From: a virus | Taxonomy: Duplodnaviria; Heunggongvirae; Uroviricota; Caudoviricetes | Length of the DNA: 31,131 nt | Virus record (IMG/VR): IMGVR_UViG_3300045988_022899 | Span: 1-31,131 of that record | Reading direction: 5' to 3' (one strand) | In this document: positions 1 through 31,131 of the stretch, one piece after another | Layout of the letters: every line of letters starts with the position of its first letter | Numbering within the stretch: the stretch's first letter is position 1 | The notes under the pieces: model-generated | What the model was told of the DNA's origin: nothing | Database searches by the model: none | The model's input: only the letters and a program-made list of their open reading frames with translations | Made by a program: the position numbers and the translations under genes

Positions 1-756
1 TAGAACACCATCACCGGAGAAGCGTGAAATATCTATTTTCGATGCATCAACTATATATTCCCCTGCAGGAACATGAACAATTTTAGAGTTTAACTGTGCA
101 TTTATAAAAGCATTTGTATCATCATTAATTAAGTCTGCTTTTGCCCCAAAATCCTTTACGCTATAAACGTCACGCATCTTATCCTGGAACGTTCGGTATA
201 CTGCTCCAGAACCATACTGAATAAACCATCCGAAACCACCGACAACACCAGCAATTGCAGCATCCACATACTTACGCATTGAACGATTATTTACAGCATC
301 CTGCTCAAATGATGGATCTGCAAGGTTAGAAATTTTGTTTTGCTTTGCATCGTAATATTTTGCAAGCAACGAGGGCTTCATCAATGCACGTCTGAACCAC
401 CCAAAACATCGCTGGATCAGCATCGTCAGGTAGTCAAATGCATCCTCATGAACTTCGGGGAAAAATTTTCCCTGATTGCGAAGATCAGTCTCCTGCACCA
501 CATCAAGCACACGCTCTATCGTAATTCGCCAGCCAGCAGCAAGAGGCGACGGAAGAACCACTTCACCGCCACTATAAGTGCCCGCTCCAGTTACCTTATA
601 ACCGGTATCAAGCACCAATTCTGTTATGTTCCCGTTCAGATCAGACACCTGAACAACCAGGTCGGATTTTTTGAAAATACGGAAGGTATACGGAAATGAT
701 GTCGTAACGCCGTTACCTGTGTATTCGTTGTGGTCAACTTCGGTTGAGACCGTCAT
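1..756 (-). CDS. Tail fiber/tailspike, N-terminal 252 codons (gene continues beyond window start)
   Basis: ATG at 756 with GGAG RBS; minus-strand frame open to position 1. Translation MTVSTEVDHNEYTGNGVTTSFPYTFRIF... resembles the T7 gp17-type tail-fiber N-terminal domain; the last residues in the window (VKDFGAKADL...VHVPAGEYIVD) look like the start of a beta-helix enzymatic domain. Confidence 0.75.
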   Translation of the reverse strand, partial: MTVSTEVDHNEYTGNGVTTSFPYTFRIFKKSDLVVQVSDLNGNITELVLDTGYKVTGAGTYSGGEVVLPSPLAAGWRITIERVLDVVQETDLRNQGKFFPEVHEDAFDYLTMLIQRCFGWFRRALMKPSLLAKYYDAKQNKISNLADPSFEQDAVNNRSMRKYVDAAIAGVVGGFGWFIQYGSGAVYRTFQDKMRDVYSVKDFGAKADLINDDTNAFINAQLNSKIVHVPAGEYIVDASKIDISRFSGDGVL

Positions 757-860
757 GTTAAATCTCCAGATAGTCGCAGCACCCGTTGCGCCGCATATGT
801 GGTTATTCTATTACCTGAAAAACCACATATGGATAGAAAGACTGTGAATATGAATAGATA

Positions 861-875
861 TTACCTTTCAGGTGA
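861..875. promoter_or_regulatory. Operator-like palindrome TTACCTTTCAGGTGA (one mismatch to the recurrent motif)
   Basis: Seen in sequence; lies in the divergent intergenic region between the tail fiber start and the LexA-boxed gene. Confidence 0.4.
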
Positions 876-912
876 TTTGCAAAACGTGCTGGATAGCAAA
901 CAAATTATTTGA

Positions 913-932
913 TACTGTATAAATATACAGTT
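913..932. promoter_or_regulatory. LexA (SOS) box TACTGTATAAATATACAGTT
   Basis: CTGT-N8-ACAG with an AT-rich spacer, close to the E. coli LexA consensus TACTGTATATATATACAGTA; 20 bp upstream of the ATG at 952. Confidence 0.8.
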
Positions 933-951
933 ATTGCATGGAGAAGATAAG

Positions 952-1209
952 ATGCAGCAGTATCACTATCCACTGGAAGACGGATTTACCGAAAGGATTC
1001 ACACGCCGGGAGGCGTCAGGTCACTGGTGGAGGGATCGCACTTGATGAAATTACTCCGGGATCTCGATAAGGATGGATTTAATGTCGATGGCCCACTTGC
1101 CGAACTGACTGCACTGATTAACTACGTCACCAGCTCACAGATGTCTATGCGGGATCTGCAAACACATCTCGACTATTGTGCCGAACAATTACGAAAACAA
1201 ACCCGGTAA
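952..1209 (+). CDS. Small antirepressor-like protein (paralog of the Ant C-terminal domain)
   Basis: ATG at 952 with GGAGA RBS (the track ORF starts at an upstream TTG). The 85-aa product aligns with the C-terminus of the 2355-3041 product (shared L..LL..L...G.DV.G...ELT....Y......M.RD.QTH..Y pattern). Confidence 0.7.
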   Translation: MQQYHYPLEDGFTERIHTPGGVRSLVEGSHLMKLLRDLDKDGFNVDGPLAELTALINYVTSSQMSMRDLQTHLDYCAEQLRKQTR

Positions 1210-1215
1210 ATTTAA

Positions 1216-1233
1216 AGGCCGCAAGAGCGGCCT
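1216..1233. terminator. GC-rich hairpin between convergent genes (possible bidirectional terminator)
   Basis: AGGCCGC-AAGA-GCGGCCT stem-loop sitting between the stop at 1209 and the stop at 1232. Confidence 0.45.
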
Positions 1234-1960
1234 ATCGTTTCGCTTTGTGCTCATCCCAGCACGTTTTGCACCATGCCATTAAGCCGTCCGCATTTTGATT
1301 ATTAGGGTAAAAGCTGGTTCGTTTTCTGCGGACATTACAAATTGGGCACCACTTCATATGGCGTGTATTCTTTGGGCCATCGAGACACCTTGCACACCAT
1401 TTAGTCAATCCATCTGGATTTTTTGACGATTTCCTGAATTTTTCATATGGAAGGTTTATTCTGCATCGCAAGCACTGCTTGCTACCACTTGAAACTCTGT
1501 TAGCTGATTCTTCTTTTGGCGGCGATACAGAAGGTATTCTTGCTGGCTCTGATATTGCCTGAGGTGCTTTTTTAGATGACTGAGACGATATGTCATCACC
1601 AGGGAATCTTCCATGATATGCCGGACGCGTTGACACTCCAGGTGGAATCTCAGCTGTAAACGGCTTTGGCTGAATCAGTTGCCTCTCTTTTGCTAACTCC
1701 TGCTGTTTATAATATGTCTGGATTACCGCACTATCATAAGCAGGAGGTGCGGAAATATTAGGCGCATTACCTCCAGTTTTTTGAAACTGAGTAGAGGTGT
1801 GTTCTATCACCTGTGTACGATTAATCGTTATCTCCCCATCTTCGGTCTTTATCGTTTTGTTATGATTAACGACCGTACGATCAGAGATCTTAGTCTTGTT
1901 CTGGTTGATAACGTAAATAATCACCGCAACCACACCAACAACTATCCAGAAAACTTCCAT
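1232..1960 (-). CDS. Membrane-anchored protein with C-terminal tandem Cys-rich (zinc-ribbon-like) repeats; function unknown
   Basis: ATG at 1960 with GAGGAA RBS. N-terminal hydrophobic helix (VFWIVVGVVAVIIYVI), Pro/Ser-rich linker, then two similar CxxC...DGL..WC..C units. Confidence 0.65.
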   Translation of the reverse strand: MEVFWIVVGVVAVIIYVINQNKTKISDRTVVNHNKTIKTEDGEITINRTQVIEHTSTQFQKTGGNAPNISAPPAYDSAVIQTYYKQQELAKERQLIQPKPFTAEIPPGVSTRPAYHGRFPGDDISSQSSKKAPQAISEPARIPSVSPPKEESANRVSSGSKQCLRCRINLPYEKFRKSSKNPDGLTKWCARCLDGPKNTRHMKWCPICNVRRKRTSFYPNNQNADGLMAWCKTCWDEHKAKR

Positions 1961-1980
1961 TGCTTTTCCTCACAATAACA

Positions 1981-1995
1981 TTACCTTAAAGGTAA
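1981..1995. promoter_or_regulatory. Operator palindrome TTACCTTAAAGGTAA
   Basis: Perfect 6-3-6 inverted repeat; identical copy at 3108-3122; a degenerate copy follows at about 2000-2013. Confidence 0.55.
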
Positions 1996-2073
1996 TATCT
2001 TGCTTTCAGGTGATCAAGCGTTAAACGCAATCAACCAAATACGGTTGATTTTAATGTTTCTTCGCGCTTATCA

Positions 2074-2088
2074 TTACCTTTACGGTAA
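2074..2088. promoter_or_regulatory. Operator palindrome TTACCTTTACGGTAA in the ant leader
   Basis: TTACC-N5-GGTAA motif, seen in sequence. Confidence 0.45.
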
Positions 2089-2354
2089 ATTTACATCGCA
2101 CTCCTCTTGTGCCATAGTAATCGGGCACTGGCAAAATCCAGTGCCGGGATTGGCGTCCCGGATTACTACAGAGGCACATATGCCGCATAAGCGGTTTTTT
2201 TATGTGTAAAGCGCACCTATTCTATGGTGGGCTGTGTGGGGGCACCGAAAGGTGCGCCGGGTCCTTTGTAGCCGGTTACGCCAACCCTGCACAGTTCACC
2301 ACCAACCGATTGGCGTCGGTAGTGGTGATTAACCTAACTACAAAGGTGATCACT

Positions 2355-3041
2355 ATGACTGCTAACGTAACCCCATCTGTTTTTCATTTTGAATCAGAAG
2401 CAACCATTCGAGCCATTGTTATTGATGGAAATCCTTGGTTTGTTGCCAAAGACGTTATTAAAGCTCTTCAACTGACAAACCCCACTATGTCAATAAAATC
2501 TCTTGATGATGATGAAAGGGCTAAATTTAACTTAGGCCGTCAAGGCGAAACCAATATTATCAACGAGTCAGGCCTCTACACACTGATCCTCCGCTGCCGC
2601 GATGCGGTGACACCAGGCACTATCCCCTACCGCTTTCGTAAATGGGTTACAGGTGAGGTTCTTCCTCAGATCCGCCGCACCGGAAGTTACATTAAAAACT
2701 CGCTCCCGCAGGAAGAACGCATAAAGATGGTTGCCGACCAGGTAGCCAACGCCACGGCGTCAGCAGTGATGCAGGCGATGAAGATAGAGAACAAAACCTA
2801 CAGTGCCCCACTGAAGCCCGGCTACCGCAGTCTGATTCATTCTCCGTCTGGTGTTCTCGGCCTGACGGAGAACTCACTGCTGATGAATCTGCTGAACCAG
2901 TTACAGGAAGACGGGCACGACGTATCGGGCGCGGCGGCGGAGTTGACCACCATGTTCTGCTACATCGTCGGTGTGAGCAAATGCCTGCGTGATATCCAGA
3001 CGCACGCGGAGTACATCAACGACAAGGCAGGGTTCTTCTGA
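2355..3041 (+). CDS. ant: Phage antirepressor (Bro-N domain N-terminus plus C-terminal antirepressor domain)
   Basis: ATG at 2355 with AAGGTGA RBS; the track ORF has a 51-codon upstream extension. N-terminus FHFESEATIRAIVIDGNPWFVAKDVIKAL...ESGLYTLILRCR...VLPQIRRTG matches the Bro-N/antirepressor pattern from memory. Confidence 0.8.
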   Translation: MTANVTPSVFHFESEATIRAIVIDGNPWFVAKDVIKALQLTNPTMSIKSLDDDERAKFNLGRQGETNIINESGLYTLILRCRDAVTPGTIPYRFRKWVTGEVLPQIRRTGSYIKNSLPQEERIKMVADQVANATASAVMQAMKIENKTYSAPLKPGYRSLIHSPSGVLGLTENSLLMNLLNQLQEDGHDVSGAAAELTTMFCYIVGVSKCLRDIQTHAEYINDKAGFF

Positions 3042-3107
3042 CGAGCGGCGGCACAGGGATGTGCCTTTAAAATAATCATTGGCGATGTGATGTAGATTCG
3101 CGTAATA

Positions 3108-3122
3108 TTACCTTAAAGGTAA
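3108..3122. promoter_or_regulatory. Operator palindrome TTACCTTAAAGGTAA
   Basis: Identical to the 1981-1995 site; 43 bp upstream of the ATG at 3165. Confidence 0.55.
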
Positions 3123-3164
3123 ACCTGTTTTTATTTTATACCTGTAACTTACCGGAGATTAAAG

Positions 3165-3491
3165 ATGACAAAACTTGGATTCGTGATGAGAGGTCCGGTA
3201 AGAAGCGGAACTCATGCAAAGCGTAGCAAGAGTCGTATTTTTACTGGTAAGGTTGTAGCACGTAAATCAGCTATTGGCTCGTTCAATAGTGAAAATGCGG
3301 CATTGCGCCATATTTTTATCAGCACAAAGCCAAGAGCATCCGCTGATGTGCATACAATGTCTATTCCTATCACAAAGAATATAAAGCGGATAAAAAAGCT
3401 CTCATCTGCAGAATCAAAAGAGATATCTTTCCGCCAGCTTAACTCATTAGAAACGCATATGAAGGAAGAGGAATTCGATGTTTTTGAGTGA
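3165..3491 (+). CDS. Small basic protein, first gene of a coupled pair (candidate antitoxin/partner)
   Basis: ATG at 3165 with GGAGA RBS; Lys/Arg-rich N-terminus and acidic C-terminal tail; its stop overlaps the downstream start by 14 nt. Confidence 0.55.
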   Translation: MTKLGFVMRGPVRSGTHAKRSKSRIFTGKVVARKSAIGSFNSENAALRHIFISTKPRASADVHTMSIPITKNIKRIKKLSSAESKEISFRQLNSLETHMKEEEFDVFE

Positions 3492-3990
3492 GTATAGCGG
3501 GAAGGTTATACCTACTGGTGAGTTTAAAACTGATGACTTTCTGATTTCGCTAAAAGATGCTTTTAAACAACACTGGCGTCATGGTCATCATCCTGATCTG
3601 GGAAAAGATACTCTTTTTGAAAGACCAGACGAAGTATTAGGCTTCCATCTCAGAAAGGTTCATGTCAATATTGGTGAATATGCATCATATTCATACTCAT
3701 GTACTGAACAGTGTTGGGATGAGTGGTCATATGGATTGATTGATGAACAAGGAAATTACAGGCCAAAACCAACCAGTAACGCATATCTCATATATGCAGT
3801 CAATGAAATAAGAGATGCAGCCTTACTAGCTTATTGGGACCCGCCCGCACACACCAAAGCTAACGCAAAAGTTTGGATGGATTCCGTATTGAATTTCACA
3901 AAATTATTTCATGAACGAACGAATACAGCCCCACTTAGTAGAAATGTTTATCCGTGGGATTATTCGTACAAATCCAAAAAGCCTGCATAG
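3478..3990 (+). CDS. YafO-like toxin-domain protein (putative ribosome-dependent mRNA interferase)
   Basis: ATG at 3478 with GGAAGAGG RBS. Motifs HPDLGKDTLF, LRKVHVNI and AALLAYWDPPAH resemble the YafO-family FGRD / HIHL / LLLAIL.P.H pattern as recalled; not database-verified. The locus is AT-rich. Confidence 0.45.
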   Translation: MFLSEYSGKVIPTGEFKTDDFLISLKDAFKQHWRHGHHPDLGKDTLFERPDEVLGFHLRKVHVNIGEYASYSYSCTEQCWDEWSYGLIDEQGNYRPKPTSNAYLIYAVNEIRDAALLAYWDPPAHTKANAKVWMDSVLNFTKLFHERTNTAPLSRNVYPWDYSYKSKKPA

Positions 3991-4071
3991 TAGTTTTTTA
4001 TGGACGAAACAAAAGTCAGTGCTACACTCATTGACGCCACATTGAGGTGGCTTATAGATGGAAATTTCACA

Positions 4072-4233
4072 ATGAAAAAAGCATTTGCTGCACTGTTCGT
4101 TTTGTTGTCTCTGGTAGCTTCAACTCAGGCCTTTGCCGGTCGTTGTCAGCACGACAGCGATACTGCCGCTGACGGCTCCCGCTGCGGTGGGCGTTCTGCG
4201 GATTCCCGCCCGGGTGGCGGTGGCATTCGTTAA
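4072..4233 (+). CDS. Small secreted peptide (signal peptide MKKAFAALFVLLSLVASTQAFA, ~31-aa Gly/Cys-containing mature part)
   Basis: ATG at 4072 inside the longer track ORF; typical Sec signal with an AFA-G cleavage context; followed by a hairpin. Confidence 0.4.
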   Translation: MKKAFAALFVLLSLVASTQAFAGRCQHDSDTAADGSRCGGRSADSRPGGGGIR

Positions 4234-4239
4234 AAACAA

Positions 4240-4255
4240 GGCCGCGAAAGCGGCC
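4240..4255. terminator. Hairpin GGCCGC-GAAA-GCGGCC; intrinsic terminator for the minus-strand virion operon
   Basis: On the minus strand the hairpin is followed by TTGTTTTTA; it sits between convergent genes. Confidence 0.6.
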
Positions 4256-4256
4256 T

Positions 4257-4268
4257 GTGACATGTCAC
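4257..4268. repeat. 12-bp perfect palindrome GTGACATGTCAC (copy 1 of 3)
   Basis: Seen in sequence; overlaps the TGA stop of the 4265-4561 gene. Confidence 0.6.
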
Positions 4269-4561
4269 GTTCCTTTTCTGAATGCTAGCCATTCGAAAAA
4301 TGATGACATTCCACCGCAGACAATAGCAAAGATGATCCCACCAAAGAAGAGAAGGCCAGCCTGCCACCACTCCCACCGCCATACATCCACAGCGCCAACC
4401 ATACCAACAATCGCTCCAACAAATGGAATATAGCTCACGATGAAAGCAATGGGGGCTGCAATTATCCAGTGCAATCCCCACCATGATTCAAGCCCAGCCA
4501 TAATTGCTGCCAACTGAAAAAGACCAACGACGATATAAACAATGAATCCTATAGCTTGCAT
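4265..4561 (-). CDS. Small polytopic membrane protein (~98 aa, three predicted TM helices); holin-like or superinfection-exclusion-like
   Basis: ATG at 4561 with AGGTGA RBS (the track ORF starts at an upstream TTG); strongly hydrophobic segments. Confidence 0.55.
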   Translation of the reverse strand: MQAIGFIVYIVVGLFQLAAIMAGLESWWGLHWIIAAPIAFIVSYIPFVGAIVGMVGAVDVWRWEWWQAGLLFFGGIIFAIVCGGMSSFFEWLAFRKGT

Positions 4562-4574
4562 GTAGTCACCTAAT

Positions 4575-4748
4575 TTACCCAGTAAAAATAAGAGGTCTCC
4601 CCTCAATAAGGCTTGCAACAAGAACTACTCCCTGCACAACAAAGATGAACCAGCAAATAGCTTGAGTCTGAGGGTTAAGAAAATATTTGTAGCGGTCAAT
4701 AAATAACAATCCACCAGAAATTATCACACTCAAAATAATTAAAAACAC
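4575..4748 (-). CDS. Possible 57-aa hydrophobic peptide (two TM-like segments), GTG start
   Basis: Open frame directly after the TAA of the 4758-7232 gene, with AAGGAAG overlapping that stop; absent from the ORF track; speculative. Confidence 0.25.
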   Translation of the reverse strand: MFLIILSVIISGGLLFIDRYKYFLNPQTQAICWFIFVVQGVVLVASLIEGRPLIFTG

Positions 4749-4757
4749 AACACTTCC

Positions 4758-7232
4758 TTATTGCGGAGTGACATCCTGTGGTCGCCACCAGTATGTCTGG
4801 TTAAACTCTTTCTTCGAACGTTGCTCCATTTTACGTAAATAACCTGGTGAAAAATACTCCTGCATCTGGTTAAAGATCATGTGATCGAGAGCCGCCTTCA
4901 AGTACCAGAGATTCGCACCAGGCATCAAACCTTTCCCCAGCTTCACCAGATCACCACCAGTCTGCTCACTCTTCCCTTCCACAGCATTTAACGGTATGCC
5001 CTGAGCAATCTTCACTACATCATCAACCAGACCAGCTACCGGGCCAAGCATCGACGCCAGCGCGCCGCTCCCGTACCTAGTGTGGTCAGAGAAAAGAAAA
5101 TCACCGTACAACCCAGCCCCGCCACCTTTTAAAAATGCATTTATCCAGAATTTAACCATGTGGTCACCGGTCATTTCCTTTGGATTTCTCCCATTAATAA
5201 GATCAGTAATCTGCATGGAAAGAGCACCAAGCATGGTTGTGCTTGCTAAAAACGTTGCTATATATGCTGCACGCCCACCAGCAGACGGCATACCCATAGC
5301 GCGTGACCAGTGACGCATAACAACCGAGATAGGGAACGATTTAAACAGGAAAACACTTCTCGTTAATTCACCTTTCCATGTTCCACGCTGAAGACCAGAC
5401 CCTACGAACATCTGCTCACGTGCGCCCGGTGTAATAACAGCCATATCAACTTCTTCAGTTACGGCACCGAGCAGTTTACGCATTGCCTCAAATTTCACGC
5501 GTTCAGGCTCACCAAGATGTTTAACTGCTGAATCAGGGATACGCATAATGCTTTCCGGTGTCAGCATCGTATTATTACCGTTCCCCCAGTCCTCCTGTTG
5601 CGCCAGCTTCCATACGCTCCAGTCTGTGTCAGTAATCCCTTTACTTTTCAGGATACGAAAATCAGAGTCATCGAGGCTACGAAGGTCTGGTGTCCGTGAC
5701 ACTACTTCTCCCAGGCTTCCCATCATGGTTACGCCATAGGCGCGCTTGTGCGCATCTGACCATGCTGTAAGCCCACTGGCACGCATTACCGCCGTTGCCG
5801 CCCAACGAGACACAGACGGCCCCATATTATCCATCGCCCAGCGGTTAACGCTGCCAAGTAGAGATTCCATCGCCAGGCCAGCGCGGCGCGCCCGCGCAAG
5901 CTCAGTACGGTTCGTTGGGTCCATAGCTTCAAGCTGGTTGCGAAATAACTGGTTCATTGGAAGGTTGGTAACCTTCGCAGACAGATACATGGTTCCAAGA
6001 TCAGAGAACGATGACAGCAACGCGGATCCGAGTCTGCTGGCAACCAGCCAGTTGCGGATATTGTCAGACCATCGCGCGATGTGGGGATTCGCTACAGGCT
6101 GTGTTTTTCCGGAAATAAAGTTGTACAAGTTCTCTGTTTTGTTCGCCAGACGCTCGACGCTACCGGTTTTACTCGGGTTAGCTGTTGCCGTTTCTGCCTT
6201 AACCTGATCAAGAAGGGAGCGGAAAACATGATCGGGGTTTGGACCATATGTTTCCACCAGAGCAATATCTTTACTGATACCTTCCAGGTGACCGACCATG
6301 ATTTCCCATAGAGAGCGATCGCCATAAAGTTGCTGATATTGCAGATAGGAATCTGCATCTTTGAAATGTATCTGTCGTGATGCATTACCACGGTTAGCAC
6401 GTGCGCCGGAAATTCGCATTCCGGTATCAGTAAGCTTATTCAGCCCACCAGTAGCGATCGTGTTATAAGCCTCTCCAAGAAATGCAGACAACTCGGCATC
6501 GTTCATCAGTTGTCCATCGGCTCGGGTATAATATTTGCGATCCAGCTTACCTATAACATCGCTAACCCACTTATCCTTTGATACCGCCCCAACCTTTTCC
6601 ATAGAATGATGTTGAGGGATCCCCCAGTTTTCGAGATAGCCAATGTCCCCACCAGCATCATTAAACCGGCGGCGCAGCAGCTCTGTAACTTCTCTCCACG
6701 CCTTAGCACCTTTTCTTGCTTTAGCATTGCCAGTATTTTGCCCCCGCATTTCATATACCAGGTCACGTACGCCCGCTTCATCTTCAAACAGACCAAAAAA
6801 GCGAGGATCAACTGCTTCGAATGCCTCCTGCAATTGACTCAATGCATAATCACGAGTGGCTTTTGTTCTGGACTCAACAGAGAGGAAATTCGATTTACCG
6901 TCTGCATTAAAAGCAATAGTACGGTTAAGAGCGCCAAGTTTCCCATCAGACCCTTGATAGCTATTGATAAATTTATCCAATCTCTGACGCGCGGCTATAG
7001 TGAGAGCCACACGACGTTTCTTTAATGCCGCTTCTCGCTGTAATTCTTCAGATGCCAATTGTGCTGCTCGATATAGCCGCTCTGATTCGGAAAGTTGTCG
7101 CCACGACATCGGGTCATCACGAGCAATGGAGCGCATATTTCGATAAATGCGGTCTTCAATGTTCTGTATTTCTCGCGCCGTTAAAGTGCGCTGCGCCGCC
7201 TGCTGGACCGCTTGTATACATTCCTGTCTCAT
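4758..7232 (-). CDS. Large internal virion (ejection/core) protein, 824 aa
   Basis: Last large gene of the coupled virion operon downstream of the gp14-like gene; called by position and size. Confidence 0.5.
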   Translation of the reverse strand: MRQECIQAVQQAAQRTLTAREIQNIEDRIYRNMRSIARDDPMSWRQLSESERLYRAAQLASEELQREAALKKRRVALTIAARQRLDKFINSYQGSDGKLGALNRTIAFNADGKSNFLSVESRTKATRDYALSQLQEAFEAVDPRFFGLFEDEAGVRDLVYEMRGQNTGNAKARKGAKAWREVTELLRRRFNDAGGDIGYLENWGIPQHHSMEKVGAVSKDKWVSDVIGKLDRKYYTRADGQLMNDAELSAFLGEAYNTIATGGLNKLTDTGMRISGARANRGNASRQIHFKDADSYLQYQQLYGDRSLWEIMVGHLEGISKDIALVETYGPNPDHVFRSLLDQVKAETATANPSKTGSVERLANKTENLYNFISGKTQPVANPHIARWSDNIRNWLVASRLGSALLSSFSDLGTMYLSAKVTNLPMNQLFRNQLEAMDPTNRTELARARRAGLAMESLLGSVNRWAMDNMGPSVSRWAATAVMRASGLTAWSDAHKRAYGVTMMGSLGEVVSRTPDLRSLDDSDFRILKSKGITDTDWSVWKLAQQEDWGNGNNTMLTPESIMRIPDSAVKHLGEPERVKFEAMRKLLGAVTEEVDMAVITPGAREQMFVGSGLQRGTWKGELTRSVFLFKSFPISVVMRHWSRAMGMPSAGGRAAYIATFLASTTMLGALSMQITDLINGRNPKEMTGDHMVKFWINAFLKGGGAGLYGDFLFSDHTRYGSGALASMLGPVAGLVDDVVKIAQGIPLNAVEGKSEQTGGDLVKLGKGLMPGANLWYLKAALDHMIFNQMQEYFSPGYLRKMEQRSKKEFNQTYWWRPQDVTPQ

Positions 7233-7237
7233 TTAAT

Positions 7238-9040
7238 TTAACCTCTCAAGAAACACGCCACAGCGACATCAAACAGGCTGGAATCCTGTATTGCCTGCTC
7301 ACTTTCCCTGTTCGCTTCATCCAGTACTTCACGCGCACTGCGCGATTGTGGATTACCATCATCATCCAGCACGGTGATTATCATGTCAGGTGATTCAAGC
7401 AGCGAGTCTTCAGCTATGCGCAGATCAATATCTCCTGCCTTATCTGACATCATTTTTTGTTCTGCCTGTTGCAATATTTTATCAGGCTCAAAAGGAGCTG
7501 CTTCGTCTGGCGTCCTGACCTCTGCTGTTTTATAGAATGAAACAGCCTGAGCATTAAGTTCACTTTCTGCCTGCTGTCTCCGAGCCAGTTCTGCTCGAGC
7601 TTCAAAAAGCTGACCGCCAGGCTCGTGCGGTGCCAACGCGTTACGGGAAAATTCCAGGCGTTCTTGTGCCTGCCGGATTCGTTGATCAATATCGCGAAGT
7701 CTGGCCTGTTTATCTGATCGAGCACGAGACAAAGCTTTACCGCTACCGGTTGGCTCTTCTGCAAGAATTTGTGCACGCTGTTCAGTGAGATTTTCAATAA
7801 TTCGTTGGCTATTAGCGATTTCAGACTGGTAAACCTGTCTATCTCCACGCGGCAAAAGCTGCGCGGCCTGTTCTTCAAGCAACCGATTTTCTATAGCGCG
7901 CGCCGTTACTCCATCATCTACAGATGACAGAGCCTCATTAACTGCCTGAGACAGCAGACTCTTGCGCCCAGGAATTTCACTGAAAGATGCAGACTCAACA
8001 ATGCTGGCAACGTCTACAGGTCTCCCCTGGCTAACATCAGACATAGCTTTTCGCAGAGCCTGAATGTGAGAATTGCGCGAAAGCACGTTGATCGGCACGC
8101 CGGGCGCAATATCAATTTCAGCATGATGAGCGGCATTCGCCGCCAGTGCAGCATCGATATCAACTGGTGAAAAATTTGGTGCGTTTGTAGACTCGCCGCG
8201 AGAGTTAATAAATCTGCCGACACCACCAAACGCCACCCCAAGAACAGCATCAATAGCAATTGCCTGTCGATCCAACACATCATACTGGTTAGCCATTTCG
8301 CTATAGCCACCATCACGAAGCGTTTTTGCAGTAAGCCCACGCTGTGCCATACCGAACGCAATATTTGTACCTGCGGCATAGGCAATATCTGGCGTTGCAC
8401 GTACTGCTGTTGCTGCGGCGCGTCGCACTGAACTTTCACCCGTCCGCGCAAGCTGAGCCGCCACACCTTCCGCCAGCGCACCACCAGCACGTAACCCGAG
8501 GCTCATAGGGATCAGTGTTCCGGCACCAGCAGTAATACCCTGCACTAATCCCGCTTCCTGCGCCGCCCTGAAATCAACCCCCTGTGCTGTCAGCCGTTCA
8601 AACTCAGAAAAACCCTGTAGCGAAGTTACCGCCGCTGCACCTCCGACCGGACCACCGAGCGTTGTACCGACAACAGCCTGCCCGCCCATATCGAACAACC
8701 CATAAAGAACCTGCCCGGCGGTTCCGGTTGTCGCGGCATCAGGCGTCAGCCGCTTAACCTGCTGCTCTGCTAGTTTTCTCTGCTCGGCAATGTATGAAAC
8801 TGAAGTGTCATTGAGCGAGGTGTTTTCGTTAACAAACTGAGCAATCGGGGATACGATTTTATCCATCCCTGCCCAGAGCAACTGATCTGGCTTTGCCACC
8901 AGCCCGGAGTACAAACCAGACAATGCCGCTCCTACAGCATTGTCGAAAAAACCAACATCGCTGTTAAAGCCAGCTGGATTTGATGCTGCTTCGTCAAGCT
9001 GCTGATTCTGGTTTACTGGATTAAGGCCAAAGTAACTCAT
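7238..9040 (-). CDS. Internal virion protein, 600 aa (Gly/Ala-rich N-terminal half, coiled-coil C-terminal half)
   Basis: Its start overlaps the upstream stop (ATGA-type coupling); position within the ejection-protein block. Confidence 0.5.
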   Translation of the reverse strand: MSYFGLNPVNQNQQLDEAASNPAGFNSDVGFFDNAVGAALSGLYSGLVAKPDQLLWAGMDKIVSPIAQFVNENTSLNDTSVSYIAEQRKLAEQQVKRLTPDAATTGTAGQVLYGLFDMGGQAVVGTTLGGPVGGAAAVTSLQGFSEFERLTAQGVDFRAAQEAGLVQGITAGAGTLIPMSLGLRAGGALAEGVAAQLARTGESSVRRAAATAVRATPDIAYAAGTNIAFGMAQRGLTAKTLRDGGYSEMANQYDVLDRQAIAIDAVLGVAFGGVGRFINSRGESTNAPNFSPVDIDAALAANAAHHAEIDIAPGVPINVLSRNSHIQALRKAMSDVSQGRPVDVASIVESASFSEIPGRKSLLSQAVNEALSSVDDGVTARAIENRLLEEQAAQLLPRGDRQVYQSEIANSQRIIENLTEQRAQILAEEPTGSGKALSRARSDKQARLRDIDQRIRQAQERLEFSRNALAPHEPGGQLFEARAELARRQQAESELNAQAVSFYKTAEVRTPDEAAPFEPDKILQQAEQKMMSDKAGDIDLRIAEDSLLESPDMIITVLDDDGNPQSRSAREVLDEANRESEQAIQDSSLFDVAVACFLRG

Positions 9041-11550
9041 TGCGGAATATCTCCGGAGAATCTCTGACGCTTCTGTGTCAGATTAAGAACAACGGGAGAA
9101 CCATCATCTTTCAGCAGATAACCAGTACCAAGTTTCACCAGGTACTGACTATCGCCGTAACTTTGCAAACCATACTGACCAGGCGGTGTTTTTATCCCGG
9201 AGCCGACAACTTGTTCATTCCAAGCCTGATTAACCTGCTTATCGAATTGCTCTGCAGACATTCCCCACGGCAAAAGGACATTCCCCATTCCGTTATAGTC
9301 ATGCACGCCACCTGTGGCTACGTTAACAGCCTGTTTCCAGACATCATTGTCAATTTCGCCTGATACCACGCCTTTTTTCGCCATCACACCAGCGTAATAA
9401 TCCTTTGCGATCTCGTATGCCATTGATGCCCCCTGAGCGTCACCAGCAAATGCATCCTTCACCATGTCAGAAAACTCAAGGCGAAGATCAGCATCTTTAG
9501 GCATCGGAATACCTTTCGCATCATCAGTACCTTTACGAGCCGCCGCGCCAGCAAGAATTGTCTGCGCAGCGGTTTCAGGAGACACGGAAACATCCGGATT
9601 AAACCAGTTTTTTTCTGCCAAAATACCACCAGGCTTATCCATCAGTATCCCGGCAACGGCAGCAGATGGAGCGTTGGTACTGATCTGCTGTAGTGCTGAC
9701 ATATACACCTGCCCACCACCAGTGCTCTGCCTGATGGTATCGAGATATGCTGCCTGTTGGGAAACTGGAGCATCACGAAAGAAAACACCGATCTGATTGG
9801 CCTCGTCTTTGGAAAAGAACGTCAGTGGAGTGCCATATGACTTAGCAAGGTCACTGACCTGAGCGGCACGCAAGGCAACGCTCTGTCCAAAGTTATCCTT
9901 ATTGCTCATGTCGATAGGCTTTGCCTGTCCGGAGGCAAGAGAGAACTGCACAGGATCCGACTGCCGCTGCTTTATCACCTGATTTGCAGCCGAAACAACG
10001 TTGTCATAAAGAGCTGCGCGTGCCGCATAGCCCTCCCCTGTATCACCAGTATCCGGGCGTAATTGCTCAACATATGCTGTAATGCTGCTTGTCGGCATGT
10101 TGCGGAAAGAGCCTATATACTGTCCGGCGATCTGCGTATTCTTAAACTCGGTATATCGCAGGTTTCCTTCTCTGACTCCATAAGCTGCAATAAAATCATC
10201 CTCACCAGGTGGGTTAGGAAATTCAACGCCACGCATATATGCAGCTGTCGCATCGCGAACCTGGCTGTCAATCATCGTTTTATATTCAGCCTGCTGCTGC
10301 CGACGCAGTTGATCCGCCTGTCGCATAAAACTTGCCTGCGCCTCAGGAGATGCCGCATCGAATGCTGCATTACCGGTATAGCGTTTGGTGTTGGTTGGAA
10401 TTGTTGATAAACCAAGTGCTGCACTGACACCAGCAGTTAACTGCTGATCACTGTATGGCTGGCTACCGTTCTCATGATGGATAATGGCTGCACAAAGCGC
10501 CTTCAGGGTATCAGGATTAGATGCATCGAGAGGATCATCAGCAGAAACGCCAAGTTGTTCGCACACTGCTTTGATATACGACATAGTATCATTTTTATCA
10601 GTAGGCGGTGCCCAGCGATTAATTATCTCGCTGACGGTATCAATACCCTGCCTCTGATACGACATCAGGTTTCGCCCTAATGCACGAATCCCGTGTTCAG
10701 GTGTTTCGAATTTAGCAAATCGACCATCATCACCGGTCTGGCCTACCCACGGATTAGTTTTGCTGTATTCGAGATTTCCTGGGTTATTGTTGCGTATGCC
10801 ACGGGCACGCTCGGAAGAGTCACTATCTGCTACAGCACGGCGAGCTCCAGCAGCAGTATCACTTAACTCGCCATTACTTTGGATGAATGCGGTCGCATTG
10901 TTTGCCGACCACTGGGACAATGCGGCATCAGCAACCTTCTCTTTAAACTCGATTTTCTTGGCCTGGATTTGCTCGTCACTCCAGCCATGTGCAATGCCGT
11001 AATCCTCAATTTGCTGGAAAGTTTGCTTATTAGCCAATACATATGCGGCGTTGTCGCCATACAATGCTGCGGCATTTTTACCATTGTTCAGCAGCGTAGC
11101 CTGAAACTGGCCTTCTTCGTAGGCATTTATTTGTCCTATCTCGTGCCGCCCTGCCTGCGTAGTGAACTGAATGCGCTGCTGCTGCGCCTGCTGCATGAAA
11201 GCATTACGAGCCTGTTCATCCGGCAGCGACATAGCCAGTTGTTCGGCCTGAGCATCAAACTGCTGCGTATACTCCTGACCTTTTCCAATAGCATTTTTCC
11301 CTTTCAGGTTAAGCAAACCTGTTTCAGGGTTATTCAGCAGATCGCTGCTTATCTGACTGAGGTTAAGAGATGCCTCCTGAGCCAGAGCGATATTGGCACG
11401 CTGTTTTGCCTGACCAAAAACATCAATAGCCTCTGCCCCTGCCCGAACAAACGCATCACCAATACCTGGCTGAGAAAACGTCTGCAAGCCTGCTGACTGA
11501 ACTCCACGGCTCTCAACCTGACGTCCGGATACTGTTGGTACGACTGGCAT
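9037..11550 (-). CDS. Internal virion protein with a putative peptidoglycan-hydrolase-like motif region
   Basis: Likely start is the ATG at 11550 (MPVVPTVSG), overlapping the upstream stop as TAATG; the track ORF has a 25-codon extension. Central motif GIRNNNPGNLEY...RFAKFETPEHGIRALGRNL; enzymatic assignment is tentative. Confidence 0.5.
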   Translation of the reverse strand: MPVVPTVSGRQVESRGVQSAGLQTFSQPGIGDAFVRAGAEAIDVFGQAKQRANIALAQEASLNLSQISSDLLNNPETGLLNLKGKNAIGKGQEYTQQFDAQAEQLAMSLPDEQARNAFMQQAQQQRIQFTTQAGRHEIGQINAYEEGQFQATLLNNGKNAAALYGDNAAYVLANKQTFQQIEDYGIAHGWSDEQIQAKKIEFKEKVADAALSQWSANNATAFIQSNGELSDTAAGARRAVADSDSSERARGIRNNNPGNLEYSKTNPWVGQTGDDGRFAKFETPEHGIRALGRNLMSYQRQGIDTVSEIINRWAPPTDKNDTMSYIKAVCEQLGVSADDPLDASNPDTLKALCAAIIHHENGSQPYSDQQLTAGVSAALGLSTIPTNTKRYTGNAAFDAASPEAQASFMRQADQLRRQQQAEYKTMIDSQVRDATAAYMRGVEFPNPPGEDDFIAAYGVREGNLRYTEFKNTQIAGQYIGSFRNMPTSSITAYVEQLRPDTGDTGEGYAARAALYDNVVSAANQVIKQRQSDPVQFSLASGQAKPIDMSNKDNFGQSVALRAAQVSDLAKSYGTPLTFFSKDEANQIGVFFRDAPVSQQAAYLDTIRQSTGGGQVYMSALQQISTNAPSAAVAGILMDKPGGILAEKNWFNPDVSVSPETAAQTILAGAAARKGTDDAKGIPMPKDADLRLEFSDMVKDAFAGDAQGASMAYEIAKDYYAGVMAKKGVVSGEIDNDVWKQAVNVATGGVHDYNGMGNVLLPWGMSAEQFDKQVNQAWNEQVVGSGIKTPPGQYGLQSYGDSQYLVKLGTGYLLKDDGSPVVLNLTQKRQRFSGDIPQ

Positions 11551-12095
11551 TATAATCCTCCGGGTAATCTGGTTCCTGCTGCTGCCCCGATTGGCGCAGG
11601 AGTGCTTTGAGTAAACGGACTCCACGTCCCACCAAACATCTGGTACGCACCGTATGCCTTCAGAGGCGCAGTGAGCAATGTTGTTGCTGCTCCCACATTC
11701 CCCTGTTTACGGGCTGAACTGGCTTCTGCTTTATAGTTGGCAGCCTGAACCTGATAACCGTAAGCCTCGCGTTGCGCGTTATTCACCGTCGTTAGCGAAT
11801 CAAGAGCGCCAAACTGAGCAGTGTCACCAAATATATCCAGCGCGTTACCTGTAGATAAATCAGCGCCGGTAGCCCCCATTGTCGCCGCCTGTGTACCAAG
11901 CCGCTGTCGGGTCTCTCTGCGCCGTTGCTCAGCTTCAGCGTTACCTCTGTTTATTGCATCATTTGCCTGAGCTGTGGCTATATCTGCGTTCGCTTCTGCA
12001 ACCTTCGAGGCATACTTTCCCTGTTGGTACTGGGTGTATGCCTGAATGCCACTCATGGCGAGCATTGCGCCACCAGCAATAACCGGATCGCACAT
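11550..12095 (-). CDS. T7 gp14-like internal virion protein B
   Basis: N-terminus MCDPVIAGGAMLAMSGIQAY and C-terminal ...PAPIGAAAGTRLPGG resemble T7 gp14 (MCWAAAIPIAISGAQAI... / ...KAPIVAAKGTKTG) as recalled. Confidence 0.55.
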   Translation of the reverse strand: MCDPVIAGGAMLAMSGIQAYTQYQQGKYASKVAEANADIATAQANDAINRGNAEAEQRRRETRQRLGTQAATMGATGADLSTGNALDIFGDTAQFGALDSLTTVNNAQREAYGYQVQAANYKAEASSARKQGNVGAATTLLTAPLKAYGAYQMFGGTWSPFTQSTPAPIGAAAGTRLPGGL

Positions 12096-12559
12096 TATTT
12101 TCTCTCCATGTGAAATCTGTGGAAATTAAGACCAAGAGCACCATAAGGCGCGGCTTCTTCAAGCCTGAATCCAAGCCAGTGCAGCCATGCTTTGGCAACA
12201 TGGTTTCGCTCGTCGACGTAGTTTTCCAGGCGCGGATAAACTGCCAGCATCTGCTGCAATACAGGGCGGCAGTGGCGCAGAAATGTCTTCTGATATTTTT
12301 CAATACGGCTGGTTCCTACCAGCCAGGGCGTACCATTGCCACCGATCATTGACGCCGGAGATACACCAAACATGGTTACCAGTTCTCCGTTCGCGAACCC
12401 TGACCAGGCCATAGTCGCAGTGCGAAGACCAACGCGCAGCGCATCTTCGGTAGTCATCAGCGATACCGCATACAGTTCGTCAATATCAGCCTGACGAACA
12501 TCCGGCAAAATCATCTGAAGATGCTCTTCGGTAGCGGGAATAATTTGAACATCGATCAT
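12095..12559 (-). CDS. Virion-associated protein (gp13 position), function unknown
   Basis: Translationally coupled (TGATG upstream, TAATG downstream) within the structural operon. Confidence 0.45.
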   Translation of the reverse strand: MIDVQIIPATEEHLQMILPDVRQADIDELYAVSLMTTEDALRVGLRTATMAWSGFANGELVTMFGVSPASMIGGNGTPWLVGTSRIEKYQKTFLRHCRPVLQQMLAVYPRLENYVDERNHVAKAWLHWLGFRLEEAAPYGALGLNFHRFHMERK

Positions 12560-15030
12560 CAGAATCCCCCAACAGTAAGGCGAGGAATAACGGCAAGAAC
12601 AGACAGCGGCAACGGGTCAAGCTGACGGATTTTTACACGCCCGTTTTTGCCCCAGTTACTGTCCAGTTTCACTTCTACTTTTCCGGTAGCATCATCAACA
12701 GGATCATCGTAGAACTCGAATTCACGCTGTGGATATTCGTACCATTTACCGCCGGGCGTAGTCGCCCAGATGCCGCGACTGGCATTCACAACCAGAGTAA
12801 CGGAGGGGATCACCTGTTTTTTGTCCAGCAGCGTTTCCTGTCCGTTAATGTTGATATCCAGTGTTTCGAATTCAGCAGTTATTGGCAGGCCGATGTGCAC
12901 TACAGCCCCCGGAGATTCCAGCGTGACGGCACCTCCGGAAACCACTTTCTGTGGTTCCACGTTCGCATCAGAGAGAATGTTTACGGTCTGGCCTTCAAGA
13001 TGAGACAGGCCTCCAAATGTCCGGCGCGCCATCTGCCAGTTCGTGGTGGCCACATTCCTGAGGGATGGCGGGACGTTCCTGTTAGCACGAACCACTACAG
13101 CGGTATTGCTGGTTACAGAAATAATGTCGCAACGTAATTCTTTTGACACTTCATCGCCAGTATCAGGATCAGTTCCGGTATAAGGGAACTGTAGTTGCGC
13201 ACCGACATCACTACTGGTGAAGTACGCACCACCAGAAACACTGATTGTATATTCCGCGCGGTAATCCCATTCGCCAGAACCACCAGTGATTGTCATCGTT
13301 CTGTCAGACGTATTTCTTCCATCATAGCTAAGGCCAGAATCAACAAAGAAAGCGTCTTCATCGCTGGTAAATAAACGGCTGGACAGCCGTTCGATGTATC
13401 TCACTGTTTGCCCGTTAACGGTTCGGTTAACGACGAAATACACCGCATCTTCATTGCCTTCGCTGATACTGCATGTGCTTTCATATTTTCCGGTACTGGA
13501 TTGTGGTGCCCATGCAAAAACCTGCTGATCACGCAAATAGGTCATCACCAGTAATTTACCGTCATCACGAATGCAGAAGGCACTGGAGTAAGGGACAATC
13601 GAGAAGCACCAGTCAACAATGCTGTGCTTCTGAAAAAGATGATTGGCAAGGATAGTAAGGTCGTTCCCCTGATAGCCGTCAACATCGAATGAATAGGCCA
13701 GATCACGGACAACACTGCCTTTCTCCTGGACGAACAGAGCAATATTCGCCACAGCAATTGGTGGGACGTTGCTTGAGCCATTTGATCCCTGAGAGCTGAA
13801 TGCAAATGATGATGGGGTTAACACTTTGTTCTGGTCGCCGGTGATGACGTACTCACCTCCGGAAGTCAGCGCCACCAGCGAACCAACATCAATCAGGTGG
13901 CGGATCTCATTAACCTGACGCCCGGCATAGGTGTAGATAATTCTGTCGTCATCCTGCGTAGGATTGCTTTTGCCAAAATCCTTATAATCCCCGGTACGGC
14001 TGGCCCAGATAGTCTGAGGGAACGCAGTCGATGCGGCGAAGTAAAGACGTTGTTGATAATAAACAACAGTGCCAGGATAACCATTAACACTGTTCCAGGC
14101 ATATTTAGCCCATTTATAGCTGGCATTATCCTCGCCAACGACCTGCGAAGGGATATAGGAAATCACCTCGGCAGTTGCAGTAGTGCCGTTTACAGCAGTG
14201 ATACGGGCAATGCCAAACCCACTGTGCAGATACTCCCACTCAATGCCAGTATCATCATCACCGGATCCGCCCCAGCCATCCCATGATGTGCCTTCTGTAT
14301 GCGAAGGGCGCAAAGTGCCTGTTTTGCCTGCTGTAACGGCGCGATAGTAGTTACTGTCTGCACGGCGAATATCGCCAATCGACGTACTCTTACTGGTTTC
14401 CCATACCGGCACTGAATCCACTGCAGGCTGTTCCAGATAGAACAATTTGCCTACCTGCTCCGCGCCAAAAATAGAGGCGCTTGCCGTTAACGTAATTGTC
14501 CCGGTGCTGGCGCTGGCATAAACCGTCACTGACTCGTCAATATTGATATCTTCAAATGGCCCGTTCTTCGTTACCACATCAACCAGTTGCCAGTTGTCAT
14601 GAGCATATCGGCGCAACTCTTTCGGCGGGTATGCCGGGTGAACCAGCGTAAGCACGTCGGCGCTTTGCGTGAATTTAATTCGGAACAGATCGGCTTCAGT
14701 ATATGGCGTGGCAATTTCATAAATAACATTGCTGCTGTTCAGCACCAACGCACCATCTTTGATAACGCGCATGTACAGGTGTCCGAACTCCAGAGCATAG
14801 GTCTGAACCGTCGAGAACTGGAACGGGATCAGGCGACATTTCCGATTTGGGTATTTTGCGGCACCGACAAAACGCGTACCAGGTCGATTCTCAACACCCC
14901 CATACTGCCGCACGATAAAGTTATCGCACTTGCGCAATGCCACCTGGTACTTCGCCATGTCGATACGACCGTACAACGACGGTCCAATCTCACCACCGGC
15001 AAAGCTGGGCTGGATCCAACTGATAGCCAT
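12559..15030 (-). CDS. Tail tubular protein B-like (T7 gp12-like nozzle), 823 aa
   Basis: Size, position and N-terminal pattern SFAGGEIGPSLYGR...NRPGTRF resembling the gp12 N-terminus (KGGISQQP...KRPPLVF). Confidence 0.5.
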   Translation of the reverse strand: MAISWIQPSFAGGEIGPSLYGRIDMAKYQVALRKCDNFIVRQYGGVENRPGTRFVGAAKYPNRKCRLIPFQFSTVQTYALEFGHLYMRVIKDGALVLNSSNVIYEIATPYTEADLFRIKFTQSADVLTLVHPAYPPKELRRYAHDNWQLVDVVTKNGPFEDINIDESVTVYASASTGTITLTASASIFGAEQVGKLFYLEQPAVDSVPVWETSKSTSIGDIRRADSNYYRAVTAGKTGTLRPSHTEGTSWDGWGGSGDDDTGIEWEYLHSGFGIARITAVNGTTATAEVISYIPSQVVGEDNASYKWAKYAWNSVNGYPGTVVYYQQRLYFAASTAFPQTIWASRTGDYKDFGKSNPTQDDDRIIYTYAGRQVNEIRHLIDVGSLVALTSGGEYVITGDQNKVLTPSSFAFSSQGSNGSSNVPPIAVANIALFVQEKGSVVRDLAYSFDVDGYQGNDLTILANHLFQKHSIVDWCFSIVPYSSAFCIRDDGKLLVMTYLRDQQVFAWAPQSSTGKYESTCSISEGNEDAVYFVVNRTVNGQTVRYIERLSSRLFTSDEDAFFVDSGLSYDGRNTSDRTMTITGGSGEWDYRAEYTISVSGGAYFTSSDVGAQLQFPYTGTDPDTGDEVSKELRCDIISVTSNTAVVVRANRNVPPSLRNVATTNWQMARRTFGGLSHLEGQTVNILSDANVEPQKVVSGGAVTLESPGAVVHIGLPITAEFETLDININGQETLLDKKQVIPSVTLVVNASRGIWATTPGGKWYEYPQREFEFYDDPVDDATGKVEVKLDSNWGKNGRVKIRQLDPLPLSVLAVIPRLTVGGF

Positions 15031-15635
15031 CAGGACAACCTCGCAATGGTAAACTCGTCAACCGGTGGCTGTGGTTCCTGTGATTCATTCTGGCTATGCG
15101 AGCCAGCACTAAGAATCACGCGATTGTACATATTGAGGGCAAACGTACCGAGGTCTGCATTCCCAGTCAGCGCCATGTTAATAGCTGCCGCAAGACGCCA
15201 GGCCAACGCCTCCATAAAAATGGCATCAAACATGTTCACATCTGAAACGCGAGAGACATACTTGAGCCATGCCTGCGGCTGGTCTGTGTAGATCAACTTT
15301 CCTGTTCCGTTGGTGTCTGCACCAACTTCGTACTGAACGCGCATTGCTGCTGTTGGATTGCGTACACCAGGAAGCATAATTTCAGTAATGCGCAGACAAT
15401 CGGACGGGTACTGATACGCATATTCCCAGTCAGGCGGTGGATTGCTCGTATTTGCAAGCGCCACGCGTTTGGTAGCAAAGTTCCAGTCAAAATCAGAAAG
15501 CACAGCATCACGGCAGGCCTCAAAGTGCAGCGAACATTCCCCCGCTTCCTTGCTGGCTTCCGTCAGGCTGTTAATGCTGCGGCTGTTGCCAATATTGGAC
15601 AGCGCACGATTGCAGATCTCTACTACAGAGGCCAT
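15030..15635 (-). CDS. Tail tubular protein A-like (gp11 position), 201 aa
   Basis: Immediately upstream of, and coupled to, the gp12-like gene; called by position and size only. Confidence 0.35.
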   Translation of the reverse strand: MASVVEICNRALSNIGNSRSINSLTEASKEAGECSLHFEACRDAVLSDFDWNFATKRVALANTSNPPPDWEYAYQYPSDCLRITEIMLPGVRNPTAAMRVQYEVGADTNGTGKLIYTDQPQAWLKYVSRVSDVNMFDAIFMEALAWRLAAAINMALTGNADLGTFALNMYNRVILSAGSHSQNESQEPQPPVDEFTIARLS

Positions 15636-15958
15636 TACTCACCCCCATTGCCGTACAGGGTTTCAGCCGCTGATTTTTCTACATCCCCGGAAACAGGAGC
15701 GATCGCCATATCAGTGATCTGCAGATCGGCGCTGCGATTAACACCATCGTCAGTTTCTCTGGCAGACAGGCCTCGAATAACAGCCTTTGCAGTTATCATC
15801 ACTTCTGTTCCGACGCCCTGAGGTTGCGCCTTCAGCTTATTCAATGTGTCGTTATTAAGAGTGATGCACAGCCCCCACGGGTATTCATCGCGAGTTCTGG
15901 TTTCTCCGCTCTCATCCTGGTAGCTGTCAGTGCCGGTTTTGAGGTTTACGAGTTCCAT
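15635..15958 (-). CDS. Small virion/assembly protein, unknown function
   Basis: ATG at 15958 with GGAG RBS (the track ORF starts at an upstream GTG); stop overlaps the next start as TAATG. Confidence 0.45.
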   Translation of the reverse strand: MELVNLKTGTDSYQDESGETRTRDEYPWGLCITLNNDTLNKLKAQPQGVGTEVMITAKAVIRGLSARETDDGVNRSADLQITDMAIAPVSGDVEKSAAETLYGNGGE

Positions 15959-16008
15959 ATACACTCCTGCAATAAAGGGGCCGAAGCCCCTTGTCTGATC
16001 CGCGAGGC

Positions 16009-16344
16009 TTACACGCCCAGTTCTTTACGCTTATCTGCGATCTTCTCGCGGAGCGTTTCAGCTTTGGCGTTATGGTGTGGCTTCTCGTTAAAGAGCAATT
16101 CGTACTCTTCACGGAGCTTATCCAGTTCACCATCATCTGACACATCGTTGATGATTTTGGTGCTGGTTGCTGCCATTGACACCTTTCCTGCAACTTTTGC
16201 TTTTGCCTGTCTGGCTGCATCGTTAACAGGTTCCAGTGCGCTACCAGGCTCACCTTCGTATTCGATTTCTGCCCCCTCCGGCCACAGTGTGTTATGGATA
16301 TGAGAGAGGCGCAGAACGCGGTATCTTGGTTTCTCACCTGACAT
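16009..16344 (-). CDS. Small structural-module protein, unknown function
   Basis: ATG at 16344 with AAGGTG RBS (the track ORF starts at GTG 16353). Confidence 0.4.
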   Translation of the reverse strand: MSGEKPRYRVLRLSHIHNTLWPEGAEIEYEGEPGSALEPVNDAARQAKAKVAGKVSMAATSTKIINDVSDDGELDKLREEYELLFNEKPHHNAKAETLREKIADKRKELGV

Positions 16345-16354
16345 CGATATCACC

Positions 16355-16792
16355 TTAACCAGTTACTTTTGAGCGGATCGGATACGGCGTATTGGCATCA
16401 ACATCAAGACTGATACCAGCAGTGAATTCGCCAGCCGTTAGCGGGCCAGTTGCGACGGAGTAGTTAACACGCAGATATCGCTGAACACCGGCAGGCACCT
16501 TTGCAGAAACAACTCGTTTACCTGCTGTCAGGGCGGTCTTTGCCAGTGCACCACTATCATAAATAGTGGTCCATGAGCTGTTATCCTCACTCGTCTGCAA
16601 CTGGATGTTTACAGTTGCATCACCGCTTGCTGCGGCGGCTGTGTTAACCAGCGCCCAAAACTCAAGCGGGTAACCCACGCCGATATCACGACGTTTTCCG
16701 TCAATTGGACCGAGATCGATTACGTCAGTAGAAGCCGCGGTATTCGTAACCGCCTGAGCTTCGGAGAACATCAACAGTTTGTCGGTGATCAT
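16355..16792 (-). CDS. Possible capsid decoration / minor head protein, 145 aa
   Basis: GGAG RBS; directly downstream of the major capsid gene; Ala/Thr/Gly-rich beta-type composition. Confidence 0.4.
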   Translation of the reverse strand: MITDKLLMFSEAQAVTNTAASTDVIDLGPIDGKRRDIGVGYPLEFWALVNTAAAASGDATVNIQLQTSEDNSSWTTIYDSGALAKTALTAGKRVVSAKVPAGVQRYLRVNYSVATGPLTAGEFTAGISLDVDANTPYPIRSKVTG

Positions 16793-16843
16793 CTTCTTTC
16801 TCCATTAGTGGGTCTGTTACGACCCACAGGTTAATAACAGGCG

Positions 16844-17836
16844 TTACACCACGCGGGCTTCTGTTTCCAGAAGCGCATCAGTTTCACGGATTGGTACACC
16901 ACGGAATGAAGTCCACCACTCGCCTTCTGTCTCTTTTACGCTGATCGCCAGAGATGTTTTCTCCAGAGATTGCAGATCAAGAGCCTGGCCTACAGTGCGG
17001 TTCATGTAGAACACCGGGCGACCCATTCCACGGTTTGGAATGCGATGCAGTGCTTTAACCATCAACTTCGCAATATTTGCGGCAGAGGAAGGTTCTGAAA
17101 GATTGCTGACATCGATGTTTGCAATGCGAACAACATAACGCCAGTCACGCAGAGCAAGTCCGTTGTCCCATTTGTAATGGGTGCGATAGCCTTCGTACTT
17201 GCCGCCATTAGCATCTTCCAGTGTCACCTGGCCTTTATCTTCCATCTGGATGCCAGCCTTCTGCCCTTTCGGGAAGATGCCATGCACGGTGTTTTCGCCC
17301 CACACCACTAACCAGATTGAGGTGTTATCTGTACCCGTGCCACCAGCATCAATGATGTTCTGAGCATTACCCGCAGACAGGCTGGAATAGCGGGAGGACA
17401 GTCCCATAAACTGCTGAGGGTTAACGCTGGAATCACCATAAAACAGCGTCTGCGCCATCTGCTGATTCATCGCTTCAATAAATGCGCGGTCTTCAGACAG
17501 GCGGAATTCAGCGGTATTGCCGTTCAGATCAGCCAGTGACTTATCGACTTCAGCATAGGTTTCCAGCATGCCAACGGAATCGGTTACCTGCACTGTGGTT
17601 GATTTGCTTGGCTGTACGCCATAGTTCAGCAAACGCCAGGTAGCTGAAGGTAAACCAGAACGAATGGTGGTTCGGTGTCCGGTAGGAAGGTTCCCTTCGA
17701 CAAAAGGCATATCCTGAAGGATCGGGTTAGTTTGACCGAGAAGCTCGATAATCTTATCGACTTTCCCGTTTGGATCGACGCGCTTACCCCAGTCAGCCAG
17801 CGTTAGCGCAGTTAAGCCTTTAACAGCCATTGTCAT
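16844..17836 (-). CDS. Major capsid protein, 330 aa
   Basis: Follows the scaffold gene; size and composition typical of a major head protein; start may be the second ATG at 17830. Confidence 0.7.
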   Translation of the reverse strand: MTMAVKGLTALTLADWGKRVDPNGKVDKIIELLGQTNPILQDMPFVEGNLPTGHRTTIRSGLPSATWRLLNYGVQPSKSTTVQVTDSVGMLETYAEVDKSLADLNGNTAEFRLSEDRAFIEAMNQQMAQTLFYGDSSVNPQQFMGLSSRYSSLSAGNAQNIIDAGGTGTDNTSIWLVVWGENTVHGIFPKGQKAGIQMEDKGQVTLEDANGGKYEGYRTHYKWDNGLALRDWRYVVRIANIDVSNLSEPSSAANIAKLMVKALHRIPNRGMGRPVFYMNRTVGQALDLQSLEKTSLAISVKETEGEWWTSFRGVPIRETDALLETEARVV

Positions 17837-17844
17837 TTCCTCTC

Positions 17845-18540
17845 TTATTTGCCATAGAGCACTTCGGCCGCACTACGCTGGCCTTCATTACCACCGGTGA
17901 CCATGCCATCTTCAGACATCGCCTTTCCGATTTTCACGAACGTTTTGACCAGATCAGGGTGATTACCCAGCCCGGTGGTGTTCAGATATTCTTTGAGTTC
18001 AGGTGTCCCGAACTGGTCAAGCGCACGCTGTGCGGCGCTAAGGTTAGAAATCAACTTGTCGCCACCGATTTCTTTGTCAGCTTTTACATCCGCAGCCCAC
18101 TGCTCGGTTGTTTTCTGCCAGGCTTCTGCCTGGCGCTGCTGAACACCTGCCAGAATCTTCGGATAAGCATCAACCAGCTTTTGCGCTTGCTCGTTGGTCA
18201 GGTTAAGTTCTCGCGCCACCGGCTCGAATTCCTTCAACGCTTCTGTATCCAGCTCTACGCCTTCGGCAGCCTGAAACTCGTACTTCTCAGGCGCACCCTC
18301 TGGTTTATCGCCGTCCTTTTTTTCATCCTGCTTATCGTTTTCAGGCTTTTTGTCATCAGCAGGTTTATCGCCATCAGCAACAGGTTGTGGCTTATCACCT
18401 TCCTGTTGTGATGGATCACCAACTGGAGCAGGGTTATCACCTGCAGGCGCTGACGGTTCTGACGCAGCCGGAGCTGCTCCACCATCGACTGGTTGCTCAT
18501 TGTAAAGACGGCGATACAGCAAACGCTCAAATAAATTCAT
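17845..18540 (-). CDS. Scaffolding protein (acidic, Pro/Asp/Lys-rich N-terminal region, helical C-terminus)
   Basis: ATG at 18540 with GGAG RBS; located between portal and capsid; highly charged low-complexity N-terminal half. Confidence 0.6.
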   Translation of the reverse strand: MNLFERLLYRRLYNEQPVDGGAAPAASEPSAPAGDNPAPVGDPSQQEGDKPQPVADGDKPADDKKPENDKQDEKKDGDKPEGAPEKYEFQAAEGVELDTEALKEFEPVARELNLTNEQAQKLVDAYPKILAGVQQRQAEAWQKTTEQWAADVKADKEIGGDKLISNLSAAQRALDQFGTPELKEYLNTTGLGNHPDLVKTFVKIGKAMSEDGMVTGGNEGQRSAAEVLYGK

Positions 18541-18542
18541 GA

Positions 18543-18839
18543 TCACTCCTGTTCACTGGCCTCTTTGGCCATCTTCAAATACTGTTCAGGGCAATGCGCC
18601 ATAACGCGCTGAAACAGTTCCAGCGCCAGATTGCGTTGCCCCTCATTAAATGCCATTGCCATAGCGTCCATCGGTGAGATAGCGGAAAACACACGGCCTT
18701 TCTCCAGCACAGACCAGACAACGCGACGCCCCTGTTCACTGCTCATGACAAAGCAAATGTCATCAATTTCACGCTGTGCCATGTCACGTTGCTTACGGGC
18801 GTTTTCTTCTTTCAGTTGATCGTCTTCGTAATCTGTCAT
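18543..18839 (-). CDS. Small head-assembly-region protein, unknown function
   Basis: ATGA overlap with the portal stop and TGA..ATG coupling to the scaffold gene. Confidence 0.45.
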   Translation of the reverse strand: MTDYEDDQLKEENARKQRDMAQREIDDICFVMSSEQGRRVVWSVLEKGRVFSAISPMDAMAMAFNEGQRNLALELFQRVMAHCPEQYLKMAKEASEQE

Positions 18840-20515
18840 TGTGATTGCCCACCCTGACCACTAACTGCATTCGCCATAGCTGACAACACACTCGGATCCG
18901 AAGTTTTAGCTTCGCTTAGCGTCTTGGCCCCCTGTGCCGCCGCCATCCCCATCGCCATCATTTGTTGCTGCTGTTGTTGCTGTGCCCGTTGCTGGCGAGC
19001 CTGCTCAACCTGTTCCTGCGGAACAATGACGGTTGGAGACACTCCGGACATATCAGCGAATGCATCGATCGCCTGATCAACGTTGAGTTTGTCGAGAGCT
19101 TCTGGTTTCGCTTGCGCAAGTTGACCAATGAAGTTAACCGTGGACGCCAGACTGGACAGGCCGATAGACTTCTGCGCCTGAGCCATGACGGAAATGTATT
19201 CGACCTTCAGGGGCATACCTTCCATCGCGTCAGGCGGTGGCGGCAGCATGTTTTTACGCACCATCATCGAGAAAGCGCGGTCAATGAGAGGGTTAAGACA
19301 TTCGTCGTTCAGACGCTCCAGAACCGGCCCCAACATCAGAAGCTTTTCTTCTTTCATTTCGATCACTGCTTCAACAGGCATCGAGCGGGTATTGATGTTC
19401 TGCAACATCATGAACAGATCGACAAAGTAGGCGCTGTTAATGATTTGGCGGGTGTCCTGAATGTCTGCTACCAGATCTGCTGTACTGGGGTTAACCAGAT
19501 AAGCAGGCCTGAAACCATCCTGACCAGTAATCTGATCGATATACGTGATGTCGCCAGGAAGAAGGGAGGCGCGCTGATTCTTGAGGGAAGTCGGAGCAAC
19601 CATCGGCGGATTGGTGGCTTTATCAATCAACTGCGACTTGCGCTTCTGGAGAAGCTGCAATGCCTTAACAGGTCCAAGCGCCAGCATACCCGGGCATGAT
19701 GATCCATAAACATCTTCGCCATTAACTTCCCAGCGCGGAGCCATAATTGGAAACTCATCAAATCCGGACTCACGCAACAACTTGTCGTTATCGCCACCAA
19801 CCTCGTAATAAACCGATTTGAATGGCTTGTTCTTGCTATCCAGCTTCGATGTATCGCGGTCAATGTTCGGGTAAACCGAATGCATCACGTCAATCCACTT
19901 CTCGTAGGTGCCGCTTTCCCACATGCTTTTTACGGATTCGCTGACGTTATTTAGCCCGAACTCCTGAACAAGCTGACGAACAGTCATAGAGAACTTGCGA
20001 AAACAGGTGTCCACACTGCCACGAGGTGAGTTAGCCAGGTAGTAACTGCCTATCGGGAATGGCATTGTGCGAATGATGTCCTCGTCATCCTCCAGCACCG
20101 CCATTGCACCAGTGCTGTATGTGCCGAGGCTTCCGTATAACTGCGGAAGAGACTGGTAGAGATTCGACTTATTGAACATATCGTTCATGCGGTTCTGCAC
20201 CGCCTCGAGCCACAACTTAACAGGACCATAATCCATCATTTCAGGATCTGGCGTAGCCAGGCGAAACCACGGACGCGCAGGGCTTGTGATGCCTGACATC
20301 ATGCCGCTGGCGAGAGTGCGCGCCGCCATAGTCCCGGTAGAATCAATAATGCGTGTATTGCGTCGATCGTTACGGTTGACCTCAGAAGTCAGAAAGCGGG
20401 AACCACGCGGGTTGATGTAATCACTCAACTCGCGCCAGTGCGGCTCGAACGACTGACGCTCGCTTTCAAGTTGTGCGAACTGTTTGTTCAATCGCTCTTT
20501 AGTTGTTTCCGCCAT
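18836..20515 (-). CDS. Portal (head-to-tail connector) protein, T7 gp8-like
   Basis: 559 aa; Gln/Ala/Met-rich C-terminal tail (QQRAQQQQQQQMMAMGMAAAQGA) resembling the T7 gp8 C-terminus; GGAG RBS. Confidence 0.75.
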   Translation of the reverse strand: MAETTKERLNKQFAQLESERQSFEPHWRELSDYINPRGSRFLTSEVNRNDRRNTRIIDSTGTMAARTLASGMMSGITSPARPWFRLATPDPEMMDYGPVKLWLEAVQNRMNDMFNKSNLYQSLPQLYGSLGTYSTGAMAVLEDDEDIIRTMPFPIGSYYLANSPRGSVDTCFRKFSMTVRQLVQEFGLNNVSESVKSMWESGTYEKWIDVMHSVYPNIDRDTSKLDSKNKPFKSVYYEVGGDNDKLLRESGFDEFPIMAPRWEVNGEDVYGSSCPGMLALGPVKALQLLQKRKSQLIDKATNPPMVAPTSLKNQRASLLPGDITYIDQITGQDGFRPAYLVNPSTADLVADIQDTRQIINSAYFVDLFMMLQNINTRSMPVEAVIEMKEEKLLMLGPVLERLNDECLNPLIDRAFSMMVRKNMLPPPPDAMEGMPLKVEYISVMAQAQKSIGLSSLASTVNFIGQLAQAKPEALDKLNVDQAIDAFADMSGVSPTVIVPQEQVEQARQQRAQQQQQQQMMAMGMAAAQGAKTLSEAKTSDPSVLSAMANAVSGQGGQSQ

Positions 20516-20529
20516 TTCAATGACTCCGG

Positions 20530-20736
20530 TTACTGACCAAGCAGCGTTTTACCGCTGGTATTAGCGGTTGATGTGTCGCCCTGAGAACCGGTAAGCAGCG
20601 TAGAACTACGACCAGCAGCAGCGCGACGGCGACGTGTTTCTTCGTCGCGGGCATCAACAACGGCGGCATCCTGCTCCTGTGGTGCTGCCTGAACTTCTGG
20701 TGTTGCAGGCACTGATGGTGAGCTACCCATGCACAT
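20530..20736 (-). CDS. Small protein preceding the portal gene, unknown function
   Basis: ATG at 20736 with the same GGAGTCATTGA RBS context as the portal gene; preferred over the overlapping alternative frame 20517-20756. Confidence 0.45.
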   Translation of the reverse strand: MCMGSSPSVPATPEVQAAPQEQDAAVVDARDEETRRRRAAAGRSSTLLTGSQGDTSTANTSGKTLLGQ

Positions 20737-20826
20737 ATCAATGACTCCGTACGCAATTAAATTATTACCAATTTAACCACATATGATTTATTTATCGTAG
20801 AAGGTTGACATTTAACGCGTGAATTA

Positions 20827-20841
20827 TTACCTTTCAGGTAA
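20827..20841. promoter_or_regulatory. Operator palindrome TTACCTTTCAGGTAA with upstream TTGACA (20805-20810)
   Basis: Perfect 6-3-6 palindrome over the -10/+1 region of a putative rightward promoter for the plus-strand insert. Confidence 0.5.
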
Positions 20842-21163
20842 CCAAAGAGCTCATTCTGGTTACTAACCTGACTGGCTTGTCGTTAAATTAAACAGGTGGA
20901 GTGAGCTTTTATTTTGAGCAGTACGGCGTATGGCACATGCGCCGATAGCGGTCTGGATACGTTTAAGGGGCACCCTCCCTTGCTCGGGCAAACGAACCAG
21001 GTAGCCGGAATGTGCAAGTCGAGCGGTTTTATTCCGCGCACGGGGATTCACCATCCCGGCGATTCGGTGTGACGCCTCGGAAGAGACGAGGGTACAACGA
21101 TGAGAGCATTTATGGAGCCGCGACAAAGTGTGGCGCCTTAACAGGCTAAGTGCTCTCAGCGTT

Positions 21164-21240
21164 GTGGCATTAGCTCAGTTGGACAGAGCAACCGCCTTCT
21201 AAGCGGTTTGTCGCAGGTTCGAATCCTGCATGCCACGCCA
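21164..21240 (+). tRNA. tRNA-Arg (anticodon UCU)
   Basis: Hand-folded cloverleaf: 7-bp acceptor stem GTGGCAT/ATGCCAC, anticodon stem ACCGC/GCGGT with loop CTTCTAA, T-arm GCAGG-TTCGAAT-CCTGC, 3' GCCA; resembles E. coli argU. Confidence 0.85.
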
Positions 21241-21283
21241 GAATCACGCCTAAGGACCGTGATGCCAGAAGTTCCAGGTGCTT

Positions 21284-21325
21284 GGCGGTGATGGTTTCCC
21301 TTGAAGGACTATCACCGCCCTTTTT
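21284..21325 (+). terminator. Intrinsic terminator after the tRNA
   Basis: GGCGGTGAT...ATCACCGCC stem followed by CTTTTT. Confidence 0.6.
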
Positions 21326-21403
21326 ACAGCAGGACGCCATTGCGATGACTTCATGCTGTAAACCAGTACAGCCACGGAAGGCATAACTCATTGCTTCCAG
21401 TTC

Positions 21404-21427
21404 GCCCGGTTCGCCGGGCATTTTTTT
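21404..21427 (+). terminator. Intrinsic terminator/attenuator GCCCGG-TTCG-CCGGGC plus T7, ending 11 nt before the next ATG
   Basis: Seen in sequence; tetraloop hairpin and T-run directly upstream of the AAGGTGAG RBS of the 21439 gene. Confidence 0.6.
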
Positions 21428-21438
21428 AAGGTGAGATT

Positions 21439-21801
21439 ATGAACGACCAGCAAATCGAAAAAGAAATCGTTGAGAAAGGCAAAACAGCACCTCGTGTTAC
21501 CCCGGAACGCATTGAAGCTGTTATCTCAGGCGAGTTTTACTTTACCGGCGCGGATGGGTATCGCAGCTCACCGTTGTGGCTGAAGCAGGAAGAGCCTGAA
21601 CCGGCCCCGCAATCACTCGAACTGCTGACTTTCTGCGTACTGGTGCTGAAGAATGGCTTCACCGTCACCGGAGATAGTGCCTGTGCAAGTCCGGAAAATT
21701 TTGATGCAGAAATTGGTCGGAAGATTGCCCGGCAGAATGCTGTAAACAAAATCTGGATGCTCGAAGGTTACTTGCTGAAGCAGAAGCTAAGCGAGCAATA
21801 A
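21439..21801 (+). CDS. Small phage protein, possibly Gp49/Sf6 gp66-like family
   Basis: ATG at 21439 with AAGGTGAG RBS; 120 aa; family assignment from memory of similar ~100-aa phage proteins, unverified. Confidence 0.4.
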   Translation: MNDQQIEKEIVEKGKTAPRVTPERIEAVISGEFYFTGADGYRSSPLWLKQEEPEPAPQSLELLTFCVLVLKNGFTVTGDSACASPENFDAEIGRKIARQNAVNKIWMLEGYLLKQKLSEQ

Positions 21802-21805
21802 CACC

Positions 21806-21817
21806 GTGACATGTCAC
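21806..21817. repeat. 12-bp palindrome GTGACATGTCAC (copy 2 of 3)
   Basis: Seen in sequence, 5 bp after the stop at 21801 and just before a terminator hairpin. Confidence 0.6.
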
Positions 21818-21821
21818 AAAC

Positions 21822-21848
21822 AGCCAGCCGATGAGCTGGCTTTGTTTT
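21822..21848 (+). terminator. Intrinsic terminator AGCCAGC-CGATG-GCTGGCT plus TTGTTTT
   Basis: Seen in sequence. Confidence 0.6.
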
Positions 21849-21891
21849 ATCCTCACCAGAGGATATCAACGACATTATCCCCACCAGCGGA

Positions 21892-23367
21892 TTAAGCATA
21901 GGGATCGTAATCTGTGATGGCCTTGCCTTTCTGGTTCTGCTGCCCGGGAATTCGCAGACGCTTCGACACAGGGAAAGCAAACGTCAGCAGTAGCGCATCG
22001 CCTTTACCCGGCGAACGCCCAAGCCGCTCCTTGATATCTTCCTTCGGTTCGATAACGATTTTACCGTCCACGCGAACTTTGTACTCTGCCGCCGACAGGT
22101 CGTCCGCTGTTTCCTGGTCATCCAGCATGCCGCCCAGCCTCAGCCATGTCTTGCATGAGTTGAACATCTCCCCACGCTTGTTAAGCATCTGCGGGTCAGT
22201 AGACGCGCCACCGAACGGAACAAGTTGCCATGTACGCCCCCAACCGTCACCGATTGACTTCAGACCGGTACCGTAACCGAAGTCGATGAACACCGCGTCA
22301 GCCTGGTACTGGTCTTCAAAGTCAGCGATACGCTTCGCCATAATCAGATCGTCGGTGGTCTTGTTACCAGTCCATAGCACCTTACTGTGCAGCCCCTGCC
22401 GCAGGTATATCACCGCGTCATCAACGCCTGAATATGCCGGGTCAACACCGATTATCACCGGAGCATGCGCCACCTGCGCAGCGGTTACCACCCGTTTCAT
22501 TGCCTCATCAGTAAGACCGGTAGGGATAAACTGCAATTCAGATGCATCAGGGAATATGCCGCGCACACGGATTTTAACGAAGTCGCTGTCTTCCCCGTAG
22601 TCATCAACCCATTTCTGCAACTGCTGTTTGTTAGTGCCTTCCACCGTCCGGCTGTCAATCTGCGCAGTTTTCCAGCGGTGTTTATATTTGCGGAAACATT
22701 CACGGAATCGCCCGGTATTACGCGTCGGGTTTCCGAACGCCACCCAGATAATCTCAGTGTCTTCGTCCGTTAGCGCACCTTCGGCAACTTCCCACACCAG
22801 ATCCGCAATGTTCGACGCTTCATCGAATACCACGATGATGCGTTTGCGCTCGTTGTGTAGTCCGGCGAATGCCTCAGTGTTGTGCTCAGACCAGGGGATT
22901 GCGTCAGCTCGCCACCGCTTGTCGTGCCCAGGATCATTGCTGTACATCGCGGTAGCGGTACAGGTAAACCAGTCTTTCGTGATAGCAAGGTTCGACCACT
23001 TGATAATTTCCGGCCAGGTCTTCGTTCGTAGCTGGTTGTCGGTGTTGGCGGTCACCACGACCTTACAATCCTCGCAAGTGGACATGCCCCAGTTGATCAG
23101 CATTGAGATGAATGCGGATTTACCAATACCGTGACCAGAAGCGCGTGCCAACATAAGCGGCTGATAGCGCGTCTCTGGATTCTGCAGGTGATCACGTATC
23201 TCTCGGAACGCATCAGCCTGCCACTGACGTGGGCCGGTAGCATGTGCCAGTTCAGTCCCCTCTTCCCCCCACGGGAACGCATAGAGGGCATAGCCAAGCG
23301 GATCGTGAGTGAACCCTGCAATATCCTCGATTAACTGCTCTTCAGGAGATAACGCTGTATCTGTCAC
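21892..23367 (-). CDS. Terminase large subunit, 491 aa
   Basis: Size, position after the small subunit, and nucleotide-binding/nuclease-type motifs (ARASGHGIGKSAF..., VVFDEASNI, IIGVDPAY); 4-nt overlap with the upstream gene. Confidence 0.8.
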   Translation of the reverse strand: MTDTALSPEEQLIEDIAGFTHDPLGYALYAFPWGEEGTELAHATGPRQWQADAFREIRDHLQNPETRYQPLMLARASGHGIGKSAFISMLINWGMSTCEDCKVVVTANTDNQLRTKTWPEIIKWSNLAITKDWFTCTATAMYSNDPGHDKRWRADAIPWSEHNTEAFAGLHNERKRIIVVFDEASNIADLVWEVAEGALTDEDTEIIWVAFGNPTRNTGRFRECFRKYKHRWKTAQIDSRTVEGTNKQQLQKWVDDYGEDSDFVKIRVRGIFPDASELQFIPTGLTDEAMKRVVTAAQVAHAPVIIGVDPAYSGVDDAVIYLRQGLHSKVLWTGNKTTDDLIMAKRIADFEDQYQADAVFIDFGYGTGLKSIGDGWGRTWQLVPFGGASTDPQMLNKRGEMFNSCKTWLRLGGMLDDQETADDLSAAEYKVRVDGKIVIEPKEDIKERLGRSPGKGDALLLTFAFPVSKRLRIPGQQNQKGKAITDYDPYA

Positions 23368-23957
23368 TGATTACCATCCTGACGTTCTTTGAGTCGCTTC
23401 CTGGCTGCTGCTATGCGATCAGCAATTGTCACATTCACATTAACATCCAGGCGTTCTTTGAATGCGTTGACATCAACATGCTTACCAATCAGCTCAAGGT
23501 TCTTCACCTTGTCAGGCCATTTAATTTTTTTGAGGATTGTCTCTATCGAATCCTCGTTCATGTTCATGATGGTCGATGACAGATCAAAGCCACTAAGCGT
23601 AGTGCGCCAGATTTTCGGCCACTCACGGATTGGTTTAAGGCTCCCATCGTCGTTGAGGATGTCGATCACGTCCATCTGGTCGATCTCCACCAGGCGCATG
23701 AGAACGTAATCAGCACTGACGCGCATTCGTTTGTTGCGCTCTTCCATCAGCTCGGCAATCCGTTTTTGAATGCGTTCATCGCGCATCATGACACTGGCTT
23801 TAACTGCCGCTGTATTTGGGGAGAATCCTGCGTTAATCGCTGCCTGAGTCTGGTTTTCAGGCGTTTTGATGTATGACTGGCAATAAGCCTCCTGCATTGC
23901 TGTTAGTGGCTTAAATTGCGTTGATTTGCGTTTATAGGTTTTAGGTTCAGCAGGCAT
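23364..23957 (-). CDS. Terminase small subunit
   Basis: Likely start at the second of two ATGs (23957) with GGTGG RBS; the track ORF N-terminal extension runs through a terminator hairpin. Called by position and size; basic helical N-terminal region. Confidence 0.6.
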   Translation of the reverse strand: MPAEPKTYKRKSTQFKPLTAMQEAYCQSYIKTPENQTQAAINAGFSPNTAAVKASVMMRDERIQKRIAELMEERNKRMRVSADYVLMRLVEIDQMDVIDILNDDGSLKPIREWPKIWRTTLSGFDLSSTIMNMNEDSIETILKKIKWPDKVKNLELIGKHVDVNAFKERLDVNVNVTIADRIAAARKRLKERQDGNQ

Positions 23958-24002
23958 CATAACCACCGTGGTAATAGTTACCGTTGTGGTAATAGTACCA
24001 TG

Positions 24003-24030
24003 CAAAATAAAGCCGCCATAGTTGGCGGCA
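24003..24030 (-). terminator. Hairpin GCCGCC-N6-GGCGGC plus TTTATTTT on the minus strand, immediately upstream of the terminase genes
   Basis: Seen in sequence; between the stop of the last early gene (24035) and the small-terminase start. Confidence 0.5.
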
Positions 24031-24034
24031 GTAT

Positions 24035-24247
24035 TCAAAGTCCATCAAATTCATCGTAAAAACTCTCGTCAAGATACCCTTCCCATTTACCGCGAATGAA
24101 AATTACATCCTCGCCGCAAGGGTGCTGACTGTCGATAACTATATCCCTCCTGGCGCAACCATACTTATGCATGAGAAATTTAACCTCTTTCGGAAAATTT
24201 GCTGAGTTATCTCTCATATCTTCAAGGTCGTAGCGTATTTTTGGCAT
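24035..24247 (-). CDS. Small early-region protein, unknown function (70 aa)
   Basis: ATG at 24247 with AAGGTG RBS (the track ORF starts at a GTG inside the palindrome). Confidence 0.45.
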   Translation of the reverse strand: MPKIRYDLEDMRDNSANFPKEVKFLMHKYGCARRDIVIDSQHPCGEDVIFIRGKWEGYLDESFYDEFDGL

Positions 24248-24256
24248 AACACCTTC

Positions 24257-24268
24257 GTGACATGTCAC
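24257..24268. repeat. 12-bp palindrome GTGACATGTCAC (copy 3 of 3)
   Basis: Seen in sequence; overlaps the TGA stop of the 24265-24603 gene. Confidence 0.6.
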
Positions 24269-24603
24269 ACTATTAATTTCGTTTCATGCCAGCCTTTAGT
24301 CACCCAGCATTGCGAGTCACCATTACACGGGCATGAATTAACTGGAACTCTCTCGCCGCACTTACCGCAACGTTTTCTGCTGATCGATTTTATACGCCCG
24401 CGCACGCGTGCATCATCCTGGCGGATCAGTAACGCTATATACTCACCAAATTCGTAAGGCGCACGCCCGGGGCGACGCGCGGCACAGTTACGCTCCAGCA
24501 TTTCAATTTCCTGAGCATCAAGCACAATCTCCAGCTTACGCACACCAGATGCAGCTTGTCTGGCTCTCTGAGCGGCTTTGCGCTCTGCTGCTGATTTAGC
24601 CAT
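24265..24603 (-). CDS. Small basic Cys-cluster (zinc-finger-like) protein, unknown function
   Basis: ATG at 24603 overlapping the upstream stop; CGKCG...NSCPC cysteine cluster. Confidence 0.45.
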   Translation of the reverse strand: MAKSAAERKAAQRARQAASGVRKLEIVLDAQEIEMLERNCAARRPGRAPYEFGEYIALLIRQDDARVRGRIKSISRKRCGKCGERVPVNSCPCNGDSQCWVTKGWHETKLIV

Positions 24604-24877
24604 CAATATTCACCTTTATCGCGAACACCTTTACCGGTTTATCTCCGAAGTGCGGATGTGTGATTGTCTTGATTTCATATCCGTCATACGGAACATCAAT
24701 TCTACGGCTGGAATCGTCGCGCTTCGGATATCCCTTTGTGATAATCAGGCGGTCATACTTACGGTTAACGAGGCGCTTATTCCAGTAGTCATTACACAGG
24801 CGATACTCTTCCGTTTTCTCGCCTGACTTCATCTGGTCGAAATATTCACCGTTAACTGCCAGTTGCAGGTTAGCCAC
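24596..24877 (-). CDS. Small protein, possibly ASCH/PUA-like fold
   Basis: GTG start at 24877 with strong AGGAGG RBS (the track ORF is extended upstream); fold guess from the EYFDQMKSGEKTEEYRL...YDRLIITKGYP pattern, unverified. Confidence 0.35.
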   Translation of the reverse strand: MANLQLAVNGEYFDQMKSGEKTEEYRLCNDYWNKRLVNRKYDRLIITKGYPKRDDSSRRIDVPYDGYEIKTITHPHFGDKPVKVFAIKVNIDG

Positions 24878-26102
24878 GGTTAACCTCCTGCGGCGGTTCC
24901 GGTAGCGGCATCCAGTGTGACGGTTTCCACGACGCACCAGGAATTATCCACCCATCATTAGCGTCAGGATGCCCCGGGATGTAAGTCGCCCATTTCATTC
25001 GCCAGTCACCTTTCCTGTCAAACTCCACGGCAACAAGAACGGCTGTTTTGGTATCCGGCATTCGCTCACTACAGCTTATCCAACTATCCGGAGTTACCGG
25101 AGAGTTGCCAGCCAGTCTACGCAAAACAGCCTTAACAGCCTCAATACGGTCATCATCGCAATTTTCCAGCGTATCTATGCGGTCGAGCATGATGATGGCG
25201 TTATCAATATCAGGATTGCCAGTCCACTCATTACCGCGATTGGATTCGGCAGCCTGGTTGCCAGATGCTGGCTGATTGTCGGCTTGGCTATAGCTAACAG
25301 CACGGCAGGCATCCTCTACGTTCTTCACTGCATCTGCGCAGTAGTTATAGCGATTGCATTCCACTAACTTCTGCTTGAGATTTTCAATTGCTTGCGCGAC
25401 ATCAGCCTGTATTGGCGGAACGGCTGTTTGCTCTCGAACGTCATTAGTCGCTATCGGTTCTGCTGCCAACTGACTGGCATATTTGTTAATGGTAACGATA
25501 AGCTCTTGCTCAGCCTCATCCAGACAATCACCGATACCTCGCCTGTCACCGTCAAAATCATCGAAATCGGCACGAATCCTGGCAACCTTCAGGATTGCGG
25601 ACAACACCTCACTAGGAATTGCCGGATAGTTGGTTGACGTTTCCGCGATTTCCCGAAAATTATTGGTTGACGAATTCTTGTTTTCCCGAAAGTTTCCGGA
25701 CTGAAGCATGGCGGCGCGGCAGGCGTTCCATATTTCGGCAGCAATATCGCGCTCGCTATCGGTTAATTTGTACGTTGAAACATAGCCAGAGAGCATTTCT
25801 ACGTTTTCCGGAGTTGCTTCTTCAGGCACTACCGGTGCTGGAGGGGCGGCGTAAATGCCCTCTATCACTAAATGTTTGCGCTCAAAATCATCTGGCTCTC
25901 GATGATATACGTAACTCCAATCACCAAGGTTATCATTGCGCCTGCAACGGAAACCTATCGGCTCTGCTTCCAGCGATGCCAACGCGATACGCGCCAGTTC
26001 CCTAAGATTTTCGCTATATGGTGAAGTATTATCACGGTTGATTACGTGATTAGCTGTATCTATGAGAACTTGCTTTTGTTCTTCTCTGGTCATAGTGGTC
26101 AT
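24870..26102 (-). CDS. Phage protein with a DUF551-like C-terminal domain, 410 aa
   Basis: C-terminal WISCSERMPD...GDWRMKWATYIP...WKPSHWMPLPEPP resembles the DUF551 signature as recalled; acidic N-terminal two-thirds. Confidence 0.45.
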   Translation of the reverse strand: MTTMTREEQKQVLIDTANHVINRDNTSPYSENLRELARIALASLEAEPIGFRCRRNDNLGDWSYVYHREPDDFERKHLVIEGIYAAPPAPVVPEEATPENVEMLSGYVSTYKLTDSERDIAAEIWNACRAAMLQSGNFRENKNSSTNNFREIAETSTNYPAIPSEVLSAILKVARIRADFDDFDGDRRGIGDCLDEAEQELIVTINKYASQLAAEPIATNDVREQTAVPPIQADVAQAIENLKQKLVECNRYNYCADAVKNVEDACRAVSYSQADNQPASGNQAAESNRGNEWTGNPDIDNAIIMLDRIDTLENCDDDRIEAVKAVLRRLAGNSPVTPDSWISCSERMPDTKTAVLVAVEFDRKGDWRMKWATYIPGHPDANDGWIIPGASWKPSHWMPLPEPPQEVNRG

Positions 26103-26103
26103 A

Positions 26104-26403
26104 TCACATCACCCTGAAGCCGTTGCATTTACGTAAGAAATCGCAGATATAGCCCTTCATTTTTTCATGCCAATCTCGATCATTCCCATTGCACCAACCA
26201 TCAGGTGGAGTCCAGTTTTCTATCAGAGCAGCCATTTTCTTTGCTTTCGCCGGAGTAGCTGTTGCGGTATCGCAGTAATGACGAGTGTCAACCAACGTAT
26301 CCATACCATCGATATCAAGTACGCAAAACCATGTGTGATTCGGCATTTCAACAGATGGTATTTGTTGCCCGCGTCGACGTTTATCAATAAGACATACAGT
26401 CAC
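26104..26403 (-). CDS. Hypothetical early protein, 99 aa
   Basis: Coupled to both neighbours (4-nt overlap upstream, 2-nt gap downstream). Confidence 0.4.
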   Translation of the reverse strand: MTVCLIDKRRRGQQIPSVEMPNHTWFCVLDIDGMDTLVDTRHYCDTATATPAKAKKMAALIENWTPPDGWCNGNDRDWHEKMKGYICDFLRKCNGFRVM

Positions 26404-27020
26404 TGGTTGCCTCCTTTGCGAAGCTGGGCAGCAAAGTCAACTAACCACTCAGTCATTTCAACCTTCCCTACCAGGTCTGAACCAGGGTGCATACAGCAAT
26501 CACTCTGCGCCGCTTTGAAATCCTTATACTCATATTCTTGGGCCACCAGATTTTTTGCAGCTTCTATAGCAGCATCCACCCCCTGCGCTCGTACTTCAGC
26601 CAGAAAAGCATCGGTGGCTGGGGTGTCTGATTGCATAGACTTTGCGCGATAGTCATTCCACCCTCTTGCATACATGGGATTAACTTGCACTCCATCTTTT
26701 ACACAATATGCCTGCCCTCCACGGTTGATAACCTTGATTTCGTCCATAGCGCCAGACTTCAGCCCCGCATTCTCCGCCGCCAGCACCGAAAACTTCTCGT
26801 GCGCCAACTTAACAGCCGAATCAGCCTGCTTAATTGACTCAATCGCTTTCTGCTGGTCTTCGGCCAGCGCATTAGCACGCACCAGTTGCACTTCCAGTTG
26901 CGTTGCCAAATCGCTGATCAGCTTTGCCACACTGCGCATATCAACGGCACCACATTCTGCGTTCAGTTCCGAAGCCATCTCATGCCCGGCGGCAACTAAC
27001 CCTTTGATATTACTTTCCAT
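26400..27020 (-). CDS. Hypothetical early protein, 206 aa
   Basis: ORF with ATG start in the early leftward operon; no family recognised. Confidence 0.4.
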   Translation of the reverse strand: MESNIKGLVAAGHEMASELNAECGAVDMRSVAKLISDLATQLEVQLVRANALAEDQQKAIESIKQADSAVKLAHEKFSVLAAENAGLKSGAMDEIKVINRGGQAYCVKDGVQVNPMYARGWNDYRAKSMQSDTPATDAFLAEVRAQGVDAAIEAAKNLVAQEYEYKDFKAAQSDCCMHPGSDLVGKVEMTEWLVDFAAQLRKGGNQ

Positions 27021-27081
27021 CTTTACCCTCGCTTATCCACATAACTTATTGATTACATTGATAACTAAAAAGATCGTCGAT

Positions 27082-27426
27082 TCAGAACTCTTCGATGTTC
27101 CAGCCGCCACCTGCTTTCTTTGGTTTAACCGTTACCCCGATGATTCGGAACGGATACTGATCTGCGGCGACTTTGGTTTTCACCCTGGCGTCGTCGGTCC
27201 AGAAACCTTTCACTTCGTGCAGTTCCATCTCTCCGGTGGCGAGCATCACAGCGAAATCTGGCGTATAGAACGTGTTGTCAGCTAACCGCAGCTTGATACC
27301 CTCGAATCGATACCAGGCGATTTCCCCTGCACGTTTACGCAGCTCAAGGTGCTGGCAATACGCAGATTCTGTTTTGTTCATCTGGCCTGTTTTGAGTCGA
27401 CCAAGAGCCTGTATCTGTTTTCTCAT
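27082..27426 (-). CDS. DUF1064-like PD-(D/E)xK-fold phage protein
   Basis: GAGG RBS; motif YTPDFAV...ELHEVKG consistent with a restriction-endonuclease-like fold; family assignment from memory. Confidence 0.4.
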   Translation of the reverse strand: MRKQIQALGRLKTGQMNKTESAYCQHLELRKRAGEIAWYRFEGIKLRLADNTFYTPDFAVMLATGEMELHEVKGFWTDDARVKTKVAADQYPFRIIGVTVKPKKAGGGWNIEEF

Positions 27427-27429
27427 GAT

Positions 27430-27444
27430 TTACCTCTAAGGTAA
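27430..27444. promoter_or_regulatory. Operator palindrome TTACCTCTAAGGTAA overlapping the RBS of the 27426 gene
   Basis: Seen in sequence. Confidence 0.45.
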
Positions 27445-27491
27445 TTAAAAACCACATAAGACACGAAATCAATAGATCTAAGAACATTTTG

Positions 27492-27506
27492 TTACCTATT
27501 GGGTAA
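27492..27506. promoter_or_regulatory. Operator palindrome TTACCTATTGGGTAA
   Basis: Seen in sequence, in the intergenic region downstream of the P-like gene. Confidence 0.5.
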
Positions 27507-27517
27507 CTATTGAGGCG

Positions 27518-27540
27518 TAAAAAAATGCGCTATCGCGCTG
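27518..27540 (-). terminator. Weak hairpin plus T-run after the P-like gene (tR2-like position)
   Basis: Minus strand reads GCGC-GATA-GCGC then ATTTTTTT; short stem, so low confidence. Confidence 0.3.
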
Positions 27541-27543
27541 GTA

Positions 27544-28344
27544 TTACTTGATAAATCCTGCTGCCTTTCCTCGCCTGTATTCCTCCATCAGCCACTGCGC
27601 CGGTGTTATTCCCCCCAGGGTGGCGGCGTTAGGCATGCACCCGAAACTTCGCCCTGGTGGATGGTAAACGTCTCTCCCTGTGTCCGGAGGTGTACTCATG
27701 GGTTCTGGCTTTGCCTGTATGCTGATCACCGGATCGGGTATCTGCTGTCCGGAAGCCACCTTTTTCGCCCAATCATCGAGCAACCTGCGCGCGTGTTTCT
27801 CAACCTCAATCTCGCTAAGCTGGCGCTGATACATTGCACGGCGGGTATCACATACGACCCAGTACATAACCGGATGCCGCCACGGGAATCTTTCGGGACC
27901 ACCAGGATATAAACTTTTTTCCTTGCTGTACCGGTGAAACTCCGCCATCACATCGTCAATGGTGACGCCAAGAACCATCTTGCTGTCTTTACACCACTTG
28001 ATGAATTGCCCTGGCGACGGCCAGAACGGAGACTCACTGGCGCGAGCGTGGCGCATACCAGCAGAAACCTGTTCACGGGTTCGGATCCCACCTTCGGCAA
28101 ACGCAGCAATCCACTGCTGTTTTGCAGCAACTTCCTGCTCTGGCGTCTTCAGGTTGGTTACCACTGCCGCCGGAAACAGTTGTTTCAGCTGTTTGAAAAG
28201 GGCATCAACAAGCCTCTCTGCTGACATGTTCACCACATTGTCATTGTTGACGTACTGATGCTCATAACCTGACATGCGAGAAAGGGCTTCTCCGTCACGG
28301 TTTTGTATCGCGGTAAAAACGTTGTTCACAAGAAATCCTCCCAT
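27544..28344 (-). CDS. Replication protein P-like (DnaB helicase loader)
   Basis: Recalled alignment to lambda P: FPAAVVTNL...QWIAAFAEGGIRTREQVSAGMRHARASESPFWPSPGQFIKWCKD versus lambda FPASLANRD...QWVLAFRENGITTMEQVNAGMRVARRQNRPFLPSPGQFVAWCRE; overlaps the O-like gene. Confidence 0.8.
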   Translation of the reverse strand: MGGFLVNNVFTAIQNRDGEALSRMSGYEHQYVNNDNVVNMSAERLVDALFKQLKQLFPAAVVTNLKTPEQEVAAKQQWIAAFAEGGIRTREQVSAGMRHARASESPFWPSPGQFIKWCKDSKMVLGVTIDDVMAEFHRYSKEKSLYPGGPERFPWRHPVMYWVVCDTRRAMYQRQLSEIEVEKHARRLLDDWAKKVASGQQIPDPVISIQAKPEPMSTPPDTGRDVYHPPGRSFGCMPNAATLGGITPAQWLMEEYRRGKAAGFIK

Positions 28345-29141
28345 GCTTCAGGGCTGTTCCAGTGCGGAACGTTGTTATCAGGTAATGTTGATTGCTTCTG
28401 TCTGCTAATCTGCAGCCGCCTTGCCAGCTTCTGCTCCCACTGTGCCTGATGGTATGCCTTACCCTCAGCCATCCAGTAAATTCTGAACTCTGCAAGTTCC
28501 TGTGCCGTTGGCAGACTGTCCAGGTAGATCCCCTGCAATGAGCTTTTCCGAAGAAAGTCATCTGATGGCTGCCATTGTTCATGCATGACAAATTTGCCTA
28601 ATTGCCCTGGCCCACCAGGAGGAACAAAGTTATTCATCACGGCGTTGTTTGCGCCGGGGTCATGAGGCACAGAACCTCGGGTTTTTGTCCTGCTCTCCCT
28701 CTCTTGGTTAAATGACTGGTTATATGACTGGTTCTGGATCCCGTTTTTGGGATCATTCAACATCCCGTTTTTGGGATCATTCAACATCCCGTTTTTGGGT
28801 ATATTCCCGTTTTCGGTAACATTACCGTTTTCGGGTTCATTGCCCCCCTCCCGGTTGCCTTTAATGTTCCCGTTTTTGGTTATATTAAGAGAGAAAACCC
28901 GCACTCTTTTTGTCGCTCCCTTTCTCTCTCCGGTATCTGAAATAAGCCCCATTTTCATGAGCGATATAAGCCCGGCCTGCACGGTTTTTTTATTCAGGCA
29001 AGTGTCTTTAACGAGGCGTTCTATGCTGGGGTAGCAGAGGTTATATTCATCGGCTCTGTCAGCCATCGAGAGCAGTATGAGCTTTAATGACGAGCTACCT
29101 GGATCTGTCTCCCAGGCCCAATCTGTTGCATGTCTGCTCAT
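28326..29141 (-). CDS. Replication initiator (lambda O-like role), with internal origin iterons
   Basis: GGAG RBS; lies upstream of and overlaps the P-like gene; iteron array inside the coding sequence encodes a repetitive Asn/Gly-rich linker (NGNVTENGNIPKNGMLNDPKNGMLNDPKNG). Confidence 0.65.
   Translation of the reverse strand: MSRHATDWAWETDPGSSSLKLILLSMADRADEYNLCYPSIERLVKDTCLNKKTVQAGLISLMKMGLISDTGERKGATKRVRVFSLNITKNGNIKGNREGGNEPENGNVTENGNIPKNGMLNDPKNGMLNDPKNGIQNQSYNQSFNQERESRTKTRGSVPHDPGANNAVMNNFVPPGGPGQLGKFVMHEQWQPSDDFLRKSSLQGIYLDSLPTAQELAEFRIYWMAEGKAYHQAQWEQKLARRLQISRQKQSTLPDNNVPHWNSPEAWEDFL
28738..28888. repeat. Iteron array (candidate replication origin)
   Basis: Two exact 24-bp tandem units ATCCCGTTTTTGGGATCATTCAAC followed by four degenerate CCGTTTT(T/C)GG units at 18-24 bp spacing; preceded by a direct repeat ATGACTGGTT x2 (28712-28734). 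Confidence 0.7.
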
Positions 29142-29156
29142 GATTAATCTCCGCTA

Positions 29157-29357
29157 TCAGCTTGAATGTTGTGGGGAGGAATTAATCATGATCTGCTTAA
29201 TCTCTGCCCTGATACGACGGTTTGATTCCATGGTGCACTCAACACAGTGTCCGTTGTAAACCCAGCGTTCACTGTCATGTCCGTGCTTACATGTTTTTCC
29301 GGTGTAGTAGCGTTTAAGTCCGCGCTTTGCGGCATCAATACGTGTAATGATTTCCAT
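29157..29357 (-). CDS. Small Cys/His-rich protein in the CII position, unknown function
   Basis: Start uncertain (ATG at 29357 or 29393; the track uses TTG 29420); CxxC/H-rich C-terminal part. Confidence 0.35.
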   Translation of the reverse strand: MEIITRIDAAKRGLKRYYTGKTCKHGHDSERWVYNGHCVECTMESNRRIRAEIKQIMINSSPQHSS

Positions 29358-29507
29358 GGTAAGCCCTGTTATTAGTATTGGGATTACGGTCATTTTGTGC
29401 TGACACAAAAAAAAGATCAACCATATTTGGTTTTTTATTACCTTTGAGGTACGAATAGATATGAAAAGACCGCCGGGTGGCGGTCTACAGAGGGTTGTAG
29501 CTGGATA

Positions 29508-29738
29508 TCATGAGTAGAAGAAGTATGCCAGTTCTGCTTTTGAGCGCAGCCATTGTCTTGTTTTACAGGCTTTAAAAAGCCCATTCATCAATACTTTACC
29601 TGGCATTTTGCGCTTACCTGTTAAGTGAGTCTGGATATAGTGACTCGTCGTTCCGGCTTCCTGTGCGAAGGCTTCACGCTCATCCGGAGTAAGTGCAAGC
29701 CAGTGCTTTTTGAAATCGAAATGTCCGTTATCGCTCAT
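29508..29738 (-). CDS. Cro-like small HTH regulator (YdaS-like), first gene of the leftward early operon
   Basis: 76 aa; HTH-like segment EAFAQEAGTTSHYIQTHLTG; divergent from the repressor across an operator-rich intergenic region. Confidence 0.6.
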   Translation of the reverse strand: MSDNGHFDFKKHWLALTPDEREAFAQEAGTTSHYIQTHLTGKRKMPGKVLMNGLFKACKTRQWLRSKAELAYFFYS

Positions 29739-29774
29739 AGCTATTGCCTGATATTTATTTCAGATAATAAATAT

Positions 29775-29837
29775 TCACCCATAAGGTAACAAAAATCAAG
29801 GATAGTTACCCATGAGGTGCATTTACCTGTTGGGTAA
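29775..29837. promoter_or_regulatory. Tripartite operator region with divergent promoters between the cro-like and repressor genes
   Basis: Three sites seen in sequence: TCACCCATAAGGTAA (29775-29789), TTACCCATGAGGTGC (29806-29820), TTACCTGTTGGGTAA (29823-29837). Confidence 0.6.
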
Positions 29838-29892
29838 TATTGCTTTAAATTGAATCATCTACTGATTCATATATGAGGCGATTTTCCAGAAA

Positions 29893-30477
29893 ATGAAAAG
29901 TATCCAGGACGTCCGCAGGCAAAATCTCAACGACTTGATCGACCGTGAATTCAATGGTGTTCAGACGCGGATGGCTGAAAAACTTGGAACTCAGGCAAAT
30001 CTGGTAAACCGCTGGGCTCTTGGTAAGAAGGTTATCGGCGATCAGGTTGCGCGAAAAATTGAAGCTGCCGCCAATAAACCCCGTAACTGGCTTGATATCG
30101 ATCGCTCGCTTTCTCAGGAAGGTTTTCAGCCTGTCGGCCCAAGCGACATTGGTCAGCTGGCAGCTCACAACCTGGAACGCTGGATGAGTGAAAGCCGCGA
30201 CCTTTCAACTCAGGGAAAACTTCACCGCGCATCCGGCGTCGCCCAGGTGACAATAAGCCGCCTGTTAAACAATGAGGTCAGCGTTTCCATTTCCACCCTG
30301 GAGAATGTTGCATCTGCATTCGGGCGTCACGGATATGAACTACTGATTCATCCGCATGACCCTGCAACTATCAACTATGACCGCTCGCGCTACGCATTGT
30401 TACCTGAAACAGAGAAGGCAAAGATCGAAAGTTACATTGAATTTGTCATCAACCAGAACGAAAAAAACAAACAATAA
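29893..30477 (+). CDS. Prophage repressor, tandem HTH (XRE-type) domains, no S24 peptidase domain
   Basis: 194 aa; two HTH-like segments (QTRMAEKLGTQANLVNRW and SGVAQVTISRLLNNEVSVSISTL); no Ala-Gly/Ser-Lys autocleavage module; no recognisable SD before the ATG. Confidence 0.65.
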   Translation: MKSIQDVRRQNLNDLIDREFNGVQTRMAEKLGTQANLVNRWALGKKVIGDQVARKIEAAANKPRNWLDIDRSLSQEGFQPVGPSDIGQLAAHNLERWMSESRDLSTQGKLHRASGVAQVTISRLLNNEVSVSISTLENVASAFGRHGYELLIHPHDPATINYDRSRYALLPETEKAKIESYIEFVINQNEKNKQ

Positions 30478-30498
30478 AATCATATTTTTCAGTAAGTA

Positions 30499-30522
30499 AG
30501 CCGCCTTATGGCGGCTTTTTTA
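30499..30522 (+). terminator. Intrinsic terminator AGCCGCC-TTAT-GGCGGCT plus T-run after the repressor gene
   Basis: Seen in sequence. Confidence 0.7.
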
Positions 30523-30534
30523 TTGCCTGTTCGA

Positions 30535-30611
30535 TTACCTAACGGGTAATTTTTTTAACTCATATCTATTGACATCAAACCAGATACGCATAATTATTAC
30601 CTCAACGGTAA
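30535..30611 (+). promoter_or_regulatory. PL-like rightward promoter flanked by two operators
   Basis: TTACCTAACGGGTAA (30535-30549), -35 TTGACA (30569-30574), AT-rich -10 near 30591-30597, TTACCTCAACGGTAA (30597-30611) over the predicted start site. Confidence 0.55.
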
Positions 30612-30630
30612 CATACCGAGGTAACAAGTT

Positions 30631-30783
30631 ATGCAGTGGAAAATCATCAACGGTTGGTACTGCGTTACTGCATGCGGATTCATGAGCTGGAAGTTCCGCA
30701 CCTTACAGGAAGGCATTAAGTGGGCTTTCGTCAGCAAAGAAGCTCGCGATGTAGCCAACGATAACGAGATATGGGAGGGCTGA
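30631..30783 (+). CDS. Small protein (50 aa), first gene of the rightward operon
   Basis: ATG at 30631 with GAGGT RBS; absent from the ORF track (below its length cutoff). Confidence 0.4.
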   Translation: MQWKIINGWYCVTACGFMSWKFRTLQEGIKWAFVSKEARDVANDNEIWEG

Positions 30784-30785
30784 TA

Positions 30786-31085
30786 ATGAACGTTAATCAG
30801 CAGAAAAATCTTCAAAAAATCATGCTGGCATTCGACAAGGACTACCGCCTGTCAGAACAGCTATATGACCGACAAGTTGAACTGATTGAGAGCATCCGAC
30901 TTCATCAACTGGCCTCAACTTTTGACGCTGTAACAGGCAAAGGAGTTCGCCAGGAAGTGCTGGAGGCAGCTAAAGACAGCCCTGAGTTCGAAGAACTTAT
31001 GGATGCCTACCGGCGCGAGGCAATGGCAATTATCGCCCGCTGGGATCTGGCGGATCGGATTGATGGGCAGAGGGAAGCGGCATGA
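30786..31085 (+). CDS. Hypothetical protein, 99 aa
   Basis: ATG at 30786 with GGGAGGG RBS (the track ORF has a 5-codon upstream extension). Confidence 0.45.
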   Translation: MNVNQQKNLQKIMLAFDKDYRLSEQLYDRQVELIESIRLHQLASTFDAVTGKGVRQEVLEAAKDSPEFEELMDAYRREAMAIIARWDLADRIDGQREAA

Positions 31086-31131
31086 AACCGGGAATTTATT
31101 TCGACATCAGCAACGAAGACTACCACGCCGG
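31082..31131 (+). CDS. Start of a gene (MKPGIYFDISNEDYHA...), possibly a recombination/exonuclease-type protein; truncated by window end
   Basis: ATGA overlap with the upstream stop; only 16 codons visible, so function is a guess. Confidence 0.3.
   Translation, partial: MKPGIYFDISNEDYHA

What the first reader, a model, noticed from the sequence alone, without database searches (positions are those of the whole stretch)
1..31131. Mosaic architecture: T7-like virion genes on a lambdoid temperate backbone with a P22-like immI placement
Portal C-terminus, gp14-like protein, gp12-like N-terminus and the tail-fiber N-terminal domain all resemble T7-supergroup proteins. Replication (O/P), immunity (repressor/Cro) and the antirepressor region are lambdoid or P22-like, and the ant/exclusion cluster lies between the ejection proteins and the tail fiber exactly as immI/sieA does in P22. 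This combination is characteristic of temperate podophages and is worth classifying.
Basis: partly seen in the sequence, partly recalled or inferred. Interest (0 to 1): 0.4.

Follow-up and report, generated by a model that had tools for sequence, protein, structure and literature searches.

The report
phiV10-like temperate podophage, already known

Summary
The window is about 97% identical in DNA to Escherichia phages phiV10, phiv142-3, O157 typing phages 9/10 and ZX5 (genus Uetakevirus). At least 80% of its first 25 kb is present in 268 of 5,426 complete E. coli genomes.

**T7-like virion genes:** true only as deep homology, and only for the portal and the tail and ejection genes.
- The portal is in the same Pfam family as T7 gp8 over its full length.
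- There is a gp14-family protein.
- The adaptor and the tail-fibre N-terminus have gp11-like and gp17-like predicted folds.
- The nozzle resembles gp12 weakly, in its centre and not its N-terminus.
- The head is BPP-1/epsilon15-type. No T7 or P22 protein gives a significant pairwise match.

**Lambdoid backbone:** true for gene order, a lambda-P homologue and some shared ea-type accessory genes. It fails for the rest:
- The O-position gene is HTH_36+DnaT.
- The repressor is SPC32H-Rep-like with no S24 domain.
- Its TTACC-N5-GGTAA operators sit at about 14 sites.

**P22-like immI placement:** the position is right, the content is not. There is no Mnt, Arc, SieA or P22-type Ant. Instead there is a LexA-boxed 85-aa SPC32H-type Ant, plus a Bro-N–Ant fusion behind isrK and C4 RNAs (P1 immI / Gifsy-1 isrK-anrP type).

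Verdict: already known, low interest.

The parts
1..756 (-). N-terminal 252 aa of the tail fibre/tailspike; the gene runs off the left end of the window. Residues 1-~165 form the particle-binding domain, and a pectate-lyase-like domain begins at about residue 199.
   Evidence: Translation. PHROG tail fibre/spike families at E down to 1.7e-140. Homologous to the tail fibre of PDB 8CK1 at E 4.9e-33. The model matches T7 gp17 N-terminus chains 7EY9_a and 7BOZ_a. PF03906 is below threshold.
861..875 (.). Repressor-operator-like palindrome TTACCTTTCAGGTGA (1 mismatch), upstream of the small ant gene and of the divergent tail-fibre gene
   Evidence: The equivalent site is annotated as a 'repressor' binding site in epsilon15 at 19895-19911.
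915..930 (.). Perfect LexA (SOS) box CTGTATAAATATACAG, 22 bp upstream of the small ant start codon
   Evidence: Conserved in position in phiV10 (L001 9290-9305) and epsilon15 (19841-19856).
952..1209 (+). Small antirepressor Ant (85 aa), orthologue of phiV10 p24, epsilon15 gp19 and SPC32H Ant
   Evidence: PDB 5D50_E 'Anti-repressor protein' at E 1.4e-46. 98.8% identical to phiV10 p24 and 83% to epsilon15 gp19.
1232..1960 (-). 242-aa protein with an N-terminal transmembrane helix and two C-terminal Cys4 zinc-ribbon repeats; function unknown
   Evidence: phrog_6762 over the full length. The zinc ribbons resemble endonuclease VII, Lar and Stc1. No PADLOC hit.
1981..1995 (.). Exact repressor-operator palindrome TTACCTTAAAGGTAA, 20 bp upstream of the 242-aa gene
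2074..2088 (.). Exact repressor-operator palindrome TTACCTTTACGGTAA, abutting the -35 of the predicted isrK promoter (TTTACA-17-CATAGT, 2090-2118)
   Evidence: A site sits in the same place in phiV10 (sequence printed).
2125..2201 (+). isrK-family Hfq-binding sRNA with its own terminator
   Evidence: Rfam RF01394 at 76.8 bits (gathering score 50), E 5e-15. Terminator at 2182-2195. Also present in phiV10.
2220..2306 (+). C4 antisense RNA (P1/P7 immI type)
   Evidence: Rfam RF01695 at 79.5 bits (gathering score 45), E 3e-14. Also present in phiV10, absent in epsilon15.
2310..2346 (+). Leader of the Bro-N ant gene carrying the C4 target sequences: TTGGCGT (2310-2316) and CTACAAAGG (2338-2346). 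The second overlaps the Shine-Dalgarno sequence.
   Evidence: Exact complementarity to the C4 junction ACGCCAA and to the loop CCTTTGTAG. Loop and target co-vary in phiV10 (CCTTTTAG / CTAAAAGG).
2355..3041 (+). Bro-N antirepressor (228 aa) whose C-terminal domain is an Ant paralogue. An in-frame ATG at 2202 would give a 279-aa form that reads through the C4 region.
   Evidence: PF02498 Bro-N at E 5e-20. Residues 147-223 match 5D50_E Ant at E 1.1e-13. 41% identical to the small Ant. ORF 2202-3041.
3108..3122 (.). Exact repressor-operator palindrome upstream of orf108
3165..3990 (+). Two overlapping genes, orf108 (3165-3491) and a 170-aa YafO-like protein (3478-3990); possible toxin-antitoxin pair
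   Evidence: PF13957 YafO_toxin at E 9.5e-4, below the cut-off. RefSeq annotates the homologues as a YafO family toxin. No NCBIfam or PADLOC hit here.
4000..4748 (.). Small secreted or membrane proteins: 77 aa with a signal peptide (4000-4233 +), 118 aa (4265-4621 -) and 57 aa (4575-4748 -)
   Evidence: Translations. phrog_3117/14503 'membrane associated protein' and phrog_3075.
4758..9040 (-). Two large internal/ejection proteins, 824 aa (4758-7232) and 600 aa (7238-9040). The first is the orthologue of epsilon15 gp17, which the literature assigns as a T7 gp16 (IVP-D) homologue.
   Evidence: phrog_684 and phrog_1145. phiV10 p20 and p19. Hardies 2016. No Pfam hit.
9037..11550 (-). Internal virion protein with a lytic transglycosylase region (phiV10 p18 / epsilon15 gp15)
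   Evidence: PHROG 992, 1044 and 7182 'tail injection transglycosylase'. The epsilon15 record notes an HHpred match to lytic transglycosylase.
11550..12095 (-). T7 gp14-family internal virion protein (IVP-B)
   Evidence: PF24072 T7_gp14 at E 2.5e-7, 31.2 bits against a cut-off of 27. T7 gp14 hits the same family.
12095..12559 (-). Internal virion protein in the position of T7 gp13 (IVP-A)
   Evidence: phrog_308. PF11090 only at E 0.088. Synteny and Hardies 2016.
12559..15030 (-). Tail nozzle (tubular tail protein B)
   Evidence: PDB 8CK1_A 'Tail Nozzle' at E 6.7e-217. The family profile matches the centre of T7 gp12. 18,298 relatives in the representative library.
15030..15635 (-). Tail adaptor (tubular tail protein A, T7 gp11 fold)
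   Evidence: AF2 model with pLDDT 85.9. Foldseek: 8CK1_E at E 1e-16 and T7 gp11 7BOX_N at E 4.6e-6, TM 0.59.
15635..18839 (-). Head module: Gp10-like decoration (15635-15964), p12 (16009-16353), Bbp16-like cement (16355-16792), major capsid protein (16844-17836), gene annotated as protease in relatives (17845-18546), Bbp19-like (18543-18839)
   Evidence: PF21628, PF21190, PF20911 and PF25181. The capsid protein matches BPP-1 3J4U_A at E 9.5e-129 and epsilon15 3J40_A at E 2e-85. Protease by annotation of relatives only.
18836..20515 (-). Portal protein (T7 gp8 family)
   Evidence: PF12236 at E 1.8e-187, residues 7-496. PDB 8CK0_A at E 1.4e-178.
20827..20841 (.). Exact repressor-operator palindrome upstream of the first gene of the head operon (20530-20736 -)
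   Evidence: The equivalent site in epsilon15 is annotated at 2931-2947.
21164..21240 (+). tRNA-Arg (UCU)
21892..24038 (-). Terminase large (21892-23367) and small (23364-24038) subunits. Two operator palindromes (23960-23992) lie at the 5' end of the small-subunit ORF.
   Evidence: PF03592 for the small subunit. The large subunit is assigned by phiV10/epsilon15 annotation only; it has no Pfam or PDB sequence hit. Operators.
24035..27426 (-). Accessory early genes (regulator phrog_536, DUF551/Ea-type, DUF7739, DUF1064 resolvase-like), partly shared at 90-97% DNA identity with Stx, lambdoid and P22-like phages
27430..27506 (.). Two exact operator palindromes between the P gene and the DUF1064 gene
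27544..29141 (-). Replication genes: lambda-P-family helicase loader (27544-28344) and an initiator with HTH_36 + DnaT domains (28326-29141)
   Evidence: PF06992 at E 1.5e-56; PF13730 and PF17948. 31% identical to lambda P.
29438..30611 (.). Immunity region: operator-like site at 29438; cro-like gene 29508-29738(-); operators at 29775 and 29823; repressor Rep 29893-30477(+); operators at 30535 and 30597
   Evidence: Rep matches PDB 5D50_A SPC32H Repressor at E 4e-42 over the full length. HTH_3, no S24 domain. cro-like gene is phrog_35. Operators.

Best explanation
The window is about 31 kb of a phiV10-like member of the genus Uetakevirus (epsilon15-like temperate podophages), either a prophage or a phage genome.

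**Architecture.** It is the standard architecture of that genus.
- The early region has a lambdoid gene order: early-left operon, repressor, divergent cro-like gene, initiator, lambda-P-type loader, then Ea-type accessory genes.
- Next come the terminase genes and a BPP-1/epsilon15-type head module with a T7-family portal.
- Then comes a tail and ejection module that is a distant relative of T7 gp11-gp16, in the same order.
- Then a variable accessory 'ant moron', then a tail fibre with a T7 gp17-like particle-binding domain.

**How the lysis-lysogeny switch works.** The parts are shown; how they act together is inferred.
- A tandem-HTH repressor without an autocleavage domain, homologous to SPC32H Rep, binds TTACC-N5-GGTAA palindromes at about 14 promoter-proximal sites across the genome.
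- SOS induction does not cleave this repressor. Instead it removes LexA from a perfect LexA box in front of an 85-aa antirepressor. In SPC32H that antirepressor is known to break up Rep tetramers.
- A second antirepressor joins a Bro-N domain to an Ant-like C-terminal domain. Its promoter abuts a Rep operator.
- Its leader encodes an isrK-family sRNA and a C4 antisense RNA. The C4 loop is complementary to the gene's Shine-Dalgarno sequence. Its expression is therefore probably blocked twice in a lysogen, by Rep at transcription and by C4 at translation.
- Once Rep is inactivated it would be released, giving a feed-forward lock on lytic growth. This is the logic of P1 immI and of Gifsy-1 isrK-orf45-anrP.
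For: **Identity.**
- DNA identity is 97.0-97.8% over 78-87% of bases 1-25000 with phiv142-3, O157 typing phages 9/10, phiV10, HEMP4, PAS61 and ZX5.
- Identity is 97% over about 70% of bases 24000-31131 with phiV10 and PAS61.
- 268 of 5,426 complete E. coli genomes hold at least 80% of the first 25 kb.
- Gene-for-gene colinearity with the annotated phiV10 and epsilon15 records.

**Virion genes.**
- Pfam PF12236, PF24072, PF20911, PF21190, PF21628 and PF25181.
- PDB relatives 8CK0/8CK1, 3J4U and 3J40.
- Adaptor model matches T7 gp11.
- Fibre N-terminus model matches T7 gp17.
- Nozzle family profile matches the centre of T7 gp12, in agreement with Hardies 2016.

**Switch.**
- Rep and Ant match the two chains of PDB 5D50. 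The Bro-N protein carries an Ant-like domain.
- The LexA box is conserved in phiV10 and epsilon15.
- The operator palindrome occurs 14 times against 0.49 expected. It occurs 15 times in epsilon15, where seven of those sites fall within sites annotated as repressor-binding.
- isrK and C4 score well above Rfam gathering scores.
- The C4 loop and its target are complementary and co-vary between the window and phiV10.
- Over-expression of the Bro-N anti-repressor of the related phage ZX5 reduced lysogeny (PMC9782041).
- The P1 immI operon is repressed both by C1 and by C4 RNA (PMC8198154).
- IsrK activates translation of the downstream antirepressor in Gifsy-1 (PMC4825925).
Against: - The window lacks the integrase, lysis and conversion genes and most of the tail-fibre gene. 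Genus assignment therefore rests on a partial genome.
- No experiment was done on this sequence. Rep binding to the palindromes, LexA control of the small ant gene and C4/IsrK control of the Bro-N gene are inferred from homologues and from sequence.
- Whether the Ant-like domain of the Bro-N protein binds this Rep is untested. In phiV10 that domain is cut short by a frameshift, so it may be dispensable.
- Nozzle similarity to T7 gp12 is weak in my own test (12.9 bits).
- The tail-fibre model has only moderate confidence (pLDDT 68), and TM-scores to T7 gp17 are 0.38-0.48.
Confidence: 0.9

Rival explanations
1. A recent chimera: a T7-like (Autographiviridae) structural block recombined onto a lambda/P22-type prophage. 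This is the literal reading of the first reader's title.
For: Profile- and fold-level matches to T7 gp8, gp11, gp12, gp14 and gp17. A lambda-P homologue. Ea-type genes shared at 90-97% DNA identity with Stx, lambdoid and P22-like phages.
Against: No significant pairwise similarity to any of 12 T7 or 23 P22 proteins tested. The T7 families Tube (PF17212) and Phage_nozzle (PF25675) are not hit. The head is BPP-1/epsilon15-type, with a gene annotated as a protease in relatives and cement proteins. The same complete architecture is conserved in epsilon15 (Salmonella) and Tyrion (Enterobacter) at only 76-81% DNA identity. It is therefore an old lineage, not a recent join.
Confidence: 0.03
2. A P22-like (Lederbergvirus) phage with a true P22-type immI region, that is Mnt/Arc repressors, sar RNA and a P22 Ant, plus sieA.
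For: Same slot between the last ejection-protein gene and the tailspike gene. That slot is a known variable 'ant moron' in P22-like phages (PMC2629481).
Against: The portal is PF12236, not PF16510 P22_portal. No match to P22 Mnt, Arc, Ant, SieA, gp16, gp20, gp7 or gp9. P22 Ant is P22_AR_N/C, whereas this one is Bro-N plus an SPC32H-Ant domain. The regulatory RNAs are isrK and C4.
Confidence: 0.02
3. The 757-4757 region is mainly a lysogenic-conversion, superinfection-exclusion or defence island that is expressed in the lysogen. The Bro-N protein would then be an anti-immunity or cross-talk factor aimed at other prophages rather than at the phage's own repressor.
For: - The content varies among close relatives.
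- It holds small membrane and secreted proteins and a YafO-like protein.
- phiV10's depositors called p23 a 'putative anti-immunity protein'.
- Antirepressors of Salmonella prophages act in trans on other prophages' repressors (PMC7380047).
Against: - No PADLOC or NCBIfam hit and no SieA homologue.
- Rep-operator palindromes lie directly upstream of the 242-aa gene, of isrK/ant and of orf108. This predicts repression, not expression, in a lysogen.
- The Bro-N protein shares its C-terminal domain with the phage's own Ant.
Confidence: 0.2

Closest known systems
Escherichia phage phiV10 and relatives (phiv142-3, O157 typing phages 9/10, vB_EcoP_ZX5, PAS61, HEMP4, TL-2011b); genus Uetakevirus, type epsilon15
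   Same: About 97% DNA identity over most of the window. Same gene order from the tail fibre to the immunity region. Same Rep (the ZX5 paper states that the repressors of phiV10, phiv142-3, typing phage 10 and ZX5 have the same sequence), same small Ant, same isrK-C4-Bro-N module and same tRNA-Arg.
   Different: The ant region is 4 kb here against about 1.6 kb in phiV10. It adds the 242-aa zinc-ribbon protein, orf108, the YafO-like pair and the 77-aa secreted protein, which are shared instead with TL-2011b and some prophages. The Bro-N protein is full length (228 aa) here but frameshifted in phiV10. No deposited phage covers more than 87% of the first 25 kb.
Salmonella phage SPC32H Rep-Ant antirepression system (PDB 5D50/5D4Z; Kim & Ryu 2013, Kim et al. 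2016, cited through)
   Same: Homologous Rep over its full length (E 4e-42) and a homologous 85-86-aa Ant (E 1.4e-46). A LexA box lies upstream of ant. The repressor has no autocleavage domain.
   Different: The window also carries a second, Bro-N-fused Ant paralogue with RNA control. I did not check whether SPC32H has one.
Phage P1/P7 immI operon (c4-icd-ant1/2)
   Same: A C4-family antisense RNA is encoded in the leader of an antirepressor operon. Two short C4 segments are complementary to the downstream leader, one of them over the ribosome-binding site. The operon promoter is next to an operator of the main repressor. The main repressor has many operators dispersed over the genome.
   Different: No icd gene was identified. 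The antirepressor is Bro-N/SPC32H-Ant type. The repressor is unrelated to P1 C1. An isrK sRNA precedes C4. The phage is an integrating podovirus, not a plasmid-forming myovirus.
Gifsy-1 isrK-orf45-anrP locus of Salmonella (Hershko-Shalev et al. 2016, PMC4825925)
   Same: An isrK-family sRNA with its own terminator is followed by a short conserved leader and an antirepressor gene. As that paper reports for S. dysenteriae, the leader ORF is fused in frame to the antirepressor gene (ATG 2202 to 3041).
   Different: I did not test sequence homology of AnrP to the window's Bro-N protein. No AntQ gene is present in the window. Here the module sits in the late region of a podophage.
P22 immI/sieA 'ant moron' (PMC2629481)
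   Same: Same position, between the last ejection-protein gene and the tailspike gene. It holds an antirepressor and is highly variable among relatives.
   Different: No Mnt, Arc, sar, P22-type Ant or SieA.
T7 class III gene block gp8-gp17
   Same: Same order: portal, head genes, adaptor (gp11 fold), nozzle (gp12 central domain), gp13-position protein, gp14-family protein, large internal proteins including a transglycosylase, then a fibre with a gp17-like N-terminus.
   Different: No pairwise sequence similarity. The head is BPP-1/epsilon15-type, with a gene annotated as a protease in relatives and decoration proteins. The terminase genes lie upstream of the portal. An accessory region separates the ejection genes from the fibre gene. 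The phage is temperate, and no phage RNA polymerase is annotated in complete relatives.

Membership tests
Genus Uetakevirus (epsilon15/phiV10-like phages) | At least about 70% nucleotide similarity over the genome to a member (ICTV genus criterion, from my own knowledge) | tested here: met
   82-87% of bases 1-25000 aligned at about 97% identity with phiV10 and phiv142-3, and about 70% of 24000-31131 at 97.5%. This was tested on a partial genome only.
Genus Uetakevirus (epsilon15/phiV10-like phages) | Colinear gene order with epsilon15 and phiV10, from terminase to tail fibre and through the immunity/replication region | tested here: met
T7-related podovirus tail lineage ('transient tail' group of Hardies 2016) | T7 gp8-family portal | tested here: met
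   PF12236 at E 1.8e-187. T7 gp8 hits the same family at E 2.8e-113.
T7-related podovirus tail lineage ('transient tail' group of Hardies 2016) | gp11-type adaptor (tubular tail A) | tested here: met
   No Pfam PF17212 hit, but the AF2 model (pLDDT 85.9) matches T7 gp11 7BOX_N at E 4.6e-6, probability 1.00, TM 0.59. All 24 hits with E <= 0.001 are podovirus tail adaptor (tubular protein A) chains.
T7-related podovirus tail lineage ('transient tail' group of Hardies 2016) | gp12-type nozzle (tubular tail B) | tested here: inconclusive
   No PF25675 hit. The family profile hits T7 gp12 residues 353-464 at 12.9 bits, E 4e-5 in a 40-protein panel. Hardies 2016 reports HMM-HMM E below 1e-10 for epsilon15 gp12 against T7 gp12 in the same central region. 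The close relative 8CK1_A is deposited as 'Tail Nozzle'.
T7-related podovirus tail lineage ('transient tail' group of Hardies 2016) | gp14-family internal virion protein in syntenic position | tested here: met
   PF24072 at 31.2 bits against a cut-off of 27.
T7-related podovirus tail lineage ('transient tail' group of Hardies 2016) | gp17-type N-terminal fibre domain | tested here: inconclusive
   PF03906 at 14.4 bits against a cut-off of 25.2. A model with pLDDT 68 matches 7EY9_a at E 1.4e-5 and 7BOZ_a at E 1.6e-4, with TM 0.38-0.48.
Autographiviridae (T7-like phages proper) | Phage-encoded single-subunit RNA polymerase; strictly lytic | tested here: not met
   No RNA polymerase is annotated in the complete genomes of epsilon15, or in the portion of phiV10 read, and none was found among the window ORFs scanned. 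A repressor and antirepressors are present.
Lambdoid phages | CI/C2-type repressor with an S24 autocleavage domain | tested here: not met
   HTH_3 only, no Peptidase_S24. Homologous to SPC32H Rep. No similarity to lambda cI or P22 c2.
Lambdoid phages | Lambda O-type initiator and P-type (or DnaB/DnaC-type) loader | tested here: inconclusive
   P is met: PF06992 at E 1.5e-56 and 31% identity to lambda P. O is not met: HTH_36 + DnaT domains, and no similarity to lambda O or P22 gp18.
Lambdoid phages | Divergent repressor and cro genes, with early-left and early-right operons in lambda order | tested here: met
   Rep (+) and the cro-like gene (-) are divergent. The replication genes lie downstream of cro.
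Lambdoid phages | N/Q antitermination control of delayed-early and late genes | tested here: inconclusive
   No N- or Q-family hit among the early ORFs scanned with Pfam and PHROGs. The window does not include the whole early-left operon.
P22 immI / sieA | Mnt and Arc repressors, sar antisense RNA, P22_AR-type Ant, SieA | tested here: not met
   No BLASTP or phmmer match to P22 Mnt, Arc, Ant or SieA. The Pfam domains differ. Rfam finds isrK and C4 only.
P22 immI / sieA | Location between the last ejection-protein gene and the tailspike gene | tested here: met
   Window 757-4757 lies between 4758-7232(-) and 1-756(-). In P22, 13336-15993 lies between gene 16 and gene 9.
P1/P7-type immI (C4 antisense control of ant) | C4-family RNA encoded upstream of the antirepressor gene in the same transcript | tested here: met
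   RF01695 at 79.5 bits at 2220-2306, 49 nt upstream of the ATG at 2355.
P1/P7-type immI (C4 antisense control of ant) | C4 single-stranded segments complementary to the leader, including the ribosome-binding site | tested here: met
   A 9-nt and a 7-nt exact complement. The 9-nt one overlaps the Shine-Dalgarno sequence. Loop and target co-vary in phiV10. Function was not tested.
P1/P7-type immI (C4 antisense control of ant) | icd gene and Ant1/Ant2 proteins | not tested
   The P1 proteins were not fetched. The antirepressor here is Bro-N plus an SPC32H-Ant domain.
SPC32H-type Rep/Ant antirepression | Rep homologue, small Ant homologue, LexA box upstream of ant | tested here: met
   5D50_A at E 4e-42, 5D50_E at E 1.4e-46 and the box CTGTATAAATATACAG at 915-930.
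Gifsy-1 isrK-orf45-anrP | isrK sRNA with a leaky terminator, followed by a leader ORF coupled to an antirepressor gene | tested here: inconclusive
   RF01394 at 76.8 bits, and a terminator at 2182-2195. An ATG at 2202 is in frame with the Bro-N gene. AnrP homology and terminator read-through were not tested.

The most novel reading that the evidence does not exclude
The phage carries two antirepressors that share one repressor-binding (Ant) domain but listen to different signals. The 85-aa Ant is released by LexA cleavage. The Bro-N-Ant fusion is held back by the phage repressor at its promoter and by C4 antisense RNA at its ribosome-binding site, and is tuned by the isrK sRNA. Together they would form an SOS-triggered, self-reinforcing switch. 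The same arrangement would mean that the P1-type C4 module and the Gifsy-type isrK module are two halves of one widespread control cassette for antirepressors. I found no paper in the library that states the shared Ant domain or this circuit for Uetakeviruses. However, PHROG antirepressor families (phrog_1760, phrog_130) already contain the domain combination.
Probability: 0.4. Interest if true: 0.4.

Novelty: already known. Interest (0 to 1): 0.15.

Why it matters
It matters little for discovery. The element belongs to a named genus with sequenced, imaged and partly dissected members (epsilon15, phiV10, SPC32H, ZX5), and its mosaic ancestry has been published.

The practical value is correct annotation.
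- These prophages are common in E. coli: 268 of 5,426 complete genomes hold at least 80% of the first 25 kb.
- They are SOS-inducible through a LexA-controlled antirepressor, not through repressor cleavage.
- They carry an RNA-controlled second antirepressor that automated annotation labels only 'BRO-N domain protein'.

The side observation that isrK, C4 and a Rep operator jointly guard an Ant-domain fusion gives a compact, testable model of how antisense RNA and SOS inputs are combined in a podophage.

Tried and rejected
1. **Pairwise BLASTP and phmmer.** I compared all 42 window proteins with 12 T7, 23 P22 and 5 lambda proteins. Only P against lambda P was significant. I therefore rejected direct T7 or P22 ancestry and moved to profiles and folds.
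2. **Defence and naming libraries.** PADLOC and NCBIfam scans of the ant-region proteins gave no hits. The 'exclusion/defence' idea has no support.
3. **Terminase large subunit.** It had no Pfam hit at E <= 0.01 and no PDB sequence hit at E <= 1. Its lineage could not be placed here. Hardies 2016 places the epsilon15 terminase and capsid with siphoviruses.
4. **RNAduplex.** For C4 against the leader the result was not distinctive: 31 of 500 shuffles reached the observed energy. For isrK against the downstream leader it was only suggestive: 3 of 300. I relied on the exact complementary stretches and their co-variation instead.
5. **Other LexA-type boxes.** The exact CTGT-N8-ACAG boxes at 16814 and 21356 are also in phiV10 but not in epsilon15, and they lack an AT-rich core. 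I treat them as probable chance matches inherited by close relatives.
6. **Papers not held.** The epsilon15 genome paper (Kropinski 2007) and the SPC32H paper (Kim & Ryu 2013) were not in the library. I used the epsilon15 GenBank annotation, the PDB entries and secondary citations.
7. **File access.** Loci fetched by accession did not appear at first in the script machine. The T7, P22 and lambda proteins were carried in through an alignment.
8. **Nozzle structure.** The word-indexed homologue search for the nozzle listed only relatives of at least 82% identity. I did not predict the nozzle structure and used the representative library and a home-built profile instead.

Full report
**What the window is.**
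- Megablast of bases 1-25000 against GenBank phages finds seven records covering at least 80% of the query at 97.1-97.8% identity. They are Escherichia phages phiv142-3, O157 typing phages 9 and 10, phiV10 (two records), HEMP4 and PAS61. ZX5 follows at 78% coverage. All belong to or resemble the genus Uetakevirus.
- More distant members match at 76-81% identity: Enterobacter phage Tyrion, Salmonella phage epsilon15, 65FD and PAT1.
- The last 7 kb matches phiV10 and PAS61 at about 97% over about 70%.
- Among 5,426 complete E. coli genomes, 268 hold at least 80% of the first 25 kb.
- Gene order is colinear with the annotated phiV10 and epsilon15 records.
- The window starts inside the tail-fibre gene; translating 1-756 on the minus strand gives its first 252 residues. 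It ends in the early-left operon. It therefore lacks the O-antigen conversion, lysis and integrase genes that follow the fibre gene in phiV10.

**Claim 1, 'T7-like virion genes'.**
- The portal (18836-20515, minus strand) matches Pfam PF12236 at E 1.8e-187 across residues 7-496. T7 gp8 matches the same family, whereas the P22 portal is PF16510. The match is therefore to the whole protein, not the C-terminus.
- The 181-aa protein at 11550-12095 passes the curated threshold of PF24072 (T7 gp14 family). The preceding 154-aa protein gives only E 0.088 to the gp13 family.
- The 201-aa adaptor and the 823-aa nozzle hit neither PF17212 nor PF25675, the families that T7 gp11 and gp12 define. They are homologous to the 'Connector Protein' and 'Tail Nozzle' chains of the solved Carin-1 phage tail, PDB 8CK1.
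- An AlphaFold2 model of the adaptor (pLDDT 85.9) matches T7 gp11 (7BOX_N) at E 4.6e-6 and TM 0.59. All 24 hits with E <= 0.001 are podovirus tail adaptor (tubular protein A) chains.
- The nozzle family is very large: 18,298 representatives at E <= 0.001. A profile built from 91 members hits T7 gp12 alone in a 40-protein panel, at 12.9 bits. The match covers T7 residues 353-464, which is the centre and not the N-terminus.
- That is the same region for which Hardies et al. 2016 reported strong HMM-HMM similarity between epsilon15 gp12 and T7 gp12. They also assigned epsilon15 gp13/gp14 as IVP-A/B and gp17 as an IVP-D homologue. They noted that the epsilon15 terminase and capsid group with siphoviruses (PMC4819975).
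- The tail-fibre N-terminal domain is below threshold for PF03906. A moderate-confidence model matches T7 gp17 N-terminus chains (7EY9_a at E 1.4e-5, 7BOZ_a at E 1.6e-4) and the fibres of other T7-like phages.
- The head is not T7-like. The major capsid protein is PF20911 and closest to Bordetella phage BPP-1 (3J4U, E 9.5e-129), then epsilon15 gp7 (3J40). Bbp16-like, Bbp19-like and Gp10-like proteins are present, and relatives annotate a protease gene here.
- No window protein has significant pairwise similarity to any T7 or P22 structural protein.
- Conclusion: the tail, ejection and portal genes share the order and a deep ancestry with T7 gp8 and gp11-gp17. This is a published property of the epsilon15 group, not a sign of a recent chimera.

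**Claim 2, 'lambdoid backbone'.**
- The layout is lambdoid. The repressor (29893-30477, plus strand) and a cro-like gene (29508-29738, minus strand) are divergent. An initiator, a loader and accessory genes lead toward the terminase genes.
- The loader is a true lambda-P homologue: PF06992 at E 1.5e-56, and 31% identity to lambda P.
- The gene in the O position is HTH_36 plus a DnaT DNA-binding domain, with no similarity to lambda O or P22 gp18.
- DNA shared with Stx-converting, lambdoid and P22-like phages at 90-97% identity is confined to roughly 24600-26870, which holds Ea-type and DUF551 accessory genes.
- The repressor has no S24 peptidase domain. It aligns end to end with the repressor of Salmonella phage SPC32H (PDB 5D50_A, E 4e-42).
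- No N- or Q-type antiterminator was found among the early ORFs.
- The palindrome TTACC-N5-GGTAA occurs 14 times with at most one mismatch, against 0.49 expected. All sites are in promoter-like positions: the ant region (861, 1981, 2074, 3108), upstream of the head operon (20827), at the 5' end of the small terminase gene (23960, 23978), between P and the next gene (27430, 27492), and around the repressor (29438, 29775, 29823, 30535, 30597).
- The same motif occurs 15 times in epsilon15. Seven of those sites fall within sites annotated there as repressor-binding.
- Repression is therefore dispersed over many promoters, as with P1 C1, rather than confined to OL and OR.

**Claim 3, 'P22-like immI placement'.**
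- The position is right. In P22, sieA-mnt-arc-sar-ant lies between gene 16 and gene 9. Casjens and colleagues call this variable slot the 'ant moron' (PMC2629481). In the window the 4-kb region 757-4757 occupies the same slot.
- Its content is different. There is no match to Mnt, Arc, P22 Ant or SieA.
- *First module: LexA-controlled small Ant.*
  - A perfect LexA box (CTGTATAAATATACAG, 915-930) lies 22 bp upstream of an 85-aa gene (952-1209).
  - That gene's product matches the SPC32H antirepressor in PDB 5D50_E at E 1.4e-46. It is 98.8% identical to phiV10 p24 and 83% to epsilon15 gp19.
  - The box is conserved upstream of the orthologues in phiV10 and epsilon15.
  - In SPC32H, Ant is LexA-controlled and breaks up Rep tetramers (Kim & Ryu 2013 and Kim et al. 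2016, as summarised).
- *Second module: RNA-controlled Bro-N antirepressor.*
  - Rfam finds an isrK-family sRNA (2125-2201, 76.8 bits) and a C4 antisense RNA (2220-2306, 79.5 bits). Both lie directly upstream of a Bro-N gene (2355-3041).
  - The Bro-N protein's C-terminal 80 residues are a paralogue of Ant: E 1.1e-13 to 5D50_E, and 41% identity to the small Ant.
  - The C4 hairpin loop CCUUUGUAG is exactly complementary to CUACAAAGG at 2338-2346, which overlaps the Shine-Dalgarno sequence. A second segment, ACGCCAA, pairs with UUGGCGU at 2310-2316.
  - In phiV10 the loop and its target have changed together, to CCUUUUAG and CUAAAAGG.
  - A Rep operator (2074-2088) abuts the predicted -35 of the isrK promoter.
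- This is the logic of the P1 immI operon, which C1 represses at transcription and C4 RNA represses at translation (PMC8198154). It is also the logic of the Gifsy-1 isrK-orf45-anrP locus, where IsrK in trans opens the leader for translation of the antirepressor (PMC4825925).
- The in-frame ATG at 2202 gives a 279-aa ORF through the C4 region. That paper notes the same fusion of 'orf45' to the antirepressor gene in S. dysenteriae.
- epsilon15 lacks the isrK-C4-Bro-N module. phiV10 has it, but with a frameshift that removes most of the Ant-like domain.
- Over-expression of the Bro-N antirepressor of the related phage ZX5 lowered lysogeny (PMC9782041).

**Other genes in the ant region.**
- They include a 242-aa protein with a transmembrane helix and two zinc ribbons, and an orf108/170-aa pair whose second member is weakly YafO-like (E 9.5e-4, below threshold). 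A 77-aa secreted protein and two small membrane proteins complete the set.
- None hits PADLOC or NCBIfam.
- Rep operators stand in front of the 242-aa gene and of orf108. This argues that these genes are repressed in the lysogen. Calling them an exclusion cluster is not supported.

**Most likely mechanism.**
- Shown: the identity of the parts, their positions and their conservation.
- Inferred: in the lysogen, Rep occupies the dispersed palindromes, LexA blocks the small ant gene, and Rep plus C4 block the Bro-N-Ant gene.
- DNA damage would remove LexA. The small Ant would then inactivate Rep, and every Rep-controlled promoter would open, including the isrK promoter. IsrK, together with transcripts outrunning C4, would allow the second antirepressor to be made. 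That would reinforce commitment to lytic growth.
- I hold the classification and the SPC32H-type switch at about 0.9 confidence. I hold the role of the Bro-N fusion as a second antagonist of the phage's own repressor at about 0.4-0.5.

**Verdict.**
- The element is an ordinary member of a known genus, and its mosaic ancestry and antirepression system are already in the literature.
- Novelty: already known. Interest: low.

Noticed in passing
window 861, 1981, 2074, 3108, 20827, 23960, 23978, 27430, 27492, 29438, 29775, 29823, 30535, 30597: The palindrome TTACC-N5-GGTAA occurs 14 times against 0.49 expected, always in promoter-like positions across the whole genome. It matches the sites annotated as repressor-binding in epsilon15. 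This is dispersed, P1-C1-like repression rather than lambda-like OL/OR control.
   Followed up: yes
window 2202-3041 (+): An ATG at 2202, at the end of the isrK terminator, opens a 279-aa ORF. It reads through the C4 RNA region in frame with the Bro-N antirepressor gene. The Gifsy-1 paper notes the same 'orf45-anrP fusion' for S. dysenteriae. Which start codon is used is unknown.
   Followed up: partly
L001 (phiV10) 9897-10481 versus window 2355-3041: The phiV10 p23 Bro-N protein (194 aa) diverges from the window protein after residue ~178 and ends early, apparently through a frameshift. It therefore lacks most of the Ant-like C-terminal domain that is intact in the window (228 aa).
   Followed up: partly
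window 3165-3990 (+): Overlapping gene pair orf108 and a 170-aa protein weakly similar to YafO toxin (PF13957, E 9.5e-4, below the cut-off). RefSeq names the homologues as a YafO family toxin. A repressor operator lies upstream at 3108. This is a possible toxin-antitoxin or abortive-infection pair, absent from phiV10.
   Followed up: partly
window 1232-1960 (-): A 242-aa protein with an N-terminal transmembrane helix, a low-complexity linker and two Cys4 zinc-ribbon repeats (endonuclease VII, Lar and Stc1-like). A repressor operator lies 20 bp upstream. Function unknown.
   Followed up: partly
window 16814-16829 and 21356-21371: Two further exact CTGT-N8-ACAG matches (3 in the window against about 0.5 expected). 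Both are also in phiV10 but not in epsilon15, and both lack the AT-rich core of real LexA boxes. They are probably chance matches shared by close relatives.
   Followed up: partly
window 21164-21240 (+) and 21170-21421 (-): The tRNA-Arg(UCU) gene overlaps, on the opposite strand, the 3' end of an 83-aa ORF (phrog_4647, phiV10 p04). The ORF may not be a real gene.
   Followed up: no
window 16844-17836 (-): The major capsid protein is closer to that of Bordetella phage BPP-1 (3J4U, E 9.5e-129) than to that of the genus type epsilon15 (3J40, E 2e-85). Both a Bbp16-like cement gene and an epsilon15 Gp10-like decoration gene are present.
   Followed up: partly
window 952-1209 versus 29893-30477, compared with epsilon15: The small Ant is 83% identical between the window and epsilon15, while the repressors are only 42% identical and the operator half-sites are the same. 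The antirepressor is conserved much more strongly than its target.
   Followed up: no
window 2131-2329: The isrK-C4 segment alone matches more than 100 Stx-converting and other lambdoid phage records at 77-80% identity. The RNA cassette is therefore shared well beyond Uetakeviruses.
   Followed up: partly

What the first reader, a model, noticed from the sequence alone, without database searches (positions are those of the whole stretch)
913..1209. Near-consensus LexA box directly upstream of a short paralog of the antirepressor C-terminal domain
TACTGTATAAATATACAGTT (CTGT-N8-ACAG) sits 20 bp upstream of an 85-aa ORF whose product aligns with the C-terminus of the Bro-N antirepressor at 2355-3041. 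The prophage repressor at 29893-30477 has two HTH domains and no S24 peptidase module, so it cannot be RecA-cleaved. Together this predicts SOS induction through a LexA-controlled mini-antirepressor, comparable to Gifsy-type Salmonella prophages and coliphage 186 Tum, with the full-length Ant under separate operator control as a possible feed-forward step.
Basis: partly seen in the sequence, partly recalled or inferred. Interest (0 to 1): 0.65.

Follow-up and report, generated by a model that had tools for sequence, protein, structure and literature searches.

The report
LexA-controlled small antirepressor, already characterised

Summary
TACTGTATAAATATACAGTT lies at 913-932, 19 nt before the ATG at 952, and matches 18 of 20 consensus LexA-box positions. 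It is the only such site in the window, with 0 expected by chance.

The 85-aa product is 87% identical to the Ant antirepressor of Salmonella phage SPC32H (PDB 5D50 chain E, E=1.4e-46). The repressor at 29893-30477 is a 42%-identical homologue of SPC32H Rep (5D50 chain A) and has no S24 peptidase domain.

The window is an epsilon15-like (Uetakevirus) E. coli phage. The box sits at the orthologous position. The SPC32N record differs from SPC32H at the ACAG arm of this box; from memory of the abstract, this is the published mutation that makes Ant constitutive. So the main finding is already known (Kim & Ryu 2013; Kim et al. 2016), although E. coli records still call the gene hypothetical.

The paralogy with the Bro-N protein is real (41% over 78 aa, E=2e-16). 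That second gene lies behind isrK and C4 antisense RNAs. The C4 loop covaries with the gene's ribosome-binding site, and a Rep-type operator abuts the cassette promoter. Related prophages swap the N-terminal domain (Bro-N, AntA, Rha) and keep the Ant-like C-terminus. This two-antirepressor layout appears undescribed, and its role is untested.

The parts
861..875 (.). Rep-operator-like palindrome TTACCTTTCAGGTGA (1 mismatch to TTACC-N5-GGTAA) between the tail-fibre gene and ant
   Evidence: The palindrome is conserved at this position in 9 epsilon15-like phages, and is perfect in SPC32H, epsilon15, ZX5, Tyrion and the Klebsiella phages. The epsilon15 RefSeq record annotates a 17-bp 'repressor; lysogeny' binding site, with an adjacent IHF site, in the same tail-fibre/ant intergenic interval; I did not read its sequence.
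890..918 (+). Candidate ant promoter TGGATA (890-895) - N17 - TACTGT (913-918); the -10 hexamer is the left arm of the LexA box (inferred)
   Evidence: It is the only -35/-10 candidate conserved at the same alignment columns in 6 of 9 orthologous regions. It is weak, at 7 of 12 consensus positions.
913..932 (.). LexA (SOS) box TACTGTATAAATATACAGTT
   Evidence: It is positionally orthologous to the SPC32H box, and SPC32N differs from SPC32H only at the ACAG arm (ACAG to AAAG). It is conserved across Salmonella, E. coli and Enterobacter relatives.
952..1209 (+). ant: 85-aa small antirepressor, orthologue of SPC32H Ant (epsilon15 gp19)
   Evidence: PDB 5D50 chain E 'Anti-repressor protein', E=1.4e-46; 87% identity. 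GenBank KC911856 annotates the syntenic gene as ant. It matches PHROG 450 and no Pfam or NCBIfam family.
1216..1233 (.). GC-rich hairpin AGGCCGCTCTTGCGGCCT between convergent ant and the 242-aa gene; probable bidirectional terminator
1981..1995 (.). Exact Rep-type operator TTACCTTAAAGGTAA, just upstream of the start (1960) of the minus-strand 242-aa gene
2074..2088 (.). Exact Rep-type operator TTACCTTTACGGTAA, 1 nt upstream of the -35 hexamer of the isrK promoter
   Evidence: The same operator+1nt+TTTACA geometry occurs in ZX5, TL-2011b, Tyrion, a Klebsiella phage, L018 and L019; phiV10 keeps the operator but has ATA in place of TTTACA. The operator is absent from the VT2-Sakai and SfV cassettes.
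2090..2118 (+). Promoter-like site TTTACA-N17-CATAGT (TG-extended), placing the start near 2125, the 5' end of isrK (inferred)
   Evidence: It aligns with TTGACG...TATATT in VT2-Sakai.
2125..2201 (+). isrK-family sRNA with its terminator
   Evidence: Rfam RF01394, 76.8 bits against a gathering score of 50.
2220..2306 (+). C4-family antisense RNA; the hairpin-2 loop CCUUUGUAG is at 2263-2271
   Evidence: Rfam RF01695, 79.5 bits against a gathering score of 45.
2338..2346 (+). CUACAAAGG, the C4 loop target overlapping the Shine-Dalgarno of the Bro-N ant gene
   Evidence: Read directly from the sequence. Loop and target change together in relatives: CCUUUUAG/CUAAAAGG, CCACUUAG/CUAAGUGG, CCGUUUAG/CUAAGCGG.
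2355..3041 (+). Second antirepressor: Bro-N domain (aa 18-104) fused to an Ant-like C-terminal domain (aa 147-224, nt 2793-3026)
   Evidence: 5D50_E matches residues 147-223, E=1.1e-13. Residues from about 75 onward are identical to ZX5 ORF4, whose overexpression lowered lysogeny (PMC9782041).
29775..29837 (.). Three operator sites (29775, 29806, 29823) in the intergenic region between the cro-position gene and rep
   Evidence: SPC32H has three at the syntenic place.
29893..30477 (+). rep: 194-aa prophage repressor without an S24 peptidase domain, homologue of SPC32H Rep
   Evidence: 5D50_A, E=4e-42; 42% identity; Pfam gives HTH_3 only.
30535..30611 (.). Two exact operators (30535-30549, 30597-30611) flanking a TTGACA promoter-like site downstream of rep, ahead of the early genes

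Best explanation
The region 913-1209 is the SOS input module of an epsilon15-like (Uetakevirus) temperate phage. It is the orthologue of the SPC32H ant gene with its LexA operator.

Proposed mechanism:
1. In a lysogen, host LexA binds the box at 913-932. The box overlaps the weak ant promoter (probable -10 at 913-918), so ant stays silent.
2. DNA damage activates RecA, LexA cleaves itself, and the 85-aa Ant is made.
3. Ant binds the phage repressor Rep (29893-30477), which has no autocleavage domain, and removes it from its TTACC-N5-GGTAA operators.
4. The early and late operons are derepressed and the prophage is induced.

Shown here: the box, the orthology of Ant and Rep to the crystallised pair, the synteny, and the operator set.

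Taken from the literature on SPC32H: LexA control and Ant-Rep binding.

Inferred for this phage: that its Ant still binds its 42%-identical Rep, and the exact promoter.

The Bro-N::Ant-like protein at 2355-3041 is most likely a second, accessory antirepressor aimed at the same Rep. A C4 antisense RNA gates its translation, and its promoter carries a Rep-type operator.
For: - Box statistics: 18 of 20 to consensus, unique in the window, 0 expected.
- Ant is 87% identical to SPC32H Ant, crystallised with Rep as PDB 5D50. Rep matches 5D50_A at E=4e-42.
- Synteny is the same in every relative examined. ant is divergent from the tail-fibre/tailspike gene in SPC32H, epsilon15, phiV10, TL-2011b, ZX5, Tyrion and Klebsiella phages.
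- SPC32H and SPC32N differ in this region only by ACAG to AAAG in the box. SPC32H and phiv142-3 each carry a single TACTGT-N8-ACAGT in their whole genome, at ant.
- The box is conserved while flanking bases vary.
- Rep has no S24 domain, and phiv142-3 has only one annotated repressor.
- ZX5 has an identical box and a 98.8%-identical Ant. The ZX5 paper states that its Rep has the same sequence as those of phiV10 and phiv142-3. ZX5 is mitomycin C-inducible, with spontaneous release of about 10^7 PFU/ml rising to 10^9 (PMC9782041).
- The reviews PMC7380047 and PMC9638917 summarise the SPC32H mechanism.
- The operator occurs 10 times exactly, against 0.01 expected. Three sites lie between cro and rep.
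Against: - Rep here is only 42% identical to SPC32H Rep while Ant is 87% identical. Binding of this Ant to this Rep is assumed, not shown.
- The conserved promoter candidate is weak, at 7 of 12, and I could not read the two primary SPC32H papers, which are not held. What I know of the mapped promoter comes from memory of the abstract.
- Klebsiella relatives have ATGT instead of CTGT in one arm, so LexA control may be weaker there.
- In ZX5 the only antirepressor tested experimentally was the Bro-N protein, not the small one.
Confidence: 0.88

Rival explanations
1. The Bro-N::Ant-like protein is the principal antirepressor. The 85-aa protein is an accessory modulator, for example a subunit that mixes into or competes with the larger protein's Ant-like domain, rather than the SOS trigger.
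For: - In ZX5 the Bro-N protein (C-terminal ~150 aa identical to the one here) lowered prophage titres from 10^9 to 10^6 and cut rep mRNA by 75% when overexpressed (PMC9782041).
- The two proteins share a homologous domain. According to PMC9638917, that domain is a tetramer in SPC32H, so hetero-oligomers are conceivable.
Against: - SPC32H and epsilon15 have no Bro-N gene next to ant, and the whole SPC32H record lists only the small ant as an antirepressor. GenBank and the PDB name that small gene the antirepressor.
- phiV10 carries a frameshift inside the Ant-like domain of its Bro-N gene.
- The LexA box is at the small gene, not at the Bro-N gene.
Confidence: 0.07
2. The LexA box controls the divergent tail-fibre gene or is a chance palindrome, and the small ORF is expressed independently of SOS.
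For: - The box lies in a 195-bp divergent intergenic region that also serves the tail-fibre gene (start at 756).
- No strong sigma-70 promoter was found by the simple scan.
Against: - The box is 19 nt from the ant ATG and 157 nt from the tail-fibre start.
- 0 matches are expected by chance.
- It is conserved in position relative to ant in three host genera.
- SPC32N differs from SPC32H at the ACAG arm of the box. From memory of the Kim & Ryu abstract, this variant expresses Ant constitutively.
Confidence: 0.03

Closest known systems
SPC32H Ant / Rep / LexA switch (Salmonella Uetakevirus; Kim & Ryu 2013 J Virol 87:11775; Kim et al. 2016 PNAS 113:E2480; PDB 5D50, 5D4Z)
   Same: - Ant is an orthologue (87% identity).
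- The genome position is the same, divergent from the tailspike/tail-fibre gene.
- The LexA box is at the same place, including the base that differs in SPC32N.
- Rep is homologous, has two domains and lacks S24.
- The TTACC-N5-GGTAA operator core occurs at syntenic sites.
   Different: - Rep is only 42% identical.
- The host is E. coli.
- This phage also carries a roughly 3.5-kb insert after ant (1232 to about 4750). It holds a second, Bro-N-fused Ant paralogue behind isrK/C4 RNAs, plus cargo genes. SPC32H lacks all of this.
- E. coli records annotate the gene as hypothetical.
Gifsy-1/-3 GfoA/GfhA and coliphage 186 Tum (LexA-controlled antirepressors; Lemire et al. 2011, PMC3121763)
   Same: The logic is the same. 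The repressor is not cleaved, and a small antirepressor is encoded outside the immunity region under direct LexA control.
   Different: - No detectable sequence relationship was found. Ant hits no DinI/Tum-type or any other Pfam family.
- There is no dinI partner gene.
- According to PMC9638917, Ant is a tetramer that splits a Rep tetramer, rather than the dimer-dimer complexes proposed for Gifsy.
P1/P7 immI (c4 antisense RNA - ant) and Gifsy-1 isrK-orf45-anrP locus (PMC4825925)
   Same: This applies to the second gene only. isrK and C4 RNAs lie directly upstream of an antirepressor gene, and a C4 loop is complementary to a ribosome-binding site downstream on the same transcript.
   Different: - The C4 loop targets the Shine-Dalgarno of the ant gene itself. 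No icd/orf45-type leader ORF fits in the 48 nt between C4 and the ATG.
- The cassette carries an epsilon15-type operator and an epsilon15-type Ant C-terminal domain. Both are absent from the VT2-Sakai cassette, and the SfV cassette also lacks the operator.
P22 Ant and other Bro-N / AntA / Rha 'antirepressor' proteins
   Same: The architecture is modular. An N-terminal Bro-N, AntA or Rha domain is followed by a variable C-terminal domain.
   Different: - Here the C-terminal domain can be identified as the stand-alone SPC32H-type Ant fold.
- Only 62 clusters at 50% identity carry it among 1.84 billion proteins.
- All three fusion types examined (Bro-N, AntA, Rha) sit in epsilon15-like prophages.

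Membership tests
SPC32H-type small antirepressor (Ant) of epsilon15-like phages | Sequence homology to SPC32H Ant over the full length | tested here: met
   5D50_E, E=1.4e-46, residues 2-84 against 3-85; 87% identity.
SPC32H-type small antirepressor (Ant) of epsilon15-like phages | Gene lies outside the immunity region, divergent from the tailspike/tail-fibre gene | tested here: met
SPC32H-type small antirepressor (Ant) of epsilon15-like phages | LexA box overlapping the ant promoter at the orthologous position | tested here: met
   The alignment with SPC32H and SPC32N places the box in the same columns, and the SPC32N change is in its ACAG arm. The promoter overlap itself is inferred.
SPC32H-type small antirepressor (Ant) of epsilon15-like phages | Cognate repressor of the SPC32H Rep family, lacking an S24 autocleavage domain | tested here: met
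   5D50_A, E=4e-42; 42% identity; no Peptidase_S24.
SPC32H-type small antirepressor (Ant) of epsilon15-like phages | Physical binding of Ant to Rep, and release of Rep from DNA | not testable with these tools
   This needs pull-down or EMSA. The only indirect support is the mitomycin C inducibility of ZX5 (PMC9782041).
186 Tum / DinI-fused antirepressors | DinI-like domain, or homology to Tum | tested here: not met
   The Pfam scan of the 85-aa protein gives no DinI hit and no hit above threshold. NCBIfam also gives none.
Gifsy GfoA/GfhA antirepressors | Sequence homology to GfoA/GfhA, and a dinI-antirepressor operon | not tested
   GfoA/GfhA sequences were not fetched. No dinI-like gene precedes ant here: the box is followed directly by ant.
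C4 (P1 immI-type) antisense-controlled antirepressor cassette (second gene, 2125-3041) | C4 RNA upstream of ant on the same strand | tested here: met
   RF01695 79.5 bits and RF01394 76.8 bits.
C4 (P1 immI-type) antisense-controlled antirepressor cassette (second gene, 2125-3041) | C4 loop complementary to a downstream ribosome-binding site, maintained by compensatory change | tested here: met
   Four distinct loop/target pairs are perfectly complementary or have one G.U: CCUUUGUAG/CUACAAAGG, CCUUUUAG/CUAAAAGG, CCACUUAG/CUAAGUGG and CCGUUUAG/CUAAGCGG. L019 pairs the CCUUUGUAG loop with CUACGAAGG through one G.U.
C4 (P1 immI-type) antisense-controlled antirepressor cassette (second gene, 2125-3041) | Leader ORF (icd / orf45) translationally coupled to ant | tested here: not met
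   Only 48 nt separate C4 (end 2306) from the ATG at 2355, and the C4 target overlaps ant's own Shine-Dalgarno.

The most novel reading that the evidence does not exclude
Many epsilon15-like prophages may run a two-stage antirepressor circuit that has not been described.

Stage 1 is the LexA-controlled small Ant. Stage 2 is a cassette (Rep-type operator, P_isrK, isrK, C4, X::Ant-like domain) in the slot just downstream. In this cassette the N-terminal domain is exchangeable (Bro-N, AntA, Rha). The C-terminal domain is always a paralogue of the small Ant and so would target the same Rep.

Once small Ant has removed Rep, the cassette would be derepressed. Alternatively, it would lose Rep-dependent C4 production. 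Either way, the larger Ant would lock induction in after LexA recovers, turning a reversible SOS input into commitment.

A corollary is that SPC32H Ant is not a separate class. It would be the free-standing repressor-recognition domain of classical modular antirepressors.
Probability: 0.35. Interest if true: 0.55.

Novelty: already known. Interest (0 to 1): 0.27.

Why it matters
The main finding adds no new biology. It re-derives from raw sequence a switch that has been shown genetically and structurally in a sister phage.

There is a practical point for annotation. The gene is still called 'hypothetical protein' in E. coli phage records and by PGAP. At least 80% of the ant-to-Bro-N region (760-3200) is present in 115 of 5426 complete E. 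coli genomes. The ZX5 study of a phage with an identical LexA box overlooked the small ant and tested only the Bro-N protein. Annotation and the interpretation of induction experiments in these phages could be corrected, including for STEC-associated phages such as phiV10 and TL-2011b.

The side result could explain why some of these phages carry two antirepressors. It also assigns a likely function, repressor recognition, to one family of antirepressor C-terminal domains.

Tried and rejected
- I tried to read the two primary SPC32H papers by DOI and by PMC id (PMC3807360, PMC4983836), and the epsilon15 genome paper (PMC2698709). None is held. Their content is cited through reviews, GenBank and PDB annotation, and from memory of the abstracts, and is marked as such.
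- The sigma-70 scan found no promoter before ant at its thresholds. A conservation-based scan gave one weak candidate.
- Whole-RNA duplex folding of C4 against the leader did not beat shuffled targets. It ignores C4's own structure, so I used direct loop/target tabulation across relatives instead.
- The word-indexed protein search returned only close stand-alone homologues. The exhaustive profile search was needed to find the fusions.
- I considered and rejected membership of the Tum/DinI family, since no domain hit was found.
- I considered the other two CTGT-N8-ACAG sites as LexA boxes and rejected them for poor 20-mer matches.
- I did not compute a LexA heterology index, because I do not hold the reference matrix.

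Full report
**What is there**

The window is an epsilon15-like temperate podophage of E. coli (genus Uetakevirus). The region 760-1300 is 95-99% identical to phiV10, TL-2011b, phiv142-3, ZX5 and other phages.

TACTGTATAAATATACAGTT lies at 913-932. It has two mismatches to the 20-bp LexA consensus. It is the only site within three mismatches in 31 kb, and none was found in 100 shuffles. A GGAG lies at 940-943 and the ATG at 952. The ORF ends at 1209 and encodes 85 aa.

The product aligns without gaps to residues 147-224 of the Bro-N protein encoded at 2355-3041, with 41% identity over 78 aa and E=2e-16. The repressor at 29893-30477 has an HTH_3 domain at residues 106-147, an N-terminal HTH-like region, and no S24 peptidase.

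**What it is**

The 85-aa protein matches one entry in the Protein Data Bank. That entry is chain E of 5D50, named 'Anti-repressor protein', at E=1.4e-46. The repressor matches chain A of the same entry, named 'Repressor', at E=4e-42.

These are Ant and Rep of Salmonella phage SPC32H. Its GenBank record annotates the syntenic gene as ant, divergent from the tailspike gene exactly as here. Identity is 87% for Ant and 42% for Rep.

Aligning the intergenic regions puts the window's box in the same columns as the SPC32H box. SPC32H and its sibling SPC32N differ there by a single base, ACAG to AAAG. From my memory of the Kim & Ryu 2013 abstract, a single change in the LexA site is what makes Ant constitutive in SPC32N. 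The citation itself is verified, and the review PMC7380047 cites it for LexA-controlled antirepression.

According to PMC9638917, Rep binds DNA as a tetramer, and tetrameric Ant binds two Rep dimers and breaks the tetramer.

The box is conserved at the same distance from ant in epsilon15, Tyrion, BUCT554, phiV10 and TL-2011b, while neighbouring bases vary. Klebsiella relatives have ATGT in one arm. The complete genomes of SPC32H and phiv142-3 each contain one TACTGT-N8-ACAGT, at ant.

**Mechanism**

The steps below combine results from this window with published work on SPC32H.

1. LexA occupies 913-932 in the lysogen. The only -35/-10 candidate conserved across orthologues is TGGATA (890-895), a 17-nt spacer, then TACTGT (913-918). 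Its -10 hexamer is the left arm of the box. This promoter assignment is inferred.
2. SOS signalling removes LexA and Ant is made.
3. Ant sequesters Rep, which cannot autocleave.
4. Rep leaves its operators.

The operators are very probably the TTACC-N5-GGTAA palindromes. There are 10 exact copies against 0.01 expected. All are intergenic. Three lie between the cro-position gene and rep, and two flank a TTGACA promoter-like site after rep. SPC32H has them at syntenic sites. The epsilon15 RefSeq record annotates a 17-bp 'repressor; lysogeny' binding site in the corresponding interval upstream of gp19, its ant orthologue.

Support from a close relative comes from ZX5. It has an identical LexA box and a 98.8%-identical Ant. 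The ZX5 paper states that its Rep has the same sequence as those of phiV10 and phiv142-3. ZX5 reaches 10^9 PFU/ml after mitomycin C, against about 10^7 spontaneously (PMC9782041).

One thing is not shown for this phage: that its Ant binds its own Rep, which is only 42% identical to the crystallised one.

**The second antirepressor**

The evidence gives a fuller picture.

Rfam finds an isrK-family sRNA at 2125-2201 and a C4 antisense RNA at 2220-2306, immediately before the gene. The loop of C4 hairpin 2, CCUUUGUAG at 2263-2271, is complementary to CUACAAAGG at 2338-2346. That target overlaps the gene's Shine-Dalgarno.

Loop and target change together in relatives:
- ZX5, TL-2011b and phiV10 have CCUUUUAG/CUAAAAGG.
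- Prophage L018 has CCACUUAG/CUAAGUGG.
- A Klebsiella phage has CCGUUUAG/CUAAGCGG, with one G.U pair.
- L019 has CCUUUGUAG/CUACGAAGG, with one G.U pair.

This is a P1 immI-type or Gifsy-1 isrK-type cassette. Here, however, C4 targets the ant ribosome-binding site itself, and there is no leader ORF.

An exact Rep-type operator at 2074-2088 ends one base before the -35 hexamer (TTTACA, 2090-2095) of the promoter that would start isrK at about 2125. This operator+1nt+TTTACA geometry is kept in six other epsilon15-like elements from several genera. phiV10 keeps the operator but has ATA in place of TTTACA. The operator is absent from the homologous isrK-C4 cassettes of VT2-Sakai and SfV, and the VT2-Sakai Ant has an unrelated C-terminus.

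With the operator centred near -44, Rep could either occlude or stimulate this promoter. I cannot decide which.

**Distribution of the Ant-like domain**

An exhaustive profile search of 1.84 billion representative proteins found only 62 clusters with the Ant domain. Some are stand-alone proteins of 80-95 aa. In others the domain is the C-terminus of longer proteins. The N-termini of those longer proteins are Bro-N, AntA, Rha or ORF6N domains.

The AntA and Rha fusions I looked up lie in epsilon15-like prophages, in the same slot. Each sits directly after a small ant carrying a LexA-type box (perfect in L018, with ATGT in one arm in L019) and behind isrK and C4.

SPC32H and epsilon15 lack the cassette. 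phiV10 has a frameshift within the Ant-like domain. The cassette is therefore accessory.

In ZX5 the Bro-N protein (C-terminal ~150 aa identical to the one here) reduced lysogeny when overexpressed. That paper did not recognise the small ant.

In ZX5 and L018 no terminator separates the small ant from the cassette. In this window a convergent 242-aa gene and a hairpin at 1216-1233 intervene.

**Comparison and novelty**

By homology, synteny, operator position and partner repressor, this is a member of the SPC32H Ant/Rep/LexA system. It works like Gifsy GfoA/GfhA and 186 Tum but is not detectably related to them.

The main finding is therefore already known.

To my knowledge the conserved two-antirepressor architecture has not been described, nor has the identification of SPC32H-type Ant as the free-standing form of a shuffled C-terminal module. 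I rate the two-stage commitment reading at about 0.35 probability.

**Verdict**

The feature is real and correctly interpreted, but it is not new. Interest is 0.27.

Noticed in passing
window 2125-2306 and 2338-2346: isrK and C4 antisense RNAs lie directly upstream of the Bro-N antirepressor gene. The C4 hairpin-2 loop pairs with the gene's Shine-Dalgarno and covaries with it across at least five relatives. ZX5 annotates part of this RNA region as an 'ash family protein' CDS.
   Followed up: yes
window 861, 1981, 2074, 3108, 20827, 23960/23978, 27430, 27492, 29438, 29775-29837, 30535, 30597: A dispersed set of TTACC-N5-GGTAA palindromes (10 exact, 0.01 expected) sits in front of almost every transcription unit, including the terminase/late genes and the cargo genes. 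This suggests that Rep represses many promoters directly rather than only an early pair. The same pattern is present in SPC32H.
   Followed up: partly
window 952-1209 versus 29893-30477, compared with SPC32H (L005): Ant is 87% identical between the E. coli and Salmonella phages, but Rep is only 42% identical. Either Ant recognises a small conserved surface, or it can act across different immunity types, as Gifsy antirepressors do.
   Followed up: no
window 1232-1960 (minus strand): A 242-aa protein has an N-terminal hydrophobic segment and two C-terminal zinc-ribbon-like repeats, with weak PHROG hits to endonuclease VII and Lar-like families and a sub-threshold Pfam Stc1 hit. It is inserted between ant and the isrK cassette. 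It is absent from ZX5, phiV10 and SPC32H, and is only a misc_feature in TL-2011b. An exact operator lies just upstream of its start.
   Followed up: no
window 3165-3491 and 3478-3990: Two overlapping plus-strand genes of 108 aa and 170 aa follow an operator at 3108. The second has a weak, sub-threshold YafO-toxin Pfam hit (E=9.5e-4). They may be a toxin-antitoxin-like cargo pair.
   Followed up: no
L002 (phiV10) 4763-5347: The Bro-N antirepressor gene of phiV10 is frameshifted inside the Ant-like C-terminal domain. It ends ...LLMNRTTGMMYQARRRS, so phiV10 probably relies on the small Ant alone.
   Followed up: partly
L010-L012 and L016 (Klebsiella phages), L019 9555-9580: In Klebsiella and more distant relatives the box upstream of the small ant reads ATGT-N8-ACAG, not CTGT-N8-ACAG. 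LexA control may be weakened or retuned there.
   Followed up: no
window 21164-21240: A tRNA-Arg (anticodon TCT) lies on the plus strand between the terminase and portal regions, as in SPC32H and phiv142-3.
   Followed up: no
L006 (ZX5) and L018 9680-9760: In ZX5-type genomes the small ant stop codon runs straight into the isrK promoter region with no terminator. SOS-induced ant transcripts could therefore read into the cassette. In this window the inserted 242-aa gene and a hairpin at 1216-1233 uncouple them.
   Followed up: partly

Follow-up and report, generated by a model that had tools for sequence, protein, structure and literature searches.

Introduction

Phage-exclusion and defence functions are abundant among genes adjacent to the immunity genes of prophages. 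Typical locations of exclusion genes, rexAB and sieA among them, are the cI and mnt operons, and in phage P22 the genes run in the order 16 - sieA - orf59a - mnt - arc - ant - tailspike. The phi29 protein p16.7 has an N-terminal transmembrane (TM) segment and a C-terminal DNA-binding domain. In AbiP (Lactococcus) and PdpSau (S. aureus prophages), an N-terminal membrane anchor is combined with a positively charged cytoplasmic domain of established or predicted nucleic-acid binding, leading to abortive infection (PMC10127798).

In the present study, we analysed a gene of a phiV10/epsilon15-like (Uetakevirus) prophage or phage; the window is the whole stretch of DNA that was analysed, 31,131 nucleotides in length. 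The original prediction described the product of this gene as a membrane-anchored protein with zinc-ribbon-like repeats that could not be placed in a known family, and considered a superinfection-exclusion or lysogenic-conversion role plausible from the likeness of its position to the P22 immI/sieA neighbourhood. Our analysis suggests that the protein tethers two nuclease-type fingers, with no nuclease, to the cytoplasmic face of the inner membrane and that it may act in competition between phages.

Results

The gene and its prophage setting

The ORF list gave the same position, strand and length (242 amino acids) as the original prediction, and the gene has a ribosome-binding site and a terminator.

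1232-1960, minus strand: coding sequence of the 242-aa membrane-tethered tandem zinc-finger protein (ORF list, PHROG 6762 match, homologues, dN/dS)
1232-1234, minus strand: stop codon of this ORF
1967-1971, minus strand: Shine-Dalgarno sequence GAGGA, 6 nt 5' of the ATG (direct sequence reading)
1216-1233, unstranded: GC-rich hairpin terminator (stem of 7 bp), with TTTAAATTT after it on the minus strand
1196-2028 (approximate), unstranded: promoter-gene-terminator cassette absent from phiV10 (pairwise alignment with phiV10)

PHROG 6762, a family annotated as of unknown function, matched the 242-aa protein from end to end (E=5.7e-150). A word-indexed protein search returned 33 clusters of homologues in Enterobacterales, and dozens of full-length relatives, at the level of 50%-identity clusters, came out of an exhaustive HMMER search, along with 1734 proteins that have the finger in common with the 242-aa protein; a scan of genome contigs for homologues gave only two loci. 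The gene was intact in 129 of 5426 complete E. coli genomes (~2.4%), always on the chromosome and always annotated as 'hypothetical protein', and prophages of Serratia, Providencia, Pectobacterium, Yersinia and Aeromonas also carried homologues. The E. coli strains ML35 and 118UI have an identical allele. For the 39 distinct alleles found intact in E. coli, dN/dS was 0.15-0.38 for the whole gene, ~0.02-0.08 for the zinc-finger domain and ~0.4-1 for the linker. The PHROG 6762 match, the full-length relatives and the low dN/dS indicate that the ORF is a real gene under purifying selection and not a chance ORF. The nearest deposited relative of the window, TL-2011b, is 96% identical over the region of the ORF and carries the same ORF intact, annotated solely as a misc_feature. 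A pseudogene, as this annotation might imply, was rejected, given the intact ORF in TL-2011b and the purifying selection.

In the alignment with phiV10, the promoter, operator, gene and terminator together formed an insertion of ~830 bp. Neither phiV10 nor Tyrion has the gene, and the alignment with ZX5 was broken off likewise at this region; matches to Stx phages and Tyrion fell on the isrK/C4/ant region and not on the ORF. By these comparisons, the gene is a self-contained accessory ('moron') cassette and is dispensable for the Uetakevirus backbone. It lies in an accessory cluster, bounded by the tailspike side and an 824-aa injection-type protein, that also contains a YafO-like toxin gene and the following features.

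913-932, plus strand: LexA box, the only one in the window, with 2 mismatches to the consensus
952-1209, plus strand: convergent gene of 85 aa for a free-standing Ant C-terminal domain (Tum-like)
2073-2089, plus strand: operator copy near isrK
2125-2201, plus strand: isrK (Rfam)
2220-2306, plus strand: C4 antisense RNA (Rfam)
2355-3041, plus strand: Bro-N antirepressor gene (ant)

The scan for LexA boxes gave this one site where none was expected by chance, and the Rfam scores of isrK and C4 antisense RNA upstream of ant were 76.8 and 79.5 bits, respectively. The 85-aa product shares 41% identity with the C-terminal domain of the Bro-N Ant, so the placement of the gene 'between two antirepressor genes' is a fair description. 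Its predicted orientation also agrees with the map: it converges with the LexA-controlled gene, with which it has the hairpin at 1216-1233 as a common terminator, and it diverges from isrK-C4-ant (2125-3041). The term 'antisense' holds in the sense of the opposite strand, but the ORF overlaps no other gene. Bro-N, KilA-N, ANT and Tum-like Pfam and PHROG models matched both neighbours and did not match the 242-aa protein.

Anatomy and topology of the 242-aa protein

An AlphaFold2 (AF2) model built with the family alignment, the alignment of 31 homologues and the residue composition together bore out the N-terminal TM helix, the Pro/Ser-rich linker and the two similar Cys-rich units of the original prediction. 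The following segments were distinguished.

1901-1954, minus strand: conserved TM helix, residues 3-20, predicted N-out/C-in signal anchor (AF2 pLDDT ~90)
1796-1900, minus strand: conserved juxtamembrane segment, residues 21-55, NQNKTK.SDRTV....TIKTEDGEI.I.RTQV (nearly invariant positions)
1496-1795, minus strand: low-complexity P/S/A/Q-rich tether, residues 56-155 (pLDDT mostly <50)
1379-1480, minus strand: zinc finger 1, residues ~161-194, with C163, C166, C189 and C192, plus F175 and D183-G184
1235-1354, minus strand: zinc finger 2 and C-terminal helix, residues ~203-242, with C205, C208, C231 and C234

The conserved blocks of the alignment were the membrane helix, the juxtamembrane segment and both fingers, and the segment between them varied. 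E2, F4, W5, G9, Q20 and N21 were conserved in and around the TM helix. The AF2 model was disordered over residues 22-155, apart from a weak, low-confidence beta-hairpin at residues 26-55, within the juxtamembrane segment, and a helix placed at residues 77-93. The tether contains 14 P, 12 S, 11 A and 9 Q per 100 residues, and the equivalent segment varies across the family both in sequence and in length (33-106 aa). The tandem finger domain (residues 160-242) had a pLDDT >90 in the full model and 86.6 when modelled alone, and each finger unit was predicted to consist of strands then a helix, that is, a small beta-hairpin plus a helix. Finger 1 was delimited by invariant columns, pLDDT >90 and a weak Stc1 match at residues 160-193, and the region of finger 2 contains the basic patch RRKRTSFY. 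Over 40 aa, the two Cys4 units had 35% identity (E=1e-7), and all eight cysteines were invariant or nearly so among the 31 homologues, in keeping with true repeats. This anatomy, consisting of a TM anchor, a juxtamembrane segment, a disordered tether and two Cys4 fingers, is very probably correct.

In 57 family members, the flank N-terminal to the helix had a median length of two residues and a mean of 0.05 K/R, and the first 15 residues after the helix contained a mean of 3.7 K/R; the positive-inside rule was satisfied in 57 of 57. This charge distribution predicts an N-out/C-in topology, in which two residues only would be periplasmic and the fingers would lie on the cytoplasmic side of the inner membrane. 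For the finger domain of these members, the pI ranged from 9.3 to 10.3 and the net charge from +9 to +18. A secreted protein or lipoprotein was considered and rejected, as the N-terminus has neither a basic n-region nor a lipobox.

Both phi29 p16.7 and E. coli ZipA are bitopic N-out/C-in proteins in which an anchor, a flexible linker and a C-terminal binding domain follow one another, as predicted here, although their C-terminal domains are unrelated to the fingers of the 242-aa protein. No Pfam match to ZipA_C was found in the 242-aa protein or in the 31 family members. One homologue (P0181) is labelled 'ZipA' by one source.

Identity of the fingers

The Pfam domain Stc1 (PF12898) matched the 242-aa protein with 21.1 bits (E=4.7e-4), below the gathering threshold of 24.8. 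The same domain matched 25 of the 31 family members at E<=0.01 (best 1.2e-4) and 35 of 63 more distant relatives from a family-profile search (best 3.4e-18). In those distant relatives, the finger was fused to HNH (8), HNH_5 (8), Endonuclease_7 (7) and helicases. Furthermore, the other PHROG matches were confined to N-terminal zinc modules, those of the endonuclease VII, HNH endonuclease and Lar-like families. When BFVD was searched by fold, 36 entries matched at E<=1e-3, the majority being viral HNH endonucleases and phage proteins with the label 'Stc1 domain'. In PDB sequences, a profile search returned only the N-terminal zinc motif of PacI (E=0.13); a Foldseek search of the PDB with the full-length model, which is dominated by the disordered tether, gave nothing significant (best E=1.9), and nothing in NCBIfam came near its cut-offs for the 242-aa protein.

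The zinc modules of Stc1, HNH, endonuclease VII, PacI and Hpy99I have, like the 242-aa protein, the pattern CxxC, F, DG, (W/L)CxxC. The Cys units thus appear to be Stc1-type fingers, as accompany phage HNH and endonuclease VII nucleases and helicases. They are treble-clef-like and not the classic zinc ribbons that the term 'zinc-ribbon-like' suggested. The statement that the protein could not be placed in a known family stands for the protein as a whole, in that PHROG 6762 has no assigned function, but not for its Cys units.

The 242-aa protein differs from Stc1/HNH-type enzymes in that it lacks a His-Me/HNH domain and carries two fingers on a membrane anchor. None of the Pfam domains HNH, HNH_5 and Endonuclease_7 was found in it or in any of the 31 members, and the invariant columns of the alignment of 31 homologues contained no HNH catalytic motif. 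An active HNH nuclease was rejected because both the catalytic motif and the nuclease domain are absent. Seen from its sequence relatives, the protein is best read as a nuclease-associated DNA-recognition finger that has been duplicated, has lost the catalytic domain and has been tethered to the membrane. From the domain associations and the positive charge, we infer that nucleic acid is what the fingers bind. A point against this is that the eponymous Stc1 finger makes contacts between proteins; tandem Stc1/LIM-like fingers can do so too.

Promoter and operator in this phage

The operator that the original prediction had placed just upstream of the start codon was found as a perfect palindrome that ends 19 nt from the ATG, and a promoter was predicted across it.

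1980-1996, unstranded: perfect 17-bp palindromic operator ATTACCTTAAAGGTAAT, putative prophage-repressor site
1989-2017, minus strand: predicted sigma-70 promoter, with the -35 hexamer TTGATC (2012-2017), a 17-nt spacer and the -10 hexamer TACCTT (1989-1994)

The motif ATTACC-N5-GGTAAT gave 28 strand-hits in the window, against 1.9 expected. Copies are found in the accessory cluster (860, 1980, 2073 and 3107) and between the divergent genes of a 194-aa HTH repressor (29893-30477) and a cro-like protein (29508-29738), and the motif also flanks a consensus TTGACA (PL-like) promoter downstream of the repressor gene. The epsilon15 genome paper reportedly describes this operator. Given the copies in the intergenic region of the repressor and cro-like genes and at the PL-like promoter, the motif is expected to be the operator of the main immunity repressor. 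In ZX5, a related repressor has been demonstrated experimentally to block lytic growth (PMC9782041).

A generic promoter scan found no minus-strand promoter upstream of the ORF, and the promoter above was derived by comparing the upstream regions of homologues, which represented seven diverged sequence types. Six of the seven types contained TTGAxx, a spacer of 16-17 nt and TACCTT or TAACCT, with the -10 hexamer inside a local palindromic operator; the spacers between the hexamers were unrelated in sequence.

This window: -35 TTGATC, 17 nt, -10 TACCTT
Serratia: -35 TTGAAC, 17 nt, -10 TACCTT
Providencia: -35 TTGAAT, 17 nt, -10 TAACCT
Pectobacterium: -35 TTGACA, 16 nt, -10 TACCTT
Viral contigs L073-L078: -35 TTGACC, 17 nt, -10 TACCTT
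Viral contigs L080/L081: -35 TTGATC, 17 nt, -10 TACCTT

The operator was not the same in all of these phages (ATTAACC-N5-GGTTAAT in Providencia and TTTACC-N5-GGTAAA in Pectobacterium), and the local motif was over-represented in most of the homologue loci examined, as in locus L013 (7 hits vs 0.6 expected). As the -10 hexamer (1989-1994) falls within the repressor operator (1980-1996), the prediction for this clade is that the gene is repressed once the lysogen is stable and is expressed on infection or induction. A role in lysogenic conversion is for this reason not favoured in this phage.

Homologues linked to cI and mnt

In Aeromonas phage phiARM81mr, 18 bp separate the start of the homologue from the stop codon of a preceding S24-type cI gene on the same strand, and the gap contains only a Shine-Dalgarno sequence and no terminator. 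Linkage to cI was also found in three metagenomic loci, whose proteins are 37-44% identical to the phiARM81mr protein; in one of them, the order was cI - orf146 - gene. In locus L103, an mnt gene with 72% identity to P22 mnt is followed after 11 nt by the homologue, which lies opposite arc and a P22-type antirepressor, within a true arc/ant/mnt region; this place is taken by orf59a and sieA in P22. In locus L106, a gene for an Mnt-like protein is followed by the homologue. These positions, sieA- and rex-like within lysogeny-maintenance operons, point to expression of the linked homologues in the lysogen. We infer that the family is wired in two opposite ways, with an early repressor-controlled promoter in this phage and co-transcription with cI or mnt elsewhere. 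Furthermore, other members come from a small island that encodes a CI-type repressor and serine recombinases but no structural genes, and from the tail region of a siphovirus; from these locations, the gene appears to be a portable accessory gene without a fixed protein partner.

The order in the window is tailspike side - Tum-like gene - ORF 1232-1960 - ant - injection-type protein. The likeness to the P22 immI/sieA neighbourhood therefore holds as far as gene order is concerned, and the homologue in L103 adjoins mnt itself. In position, the family resembles SieA and RexAB, as the ORF adjoins the ant region and the tailspike and its homologues follow mnt or cI. However, homology to SieA was rejected: BLASTP against P22 SieA gave E=0.23 over a 7-residue segment, that is, no similarity, and the membrane layout is different, SieA having several long hydrophobic stretches and no Cys-rich domain. 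In addition, sieA has its own annotated promoter, whereas a repressor operator covers the -10 hexamer of ORF 1232-1960. In PADLOC-DB v2, no family of defence models matched the protein at E<=1.

Discussion

The anchor, the predicted cytoplasmic topology and the basic domain of the 242-aa protein fit the layout of AbiP and PdpSau, which we regard as its closest working analogues. All three are encoded by single genes on mobile elements, and PdpSau is, as ORF 1232-1960, a prophage accessory gene (PMC10127798). The resemblance would be one of working principle and not of family membership: the binding part of AbiP and PdpSau is OB-fold-like, whereas that of the 242-aa protein consists of tandem zinc fingers, and no sequence relationship was detected. 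The protein is thus best described as a membrane-anchored nucleic-acid-binding prophage accessory protein with a different binding fold. The precedent of an anchor and a basic domain in AbiP and PdpSau favours a role in competition between phages, and the sieA-like position and the cI and mnt contexts favour one in exclusion or defence. The explanation that we prefer, with a probability of roughly 0.4, is that the protein is a membrane-anchored nucleic-acid-binding factor of exclusion or abortive infection in phage-phage competition. A toxic, antirepressor or core replication function is unlikely, because the gene would be co-expressed with cI or mnt in some phages and would fire immediately on infection in others.

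Considering these results, we propose the following scenario. The 242-aa protein may act on DNA or on a nucleoprotein complex at the membrane and thereby exclude competing phages or abort their infection. In this phage, it would be made straight after infection or induction, alongside the antirepressors, and be switched off once the lysogen is stable; other phages would co-transcribe the gene with cI or mnt instead. As a speculation, early expression in a serotype-converting phage could bridge the interval until the O-antigen has been remodelled. Some points argue against an exclusion factor. If the operator prediction is right, the off-state in the lysogen is atypical for a prophage defence gene, and it is at odds with the cI- and mnt-linked homologues. 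A simple tether also leaves the strong conservation of the TM helix and the juxtamembrane segment unaccounted for. It is conceivable, though we put this forward only tentatively, that the family is an unrecognised single-gene exclusion or Abi system in which the tethered fingers sense or seize incoming DNA on the inner side of the membrane and the TM/juxtamembrane module is the effector, working by oligomerisation, for example; depending on the phage, such a system would then be wired either to the operons of lysogeny (cI, mnt) or to an early promoter under repressor control. The family is unnamed and places a nuclease-type DNA-recognition finger on a membrane tether without a nuclease. If phage exclusion proves true, it would represent a mechanistically distinct single-gene entry barrier at the cytoplasmic face or abortive-infection factor, and its two opposite wirings would make a useful case for asking when in the phage life cycle exclusion is needed; if there is no exclusion effect, it is just one more conserved prophage gene of unknown function.

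Four other explanations were considered. With the opposite topology, a periplasmic, disulfide-bonded Cys domain would block the injection machinery, as SieA, Imm and HK97 gp15-type proteins do. The eight cysteines could in principle form four disulfides and the gene position is sieA-like; however, the positive-inside rule holds in all 57 members, the domain carries +9 to +18 net charges, the fingers have their homologues in zinc modules of nucleases, which are intracellular, and SieA similarity is absent, which together make this explanation very improbable. A cytoplasmic finger domain could instead trap a regulator at the membrane, whether an antirepressor, a repressor or another one, and so influence the lysis-lysogeny switch, with an anti-antirepressor or a membrane-tethered antirepressor as variants. 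Such a function would agree with a gene that is always found among immunity functions (Tum-like and ant here, mnt in L103, cI in Aeromonas-type phages) and with the protein-protein contacts of which tandem Stc1/LIM-like fingers are capable. Yet no similarity links the protein to the Ant, Bro-N, KilA-N or Tum families, an antirepressor within a cI operon would be self-defeating, and the fingers are highly conserved although the partners vary between phages, which argues against a phage-specific protein target. We consider a switch regulator improbable.

To a similar degree improbable is a p16.7-like organiser of the phage's own DNA at the membrane in replication, partition or packaging. The architecture is alike in outline, the finger domain is basic and early expression is predicted in this phage, but phiV10, ZX5 and Tyrion, which have the backbone in common, do without the gene; it occurs in unrelated elements, including the island without structural genes and the siphovirus tail region; and co-transcription with cI or mnt is ill-suited to a replication function. 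A host-takeover factor is unlikely, if somewhat less so. Here either the nucleoid or a host protein would be kept at the membrane by the fingers, or the TM segment would poison the divisome, for which Kil, DicB or Gp56-type inhibitors provide precedents. A predicted repressor-controlled early promoter beside SOS-linked antirepressors would suit such a factor, as would the highly conserved TM helix and the ZipA-like layout of an N-terminal anchor, a P/Q-rich tether and a C-terminal globular domain. However, stable lysogens would not be expected to carry a growth inhibitor in their cI or mnt operon, and neither ZipA_C nor another divisome-related domain was detected. The 'ZipA' label of P0181 may seem to support the likeness, but it most likely reflects the low-complexity tether.

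Regulation of the antirepressor genes

The 17-bp palindromic operator ATTACC-N5-GGTAAT, the predicted binding site of the prophage repressor, was spread over the genome, with 28 strand-hits observed in the window compared with 1.9 expected.

Operator sites in the window (start positions)
860, 1980, 2073, 3107, 20826, 23959/23977, 27429, 27491, 29437, 29774, 29822, 30534, 30596

The Bro-N antirepressor gene ant is directly preceded by isrK and the C4 antisense RNA (window 2125–2306, + strand), with an operator further upstream.

2073–2089: operator, adjoining the −35 element of the promoter TTTACA-17-CATAGT
2125–2201, + strand: isrK (76.8 bits)
2220–2306, + strand: C4 antisense RNA (79.5 bits)

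Transcription from this promoter is predicted to begin exactly at the isrK 5′ terminus, and the centre of the operator lies at approximately −44 relative to the isrK start, an activation-type geometry, suggesting that in the lysogen the repressor might promote transcription of isrK/C4. Approximately 200 bp of the isrK/C4 leader in the window showed 77.6% identity to the sequence preceding Ant in over 100 Stx-converting phages, which points to a P1-like RNA control module common to these antirepressors. The LexA-controlled gene (window 913–1209 with its LexA box) encodes the C-terminal domain of Ant on its own, as a separate 85-aa protein with 41% identity to that part of Ant. This identity, together with LexA control, suggests that the gene encodes a Tum-like, SOS-triggered antirepressor, in addition to the full-length Ant under repressor and RNA control.

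Cassette boundaries and upstream palindromes

The approximately 830-bp cassette carrying the gene for the membrane-anchored zinc-finger protein is flanked by the imperfect direct repeats AACAAACCCGGTAA and AATCAACCAAATACGG (window 1197–1211 and 2029–2044), and phiV10 has only one copy, AACAAACCAGATAAGG. The repeats may represent a recombination junction. Upstream of the homologues of this gene, the 15-bp palindrome CTGAT-N5-ATCAG recurs 40–90 bp 5′ in several unrelated phage backgrounds (loci L011, L083–L090, L091–L096, L098 and L106); it can be read as CTG-N9-CAG, one base shorter than the LexA box. At loci L018 and L072–L078, which include a viral-contig group and a Superficieibacter locus sharing the motif, the 12-bp palindrome GTGACATGTCAC lies immediately 5′ of the −35 element of the gene's promoter and may be a site for a second regulator.

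In phage TL-2011b (3431–4519), both the RefSeq and GenBank records give only a misc_feature, ‘similar to hypothetical protein’, despite an intact 242-aa ORF. The homologue in Yersinia phage YeP5 (1900–2634) carries a (KT)8 dipeptide repeat immediately after the membrane helix, and its annotation extends the N-terminus by 29 residues beyond the conserved MEIFW start.

Other operator-associated and phage-encoded features

3107–3123: operator, preceding a small ORF
3165–3491: small ORF, overlapping the next ORF
3478–3990: weakly YafO-like toxin ORF
21164–21240, + strand: phage-encoded tRNA-Arg (anticodon TCT)

The YafO match of ORF 3478–3990 was weak and under threshold (Pfam, E = 9.5e-4); its TL-2011b homologue is annotated as a YafO-family toxin. 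Some operator copies lie away from obvious early promoters, for example, close to the tRNA and within or close to the small terminase gene.

Follow-up and report, generated by a model that had tools for sequence, protein, structure and literature searches.

Gene content of the cassette

The DNA analyzed, here called the window, is a stretch of 31,131 nucleotides from a tailed phage. Near its left end lie two co-directional genes that both open with ATG and encode proteins of 108 and 170 amino acids (Table 1). The reading frames are located where the preliminary description had placed them, and their 14-nt overlap reads ATGTTTTTGAGTGA. Translational coupling of the pair had been proposed; consistent with this, the overlap is the same in all class-A loci, and both it and the gene pair are kept in Salmonella, Serratia, and unassigned metagenome contigs. 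The sequence ACCGGAGAT at the Shine-Dalgarno site of the upstream gene is likewise kept in all class-A cassettes. The locus is AT-rich, as had been noted: its GC content is 39.2% (3125-3993), whereas the Bro-N gene has 49.9%, the downstream gene 53.3%, and the window as a whole 49.2%. Judged by the conservation of the pair, purifying selection on the 170-aa frame, and an upstream frame that stays open in diverged relatives, both ORFs are real genes and not chance ORFs.

Table 1. Features of the cassette, its flanks, and the immunity region
Feature	Position	Strand	Basis or remark
Putative sigma-70 promoter in phage backbone: -35 TTGGCG (3079-3084), 18-nt spacer, -10 TAATAT (3103-3108)	3079..3108	+	Read from sequence
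Operator palindrome TTACCTT-A-AAGGTAA, overlapping the -10 end and expected transcription start	3108..3122	.	One of 10 exact copies
Swapped-in cargo cassette: leader and two genes, GC 39%	3125..3993	+	Homology breakpoints, GC
Shine-Dalgarno GGAG, 7 nt 5' of upstream-gene ATG	3154..3157	+	Read from sequence
108-aa basic, mostly disordered protein, putative antitoxin	3165..3491	+	PHROG 5933, WP_000163643.1
Acidic C-terminal helix (residues 81-108), proposed toxin-neutralizing module	3405..3488	+	Selection, AF2, profile-profile comparison
Purine-rich Shine-Dalgarno of toxin gene (AAGGAAGAGGA), inside KEEEF codons of upstream gene	3462..3472	+	Junction sequences
Two-gene overlap, 14 nt (translational coupling)	3478..3491	+	Present in all class-A loci
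170-aa long-form YafO-family protein, RelE/BECR fold, putative mRNA endonuclease toxin	3478..3990	+	PHROG 1651, WP_000479990.1
Backbone gene, small signal-peptide/membrane protein	4000..4233	+	PHROG 3117/14503
GC-rich terminator-like hairpin, end of converging transcription units	4239..4256	.	T-run on minus strand only
Three operator copies (one exact, two near) in immunity region	29775..29837	.	Between CI-like gene and divergent small gene
HTH_3 CI-like repressor, presumed trans-acting factor for operator at 3108	29893..30477	+	Domain match, ZX5 homologue

[quoted passage not shown] An Rfam search returned no match within the cassette; a known RNA antitoxin is therefore disfavored.

The downstream gene encodes a divergent YafO-family protein

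YafO acts as an mRNA interferase in a translation-dependent manner, and the yafNO genes are tied into the SOS response (PMC2814082). Few families of RelE-superfamily toxins are as small or as little studied as YafO, which counts about 1K members and lacks a solved structure (PMC11980606). The 170-aa protein had been likened to this family on the motifs HPDLGKD, LRKVHVNI, and ALLAYWDPPAH, all of which are found in its translation. The likeness holds for family and RelE fold but not at the level of the Pfam threshold: PF13957 (YafO_toxin) aligns over profile positions 7 to 100 of 101 with an E value of 9.5e-4, and its score of 19.7 bits lies below the gathering cutoff of 25. No NCBIfam model matched the protein. 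Relatives score higher; gp44 of phage TL-2011b, 33% identical, reaches 26.3 bits, above the cutoff, and 41 of 42 members of the toxin family match PF13957 (E ≤ 0.01). Since its own score falls below the cutoff and that of gp44 lies above, YafO membership rests on transitive homology, and intermediates connect the protein to canonical YafO. Residues F29, G36, G42, H62, Y106, and H125 are invariant in 42 sequences that include canonical YafO proteins of 132 to 134 aa. A direct hhalign comparison with K-12 YafO was full-length but weak (110 columns, E 0.0027, probability 11%).

The protein shows the RelE/BECR fold, and its gene is under strong purifying selection (pN of 0.13 to 0.23 versus pS of about 0.8). 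By homology and predicted fold, it is a divergent long-form YafO-family protein of the RelE/HigB type (BECR) and a putative toxin, with the invariant histidines H62 and H125 together with Y106 as candidate active-site residues. PDB sequence searches returned no match for either protein of the cassette, and a BFVD viral fold search gave none. The pairing had been thought possibly undescribed. For the toxin this does not stand, as RefSeq/PGAP already gives WP_000479990.1, carried by 69 complete E. coli genomes, the name 'type II toxin-antitoxin system YafO family toxin'; of the two, just the partner is labeled 'hypothetical', and literature searches on the protein accessions and PHROG identifiers found no paper.

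The upstream protein has a variable middle and a conserved acidic C terminus

The upstream protein was described as a basic partner with an acidic tail, and its composition agrees: the pI is 10.6 overall, 12.0 for residues 1 to 80 (18 K/R versus 2 D/E), and 4.5 for residues 81 to 108. A strongly basic protein of pI 10.6 is atypical for an antitoxin. Its dissimilarity to the YefM/Phd-type antitoxin YafN was also borne out, with no match in Pfam, NCBIfam, or PDB and an hhalign probability of 0.6% against YafN. The family is tiny, comprising 14 matches in 1.84 billion representative proteins, and tblastn against 50,697 phage records found no match. Conservation is concentrated at the N terminus (MTKLGFVMRG..KRRK) and the C terminus. 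The middle is variable and near neutral, with pN about equal to pS; nonetheless, 12 diverged full-length relatives all keep the frame open, while only 1.9% of shuffled versions of this middle are free of stop codons. Both termini are under purifying selection. The invariant N-terminal codons show synonymous changes, and the C-terminal segment has a pN of 0.07 to 0.31 versus a pS of 0.52 to 0.65. An AF2 model of the protein has an overall pLDDT of 62, with moderate confidence only for a helix at residues 81 to 105 (pLDDT 73 to 86). No DNA-binding domain was found by Pfam, PDB search, or this model.

Across the phage-borne long-YafO clade, at least four partner classes occur. In partners from other long-YafO clades, the N-terminal parts are unrelated and the C-terminal 20 to 34 aa or so are homologous; tail profile-profile comparisons gave E values of 1.7e-6 for classes A and D, 1.9e-4 for A and C, and 1.1e-4 for D and C. 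Similarity between partner tails falls in step with toxin divergence, and canonical YafO neighbors carry PhdYeFM. The antitoxin had been called unusual, which is correct in that it is not YafN, but non-YafN partners are the rule across the phage-borne clade.

A YafN-like tail was suggested by hhalign (SAARLEEITRR...DDDFNDF versus SSAESKEISFR...EEEFDVF). Two follow-up comparisons, one scoring tail HMMs against a background of 1,771 ORFs and the other using profiles of the tails of four YafN sequences, gave no significant result, and the likeness was therefore dropped as evidence and kept as a lead.

The 108-aa protein is probably the cognate antitoxin. It is present in every class-A relative, always 5' of the toxin gene and overlapping it; the two genes move together; the frame is open; and the conserved C-terminal helix is shared across classes. 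It is this helix that is conserved and homologous to the tails of other partners, the pattern that an antitoxin lacking a DNA-binding domain should show. The invariant motif MTKLGFVMRG..KRRK could serve as a DNA- or RNA-binding arm, in which case the partner might autoregulate the cassette.

The cassette is exchangeable cargo behind a phage operator

The locus lies between antirepressor and virion genes, as first read: a Bro-N antirepressor gene is on its left, and genes for virion proteins are on its right on the minus strand. An immI-like region with ant, C4, and IsrK adjoins it. Backbone homology to phages TL-2011b and phiv142-3 ends at 3123/3124 and restarts at 3994, and the content of the slot varies, as phiV10 is without a cassette and phiv142-3 has other genes there. 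Toxin and 108-aa partner have also been transferred jointly to a non-phage integrase/AlpA island, and the cassette is intact in one degraded prophage whose tail gene is disrupted by an IS element. From these comparisons, the cassette is exchangeable cargo that occupies a slot of variable content in a phiV10/epsilon15-like (Uetakevirus) E. coli prophage. The gene at 4000..4233, outside the swapped segment, is possibly cotranscribed with it. A role in plasmid addiction was considered and rejected; the toxin family is scarce on plasmids (8 of 72,556 records), and the Klebsiella match is again a phage-like region.

The palindrome in front of the cassette (TTACCTTAAAGGTAA at 3108-3122) had been taken for a copy of a prophage operator, and it does belong to a multicopy set, part of which is clustered between the genes for the CI-like and Cro-like proteins. 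TTACC-N5-GGTAA occurs in 10 exact copies in the window versus 0.01 expected from shuffles. The palindrome is thus a phage-wide operator and not specific to the cassette; in all related Uetakevirus-like phages compared, an operator precedes the slot cargo. The cargo breakpoint falls 1 to 2 nt past it. A consensus scan missed the putative promoter at 3079..3108 because only 8 of 12 positions match, and a -10-like hexamer likewise abuts ATTACC at two further operator copies (1981 and 2074). For the ZX5 (Uetakevirus) homologue of the CI-like protein, a repressor role was shown by overexpression (PMC9782041). The CI-like protein encoded at 29893-30477 would be the factor that binds the operator at 3108. 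Since the slot starts right after an immunity operator, transcription of the cassette is probably controlled by the phage repressor. We infer such CI-like control, and not autoregulation, from a partner that apparently has no operator-binding domain and from insertion exactly behind an operator-bearing promoter.

Proposed function and alternatives

Taken as a whole, the locus is reasonably well explained as a type II TA-like bicistron in which a YafO-like toxin and its cognate antitoxin are carried as exchangeable prophage cargo under CI control. In such a module, the 170-aa toxin would most likely cleave mRNA, probably on the ribosome, leading to translation arrest. The antitoxin would combine an N-terminal part that is basic, mainly disordered, and free of any recognizable DNA-binding fold with an acidic C-terminal helix (about residues 81 to 108) that binds and neutralizes the toxin. 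The phage CI-like repressor, and not autoregulation by the antitoxin, would govern transcription, such that the cassette is low in the lysogen and turned on after derepression, either by induction or in a fresh infection.

Expression of this kind is shared by a rather unlikely alternative, in which the 170-aa protein is a lytic-cycle nuclease for shutoff or turnover of host mRNA after derepression, and its partner is a basic timer, inhibitor, or nucleic-acid-binding cofactor instead of a labile antidote. With an immunity-repressor operator in front and the ant/C4/IsrK region adjoining, expression together with early or derepressed genes would be expected. A partner of pI 12 over residues 1 to 80 with an invariant basic N-terminal motif suits such a cofactor, and the failure of PADLOC-DB 2.0 to match either protein to any defense-system model (E ≤ 1) is also in its favor. 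A lytic function fits poorly, however, with a cassette that is optional (phiV10 lacks it, and phiv142-3 has different genes in its place), that persists intact in a prophage with an IS-disrupted tail gene, and that has passed to a non-phage island. Moreover, type II TA modules with YafO as a rule have the antitoxin gene first, overlapping that of the toxin (PMC11980606).

That cargo of this kind is AT-rich and sits in a moron-type slot, and that RelE-superfamily TA modules have been implicated in phage defense (PMC11980606), would agree with an abortive-infection or superinfection-exclusion module that is expressed in the lysogen and whose toxin would be released once an infecting phage blocks the expression of host genes. 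Repression from a lone, non-cooperative operator may be incomplete, which would permit expression in the lysogen. We nevertheless regard this explanation as quite unlikely. The operator overlaps the -10/+1 region of the sole plausible promoter, as at the ant promoters, which are necessarily silent in the lysogen; if this repression is real, the cassette is off or low there, a poor fit to lysogen-expressed abortive infection. The PADLOC result weighs against it as well, and literature searches found no experimental defense phenotype. Finally, it is highly improbable that the upstream ORF is a leader or spurious and the YafO-like gene a solitary or inactivated toxin remnant, for although the near-neutral middle, the absence of a detected domain, and the low-confidence structure model point that way, they are opposed by a frame open in all 12 diverged relatives at a 1.9% chance per sequence, by selection on the termini with synonymous changes in the N-terminal codons, by a good Shine-Dalgarno site, by a C terminus homologous to those of other partner classes, and by the strong purifying selection on the toxin gene.

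The TA-like bicistron favored here leaves current concepts in place, the cassette being a modest variant of a well-known type of system. The divergent, longer YafO clade is almost exclusively exchangeable cargo in temperate phages of Enterobacteria; its partners are of at least four uncharacterized types, some sharing only a short C-terminal module, and its cassettes lie behind phage immunity operators. If confirmed, these observations would offer a compact natural case of antitoxin modularity, in which a neutralizing helix is joined to interchangeable N-terminal parts, and of a TA module that leaves its regulation to a phage repressor, which bears on the timing of prophage cargo. There is relevance for annotation as well, because the 108-aa family is labeled 'hypothetical' in 69 of 5,426 complete E. 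coli genomes. More tentatively, and with considerable doubt on our part, the phage long-YafO systems could form a distinct TA lineage that combines a shared neutralizing helix with unrelated N-terminal parts, is controlled fully by the immunity repressor, is made only on derepression, and acts in the lysis-lysogeny transition and not in lysogen defense or classical addiction. In that event, the N-terminal basic motif of the 108-aa protein would have a function of its own, e.g., in nucleic acid binding or as a degron.

Comparison with known systems

The closest solved structures, HigB2 of Vibrio cholerae and HigB1 of M. tuberculosis, share 11 to 14% sequence identity with the 170-aa toxin. In higBA the toxin gene comes first, an order inverted relative to the present cassette, and the antitoxin families differ.

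In the three-component paaR2-paaA2-parE2 system of the cryptic prophage CP-933P, the antitoxin PaaA2 is small, for the most part disordered, and devoid of a DNA-binding domain. This system resembles the cassette in being prophage-borne and in having a toxin of the RelE/ParE superfamily. Control of its operon is ascribed to a CI-like repressor in the prophage immunity circuitry and not to the antitoxin (PMC8630535). The paaR2-paaA2-parE2 operon has its own repressor gene, whereas here the presumed repressor is the phage CI, 26 kb away, and only two genes lie within 3125-3993. Its toxin is ParE-type and that of the cassette YafO-type, and the antitoxins have no sequence relation.

More closely related are gp45-gp44 of TL-2011b and the second pair of EC.W1-9, both from the same phage group, the former in the same insertion slot and the latter with a toxin 47% identical to that described here. 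Each pair has an overlapping small ORF upstream and an immunity operator in front. Their upstream partners, of 59 and 139 aa, respectively, have N-terminal parts unrelated to the 108-aa protein; the EC.W1-9-type partner has only the C-terminal module in common with it, and the TL-2011b-type partner has no detectable similarity.

The reference for the family is YafN-YafO of K-12, with its PF13957 toxin encoded in the dinB operon. Identity between canonical YafO and the 170-aa toxin is only 20 to 25%, and K-12 YafO has 132 aa; the protein described here carries an insertion of about 25 to 30 aa (around residues 66 to 97) and is extended by about 25 aa at its C terminus. YafN is a Phd/YefM protein that autoregulates its own promoter, whereas the 108-aa partner has no detectable DNA-binding domain and no significant similarity to YafN, even in its C-terminal tail. 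The two systems are alike in that the antitoxin gene is upstream and that the toxins belong to one family, with invariant F, G, G, H, Y, and H residues, a near-full-length alignment, and the RelE-superfamily fold (PMC2814082). In both, transcription also ties in with a repressor that responds to SOS, which is LexA at dinB/yafNO in K-12 and, by our reading, one of CI type here.

Organization of the cassette

By DNA comparison, the window is an E. coli prophage of the phiV10/epsilon15-like (Uetakevirus) group, and the flanks of the cassette are 95 to 99% identical to phages HEMP4, phiv142-3, TL-2011b, EC.W1-9, and ZX5, with phiV10 a more distant relative there. As a preliminary description had proposed, the cassette consists of two genes overlapping by 14 nt. 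The purine-rich Shine-Dalgarno sequence of the second gene (AAGGAAGAGGA) sits inside the final codons of the first. Other readings of composition in that description were also confirmed: GC content is 39% in the cassette versus 50 to 53% in adjoining genes, in keeping with an AT-rich locus; the motifs quoted for the 170-aa product occur in its translation; and the 108-aa protein is basic with an acidic tail (computed pI of 10.6 overall, 12.0 for residues 1 to 80, and 4.5 for residues 81 to 108). An upstream ORF of 104 to 113 aa with the same 14-nt overlap is found at every locus carrying a 170-aa relative, further evidence that the 108-aa ORF is a real gene; the pair is translationally coupled, as proposed.

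Features of the window and of compared loci (positions in nt)
Feature	Sequence	Position	Strand	Details
108-aa partner gene	window	3165-3491	+	ATG start; GGAG 7 nt upstream
YafO-like gene	window	3478-3990	+	170 aa; ATG start
Swapped segment	window	3125-3993		
Exact TTACC-N5-GGTAA copies	window	1981, 2074, 3108, 20827, 23978, 27430, 27492, 29823, 30535, 30597		
Near-copies	window	861, 23960, 29438, 29775, 29806		
HTH_3 CI-like repressor gene	window	29893-30477		
IsrK Hfq-binding sRNA	window	2125-2201	+	Rfam, 76.8 bits
C4 antisense RNA	window	2220-2306	+	Rfam, 79.5 bits
242-aa ORF	window	1232-1960	-	PHROG 6762 (function unassigned)
Signal-peptide protein gene	window	4000-4233	+	probable start 4072; PHROG 14503 "membrane associated protein," moron category
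tRNA-Arg gene	window	21164-21240	+	anticodon TCT; within prophage
Prophage locus with identical cassette	L004 (E. coli F2_407_2_2)	3077-4305		
Overlapping pairs in two slots	L005 (phage EC.W1-9)	1533-2334; 3592-4507	-; +	
Salmonella-type island copy	L007, L008	3512-4557		cassette 3697-4513
YafO-family locus	L025 (Acinetobacter pittii plasmid pA1254_4)	1144-1971		

The 170-aa protein belongs to the YafO family

The 170-aa protein matches Pfam YafO_toxin over profile positions 7 to 100 of 101 (E = 9.5e-4), although its 19.7 bits lie below the 25-bit cut-off; NCBIfam and PADLOC yielded nothing relevant, and PHROG 1651, to which it belongs, has no assigned function. The YafO-like domain of the preliminary description thus falls short on Pfam score, but the family link stands on relatives and invariant residues, and the sub-threshold match is real. 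TL-2011b gp44, which occupies the equivalent slot, scores above the cut-off and is 33% identical to the 170-aa protein (E = 2e-27). A profile search seeded with an alignment containing K-12 YafO returned a continuum from 170-aa relatives at 66 to 82% identity (Enterobacter, Salmonella, Serratia, Raoultella) through phage-type proteins of 166 to 190 aa to canonical YafO of 132 to 134 aa. In an alignment of 42 sequences, 41 of which match PF13957 at E ≤ 0.01, F29, G36, G42, H62, Y106, and H125 are invariant, and the phage clade is set apart by an insertion of ~25 to 30 residues and a C-terminal extension. Selection on the gene is strongly purifying (pN of 0.13 to 0.23, with pS saturated at about 0.8). 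On these sequence criteria, the protein is firmly tied to the YafO family.

The toxin assignment is correct yet already known, since RefSeq/PGAP names the exact protein (WP_000479990.1) "type II toxin-antitoxin system YafO family toxin." Of 5426 complete E. coli genomes, 69 carry the cassette at ≥99% identity, and in every case it is chromosomal.

The 108-aa partner and its C-terminal module

The 108-aa protein is without a match in Pfam, NCBIfam, PADLOC, or PDB; PGAP labels it hypothetical, and its group, PHROG 5933, is functionally unassigned. It shows no similarity to YafN, the canonical Phd/YefM-type antitoxin, or to TL-2011b gp45. When 1.84 billion representative proteins were searched exhaustively with a profile, only 14 matched, about a dozen of them full-length (104 to 116 aa) and none Phd/YefM-like, in agreement with the earlier view that this partner is unlike YafN.

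Conservation within the family lies at the N-terminus (MTKLGFVMRG..R...KRRK) and over roughly the final 30 residues (ISA..S.ELSFRMLNSLEDRMKEEEFDAFE), with a hypervariable middle. The latter evolves near-neutrally (pN of 0.41 to 0.70 versus pS of 0.52 to 0.73), while purifying selection acts on the 25 C-terminal codons that lie outside the overlap (pN of 0.07 to 0.31 versus pS of 0.52 to 0.65), and synonymous changes are present in the invariant N-terminal codons. A composition-matched random middle would be stop-free with a chance of 1.9%, and the frame is open in 12 diverged full-length relatives. These patterns indicate that the ORF is a real gene. An AF2 model is of low confidence (pLDDT of 62), with residues 1 to 33 disordered and a C-terminal helix (81 to 105, pLDDT of 73 to 86) as the sole moderately confident element.

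Each long-form YafO gene examined is preceded by an ORF that overlaps it, and the partners so encoded fall into at least four classes: A, the 108-aa family; B, 59 to 60 aa (TL-2011b, L016); C, 63 aa (L014, L015); and D, 139 to 155 aa (EC.W1-9, L017). None contains a Pfam domain. Their N-terminal parts are unrelated, and relatedness is confined to the last 20 to 34 residues. When profiles of the 40 C-terminal residues were compared with one another, A aligned with D up to the very C-terminus (probability 90%, E = 1.7e-6), A with C (E = 1.9e-4), and D with C (E = 1.1e-4). When 1,771 ORFs were searched with an HMM from class A tails alone, class C and D partners ranked straight after class A; neither this HMM nor the tail comparison detected similarity to class B or YafN tails. 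Tail similarity declines in the same order as toxin identity to class A (D, 41 to 47%; C, 35 to 40%; B, 31 to 33%; canonical YafO, 20 to 25%). A toxin-tracking C-terminal module on interchangeable N-terminal parts is the pattern expected of a toxin-neutralizing segment, and it supports such a role indirectly.

An 11-kb MOBQ plasmid of A. pittii (L025) encodes a 170-aa YafO-family protein, 29% identical, preceded by a non-overlapping 73-aa ORF of yet another type, which may represent a fifth partner class outside Enterobacteria.

Operators and transcription

The palindrome TTACC-N5-GGTAA occurs in 10 exact copies in the window versus 0.01 expected. Two precede the Bro-N antirepressor gene (ant) and one the cassette, three sites (one exact, two near-copies) lie within 155 bp between the CI-like gene and a divergent small gene, and the others include sites near small terminase and replication genes; the palindrome before the cassette is therefore a prophage operator copy, as first described. 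The scattered copies suggest a dispersed repressor regulon rather than OL/OR alone, and we infer that the CI-like repressor binds them. For the related phage ZX5, overexpression experiments verified the function of the homologous repressor and of the Bro-N antirepressor; operators were not mapped there (PMC9782041).

Hexamers resembling -10 elements abut the operators at 1981 (TAACAT), 2074 (TATCAT), and 3108 (TAATAT), with TACC directly after each, and a TTGGCG -35 element lies 18 nt upstream at 3108, a geometry that suggests repression by promoter occlusion. No plus-strand terminator was found between ant and the cassette, so transcription from the ant promoters may also read through into the latter. 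Operators also precede YafO-like cassettes or slot cargo in TL-2011b, phiv142-3, EC.W1-9 (both pairs), L017, and L018.

The IsrK and C4 RNAs lie directly upstream of ant, behind operator copies 1981 and 2074; this region resembles an antirepressor control region of the P1 immI or IsrK/AnrP type, here within a Uetakevirus prophage. Between it and the tail fibre region lies the 242-aa ORF; its N-terminus is transmembrane-like, and its C-terminal part contains two Cys-rich repeats with weak matches to Stc1 and HNH/endonuclease VII-like zinc-ribbon profiles. The gene that directly follows the cassette belongs to the phage backbone and encodes a small protein with a signal peptide (MKKAFAALFVLLSLVASTQAFAG...); it is conserved in TL-2011b, phiv142-3, and EC.W1-9 and may be co-transcribed with the cassette.

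The cassette as mobile cargo

Homology to TL-2011b and phiv142-3 stops at 3123/3124 and restarts at 3994; the swapped segment thus begins 2 to 3 nt past the palindrome, and it ends 3 nt past the toxin stop. The cassette is cargo of a variable slot, which has no cargo in phiV10 and other small ORFs in phiv142-3. In EC.W1-9 this slot holds an unrelated overlapping pair (a 108-aa protein and a 167-aa DUF2335 membrane protein), and the YafO-like pair (139 and 168 aa) is found elsewhere, in a slot flanked by Bro-N and a gp19-like gene.

A Salmonella-type copy of the cassette lies inside an integrase/AlpA island (L007, L008), adjoining a Rap1a (T6SS immunity-like) gene. Over 1047 bp it matches the L006 prophage copy at 98.9% identity, and it has brought along ~185 bp of upstream DNA with the promoter and operator, so the pair travels as a unit and has moved from the phage to another mobile element. 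In the E. coli F2_407_2_2 prophage, an IS3 insertion truncates a tail gene and the cassette is 100% intact, and thus kept in a degraded prophage.

Discussion

Overall, the preliminary observation was confirmed and its interpretation largely right. The conserved coupled bicistron is inserted directly behind a multi-copy immunity operator; its second product combines a RelE/HigB fold with residues of the YafO family, and its first has a conserved helix at the C-terminus that is homologous across partners with no other relationship. The 170-aa toxin adds a new, divergent member to a known family and already carries that annotation. New are the uncharacterized antitoxin-like 108-aa family, the C-terminal module common to several partner classes, and the consistent siting of long-YafO cassettes behind phage immunity operators.

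In the most probable mechanism, the 170-aa protein would act as an mRNA endonuclease that arrests translation, and the 108-aa protein would neutralize it via the C-terminal helix. The invariant basic N-terminal motif could be a nucleic-acid-binding arm or degron. The putative antitoxin, because it seems to have no DNA-binding domain, would not autoregulate; the phage repressor would set transcription, and the pair would therefore be low in lysogens and produced on induction or infection. Its role could be defense, addiction or stabilization, or a lytic-cycle function.

Among known systems, K-12 YafO cuts translated mRNA only (PMC2814082), although doubt has been cast on its dependence on the ribosome (PMC11980606). 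Partner swapping among toxin-antitoxin toxins is a well-known theme. Canonical yafNO is wired to the SOS response via the dinB promoter (PMC2814082). The closest regulatory precedent is paaR2-paaA2-parE2, likewise a prophage toxin-antitoxin system, whose operon is governed by a CI-like repressor that forms part of the immunity circuitry of the prophage (PMC8630535).

Follow-up and report, generated by a model that had tools for sequence, protein, structure and literature searches.

The window, the whole 31,131-nt stretch of DNA analysed here, shares 99.7% identity with a prophage of Escherichia coli PCN033 and about 89-94% identity with phiV10-type phages, by which it can be assigned to an epsilon15/phiV10-like (Uetakevirus) prophage of E. 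coli. Within it, a minus-strand late virion/ejection operon meets a plus-strand C4-RNA/Bro-antirepressor operon, and the features around this meeting point are the following.

1-738, minus strand: N-terminus of the tailspike, whose gene continues off the window
4072-4233, plus strand: SP53, a 53-aa precursor (WP_000708858.1 in E. coli PCN033; phrog_14503, E=2e-40)
4072-4137, plus strand: Sec signal peptide of SP53, 22 aa, predicted from its n, h and c regions
4239-4256, either strand: hairpin GGCCGC-GAAA-GCGGCC, with a T-run 3' of it on the minus strand and an A-run 5' of it on the plus strand
4265-4561, minus strand: TM98, 98 aa, ATG start (WP_001147903.1; phrog_3075, E=7e-54)
4567-4572, minus strand: Shine-Dalgarno sequence of TM98, AGGTGA, read from the sequence within the 13-nt spacer 3' of the TM57 stop
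4575-4748, minus strand: TM57, 57 aa, GTG start, a membrane hairpin of two helices joined by a basic DRYKY loop
4749-4760, minus strand: cassette junction cAATAAGGAAGTGTT, in which the stop codon of IVP-D is fused to an AAGGA Shine-Dalgarno sequence
4758-7232, minus strand: IVP-D ejection gene, 824 aa, the last large gene of the virion operon (phrog_684, E=0)

The product of 4758-7232 is, judged by similarity, a homologue of phiV10 p20 and epsilon15 gp17, that is, an IVP-D (T7 gp16-type) ejection protein. Its gene is 89% identical in DNA to phiV10 p20, and both epsilon15 gp17 and BcepC6B gp17 have been classed as IVP-D homologues (PMC4819975). TM57 and TM98 are the final genes of the late virion operon and lie between this last ejection gene and the tailspike gene, with the antirepressor (immI-like) module adjoining, and SP53 is the final gene of the opposing C4-RNA/antirepressor operon. 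The first-pass annotation had placed three ORFs here, a minus-strand pair directly after the last ejection-protein gene and a 53-aa gene converging on it; all three are present in the sequence, some 9-10 nt separate the IVP-D stop codon from the TM57 start, and the hairpin at 4239-4256 stands between the convergent genes. Their grouping into one cluster did not survive, as they fall into two transcription units that assort independently. The label of a single cluster is misleading because SP53 sits in the opposing operon, where it is found both alongside TM57 and TM98 and in their absence (33 of 80 loci); it is a separate accessory gene at the end of that operon.

Pairwise dN/dS values between genera are 0.14-0.30 for TM57, 0.03-0.18 for TM98 and 0.04-0.18 for SP53, and the three are therefore protein-coding genes and not chance ORFs, each conserved across enterobacterial genera under purifying selection. 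TM57, listed initially as a possible two-TM ORF with a GTG start, is confirmed as a genuine gene by its dN/dS together with its cross-genus conservation. Its homologues form 13 clusters of 67-98% identity (Escherichia, Citrobacter, Klebsiella, Salmonella, Enterobacter), among which the frame, length and start position are constant, GTG or TTG serves as the start codon throughout the genera, and the start always has an AAGGA(G) ribosome-binding site 5' of it. The gene is unannotated in PCN033, usually omitted by RefSeq and without a PHROG match; standard annotation systematically misses it. Its AlphaFold model consists of helices 2-20 and 26-49 (pLDDT 76), and the basic central loop favours an N-out/C-out orientation, for which the positive-inside rule is the only basis. 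In Salmonella, Citrobacter and Enterobacter, the partner of TM57 is a lipoprotein or a 92-aa membrane protein. A terminator-like hairpin in the 3' end of TM57 (4605-4589) was dismissed as a chance match, with three GC pairs only and stem bases that differ in BUCT711.

The N-terminus of SP53, MKKAFAALFVLLSLVASTQAFA followed by GRCQ, carries the textbook Sec signal that had been proposed for this product: a KK n-region, a 13-residue hydrophobic core and A-F-A ahead of the predicted cut, so that it reads as MKK / AFAALFVLLSLVA / STQAFA, then G, with the AxA cleavage site of a Sec-secreted peptide. A longer, 77-aa version starting at an upstream in-frame ATG at 4000 was rejected, because that start lacks a Shine-Dalgarno sequence and the homologues align from MKK. 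Processing would release a peptide of about 31 aa into the periplasm, where it probably forms a disulfide bond. The sequence of this mature peptide (CxHDxDxAxDGSRCGGRSADSRPGG, two Cys) is almost invariant; among 20 homologues the signal region varies and the mature region does not, and SP53 also occupies the terminal operon position in TL-2011b and Klebsiella phages. Near-invariance of the mature part across nine genera, with a drifting signal peptide, is easier to reconcile with a conserved target in the host than with a fast-evolving one in a phage, and PHROG places SP53 in the category 'moron, auxiliary metabolic gene and host takeover'. Both observations, together with the finding that the alternative cassettes all encode envelope proteins with no function assigned to them, speak for a reading in which the proteins of the locus are host-directed accessory factors with no anti-phage role, which would inhibit or modulate a host inner-membrane or periplasmic protein and thereby alter the surface, stress tolerance or fitness of the lysogen. 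A precedent exists in the same phage group, where epsilon15 encodes its own small two-TM alpha-polymerase inhibitor, a 66-aa seroconversion protein that, according to its annotation, inhibits a host inner-membrane enzyme, the O-antigen polymerase. That inhibitor differs from TM57 and TM98 in its locus, beside the O-antigen polymerase gene, and has no visible similarity to them; the window holds no O-antigen conversion genes beside the cassette, and the apparent expression of TM57 and TM98 from the late operon would be odd for a lysogen-fitness factor. This host-directed reading is regarded as unlikely.

TM98 is an integral membrane protein with Trp-rich acidic loops (ESWWG, DVWRWEWWQ), a basic C-tail, an invariant Pro46 and a glycine zipper (G49xxxG53xxG56A57). 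Its description as a three-TM protein is upheld as regards the membrane and is uncertain as regards the helix count, since the AlphaFold model (pLDDT 91) contains four helices (2-28, 32-42, 46-59 and 65-97) and the charges point elsewhere. Across 85 homologues, the acidic loops carry 0.07 and 0.33 K+R per protein and the termini are basic, which by the positive-inside rule only favours N-in/C-in, and from this family-wide distribution two TM helices with a re-entrant hairpin are the favoured topology. With both Trp-rich loops outside, a central proline-broken hairpin and a conserved glycine zipper, TM98 might be conceived as an oligomeric ion-conducting channel (viroporin-like, M1-P-M2), by which the membrane would be depolarised or conditioned for abortive infection, exclusion or timing. 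Pore domains of K+ channels do recur among its top fold matches, none of them significant; a significant fold match and a selectivity-filter motif, as in a tetrameric cation-channel pore (M1-P-M2), were both missing from TM98, and the channel is considered a long shot. The same low expectation attaches to the notion that TM98 founds a large uncurated family of M1-re-entrant-M2 glycine-zipper channels, a bacterial-virus 'viroporin' inserted downstream of the T7-type ejection gene in a conserved expression socket, which together with TM57 would gate or sabotage genome delivery at the inner membrane.

Homologues of TM98 amount to at least 746 representative clusters (50% identity, E<=1e-3), which extend from Enterobacterales to Alphaproteobacteria and Chloroflexota and often reside on prophages or integrated elements, and TM98 thus belongs to a sizeable membrane-protein family that has no curated model or description; a PDB sequence search with the TM98 profile returned zero matches. 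In Cronobacter, Salmonella and Yersinia, TM98 is found in the absence of TM57, an integrase adjoins it in one metagenome, and no contig location was found for the Dickeya homologue P0034. TM98-like domains are also fused to DUF805, RDD and MORN proteins; these partners gave no functional clue, and the domain may accordingly play a generic role in membranes.

Translation of the pair appears to be tied closely to the ejection gene. The IVP-D gene ends in TAA (4760-4758), which overlaps the ribosome-binding site for the gene that follows. The junction Shine-Dalgarno sequence lies 4-7 nt ahead of the first cassette gene, and in relatives an identical CAATAAGGA junction stands before five first genes that are unrelated. 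Each of the spacers, about 9-10 nt from IVP-D to TM57 and 13 nt from TM57 to TM98, holds a Shine-Dalgarno sequence, and TM57 and TM98 look coupled by these sites to the ejection gene and apparently late-expressed. The hairpin at 4239-4256 acts as a bidirectional intrinsic terminator of both convergent units; it is kept in BUCT711 and in phiV10, whose annotation lists it as a terminator. A promoter scan found no sigma-70-like site upstream of TM57 on the minus strand, and scans upstream of TM98 homologues at Yersinia and metagenome loci were uninformative; a promoter may lie within the IVP-D gene.

The comparative evidence comes from 80 loci whose IVP-D is at least 92% identical (92-100% over the C-terminal 63 residues). 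The slot after IVP-D is occupied by TM57 and TM98 in 35 of them, by an unrelated 46-aa two-TM hairpin protein in 25, by a 126-aa lipoprotein in 8, and by a 103-aa two-TM protein together with TM98 in one; the remaining 11 had no match to the probe proteins, and a 137-aa lipoprotein was present in all six of these that were read, so that lipoproteins fill the slot in at least 14 of the 80 loci. The exchange boundary, common to all 80 loci, falls exactly at the stop codon/ribosome-binding site of IVP-D, and at least five alternative cassettes stand behind a near-identical IVP-D. In epsilon15 the slot holds a different two-TM protein, gp18 of 64 aa, and phiV10, a viable phage, has neither TM57 nor TM98 and retains just the last 7 codons of SP53. 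The proteins epsilon15 gp18, phiV10 p21 and SPN1S_0020 share the slot of TM57, directly behind the gp17/IVP-D gene and ahead of the terminator, and are built like it, with two TM helices around a short basic loop within 46-64 aa; they differ from it in having no detectable sequence similarity and in belonging to PHROGs 7892 and 29212. The GC content of TM57 (36.2%), TM98 (46.5%) and SP53 (57.4%) departs from the 49-51% of the virion genes, to which hydrophobic codon usage may contribute in TM57 and TM98.

Taken together, these comparisons establish that all three are real genes, which are conserved, dispensable and exchanged horizontally, with no detectable kinship to holins or SieA. They are best read, on comparative grounds, as interchangeable accessory cassettes in a moron-like hotspot for envelope proteins, and of the roles offered by the first-pass annotation, that of morons is favoured by the replacement of cassettes among near-identical relatives. 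A classical moron is an autonomous unit that carries both a promoter and a terminator of its own; in the cassette a terminator alone is evident, translation is linked to that of the virion gene upstream, and the lack of a detected promoter for TM57 and TM98 would count against a classical moron. The presence, absence or replacement of the genes in close relatives and a base composition unlike that of their flanks are found here as in the lambdoid morons (HK97 gp15, lambda lom/bor), whose accessory envelope genes are likewise embedded within late structural operons or placed last in them. The site would serve as an expression socket, delimited by the terminator and by a conserved pair of stop codon and ribosome-binding site, into which different phage lineages would have inserted unrelated small cell-envelope proteins; the cassette of the window, TM57 plus TM98, would be translated from late-operon mRNA and inserted in the inner membrane.

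A further reading is that TM57 and TM98, made together with IVP-D, would help the phage's own ejection or assembly, by protecting the producer cell's membrane from premature insertion of ejection proteins, by aiding their handling or as a small hydrophobic component of the virion. The gene after IVP-D follows it tightly, at a distance of 9 nt here and 1 nt in Cronobacter and with a 4-nt overlap in the case of epsilon15 gp18, and such close translational coupling is consistent with a helper. TM98 homologues also recur just behind IVP-D genes whose products are only 24-26% identical, a constancy that could denote a functional tie to the phage's own ejection/assembly machinery instead. At least five unrelated cassettes, lipoproteins included, nevertheless follow a near-identical IVP-D, phiV10 is viable without the pair, and TM98 homologues are also found away from virion genes, beside an integrase or after an inserted opposite-strand gene, which together make a helper role decidedly improbable.

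Involvement in lysis, as holin, pinholin, antiholin or late modulator of lysis timing, was another of the earlier proposals. Like the holins lambda S105, the S21 pinholin and T7 gp17.5, TM57 and TM98 are small multi-TM proteins made with the late genes, and TM98 shares with them a glycine-rich helix, here a glycine-zipper helix, and a basic C-terminus; in T7-type phages, moreover, the holin gene lies away from the endolysin. TM57 matches no holin family, and TM98 gives only a sub-threshold match to Phage_holin_5_2 (E=0.027; 15.2 bits, where the cutoff is 29.2), which is found in just 2 of 31 members of its family. The predicted topology also appears to differ from that of holins, the C-tail is short and no endolysin is adjacent; the charges, under the positive-inside rule only, speak tentatively against class I (N-out/C-in) for TM98 and class II (N-in/C-in) for TM57. 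Beyond the tailspike, the PCN033, epsilon15, Citrobacter and Yersinia relatives have a complete lysis cassette of two holin-family genes, an endolysin and a spanin, lipoproteins alternate in the slot discussed here, and phiV10 manages without TM57 and TM98. TM57, TM98 and SP53 are accordingly not supported as holins or pinholins, and a lysis role is rated the least probable of the alternatives.

The function that we tentatively prefer for the accessory hotspot, with slightly less than even confidence, is the exclusion of superinfecting phages through an action of its products on the envelope. As the most likely mechanism, TM57 and TM98 would disturb the ejection conduit of the incoming phage as it assembles or inserts at the inner membrane, in parallel to SieA of P22; this could take place in lysogens, provided that there is an internal promoter, or else late in infection. 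SieA blocks DNA injection, its escape mutations lie in the ejection proteins gp16 and gp20, and sieA is carried by 22 of 66 P22-like phages (PMC10883804). SieA resembles TM98 in being small, in residing in the inner membrane with some three hydrophobic segments and in occurring in some relatives only; its gene, like TM57 and TM98, lies in the interval from the last ejection gene to the tailspike gene and neighbours an antirepressor module under antisense-RNA control. Another inner-membrane exclusion protein is encoded by a lambdoid moron, HK97 gp15 (PMC3594210).

The analogy to the sieA position, already drawn in the first-pass annotation, thus stands in terms of location and fails in terms of homology, strand and promoter. 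Homology to SieA was rejected, since its comparison with a profile of 31 TM98 homologues gave an hhalign probability of 0.2% over 7 aligned columns, and the SieA motif FxRYPxEAxxFNK is absent from TM57, TM98 and SP53. SieA, of 162-164 aa, is encoded on the strand opposite to gene 16 from its own promoter, a layout not shared by TM57 and TM98, which are co-oriented with the ejection gene and Shine-Dalgarno-coupled, and the ejection proteins here are of the T7 IVP-D type, in contrast to the gp16 type of P22. Exclusion in a lysogen requires expression from a repressed prophage; the lack of a detected promoter and the late-expressed appearance of the genes count against it. Also against exclusion, Pfam, NCBIfam, PADLOC, PDB sequence and fold searches were empty or non-significant: scans of the three proteins and of the alternative-cassette proteins with Pfam, NCBIfam, PHROG and PADLOC yielded PHROGs of unknown function and sub-threshold noise only, and the PADLOC defence models had no match at E<=0.1 for the three proteins or their neighbours. 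The recurrence of TM98 behind divergent IVP-D genes and the fusions of TM98-like domains to DUF805, RDD and MORN proteins weigh on the same side. A literature search on the RefSeq accessions and on the name 'transmembrane anchored protein' found nothing relevant.

If TM57 and TM98, or the alternative cassettes, do block genome delivery, they would constitute the first exclusion system against an ejectosome of the T7/epsilon15 type (IVP-D), and would offer a natural panel of interchangeable inhibitors with which to probe how the conduit crosses the inner membrane. As about 4% of complete E. coli genomes carry the TM57/TM98 cassette, it could also affect host range in phage therapy with O-antigen-specific podophages.

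Around the three small genes, 2 kb of the window match a prophage of E. coli PCN033 at 99.7% identity and phiV10-type phages (genus Uetakevirus, epsilon15 group) at 89-94%. The virion operon lies on the minus strand in the order small terminase, large terminase, portal, capsid and three large internal proteins, the last of which (IVP-D) is the counterpart of phiV10 p20 and epsilon15 gp17. The latter is a homologue of T7 internal virion protein D (gp16), an ejection protein reaching the inner membrane, according to Hardies et al. (PMC4819975). The following features are relevant:

1-738, minus strand: tailspike N-terminal (head-binding) domain; ORF continues past the left end of the window
2125-2201, plus strand: isrK Hfq-binding RNA (Rfam 76.8 bits, above gathering score), 5' end of the Bro-N/antirepressor ORF
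2220-2306, plus strand: C4 antisense RNA (Rfam 79.5 bits, above gathering score), 5' end of the same ORF
4072-4233, plus strand: SP53, 53 aa, with a canonical Sec signal (MKK, 13-residue hydrophobic core, AFA followed by G)
4239-4256, both strands: GC-rich terminator hairpin, T-run after it (minus strand) and A-run before it (plus strand)
4265-4561, minus strand: membrane protein TM98, 98 aa, ATG start six bases after AGGTGA
4575-4748, minus strand: two-TM protein TM57, 57 aa, GTG start four bases after AAGGAAG
4758-7232, minus strand: IVP-D, 824 aa, phrog_684

With the tailspike N-terminus at 1-738, the small genes fall within the variable stretch that separates the tailspike from the last ejection gene, and since the tailspike leaves the window at its left end, the lysis cassette, which follows it in relatives, lies beyond the window. 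A tRNA gene (21164-21237, plus strand, Rfam 71.8 bits) is situated between the portal and terminase regions, opposite in strand to the virion operon.

All three ORFs of the first-pass annotation are present at the positions given there, and the 57-aa GTG-start ORF, regarded there as merely possible, is a real gene, although the RefSeq annotation of PCN033 contains the 53-aa and 98-aa genes and omits it. Escherichia, Citrobacter, Klebsiella, Salmonella and Enterobacter all contain homologues of it (56-58 aa, 67-98% identity) that keep the start position, and each of these five genera uses GTG or TTG as the start codon. The TM57 ribosome-binding site opens with the TAA that ends the ejection gene, and Klebsiella phage BUCT711, despite a different spacer sequence, retains this site along with the start position and frame. 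Between-genus dN/dS (Nei-Gojobori) was 0.14-0.30 for TM57, 0.03-0.18 for TM98 and 0.04-0.18 for SP53.

Instead of the single cluster originally proposed, the genes form two transcription units divided by the hairpin at 4239-4256, which separates the SP53 and TM98 stop codons and corresponds to the terminator annotation of phiV10. The virion operon closes with TM57 and TM98, each behind a short spacer (9 and 13 nt, respectively), and a scan of the preceding 650 nt showed no sigma-70-like site at a threshold that elsewhere in the operon gives about one match every 660 nt. SP53 is the terminal gene of a plus-strand unit that opens with isrK-like and C4 antisense RNA genes and a Bro-N antirepressor and continues with a YafO-like toxin pair, and it also comes last in TL-2011b and in Klebsiella phages bearing other virion modules. 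Given the isrK and C4 matches, this unit looks like a P1-type immI (C4-controlled antirepressor) module.

The overlapping pair in this operon encodes a 108-aa protein (3165-3491, plus strand, phrog_5933) and a 170-aa protein (3478-3990, plus strand) that RefSeq assigns to the YafO-family type II toxins, its match to Pfam YafO_toxin being below threshold (E=9.5e-4, 19.7 bits versus 25). The pair is AT-rich (39-40% GC), missing from phiV10, and a possible toxin-antitoxin or defence moron. In phiV10, the end of the Bro-N gene abuts the last seven SP53 codons and the shared terminator (phiV10 positions 4990-5025), a deletion scar left by the loss of both pair members and the bulk of SP53. Between the gp19-like gene and the antirepressor, an antisense 242-aa ORF (1232-1960, minus strand; phrog_6762) has an N-terminal TM helix, two C-terminal Cys-rich zinc-ribbon repeats and weak matches to endonuclease VII/Lar-like and Stc1 domains; the equivalent stretch of TL-2011b is annotated as a misc_feature only.

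The slot between the IVP-D stop codon and the terminator was surveyed in 80 viral contigs whose IVP-D is at least 92% identical to that of the window, with the following content:

35 of 80 loci: TM57 plus TM98, always paired, with identical spacing
25 of 80: an unrelated 46-aa two-TM protein (phiV10 p21 type)
8 of 80: a 126-aa lipoprotein, mostly preceded by a hydrophobic ORF of about 41 aa
11 of 80: no probe protein; all six read have a 137-aa lipoprotein at the same start position
1 of 80: a 103-aa two-TM protein, then TM98

The junction CAATAAGGA is common to all cases, the first cassette gene starting 4-7 nt downstream, and SP53, present in 33 loci of the 80, goes with any type of cassette. 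In epsilon15 the slot holds another unrelated two-TM protein, gp18 (64 aa), its gene overlapping the stop codon of gp17. Beyond E. coli the modules come apart: the gene after TM57 encodes a lipoprotein in Salmonella and Citrobacter and a 92-aa membrane protein in Enterobacter, while TM98 directly follows the IVP-D gene in Cronobacter (stop-to-start gap of 1 nt) and in a different Salmonella phage, adjoins an integrase in a metagenomic prophage, and lies beyond an inserted opposite-strand gene in Yersinia kristensenii. Together with the absence of TM57 and TM98 from plaque-forming phiV10, where SP53 is reduced to its last seven codons, and the GC content of TM57 (36% versus 49-51% for virion genes), these results show that TM57, TM98 and SP53 are dispensable, horizontally exchanged accessory genes whose alternatives are all cell-envelope proteins, which favours the moron option of the first-pass annotation. 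The Yersinia insert (4539-4976 of that locus, minus strand), an AT-rich gene for a 145-aa signal-peptide protein, separates the TM98 homologue from the large ejection gene, with divergent start codons 24 nt apart; it is a further secreted accessory gene of the same hotspot.

TM57 is predicted to be a helical hairpin (helices 2-20 and 26-49, pLDDT 76) with a basic DRYKY loop, a design shared with phiV10 p21 and epsilon15 gp18 without sequence similarity. The TM98 model is confident (pLDDT 91; helices 2-28, 32-42, 46-59 and 65-97), and its family counts 52 clusters when grouped at 90% identity, with 746 representatives at E<=1e-3 in a library of 1.8 billion proteins. It extends to Alphaproteobacteria and Chloroflexota, and the domain is at times repeated in tandem or joined to DUF805, RDD or MORN modules. 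Two Trp-rich acidic loops, Pro46 and G49xxxG53xxG56A57 are conserved. Among 85 single-domain members both loops nearly lack Lys/Arg, and the N-terminus and above all the C-tail are basic; under the positive-inside rule this distribution favours an N-in/C-in protein with a re-entrant, proline-broken central segment over the three-TM, N-out form of class I holins. A channel or viroporin-like activity is very unlikely. In Microvirga, Ensifer and an uncultured alphaproteobacterium (four loci, about 5300-5650), a conserved membrane protein of about 100 aa with a PYGYYTFLR motif is encoded next after the TM98 homologue, and one of these loci has serine-recombinase genes close by; this protein may be a second conserved partner of the family on integrated elements. 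Across nine genera, SP53 combines a variable signal peptide with a nearly invariant mature part (CxHDxDxAxDGSRCGGRSADSRPGG), which suggests processing to a periplasmic peptide whose target is conserved.

The holin or pinholin identity initially considered was not sustained: the sole family match was a sub-threshold one of 15 bits in 2 of 31 homologues, in relatives complete lysis cassettes sit after the tailspike and lipoproteins fill the small-gene slot, and phiV10 is viable without these genes. A lysis function is highly improbable. An auxiliary role in the phage's own ejection machinery, to which the recurrence of the synteny with IVP-D genes only 24-26% identical lends support, is quite unlikely, and an obligatory partnership is rejected because near-identical IVP-D proteins carry unrelated cassettes. 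Hypervariable slots with inner-membrane proteins and lipoproteins are typical of exclusion or lysogenic-conversion morons (PMC3594210); a host-directed modulator is unlikely, and we tentatively prefer envelope-acting exclusion proteins, given this slot type and the sieA-like location. As suggested in the first-pass annotation, the location matches that of P22 sieA, in the interval from ejection genes to tailspike and adjoining an antisense-RNA-controlled antirepressor module (mnt-arc-ant/sar in P22, the immI-like unit here). However, there is no detectable homology to SieA, and in P22 sieA runs counter to the ejection genes and is transcribed from a promoter of its own, whereas TM57 and TM98 end the virion operon on the ejection-gene strand. 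PADLOC gave no matches to known defence systems. As exclusion proteins, TM57 and TM98 would act at the inner-membrane step of incoming genome delivery. The main weakness of the exclusion reading is that both look late-expressed, and exclusion would therefore operate during lytic growth or need an undetected promoter within the IVP-D gene.

Accessory envelope-protein cassettes in temperate phage late regions are of a kind already well known; 216 complete E. coli genomes out of 5,426 carry this one. For the three families there is no described function, and no literature on them was found; what is new is the exact plug-in arrangement downstream of the IVP-D gene, the validation of a commonly unannotated 57-aa gene and the recognition of the large, uncurated membrane-protein family to which TM98 belongs.

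Follow-up and report, generated by a model that had tools for sequence, protein, structure and literature searches.

A conserved structured RNA beside a tRNA-Arg gene in a phage insert of opposite orientation, and its occurrence among temperate enterobacterial phages

Why should the minus-strand structural operon of a phage be interrupted, between its large terminase and portal genes, by an insert read from the opposite strand, and what would this insert produce? The question is raised by positions 20757-21848 of a 31,131-nucleotide Caudoviricetes sequence (IMG/VR record IMGVR_UViG_3300045988_022899), which was analysed over its full length and is called the window hereafter. An earlier note on this DNA had described an oppositely oriented module, made of an operator-controlled promoter, a noncoding leader, a tRNA-Arg, two terminators and a small gene, and all the elements that it named were found where it had placed them. 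The flanking genes bear out the opposite orientation: the portal gene (18836-20515), a 68-aa gene (20530-20736) and the large terminase gene (21892-23367, convergent with the plus-strand unit) are all on the minus strand.

Control of the insert

A divergent control region (20757-20804) separates the operon of the 68-aa and portal genes from the plus-strand unit. It is invariant in an alignment of E. coli, Klebsiella and Salmonella Uetakeviruses, and contains a half-site, ATTATTACC (20761-20769), and the motif AACCACATATG, which is seen again near other operator sites. Next to it lies a putative sigma-70 promoter (plus strand, 20805-20833), composed of TTGACA (20805-20810), a 17-nt spacer and TACCTT. 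A simple consensus scan did not call this promoter, because its -10 box matches the consensus at only three of six positions; both hexamers are nevertheless invariant in four genera-level relatives, including those of E. coli, Klebsiella and Salmonella, while the spacer varies. The palindrome TTACCTTTCAGGTAA (20827-20841) overlaps the -10/+1 region. Sites of the form TTACC-N5-GGTAA, of which it is one, number 14 in the window (0.49 expected) and cluster in the immunity region adjoining the HTH repressor gene, where three of them fall within positions 29775-29837. The anatomy is that of an operator-controlled promoter, as described previously; its activity is predicted, and the transcription start site of the unit is placed by deduction from the sequence.

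The leader and its conserved core

About 325 nt without a credible ORF precede the tRNA. Substitutions in this leader are distributed over codon positions 1, 2 and 3 as 60, 63 and 51, with no excess at the third position, and 124 of 140 indel runs would shift a reading frame, in keeping with the noncoding, hairpin-rich leader of some 330 nt first proposed. Its variable 5' hairpin (20845-20910; minimum free energy fold and alignment) is deleted in the Salmonella relative SPC32H, and is therefore dispensable.

What follows, at positions 20923-21092, is by comparison of sequences a conserved structured RNA with four helices and a pseudoknot, as indicated by covariation, a covariance model (CM) score of 156 bits and the conservation profile. 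On the plus strand, the fold comprises P1 (20924-20944, loop GGCAC), P2 (20948-21005, with a variable tip), an invariant linker GGUAGCCGGAAUGUGCAAG (21000-21018), a variable P3 (about 21022-21039), P4 (21043-21057, loop UUCACCA) and P5 (21075-21091, loop GAAGAGA); the pseudoknot pairs CACC (21049-21052) with GGUG (21066-21069), and becomes AACC/GGUU in three sequences. Among 82 distinct core sequences, the proportion of paired cells is 95.1%, and compensatory changes are seen at 13 of 24 pairs; with 32 representatives the values are 97% and 13 of 32 pairs. Slid controls reach 24 to 45% paired, and none of 500 shuffles equalled the observed score. The helices are therefore retained through compensatory substitutions beyond the level of the controls. 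G-U pairs are abundant in the core, so that the functional strand is the plus strand. The core is better conserved than the tRNA itself, and far better than its flanks.

Other pairings were considered. A closing helix around the core (P0) was dropped, as it proved inconsistent across sequences on inspection. RNAalifold proposed a long-range pairing that would replace P1; compensatory changes are seen in P1 and are absent from this alternative. A second candidate pseudoknot, between GCAC of the P1 loop and GUGC at 21012-21015, can pair throughout, but its bases are invariant.

The conserved stretch might also be a mere tRNA leader, or no RNA feature at all: a small protein might be encoded on the antisense strand, or the DNA itself might serve packaging or replication. 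In 72 of 130 loci the antisense strand does have an open frame of at least 60 aa, hypothetical proteins are annotated there in GenBank (mEp460 gp37, mEp390 gp36), and in this window the region sits between terminase and portal. However, the lack of codon-position bias and the frame-breaking indels rule out the antisense gene, and an RNA is what the compensatory changes and the strand specificity of the G-U pairs indicate. In P1 and in lambdoids the element does not lie near packaging genes, and its conservation greatly exceeds that of its flanks. We find this class of explanations scarcely credible.

Distribution and downstream elements

An exact 19-mer of the core was searched in IMG/VR, and is present in at least 120 contigs. 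Among 110 unique flanking regions, 26 have a tRNA-Arg downstream, 15 a CAU-anticodon tRNA upstream (a tRNA-Met for ARAGORN, trnI in the P1 annotation), and 69 no tRNA. The RNA was found in 83 phage records, including P1, P7 and Stx2 phages, and by BLAST in 1840 of 5426 complete E. coli genomes, about one third, where copies are unannotated except when the query extends into the adjoining tRNA-Arg. Across 185k species genomes, the 19-mer occurs in 24 contigs, all from Enterobacterales save two contigs of non-enterobacterial metagenome-assembled genomes (MAGs).

Three settings are found, in all of which the RNA lies downstream of a repressor-controlled early promoter: that of Uetakeviruses, as in the window; that of P1, where the C1-controlled Pban is followed by trnI, the RNA and ban, the tRNA being on the 5' side and no tRNA-Arg following; and that of lambdoid prophages, directly after cI/OL and without a real tRNA (in mEp460, the order is cI, terminator, OL operators, RNA). 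The RNA directly follows an S24 repressor gene in 63 of 130 loci. Each phage has one copy, and none is found in the PR operon. ST64B has the same cassette with a different 5' RNA. A common protein partner was sought in phiV10, mEp460 and roughly half of the P1 genome, and the only ORFs that they share are spurious ones overlapping the RNA. On these comparisons, the family moves among unrelated temperate enterobacterial phages without an accompanying protein. The earlier suggestion that the leader yields an sRNA or is part of a tRNA precursor that is processed is supported by the finding of a covariation-supported structured family; that the leader is not idiosyncratic, and that this family is widespread beyond tRNA-Arg loci, are points which it did not contain.

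What lies beside the RNA may be a real tRNA, a tRNA-like cloverleaf in decay, or a terminator. In the window, the core is followed by a long stem, P6 (plus strand, 21095-21164; CAACGAUGAGAGCA / UGCUCUCAGCGUUG), with a variable tip, which ends at the first nucleotide of the tRNA; 8 of its 18 predicted pairs show compensatory changes in 19 diverse sequences. The tRNA-Arg(UCU) (plus strand, 21164-21240, CCA encoded) is annotated in relatives; ARAGORN reads its anticodon as TCT, and Rfam matches it to the tRNA family (RF00005; 71.8 bits, E 4e-15, gathering score 29), confirming a tRNA that reads AGA. This codon is used 6.6 times per 1000 codons in window genes, or for 11% of Arg codons. In 119 of 153 loci, P6 is followed by GUUGUGG and then by a tRNA or a decayed cloverleaf in which the 7-bp acceptor stem, the T-like arm and the U at -1 persist, frequently along with ACCA; at other loci, a terminator comes immediately after P5. 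The earlier note had allowed that the leader might match a known tRNA-flanking relic, but the tRNA relics of relatives lie downstream, at the tRNA-Arg position. By sequence, the window tRNA has the features of a tRNA-type RNase P substrate (7-bp acceptor/T arm, 3' RCCA, U at -1), and RNase P-type features are retained in the decayed cloverleaves as well. Two conserved plus-strand hairpins occur in the trailer: H7 (21243-21263, AUCACG-CCUAAGGAC-CGUGAU), which is kept after the tRNA or tRNA-like domain at many unrelated loci, and H8 (21326-21359, ACAGCA...UGCUGU, conserved loop GCCAUUGCGAUGAC in alignments).

Such a variety of flanks bears on the idea that the core is a riboswitch-like sensor, which would bind a small molecule or ion and tune downstream transcription or translation. 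Its invariant junction nucleotides and pseudoknot are aptamer-like, and in every case genes of the same strand follow it. However, no conserved expression platform is seen, since P6 and tRNA, a terminator or an ORF follows at variable distance; the downstream genes are mutually unrelated, and no known riboswitch class is matched. We give this idea very little credence.

A scan detected three terminator-like hairpins on the plus strand of the unit, and not two as first proposed; 1.8 were expected, and the count by itself is therefore weak. T1 (21284-21325, hairpin 21284-21319) consists of GGCGGUG...CACCGCC and CUUUUU, and across the RNA family its stem base and U-tract are conserved while its interior covaries. 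T2 (21404-21427) is strong, being made of GCCCGGUUCGCCGGGC and AUUUUUUU, with its hairpin (21404-21419) trailed by ATTTTTTT; it is conserved in relatives, with a compensatory variant in SPC32H. T3 (21822-21848; hairpin 21822-21841 and TTGTTTT), an annotated terminator in phiV10, closes the plus-strand unit ahead of the convergent terminase gene. With their GC-rich hairpins and U-tracts, all three are predicted intrinsic terminators. Between T2 and T3 lies the cargo gene (plus strand, 21439-21801), whose 120-aa product matches Phage_gp49_66 (N4 Gp49 / Sf6 gp66; Pfam PF13876, E 1.6e-34, 118.7 bits for a cut-off of 27, over 21439-21798). T2 ends about 10 nt ahead of its ribosome-binding site AAGGTGAG, and the gene, behind T1 and T2, has no promoter of its own, as had been remarked. 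In Klebsiella, Salmonella and Enterobacter relatives, this slot is filled by different genes.

Possible roles, and comparison with known RNAs

We give about an even chance to the reading that the insert is an early, repressor-controlled stable-RNA unit, producing a discrete RNA that acts on a host component. The promoter under the phage operator palindrome would drive a single transcript made of a structured RNA of about 240 nt (P1-P5 and P6), the tRNA-Arg(UCU) and a short structured trailer. Cleavage by RNase P at the 5' end of the tRNA, after ...CAGCGUU, would free the structured RNA and give it a defined 3' end, while the tRNA-Arg would mature normally and provide AGA decoding. T1 would halt most transcription, T2 and T3 would be back-ups shielding the convergent terminase genes, and the cargo gene would be expressed only via leak-through. 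The structured RNA would be the conserved payload, presumably stable and acting in trans as a discrete fold early in lytic growth. Most likely, it acts as a folded RNA on a conserved host component. Somewhat more tentatively, and at a little short of even chance, we propose that the core represents a new class of phage RNA, autonomous and independent of proteins, which spreads as an RNA moron among P1-like, lambdoid and epsilon15-like temperate phages. It would be the first RNA to be made upon derepression, and would favour lytic development by binding some conserved machine of enterobacteria. RNA polymerase, the ribosome, RNase P and a tRNA-directed defence nuclease are candidate machines.

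Alternatively, the core may be a processive antiterminator acting in cis, like HK022 put in function and not in ancestry. The nascent core would bind RNA polymerase, possibly with Nus factors, and allow it to read through T1 and T2 here; in lambdoids, it would pass T1 and later early-left terminators. In either case, promoterless downstream genes could then be expressed. In lambdoid prophages, the RNA heads a PL-type operon after cI/OL, exactly at the nutL/N or putL position, and T1 then precedes every early-left gene. The examined carriers mEp460 and Stx2a_WGPS2 have a Q-like protein and no annotated N, and this, together with the lambdoid position, fits cis antitermination equally well. According to a published analysis, ST64B/LLS-type lambdoids, which lack N, may use RNA-mediated antitermination (PMC12315714), and the mEp phages come from a collection of Nus-dependent phages (PMC11893012). 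In P1 and at a few loci, an ORF comes close behind the core with no terminator between, as expected of a cis-acting leader. A boxA-like UGCUCUY is kept in the 3' strand of P6 despite being within a stem, and the cargo gene is promoterless behind two terminators.

Other observations are harder to reconcile with an antiterminator. The RNA is present in a single copy, absent from the PR operon, and replaced by a different 5' RNA in the ST64B cassette. The Uetakevirus unit is head-on with the terminase genes and has a third terminator, T3, which a terminator-resistant polymerase would ignore. A boxA/nut site was sought and rejected: of 155 loci, only 3 have a strict boxA, which in each is a terminator tail. 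The retained tRNA-like features of RNase P type, and the terminators that immediately follow the core, point to a discrete product. The earlier note had suggested that the 120-aa gene may depend on antitermination; this is possible, but not favoured by three plus-strand terminators, by convergence on essential terminase genes, or by the terminator directly behind the RNA in some relatives. On balance we consider an antiterminator unlikely, though well worth keeping in mind.

Should the stable-RNA reading be true, a folded RNA has been overlooked in P1 (trnI-ban), at the early-left head of Stx2 and other lambdoid prophages, and in about every third complete E. coli genome; under the RNA-moron proposal, model phages such as P1, and Stx-converting phages, would carry an overlooked functional RNA. 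The element would also be a candidate answer to early-left transcription in N-less lambdoid phages, several 'hypothetical protein' annotations over it would be probable errors, and the linked tRNA relics would illustrate how phage tRNAs decay into processing signals or STnc100-type sRNAs. Finally, ROOL and GOLLD, phage RNAs found beside tRNAs, would gain a counterpart in enterobacteria that is compact and amenable to experiment.

How does this RNA compare with those already described? Rfam 15 gave no family over the leader (20840-21163), and over 20000-22500 only the tRNA and a chance antisense match to it; at permissive E-values, the core gave only noise in the window, the mEp460 copy, the ST64B leader and six family loci. 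No prior description was found in the open-access literature, to which the search was limited, and one may exist under another name.

HK022 put is an RNA of about 70 nt which needs no phage protein and serves the early-left promoter of a lambdoid without N (PMC9378689). The present RNA shares with it the position of a structured RNA just downstream of a repressor-controlled early-left promoter in an N-less lambdoid. However, put has two stem-loops and two copies (PL and PR), whereas here a single copy of at least 170 nt has four helices and a pseudoknot, and occurs in non-lambdoid settings too. The family CM (R1) found no match at E<=1 in HK022 25000-40578, which covers the PL and PR regions; the RNA is therefore not put, and this also counts against the antiterminator. 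Homology to put was ruled out by this search, and also by a BLAST comparison between the ST64B leader and HK022.

The P4 CI RNA and the C4 antisense RNA of P1/P7 are small RNAs of temperate enterobacterial phages, cut by RNase P from early or immunity operon transcripts; they measure about 77-80 nt and base-pair with nearby targets. The present RNA is akin to C4 (RF01695) in that it likewise belongs to early/immunity transcripts of such phages, with a predicted RNase P cut. Neither C4 nor isrK was matched by Rfam in the window. Elsewhere, in one family locus (L011), there is a genuine C4 match. P4-like pairing to downstream targets was rejected, as the sole complementarity is an 8-nt match to T2, not conserved in relatives.

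The decayed tRNA-like domain that stands in place of the tRNA in the ST64B cassette resembles STnc100 (RF02076; 35.1 bits, E 8e-6, below the gathering score of 47), a resemblance which concerns the domain downstream of the RNA and not the core; STnc100 gave no match in the window or the six family loci. STnc100 and PasD are prophage-encoded sRNAs, PasD having been found by Hfq RIL-seq (bioRxiv 10.64898/2026.05.13.724894).

ROOL (RF03087) and GOLLD (RF01998) gave no match at E<=1 in 20000-22500 of the window, and none at E<=10 when the mEp460 copy was scanned. The linker of some GOLLD RNAs contains tRNAs, and GOLLD levels rise in lytic growth (PMC12286853). In a similar way, the RNA described here is driven by a predicted early lytic promoter. 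It is much smaller, its core measuring about 170 nt and reaching about 240 nt once P6 is added, when GOLLD exceeds 800 nt and ROOL has roughly 580 nt. It also differs in range, its exact 19-mer being restricted to Enterobacterales apart from the two MAG contigs. Like ROOL and GOLLD, it is borne by phages and prophages, structured, pseudoknotted, with no known protein partner and often adjacent to a tRNA, and it would seem to form a new RNA family of the same phage-borne, tRNA-adjacent style.

A structured leader in a plus-strand unit

The source of the window is assigned to the epsilon15/phiV10-type (Uetakevirus) phages or prophages, with 97% identity to Escherichia phage phiV10 over 20700-21900 and an identical order of genes. 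A plus-strand unit separates two minus-strand blocks, the portal operon (portal, 18836-20515; 68-aa gene, 20530-20736) and the terminase genes (TerL, 21892-23367). The tRNA-Arg(UCU), terminators and 120-aa ORF described in an earlier note were all located in the window, on the plus strand: the tRNA at 21164-21240, terminator-like hairpins T1 (21284-21319), T2 (21404-21419) and T3 (21822-21841), and the ORF, of the Phage_gp49_66 family, at 21439-21801, its ribosome-binding site beginning about 10 nt past the end of T2. These elements are ordinary, and annotated already in some relatives. Four GenBank hypothetical proteins overlap the structured RNA, the tRNA or the terminators and are probably annotation artefacts: PhiV10p04 (window 21170-21421, minus), mEp460 gp37 (locus L125, 2943-3311, minus), mEp390 gp36 (L131, 2511-2753, plus) and Tyrion gp54 (L128, 2601-2762, plus).

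The leader in front of the tRNA-Arg is a conserved structured RNA. When the intergenic regions of four relatives (about 75% identity) were aligned, invariant blocks alternated with variable hairpins, and one invariant 19-mer, GGTAGCCGGAATGTGCAAG (21000-21018), is present in at least 120 IMG/VR contigs. Among 110 unique 780-nt regions around this 19-mer, conservation of 20923-21092 exceeds that of the tRNA; a tRNA-Arg lies downstream in 26 of them, a CAU-anticodon tRNA upstream in 15, and 69 have no tRNA. The hand-derived plus-strand structure comprises P1 (20924-20944), P2 (20948-21005, with a variable tip), P4 (21043-21057), P5 (21075-21091) and a pseudoknot between CACC of the P4 loop and GGUG at 21066-21069. 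Scored on 32 representatives less than 85% identical, this structure pairs 97% of cells, with compensation in 13 of its 32 pairs; none of 500 shuffles reached this covariation score, and pairing fell to 24-45% when partners were slid. The pseudoknot itself covaries, from CACC/GGUG to AACC/GGUU. A covariance model built from this alignment aligned 91 matches, and in their 82 distinct sequences 95.1% of cells pair, with compensation in 13 of 24 pairs. A further stem, P6 (21095-21164), has eight compensatory pairs among 19 diverse sequences. Given the many G-U pairs, the functional strand is the plus strand; antisense ORFs are sometimes annotated over the RNA in GenBank, and no coding signature was seen in them. 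Separately, the core segment CCCGGCGA (21055-21062) is complementary to the 3' half of T2 (21411-21418), a match that is not kept in Salmonella or Klebsiella relatives and so is probably due to chance.

Promoter, operators and cassette

Upstream lies TTGACA (20805-20810), a 17-nt spacer and TACCTT, the hexamers being invariant and the spacer variable among E. coli, Klebsiella and Salmonella relatives. A consensus promoter scan did not call this promoter, because its -10 is weak. The palindrome TTACCTTTCAGGTAA spans the -10/+1 region, relative to an inferred transcription start. Counting this one, the window has 14 TTACC-N5-GGTAA sites (861, 1981, 2074, 3108, 20827, 23960, 23978, 27430, 27492, 29438, 29775, 29823, 30535 and 30597), against 0.49 expected, three of which lie between divergent immunity genes, beside a two-HTH repressor homologue. 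Together, the invariant hexamers and the 14 palindromes, immunity region included, make the operator control proposed in the earlier note well supported. These palindromes precede most transcription units of the window, two being just upstream of the small terminase gene or inside its 5' end; such a dispersed set of operators recalls P1 C1 control. Another motif, AACCACATATG (or AACCATATTTGGTT), also recurs within a few bases of TTACC/GGTAA half-sites, at 20773-20783, about 849-859 and 27445-27455, and has a palindromic variant at 29418-29431. This motif may be the site of a second regulator, or a promoter element of the minus-strand portal operon.

P6 terminates at a CGUU-GUGG junction in 119 of 153 loci. 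What follows is either a real tRNA (Arg-UCU in 22 unique sequences), a cloverleaf in which variable insertions of 30-170 nt replace the anticodon arm, or an intermediate in which a canonical T arm (GGUUCGAnUCC) or an anticodon-like arm survives. Features kept in the decayed cloverleaf are the acceptor stem (7 bp, UGUGGUG/CACCACA), the D-like and T-like arms (GCGC-AGGCUGAU-GCGC and GCCGG-AGAUCAGCA-CCGGC, respectively) and U at -1; ACCA is frequent. On the 3' side come a conserved hairpin (21243-21263), T1, whose stem base and U-tract are conserved while its interior covaries, and a further hairpin (21326-21359). With the core and P6, these parts make about 20920-21360 one conserved cassette, of which the window holds the version with a functional tRNA. 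The hairpin after T1, found at the same position in many loci, has a sequence-conserved loop, GCCAUUGCGAUGAC, and lambdoid versions carry a conserved single-stranded GCUGUGUGUAGUC immediately before T1; the loop or this segment could serve as the seed of a 3'-trailer-type sRNA.

The cassette varies. A few loci have a terminator straight after P5 instead, and in P1 the tRNA is 5' of the RNA, with neither P6 nor cloverleaf. In Salmonella phage ST64B the layout is the same but the 5' RNA different: an unannotated 815-nt gap after the repressor gene (L132, 7239-8053, minus) holds the cI terminator, OL, a P6-like stem, a tRNA-like domain, GCUGUGUGAAGUC, T1 and the hairpin. Our model found no match in this 5' RNA. 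Roughly its first 65 nt are shared, with conservation, by SfV, SfII, phiNP, Yersinia YeP2, Pectobacterium ZF40 and others, so it may represent a second, separate leader RNA family. The ST64B tRNA-like domain (L132, 7465-7583, minus) has a match to Rfam STnc100 (RF02076) that falls short of the gathering score (35.1 bits, E 8e-6), which suggests that prophage sRNAs of the STnc100/PasD type derive from phage tRNA genes.

Genomic settings and the antitermination alternative

By BLAST, the RNA occurs in 83 phage records and in 1840 of 5426 complete E. coli genomes, 554 of the places being on plasmids; among the E. coli matches listed, the sole annotated feature beneath is the adjacent tRNA-Arg. 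With one genome per species, the exact 19-mer is nearly confined to Enterobacterales. It also occurs in two MAGs labelled Oscillospiraceae and Bacillota (L141 and L153), probably through mis-binning or chance rather than as true hosts; the flanks in L141 are unlike the cassette. The IMG/VR contig L020 carries two copies about 620 nt apart (3987-4175 and 4794-4980, both minus) with an AT-rich insert between them, the downstream copy being degenerate (P5 broken, 19-mer altered) and followed by its own terminator.

Three settings recur. Uetakeviruses of the window type account for 41 of 130 loci. P1, P7 and P1-like plasmids carry the RNA in the ban operon, which C1 controls, with trnI (tRNA-Ile, CAU) on one side of it and ban on the other. 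In lambdoid and other siphoviral prophages, including mEp460, mEp390, the cdtI phage and Stx2a, Stx2c and Stx2k phages, it comes immediately downstream of a co-oriented cI-type repressor gene (an S24 repressor in 63 loci, a short HTH repressor in about seven). In mEp460, cI and its terminator are followed by two operators, which share the TTGC-N7-GCAA type of those in OR, and then by the RNA, at the head of a PL-type operon. In all three settings, therefore, the RNA stands behind a repressor-controlled early promoter. One lambdoid-type locus with the RNA (L011, 2538-2726, minus) also matches two Rfam families strongly, C4 antisense RNA at 68 bits and isrK at 60 bits; these matches are some 2.2 kb upstream and, as the locus is stored, on its other strand.

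Apart from spurious ORFs over the RNA, no protein is common to phiV10, mEp460 and the sampled part of P1, so the RNA travels alone. Since the settings are varied, with no shared protein and no common expression platform, and the antisense ORFs lack a coding signature, a riboswitch, a DNA site or a protein-coding sequence is unlikely.

The RNA could instead act in cis as an antiterminator, a serious alternative that we nevertheless hold to be less likely than a discrete stable RNA. It is serious because the lambdoid RNA occupies the nutL/putL position, with T1 next, before every early-left gene; because an annotated N is absent from the carriers examined; and because RNA-mediated antitermination has been suggested for related N-less lambdoids (PMC12315714), the mEp phages having been collected as Nus-dependent (PMC11893012). 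However, there is one RNA copy per phage, a terminator comes immediately past the core in some loci, the 5' RNA is swapped in the ST64B cassette, and the Uetakevirus unit faces terminase genes and is closed by terminators.

A proposed discrete stable RNA and its nearest counterparts

A discrete stable-RNA unit is the simplest reading, to which we give about an even chance; within it, the case for the biogenesis is stronger than that for any one target. Most variants have a defined end beside the structured RNA, from a tRNA-type RNase P site or a terminator, and loci with a decayed tRNA still keep the RNase P features. In the window, three plus-strand terminators in a row stand between the promoter, whose -35 is perfect, and the terminase genes, which are convergent and essential. 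Derepression would fire this promoter, RNase P would free the structured RNA and the tRNA-Arg, and T1 would end most transcripts; T2 and T3 would shield the terminase genes, the variable cargo gene (the 120-aa ORF) being expressed through leak-through. Over 28 ORFs of the window, AGA has a frequency of 6.6 per 1000 codons and makes up 11% of Arg codons, with none in the capsid, portal and terminase genes; its usage in E. coli is roughly three times less. The tRNA-Arg plausibly adds to AGA decoding capacity. As to the structured RNA, three points suggest that it binds a conserved host component: it has unpaired nucleotides that are invariant, it lacks a phage partner, and its membership, in a recovery anchored on the exact 19-mer, is enterobacterial save for the two MAG contigs.

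Rfam 15 gave no match over the leader at E≤1, nor on a lambdoid copy at E≤10, and no description of the RNA was found in open-access full text, by sequence or topic. We rate it as an undescribed family of phage-borne, tRNA-adjacent structured RNAs, the novelty of which would rank higher if a distinct mechanism emerged. By context and style its nearest known counterparts are ROOL and GOLLD, phage and prophage RNAs of unknown function often found near tRNAs (PMC12286853); it is much smaller and belongs to neither family. It is like put RNA in position but fails the homology test: searched against the PL/PR regions of HK022, the model matched nothing, and the RNA is therefore not put. Its biogenesis would recall that of the P4 CI and P1 C4 RNAs, which are processed by RNase P.

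Follow-up and report, generated by a model that had tools for sequence, protein, structure and literature searches.

Between the last early gene and the small-terminase gene (terS) there appear to lie two separate things, an intrinsic terminator and, after it, two tandem putative immunity operators, a reading to which we assign a probability of about 0.7. The window, which is the whole stretch of 31,131 nucleotides analysed here, is an epsilon15/phiV10-like (Uetakevirus) prophage. From the arrangement of its sequence signals, its late genes seem to be held shut by the immunity repressor itself, as opposed to being governed by a lambda-style Q switch. The palindrome that forms the tandem pair belongs to a family dispersed over the window, including the cI-cro region, so the focal element is best read as a terminator plus tandem putative operators. 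The features concerned are listed in Table 1.

Table 1. Features of the terS upstream interval and related sites elsewhere in the window (positions are those of the window).
Feature	Position	Strand	Remarks
Operator upstream of tailspike gene (putative)	860-876		Found by palindrome search and PWM
terS, small terminase, 197 aa	23364-23957	-	PF03592, E = 1e-29; phrog_51; ATG 23957-23955
O_b, proximal 17-bp putative operator	23959-23975		Minus strand ATTACC-ACGGT-GGTTAT; contains the SD
Hypothetical weak sigma-70-type promoter	23974-24001	-	-35 ATGGTA (24001-23996), 16-nt spacer, -10 AACTAT (23979-23974)
O_a, distal 17-bp putative operator	23977-23993		Minus strand ATTACC-ACAAC-GGTAAC; holds most of the distal 11-bp repeat
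Intrinsic terminator	24002-24029	-	Stem GCCGCCA/TGGCGGC, loop ACTA, tail TTTATTTTGC
Small accessory ORF, phrog_1541	24035-24268	-	Probable start ATG 24247, 70 aa; an insertion separating the Cys-protein gene from the terminator
Palindrome GTGACATGTCAC	24257-24268		Encloses the stop codon of the Cys-protein gene
Cys-cluster protein gene, 112 aa	24265-24603	-	phrog_536; homologue of N15 gp46
Putative operator pair before the nin-like gene block	27429-27507	-	27491-27507 and 27429-27445
OR-like region, three palindrome copies	29774-29838		29774-29790, 29805-29821 (weak) and 29822-29838; in the repressor/cro-like intergenic region (29738 to 29893)
Immunity repressor gene, 194 aa	29893-30477	+	Two HTH motifs, no S24 peptidase domain; phrog_8
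PL-like promoter with two putative operators	30534-30612	+	TTGACA-17-AATTAT; operators 30534-30550 and 30596-30612

The minus-strand intrinsic terminator placed before terS by the initial annotation was confirmed at 24029-24002, and it is credible and conserved across the compared phages of E. coli and Salmonella. The terminator scan returned a stem of 7 pairs (minus-strand arms 24029-24023 and 24018-24012), 6 of them G-C, with a 4-nt loop and then a T-run (the tail, 24011-24002), and RNA folding agrees. The hairpin begins 5 nt past the TGA (24037-24035) of an upstream 77-aa ORF and is the predicted end of the early-right (rightward early) operon. Among individual phages, 66FD, TL-2011b and Tyrion keep it upstream of terS, as do 8 of 11 prophage loci of other genera. 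In three lineages (BUCT554, Erwinia dacicola and Pseudocitrobacter) the hairpin is missing and the palindromes described below are kept.

The two 11-bp direct repeats noted upstream of terS are real, and both copies of GTGGTAATAGT, at 23968-23978 and 23986-23996, are exact (minus strand ACTATTACCAC, 23996-23986 and 23978-23968), with a start-to-start spacing of 18 nt. The window contains no further copy at up to one mismatch; 0.26 are expected, and two copies are reached in 4 of 100 shuffles, so the 11-mer repeat lies only modestly beyond chance. Comparison with relatives suggests that the 11-bp repeat is the form seen in the E. coli lineage, a by-product of two adjacent 17-bp palindromes (ATTACC-N5-GGTAAY), and probably not a functional unit. 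In many close relatives the identity of the 11-mer is lost (ACAATTACCAC, ACTATTACCAT and others), with the ATTACC and GGTAAC arms unchanged. Across 11 divergent lineages the palindrome arms do not change, whereas the N5 spacers and a linker of 1-3 nt vary, and 37 micro-variants within the E. coli lineage show the same pattern of arms and spacers. A scan of IMG/VR with the window TerS returned 100%-identical proteins alone and served for micro-variation, without depth. At a greater distance, a Samsonia prophage whose TerS is 66% identical still carries ATTACC-GCGCC-GGTAAT upstream of terS.

The two palindromes, O_a and O_b, are spaced 18 bp centre to centre. The TTACC-N5-GGTAA core of O_a is exact. 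O_b is degenerate in the window lineage, with one mismatch to ATTACC-N5-GGTAAT (right arm GGTTAT), and is more palindromic in relatives, as for example in BUCT554 (ATTACT-CAGGT-GGTAAT). A position weight matrix (PWM) was trained on 28 sites from three other phages, with the terS sites themselves left out. O_a reaches 19.7, which clears all the thresholds applied (95th percentile of shuffle maxima, 14.1), and O_b scores only 8.9, under the mean shuffle maximum of 9.2 and near the weak middle OR site (7.3). O_b ends 1 nt from the terS ATG. This start codon, which agrees with the one assumed initially, is conserved in relatives, unlike the ATG at 23960, 3 nt before it. The overlap of the repeats with the ribosome-binding site proposed initially holds for the proximal 17-bp palindrome, which contains the SD (GGTGG, 23967-23963), and not for the proximal 11-mer, which only abuts it.

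The palindrome is strongly over-represented. The window has 10 copies of TTACC-N5-GGTAA where 0.01 would be expected, and 11 of ATTACC-N5-GGTAAT when one mismatch is allowed, whereas shuffles give 0.07 (at most 1). In a de novo enumeration of palindromes with 5-bp arms, it ranks first in the window, TL-2011b, 66FD, BUCT554, an epsilon15-type phage and Tyrion. The strong sites, 13 in 31 kb, are all intergenic and mostly at promoters, and the palindrome heads the transcription units examined: PR/PRM, the PL-like promoter, the nin block, ant/C4 (where the sites lie upstream of the C4 RNA and ant), a tRNA/moron unit and the tailspike gene. It also occurs at a site following the cro terminator (29437). 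This site and those before terS follow terminators and have no strong promoters, whereas several others overlap promoters. The initial view of the repeats as a special late-control element therefore gives way to a pair drawn from a 17-bp palindrome family with at least 13 intergenic sites, the cI-cro region among them. Late-activator sites specific to terS were considered and rejected as well; the 11-mer is unique in the window, but the real unit appears to be the dispersed palindrome.

The arrangement of the other sites is that expected of lambdoid operators in several respects. Like OR and OL of lambda, P22 and 434, which bind CI and Cro, the sites are ~17-bp dyads whose arms are conserved and whose centres vary, and three copies lie between the divergent repressor and cro-like genes over PR, with more at the PL-like promoter. 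One OR-like copy overlaps the -35 element and spacer of the PR-like promoter (29792-29764). The two putative operators at the PL-like promoter are 62 bp apart and flank it, one being fused to the -10 element, and this geometry (operator, 18 nt, -35, 17 nt, -10 fused to operator) recurs at 27507-27429. The proximal nin operator stops 2 nt short of the ATG at 27426 and supplies its SD, a design parallel to that of O_b at terS. The tailspike gene of the window (ATG 755, minus strand) runs off the left edge. Putative operators are found about 105 nt upstream of the tailspike gene in 66FD, the epsilon15-type phage and BUCT554, with TL-2011b carrying one at the matching site, and the holin genes of 66FD, the epsilon15-type phage and BUCT554 likewise have one some 105 nt before them.

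The two-HTH repressor is the presumed, putative binder of the palindromes. Pfam HTH_3 matches its residues 106–147, and a weaker YdaS-like match (residues 21–61) falls below the cut-off. The operator motif is common to all Uetakevirus relatives examined, despite strongly diverged repressors, and a search among the Uetakeviruses for a heteroimmune relative, with a different repressor/operator pair, found none. Their repressors are only 42% identical according to the authors of the study on phage ZX5 (PMC9782041). A protein identical to the window repressor acts as a repressor in ZX5 (PMC9782041), and when over-expressed it lowered the transcripts of holin and endolysin by over 99.9% (PMC9782041). 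This repression is consistent with the operator model and does not discriminate between it and others. The phage also carries an Ant anti-repressor and a C4 RNA. If the Cro-like protein (29508-29738) acted on the same sites as in lambda, it would damp terS during lytic growth, which would be awkward for a late operon.

A candidate promoter overlaps the terS palindromes, such that its spacer holds O_a and its predicted start lies under O_b. In the window it matches at 6 of 12 positions, below the threshold of the promoter scan. The homologous register in BUCT554 and Erwinia dacicola reads GTGATA-18-TAAAAT (9 of 12), and the promoter scan picks it up in BUCT554. Within the -35-like hexamer, TG and TA do not vary among the 11 lineages. 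Transcripts starting here would have a leader of only ~10 nt. We infer a weak, putative promoter, or at least a promoter-like arrangement, over the palindromes.

In a lysogen, the two-HTH repressor bound to O_a and O_b would keep terS-terL silent. It might do so by covering the weak promoter, O_a occupying the spacer and O_b the start site and SD; by road-blocking polymerases that escape the terminator or that come from upstream accessory-gene promoters; or by both routes. Upon inactivation of the repressor, for which the Ant anti-repressor is a candidate, the packaging genes would be expressed from the weak promoter and/or by read-through of the terminator, and a Q-type antiterminator would not be needed. 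The initial annotation had held that late transcription must either start downstream of the hairpin or antiterminate through it, and this dichotomy remains logically valid. The operator model leaves the timing of late expression unexplained, which we count against it.

The best-surviving alternative treats the hairpin as a tR'-like terminator that late transcription must pass by means of an antiterminator, such as the Cys-cluster protein, and the repeats as the site of such a factor or as a late-promoter element; we regard it as unlikely. As in the PR'-tR'-Q region of lambda, a terminator, here strong and conserved, separates the early region from the first packaging gene. In contrast to lambda, the window has no Q gene and no promoter or qut-like region before the hairpin, and no lysis genes lie between terminator and terS, those of relatives being at the far end after the tailspike. 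Searches of Pfam, PHROG and NCBIfam with the 11 minus-strand early ORFs (24035–29738) gave no match to a Q-type antiterminator, holin or endolysin, which bears out the earlier impression of the early block and leaves the tR'-like model without a Q-like protein. The suggestion that the lysis genes sit outside the window also fits the relatives, in which a holin-endolysin-Rz cassette follows the tailspike gene (TL-2011b, 66FD, BUCT554 and Tyrion). As the relatives' cassette lies beyond the tailspike and the window tailspike is at the left edge, the cassette is placed outside the window. The promoter scan found no minus-strand promoter-like site from the Cys-protein gene to the hairpin (24030–24600). 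The absence of a promoter before the hairpin and the three lineages that keep the palindromes without the hairpin both speak against the lambda-like logic implied initially, and the membership of the repeats in a dispersed operator family, as opposed to a terS-specific element, weighs against it further.

The Cys-cluster protein is one candidate for a factor of this kind, its gene being conserved as the final one of the early block ahead of terS; accessory genes intervene in the window and some relatives. The palindrome GTGACATGTCAC at its end occurs three times in the window against 0.01 expected, each time upstream of an intrinsic terminator (the focal hairpin and two others, at 21822-21841 on the plus strand and 4256-4239 on the minus strand). 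It has syntenic copies in 66FD, BUCT554 and TL-2011b, and it travels with the gene into unrelated phages, being kept at the stop codons of homologues in AH07, N15, phiKO2 and a Yersinia P2-like phage. However, the protein has no recognisable fold or family: sequence and profile searches of Pfam, NCBIfam and the PDB gave no match, the label of PHROG 536 is merely 'transcriptional regulator', and the AlphaFold model is of low confidence (pLDDT 59.8). A tie between this protein and the ATTACC palindromes was rejected, since AH07 and Omnitron carry the gene without the palindromes, which also counts against the tR'-like model. A broader scheme would have Uetakeviruses do without a dedicated late activator or Q antiterminator, with late units (terS-terL, the portal/structural block, tailspike and lysis) each gated by the repressor at an operator of its own, and with the Cys protein acting through GTGAC-NN-GTCAC as a new DNA-site-directed modulator of termination. 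As a whole we consider this scheme improbable.

The distance from the Cys-protein gene to the hairpin is only 22 nt in 66FD. In many relatives the accessory ORF found there in the window is reduced to an 8-codon remnant (M-x-DEFDGF-stop); by locus, 27 have the ORF, 50 a 40-nt remnant, 5 a frameshifted remnant and 3 neither. A role of the 8-codon mini-ORF as an attenuation leader is weakened by the frameshift in 5 loci and by its absence from 66FD-type phages.

The three remaining readings are poorly supported. The element could act as RNA, read-through transcripts folding the tandem palindromes so that the terS SD and AUG are buried and translation is controlled. The segment 24045–23945 has a minimum free energy of -36.9 kcal/mol (z = -5.9), and a second stem-loop (24003–23950) covers the GGUGG and the AUG, but such folding is expected of any tandem DNA palindrome. 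The alifold consensus of the 11 lineages reaches only -6.1 kcal/mol, of which the covariation term is -0.29, and has one double-change pair; the linker varies in length by 1–3 nt, and the very same motif is present at promoters, OR for one, where it is not transcribed. With no Rfam match and a weak alifold result lacking covariation, a structured RNA was rejected, and we consider translational control of this kind very unlikely.

A packaging recognition site bound by TerS, like the R sites of lambda cosB or the pacL boxes of SPP1, is less probable again. The repeats resemble those elements in being short and directly upstream of the small-terminase gene (here of the PF03592 family), and the arms of their repeated half-sites are conserved in the manner of a DNA-binding site. 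A pac or cos site should be unique, however, whereas the palindrome occurs at 13 or more sites, the repressor/cro region and PL-like promoter among them, and the interior of terS has no extra copies. Since the motif is not unique to terS, unlike cosB and pacL, it cannot alone specify the initiation of packaging, and this reading was rejected on the dispersal of the motif. The record starts of relatives near terS fall on gene boundaries and therefore look arbitrary. Least probable of all, with hardly any chance of being correct, is that the interval is coding and extends TerS at its N-terminus to 224 aa from TTG 24038: the frame is open from 24038 and the extension is annotated in several GenBank records (phiV10, PAS61 and 66FD), but it would run through the terminator hairpin, 1- and 2-nt indels among relatives between hairpin and ATG break its frame, the TTG has no SD whereas GGTGG lies 5 nt before ATG 23957, the sequence upstream of terS is the end of another gene in three lineages, and most differences between the window and 66FD in this stretch alter the encoded residue, so it was rejected on the frame-breaking indels and the internal hairpin. 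Translation of the extension would include NTAANYGGFILHGTITTTVTITTVV.

Read as a terminator followed by tandem putative operators, the interval departs from the lambdoid pattern in its surroundings. Many copies of the palindrome lie far from the immunity region, two of them directly before terS, and relatives carry copies before the tailspike and lysis genes; lambda CI is not known to touch the late operon. The repressor differs from lambdoid ones in having two HTH motifs and no RecA-cleavable S24 domain. Dispersed phage operators are nevertheless a known kind of element, with examples in P1 and L5. Phage P1 likewise uses one repressor, C1, on many scattered operators for separate operons, and its immI region (c4-icd-ant) is similar to the C4 antisense RNA and ant module of the window, which is preceded by operators. 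The P1 operator is an asymmetric 17-mer, and the late operons of P1 are switched on by the activator Lpa. The C1 protein is unrelated to the window repressor, and no Lpa-like protein was identified in the window. The 'stoperators' of mycobacteriophage L5, reportedly bound by gp71 and said to have been described by Brown and colleagues in the EMBO J in 1997, offer a second parallel. They too are scattered in short prophage intergenic regions, some away from strong promoters, and the terS pair, following a terminator, would suit the predicted block of an elongating polymerase. The L5 sites are asymmetric 13-mers that act in one orientation, whereas those of the window are symmetric and several lie clearly over promoters.

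No description of Uetakevirus operators, late promoters or genome ends was found in the accessible literature. It may be that the original publication of the epsilon15 genome, reportedly that of Kropinski and colleagues in 2007, already drew attention to the scattered 17-bp palindromes, and our claim to novelty is modest for that reason.

The question thus shifts from a hidden Q-like factor to how late genes are timed when putative immunity operators head the packaging, tailspike and lysis units. If the repressor does bind before terS, these phages would combine a distributed silencing network of the P1 or L5 kind with a lambdoid-looking immunity region. This would matter for annotation, as several GenBank records run terS through the terminator and operators, for the engineering of phiV10-type reporter phages for E. 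coli O157, and for predicting how such prophages behave on induction.

The segment at 23300-24700 shares 98% identity with epsilon15/phiV10-type podophages (Uetakevirus), including PAS61, TL-2011b, ZX5 and phiV10, and the genes of the window lie for the most part on the minus strand. Between terL and the portal block, a tRNA gene (21164-21237, +) and a gene of the N4-gp49/Sf6-gp66 family (21439-21801, +) are oriented against the late genes. The hairpin and 11-bp direct repeats that the initial annotation placed ahead of terS were both recovered, the former by a terminator scan and the latter as two exact copies of the 11-mer ACTATTACCAC, which are 18 nt apart and have no other copy in the window. 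The hairpin starts 5 nt past the stop codon of the upstream ORF. This observation stands, and its interpretation in terms of late control holds in part. Antitermination of late transcription through the hairpin by a Q-like factor is doubtful: no Q gene was found, as had been claimed, no promoter was found ahead of the hairpin, and no lysis cassette lies behind it, the cassette of relatives being located 3' of the tailspike gene.

Candidate operators, promoters and associated features of the window
Feature	Position	Strand	Remarks
Predicted intrinsic terminator	24029-24002	-	GCCGCCA-ACTA-TGGCGGC, then TTTATTTTGC; listed by terminator scan
O_a (distal candidate operator)	23993-23977		ATTACC-N5-GGTAAY palindrome
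O_b (proximal candidate operator)	23975-23959		includes terS ribosome-binding sequence (SD) GGTGG; ends 1 nt before terS ATG
terS	23364-23957	-	PF03592, E = 1e-29
terL	21892-23367	-	portal, capsid and internal-virion genes come next
lambda-P-like and O-like replication genes			right of the terminator-terS interval
cro-like gene	29508-29738		
Repressor gene	29893-30477	+	two HTH
Three sites between repressor and cro-like genes			one over -35 and spacer of PR-like promoter (29792-29764)
PL-like promoter sites	30534, 30596		TTGACA-17-AATTAT; 62 bp apart, downstream site fused to -10
Pair of sites in front of nin-like genes	27491, 27429		geometry identical to PL-like pair
Site past terminator after cro	29437		
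Sites upstream of isrK/C4 RNA and ant	1980, 2073		
Site after ant	3107		
Site at tRNA/Sf6-gp66-like gene unit	20826		plus-strand unit; site adjoins TTGACA hexamer upstream of both genes
Site upstream of tailspike gene	860		tailspike ATG at 755; gene extends beyond window
GTGACATGTCAC	24257-24268, 21806-21817, 4257-4268		each just upstream of an intrinsic terminator, in transcription direction
CCAWATRTGGTT motif	821-832, 20775-20786, 29419-29430, 2035-2046	-, -, -, +	

The Cys-cluster protein (24265-24603, -), proposed earlier as a factor acting on the terminator, belongs to phrog_536 (N15 gp46 family); no relatives were found in Pfam, NCBIfam or PDB, and its structure model is of low confidence. 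A GTGAC-NN-GTCAC palindrome encloses the stop codon of its gene in Uetakeviruses, AH07 (Pantoea), N15, phiKO2 and a Yersinia P2-like phage, and is not kept with the homologue in a Vibrio phage. The window has three perfect copies (GTGACATGTCAC; 0.01 expected), two of which surround a TGA stop, that of the Cys-protein gene and that of ORF 4265-4621. The distance from the palindrome to the downstream terS hairpin is 226 nt in the window, 40 nt in TL-2011b and 22 nt in 66FD. Because GTGAC-NN-GTCAC precedes terminators, including this hairpin, a small chance stays alive that the protein acts on the terminator. A tie to the ATTACC palindromes described below was rejected, as AH07 and Omnitron carry the gene without the motif.

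The Cys gene and terS are separated by an insertion hot spot for accessory genes. A 77-aa ORF (24035-24061 region) is shrunk in many relatives to an 8-codon ORF, M-x-D-E-F-D-G-F-stop, which retains the SD and the start codon, stops 5 nt short of the terminator stem and differs between genera mostly synonymously; it is broken by a 1-nt deletion in 5 loci and missing from 66FD-type phages.

Regions upstream of terS were compared among phage records, 11 prophage loci of other genera and 80 IMG/VR contigs (E. coli lineage). In many cases the 11-mers are no longer identical; ATTACC and GGTAAY show no variation, and the five-base spacer between these hexamers is free to vary (ACAAC, AAAAC, ATAAC, ATATT, TGCAT, TTCAT; GCGCC in Samsonia). 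Judged by this comparison, the real unit behind the repeats is a 17-bp palindrome, ATTACC-N5-GGTAAY, in two copies. The linker between O_a and O_b is 1 to 3 nt in other lineages. Conservation does not extend to the ATG at 23960. The GenBank records of phiV10, PAS61 and 66FD have terS about 27 codons too long, the annotated gene starting upstream of the hairpin and crossing both operators; this 224-aa TerS is excluded by 1- and 2-base indels between hairpin and ATG. The element might instead act as folded RNA, given an MFE of -36.9 kcal/mol (z = -5.9), but such folding is built into any tandem palindromes and the consensus fold reaches -6.1 kcal/mol without covariation, which makes this reading improbable.

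With up to one mismatch allowed, ATTACC-N5-GGTAAT has 11 matches in the window versus 0.07 in shuffles; the core TTACC-N5-GGTAA occurs 10 times versus 0.01 expected. The core ranks first for over-representation among 5-bp-arm palindromes of the window, TL-2011b, 66FD, BUCT554, the epsilon15-type phage and Tyrion. Three other phages supplied 28 sites, none of them from terS, to train a weight matrix, by which 13 window sites scored at least 15.5 (95th percentile of shuffle maxima, 14.1); O_a scored 19.7 and O_b 8.9, close to the weak middle OR site (7.3) of the repressor/cro-like region. All relatives compared have the palindrome at matching syntenic positions, and extra copies lie about 105 nt upstream of the tailspike and holin genes in 66FD, the epsilon15-type phage and BUCT554. 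The proximal nin site stops 2 nt short of the ATG at 27426 and provides that gene's SD. By its positions, the palindrome is distributed as expected of an immunity operator, and not as a packaging signal or a late element specific to terS would be; that the repeats are a packaging site is very improbable for a motif that is not unique.

The candidate operator pairs at 27429-27507 and 30534-30612 have equal 62-bp spacing and are built alike: 18 nt separate the first operator from a -35, and after another 17 nt comes a -10 that is fused to the second operator. This spacing recurs in 66FD, BUCT554, the epsilon15-type phage and Tyrion, and this conservation suggests looping or cooperative binding. 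A second motif, CCAWATRTGGTT, has seven matches with at most one mismatch (about 0.5 expected). Ahead of the tailspike, the portal block, Pant and the post-cro region it sits between the operator and the -10-like hexamers; relatives carry it ahead of the holin block too, and in the spacer of the nin promoter (as in TL-2011b). It is absent at terS, and may serve late promoters as a site for an activator or a host factor.

The interval reads most readily as a terminator with a tandem operator pair behind it, at which the repressor would hold terS-terL silent in the lysogen (probability about 0.7). In one version, bound repressor would cover a promoter-like register at the operator pair. This register is conserved, with a -35-like RTGNTA, 16-18 nt, and a -10-like hexamer formed from the junction of both palindromes: GTGATA-18-TAAAAT in BUCT554 and Erwinia dacicola (9/12 matches; called by promoter scan), GTGTTA-16-AATTAT in 66FD and ATGGTA-16-AACTAT in the window (only 6/12 matches). 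Even beside unrelated upstream sequence, the -35-like hexamer has an invariant TG and TA. In the other version, repressor on the operators would act as a road-block to polymerase that has passed the terminator; the terS pair lies behind a terminator, as does the post-cro site. The terminator directly before terS is missing in BUCT554, Erwinia dacicola and Pseudocitrobacter, and in these three lineages a LexA-box-controlled umuD-like accessory gene is transcribed straight at terS, so that bound repressor would be the sole barrier between them. Some relatives (BUCT554 1790-2190; Kp4865-1) have the umuD-like gene as an insertion that separates the Cys gene from terS; its promoter, TTGACT-17-TATACT, encloses a consensus LexA box (TACTGTTTAAATGTACAGTA). 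Both versions are compatible with the sequence evidence, which cannot separate them. Over-expression of the identical repressor in ZX5 shuts off holin and endolysin transcripts (PMC9782041), a result that fits repressor control, equally in both versions.

The repressor is a single chain of 194 aa with an HTH_3 match and a weaker YdaS-like HTH match below the Pfam cut-off. No S24 autocleavage domain was found in it, which would fit induction driven by an anti-repressor. Rfam matches to isrK (2125-2201) and C4 antisense RNA (2220-2306), both on the plus strand, lie directly upstream of a Bro-N anti-repressor gene (2202-3041); this module is of the same type as P1/P7 immI, with two operator palindromes ahead. 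A terminator joined to repressor operators is an ordinary kind of element; it is its position, ahead of terS, that is informative.
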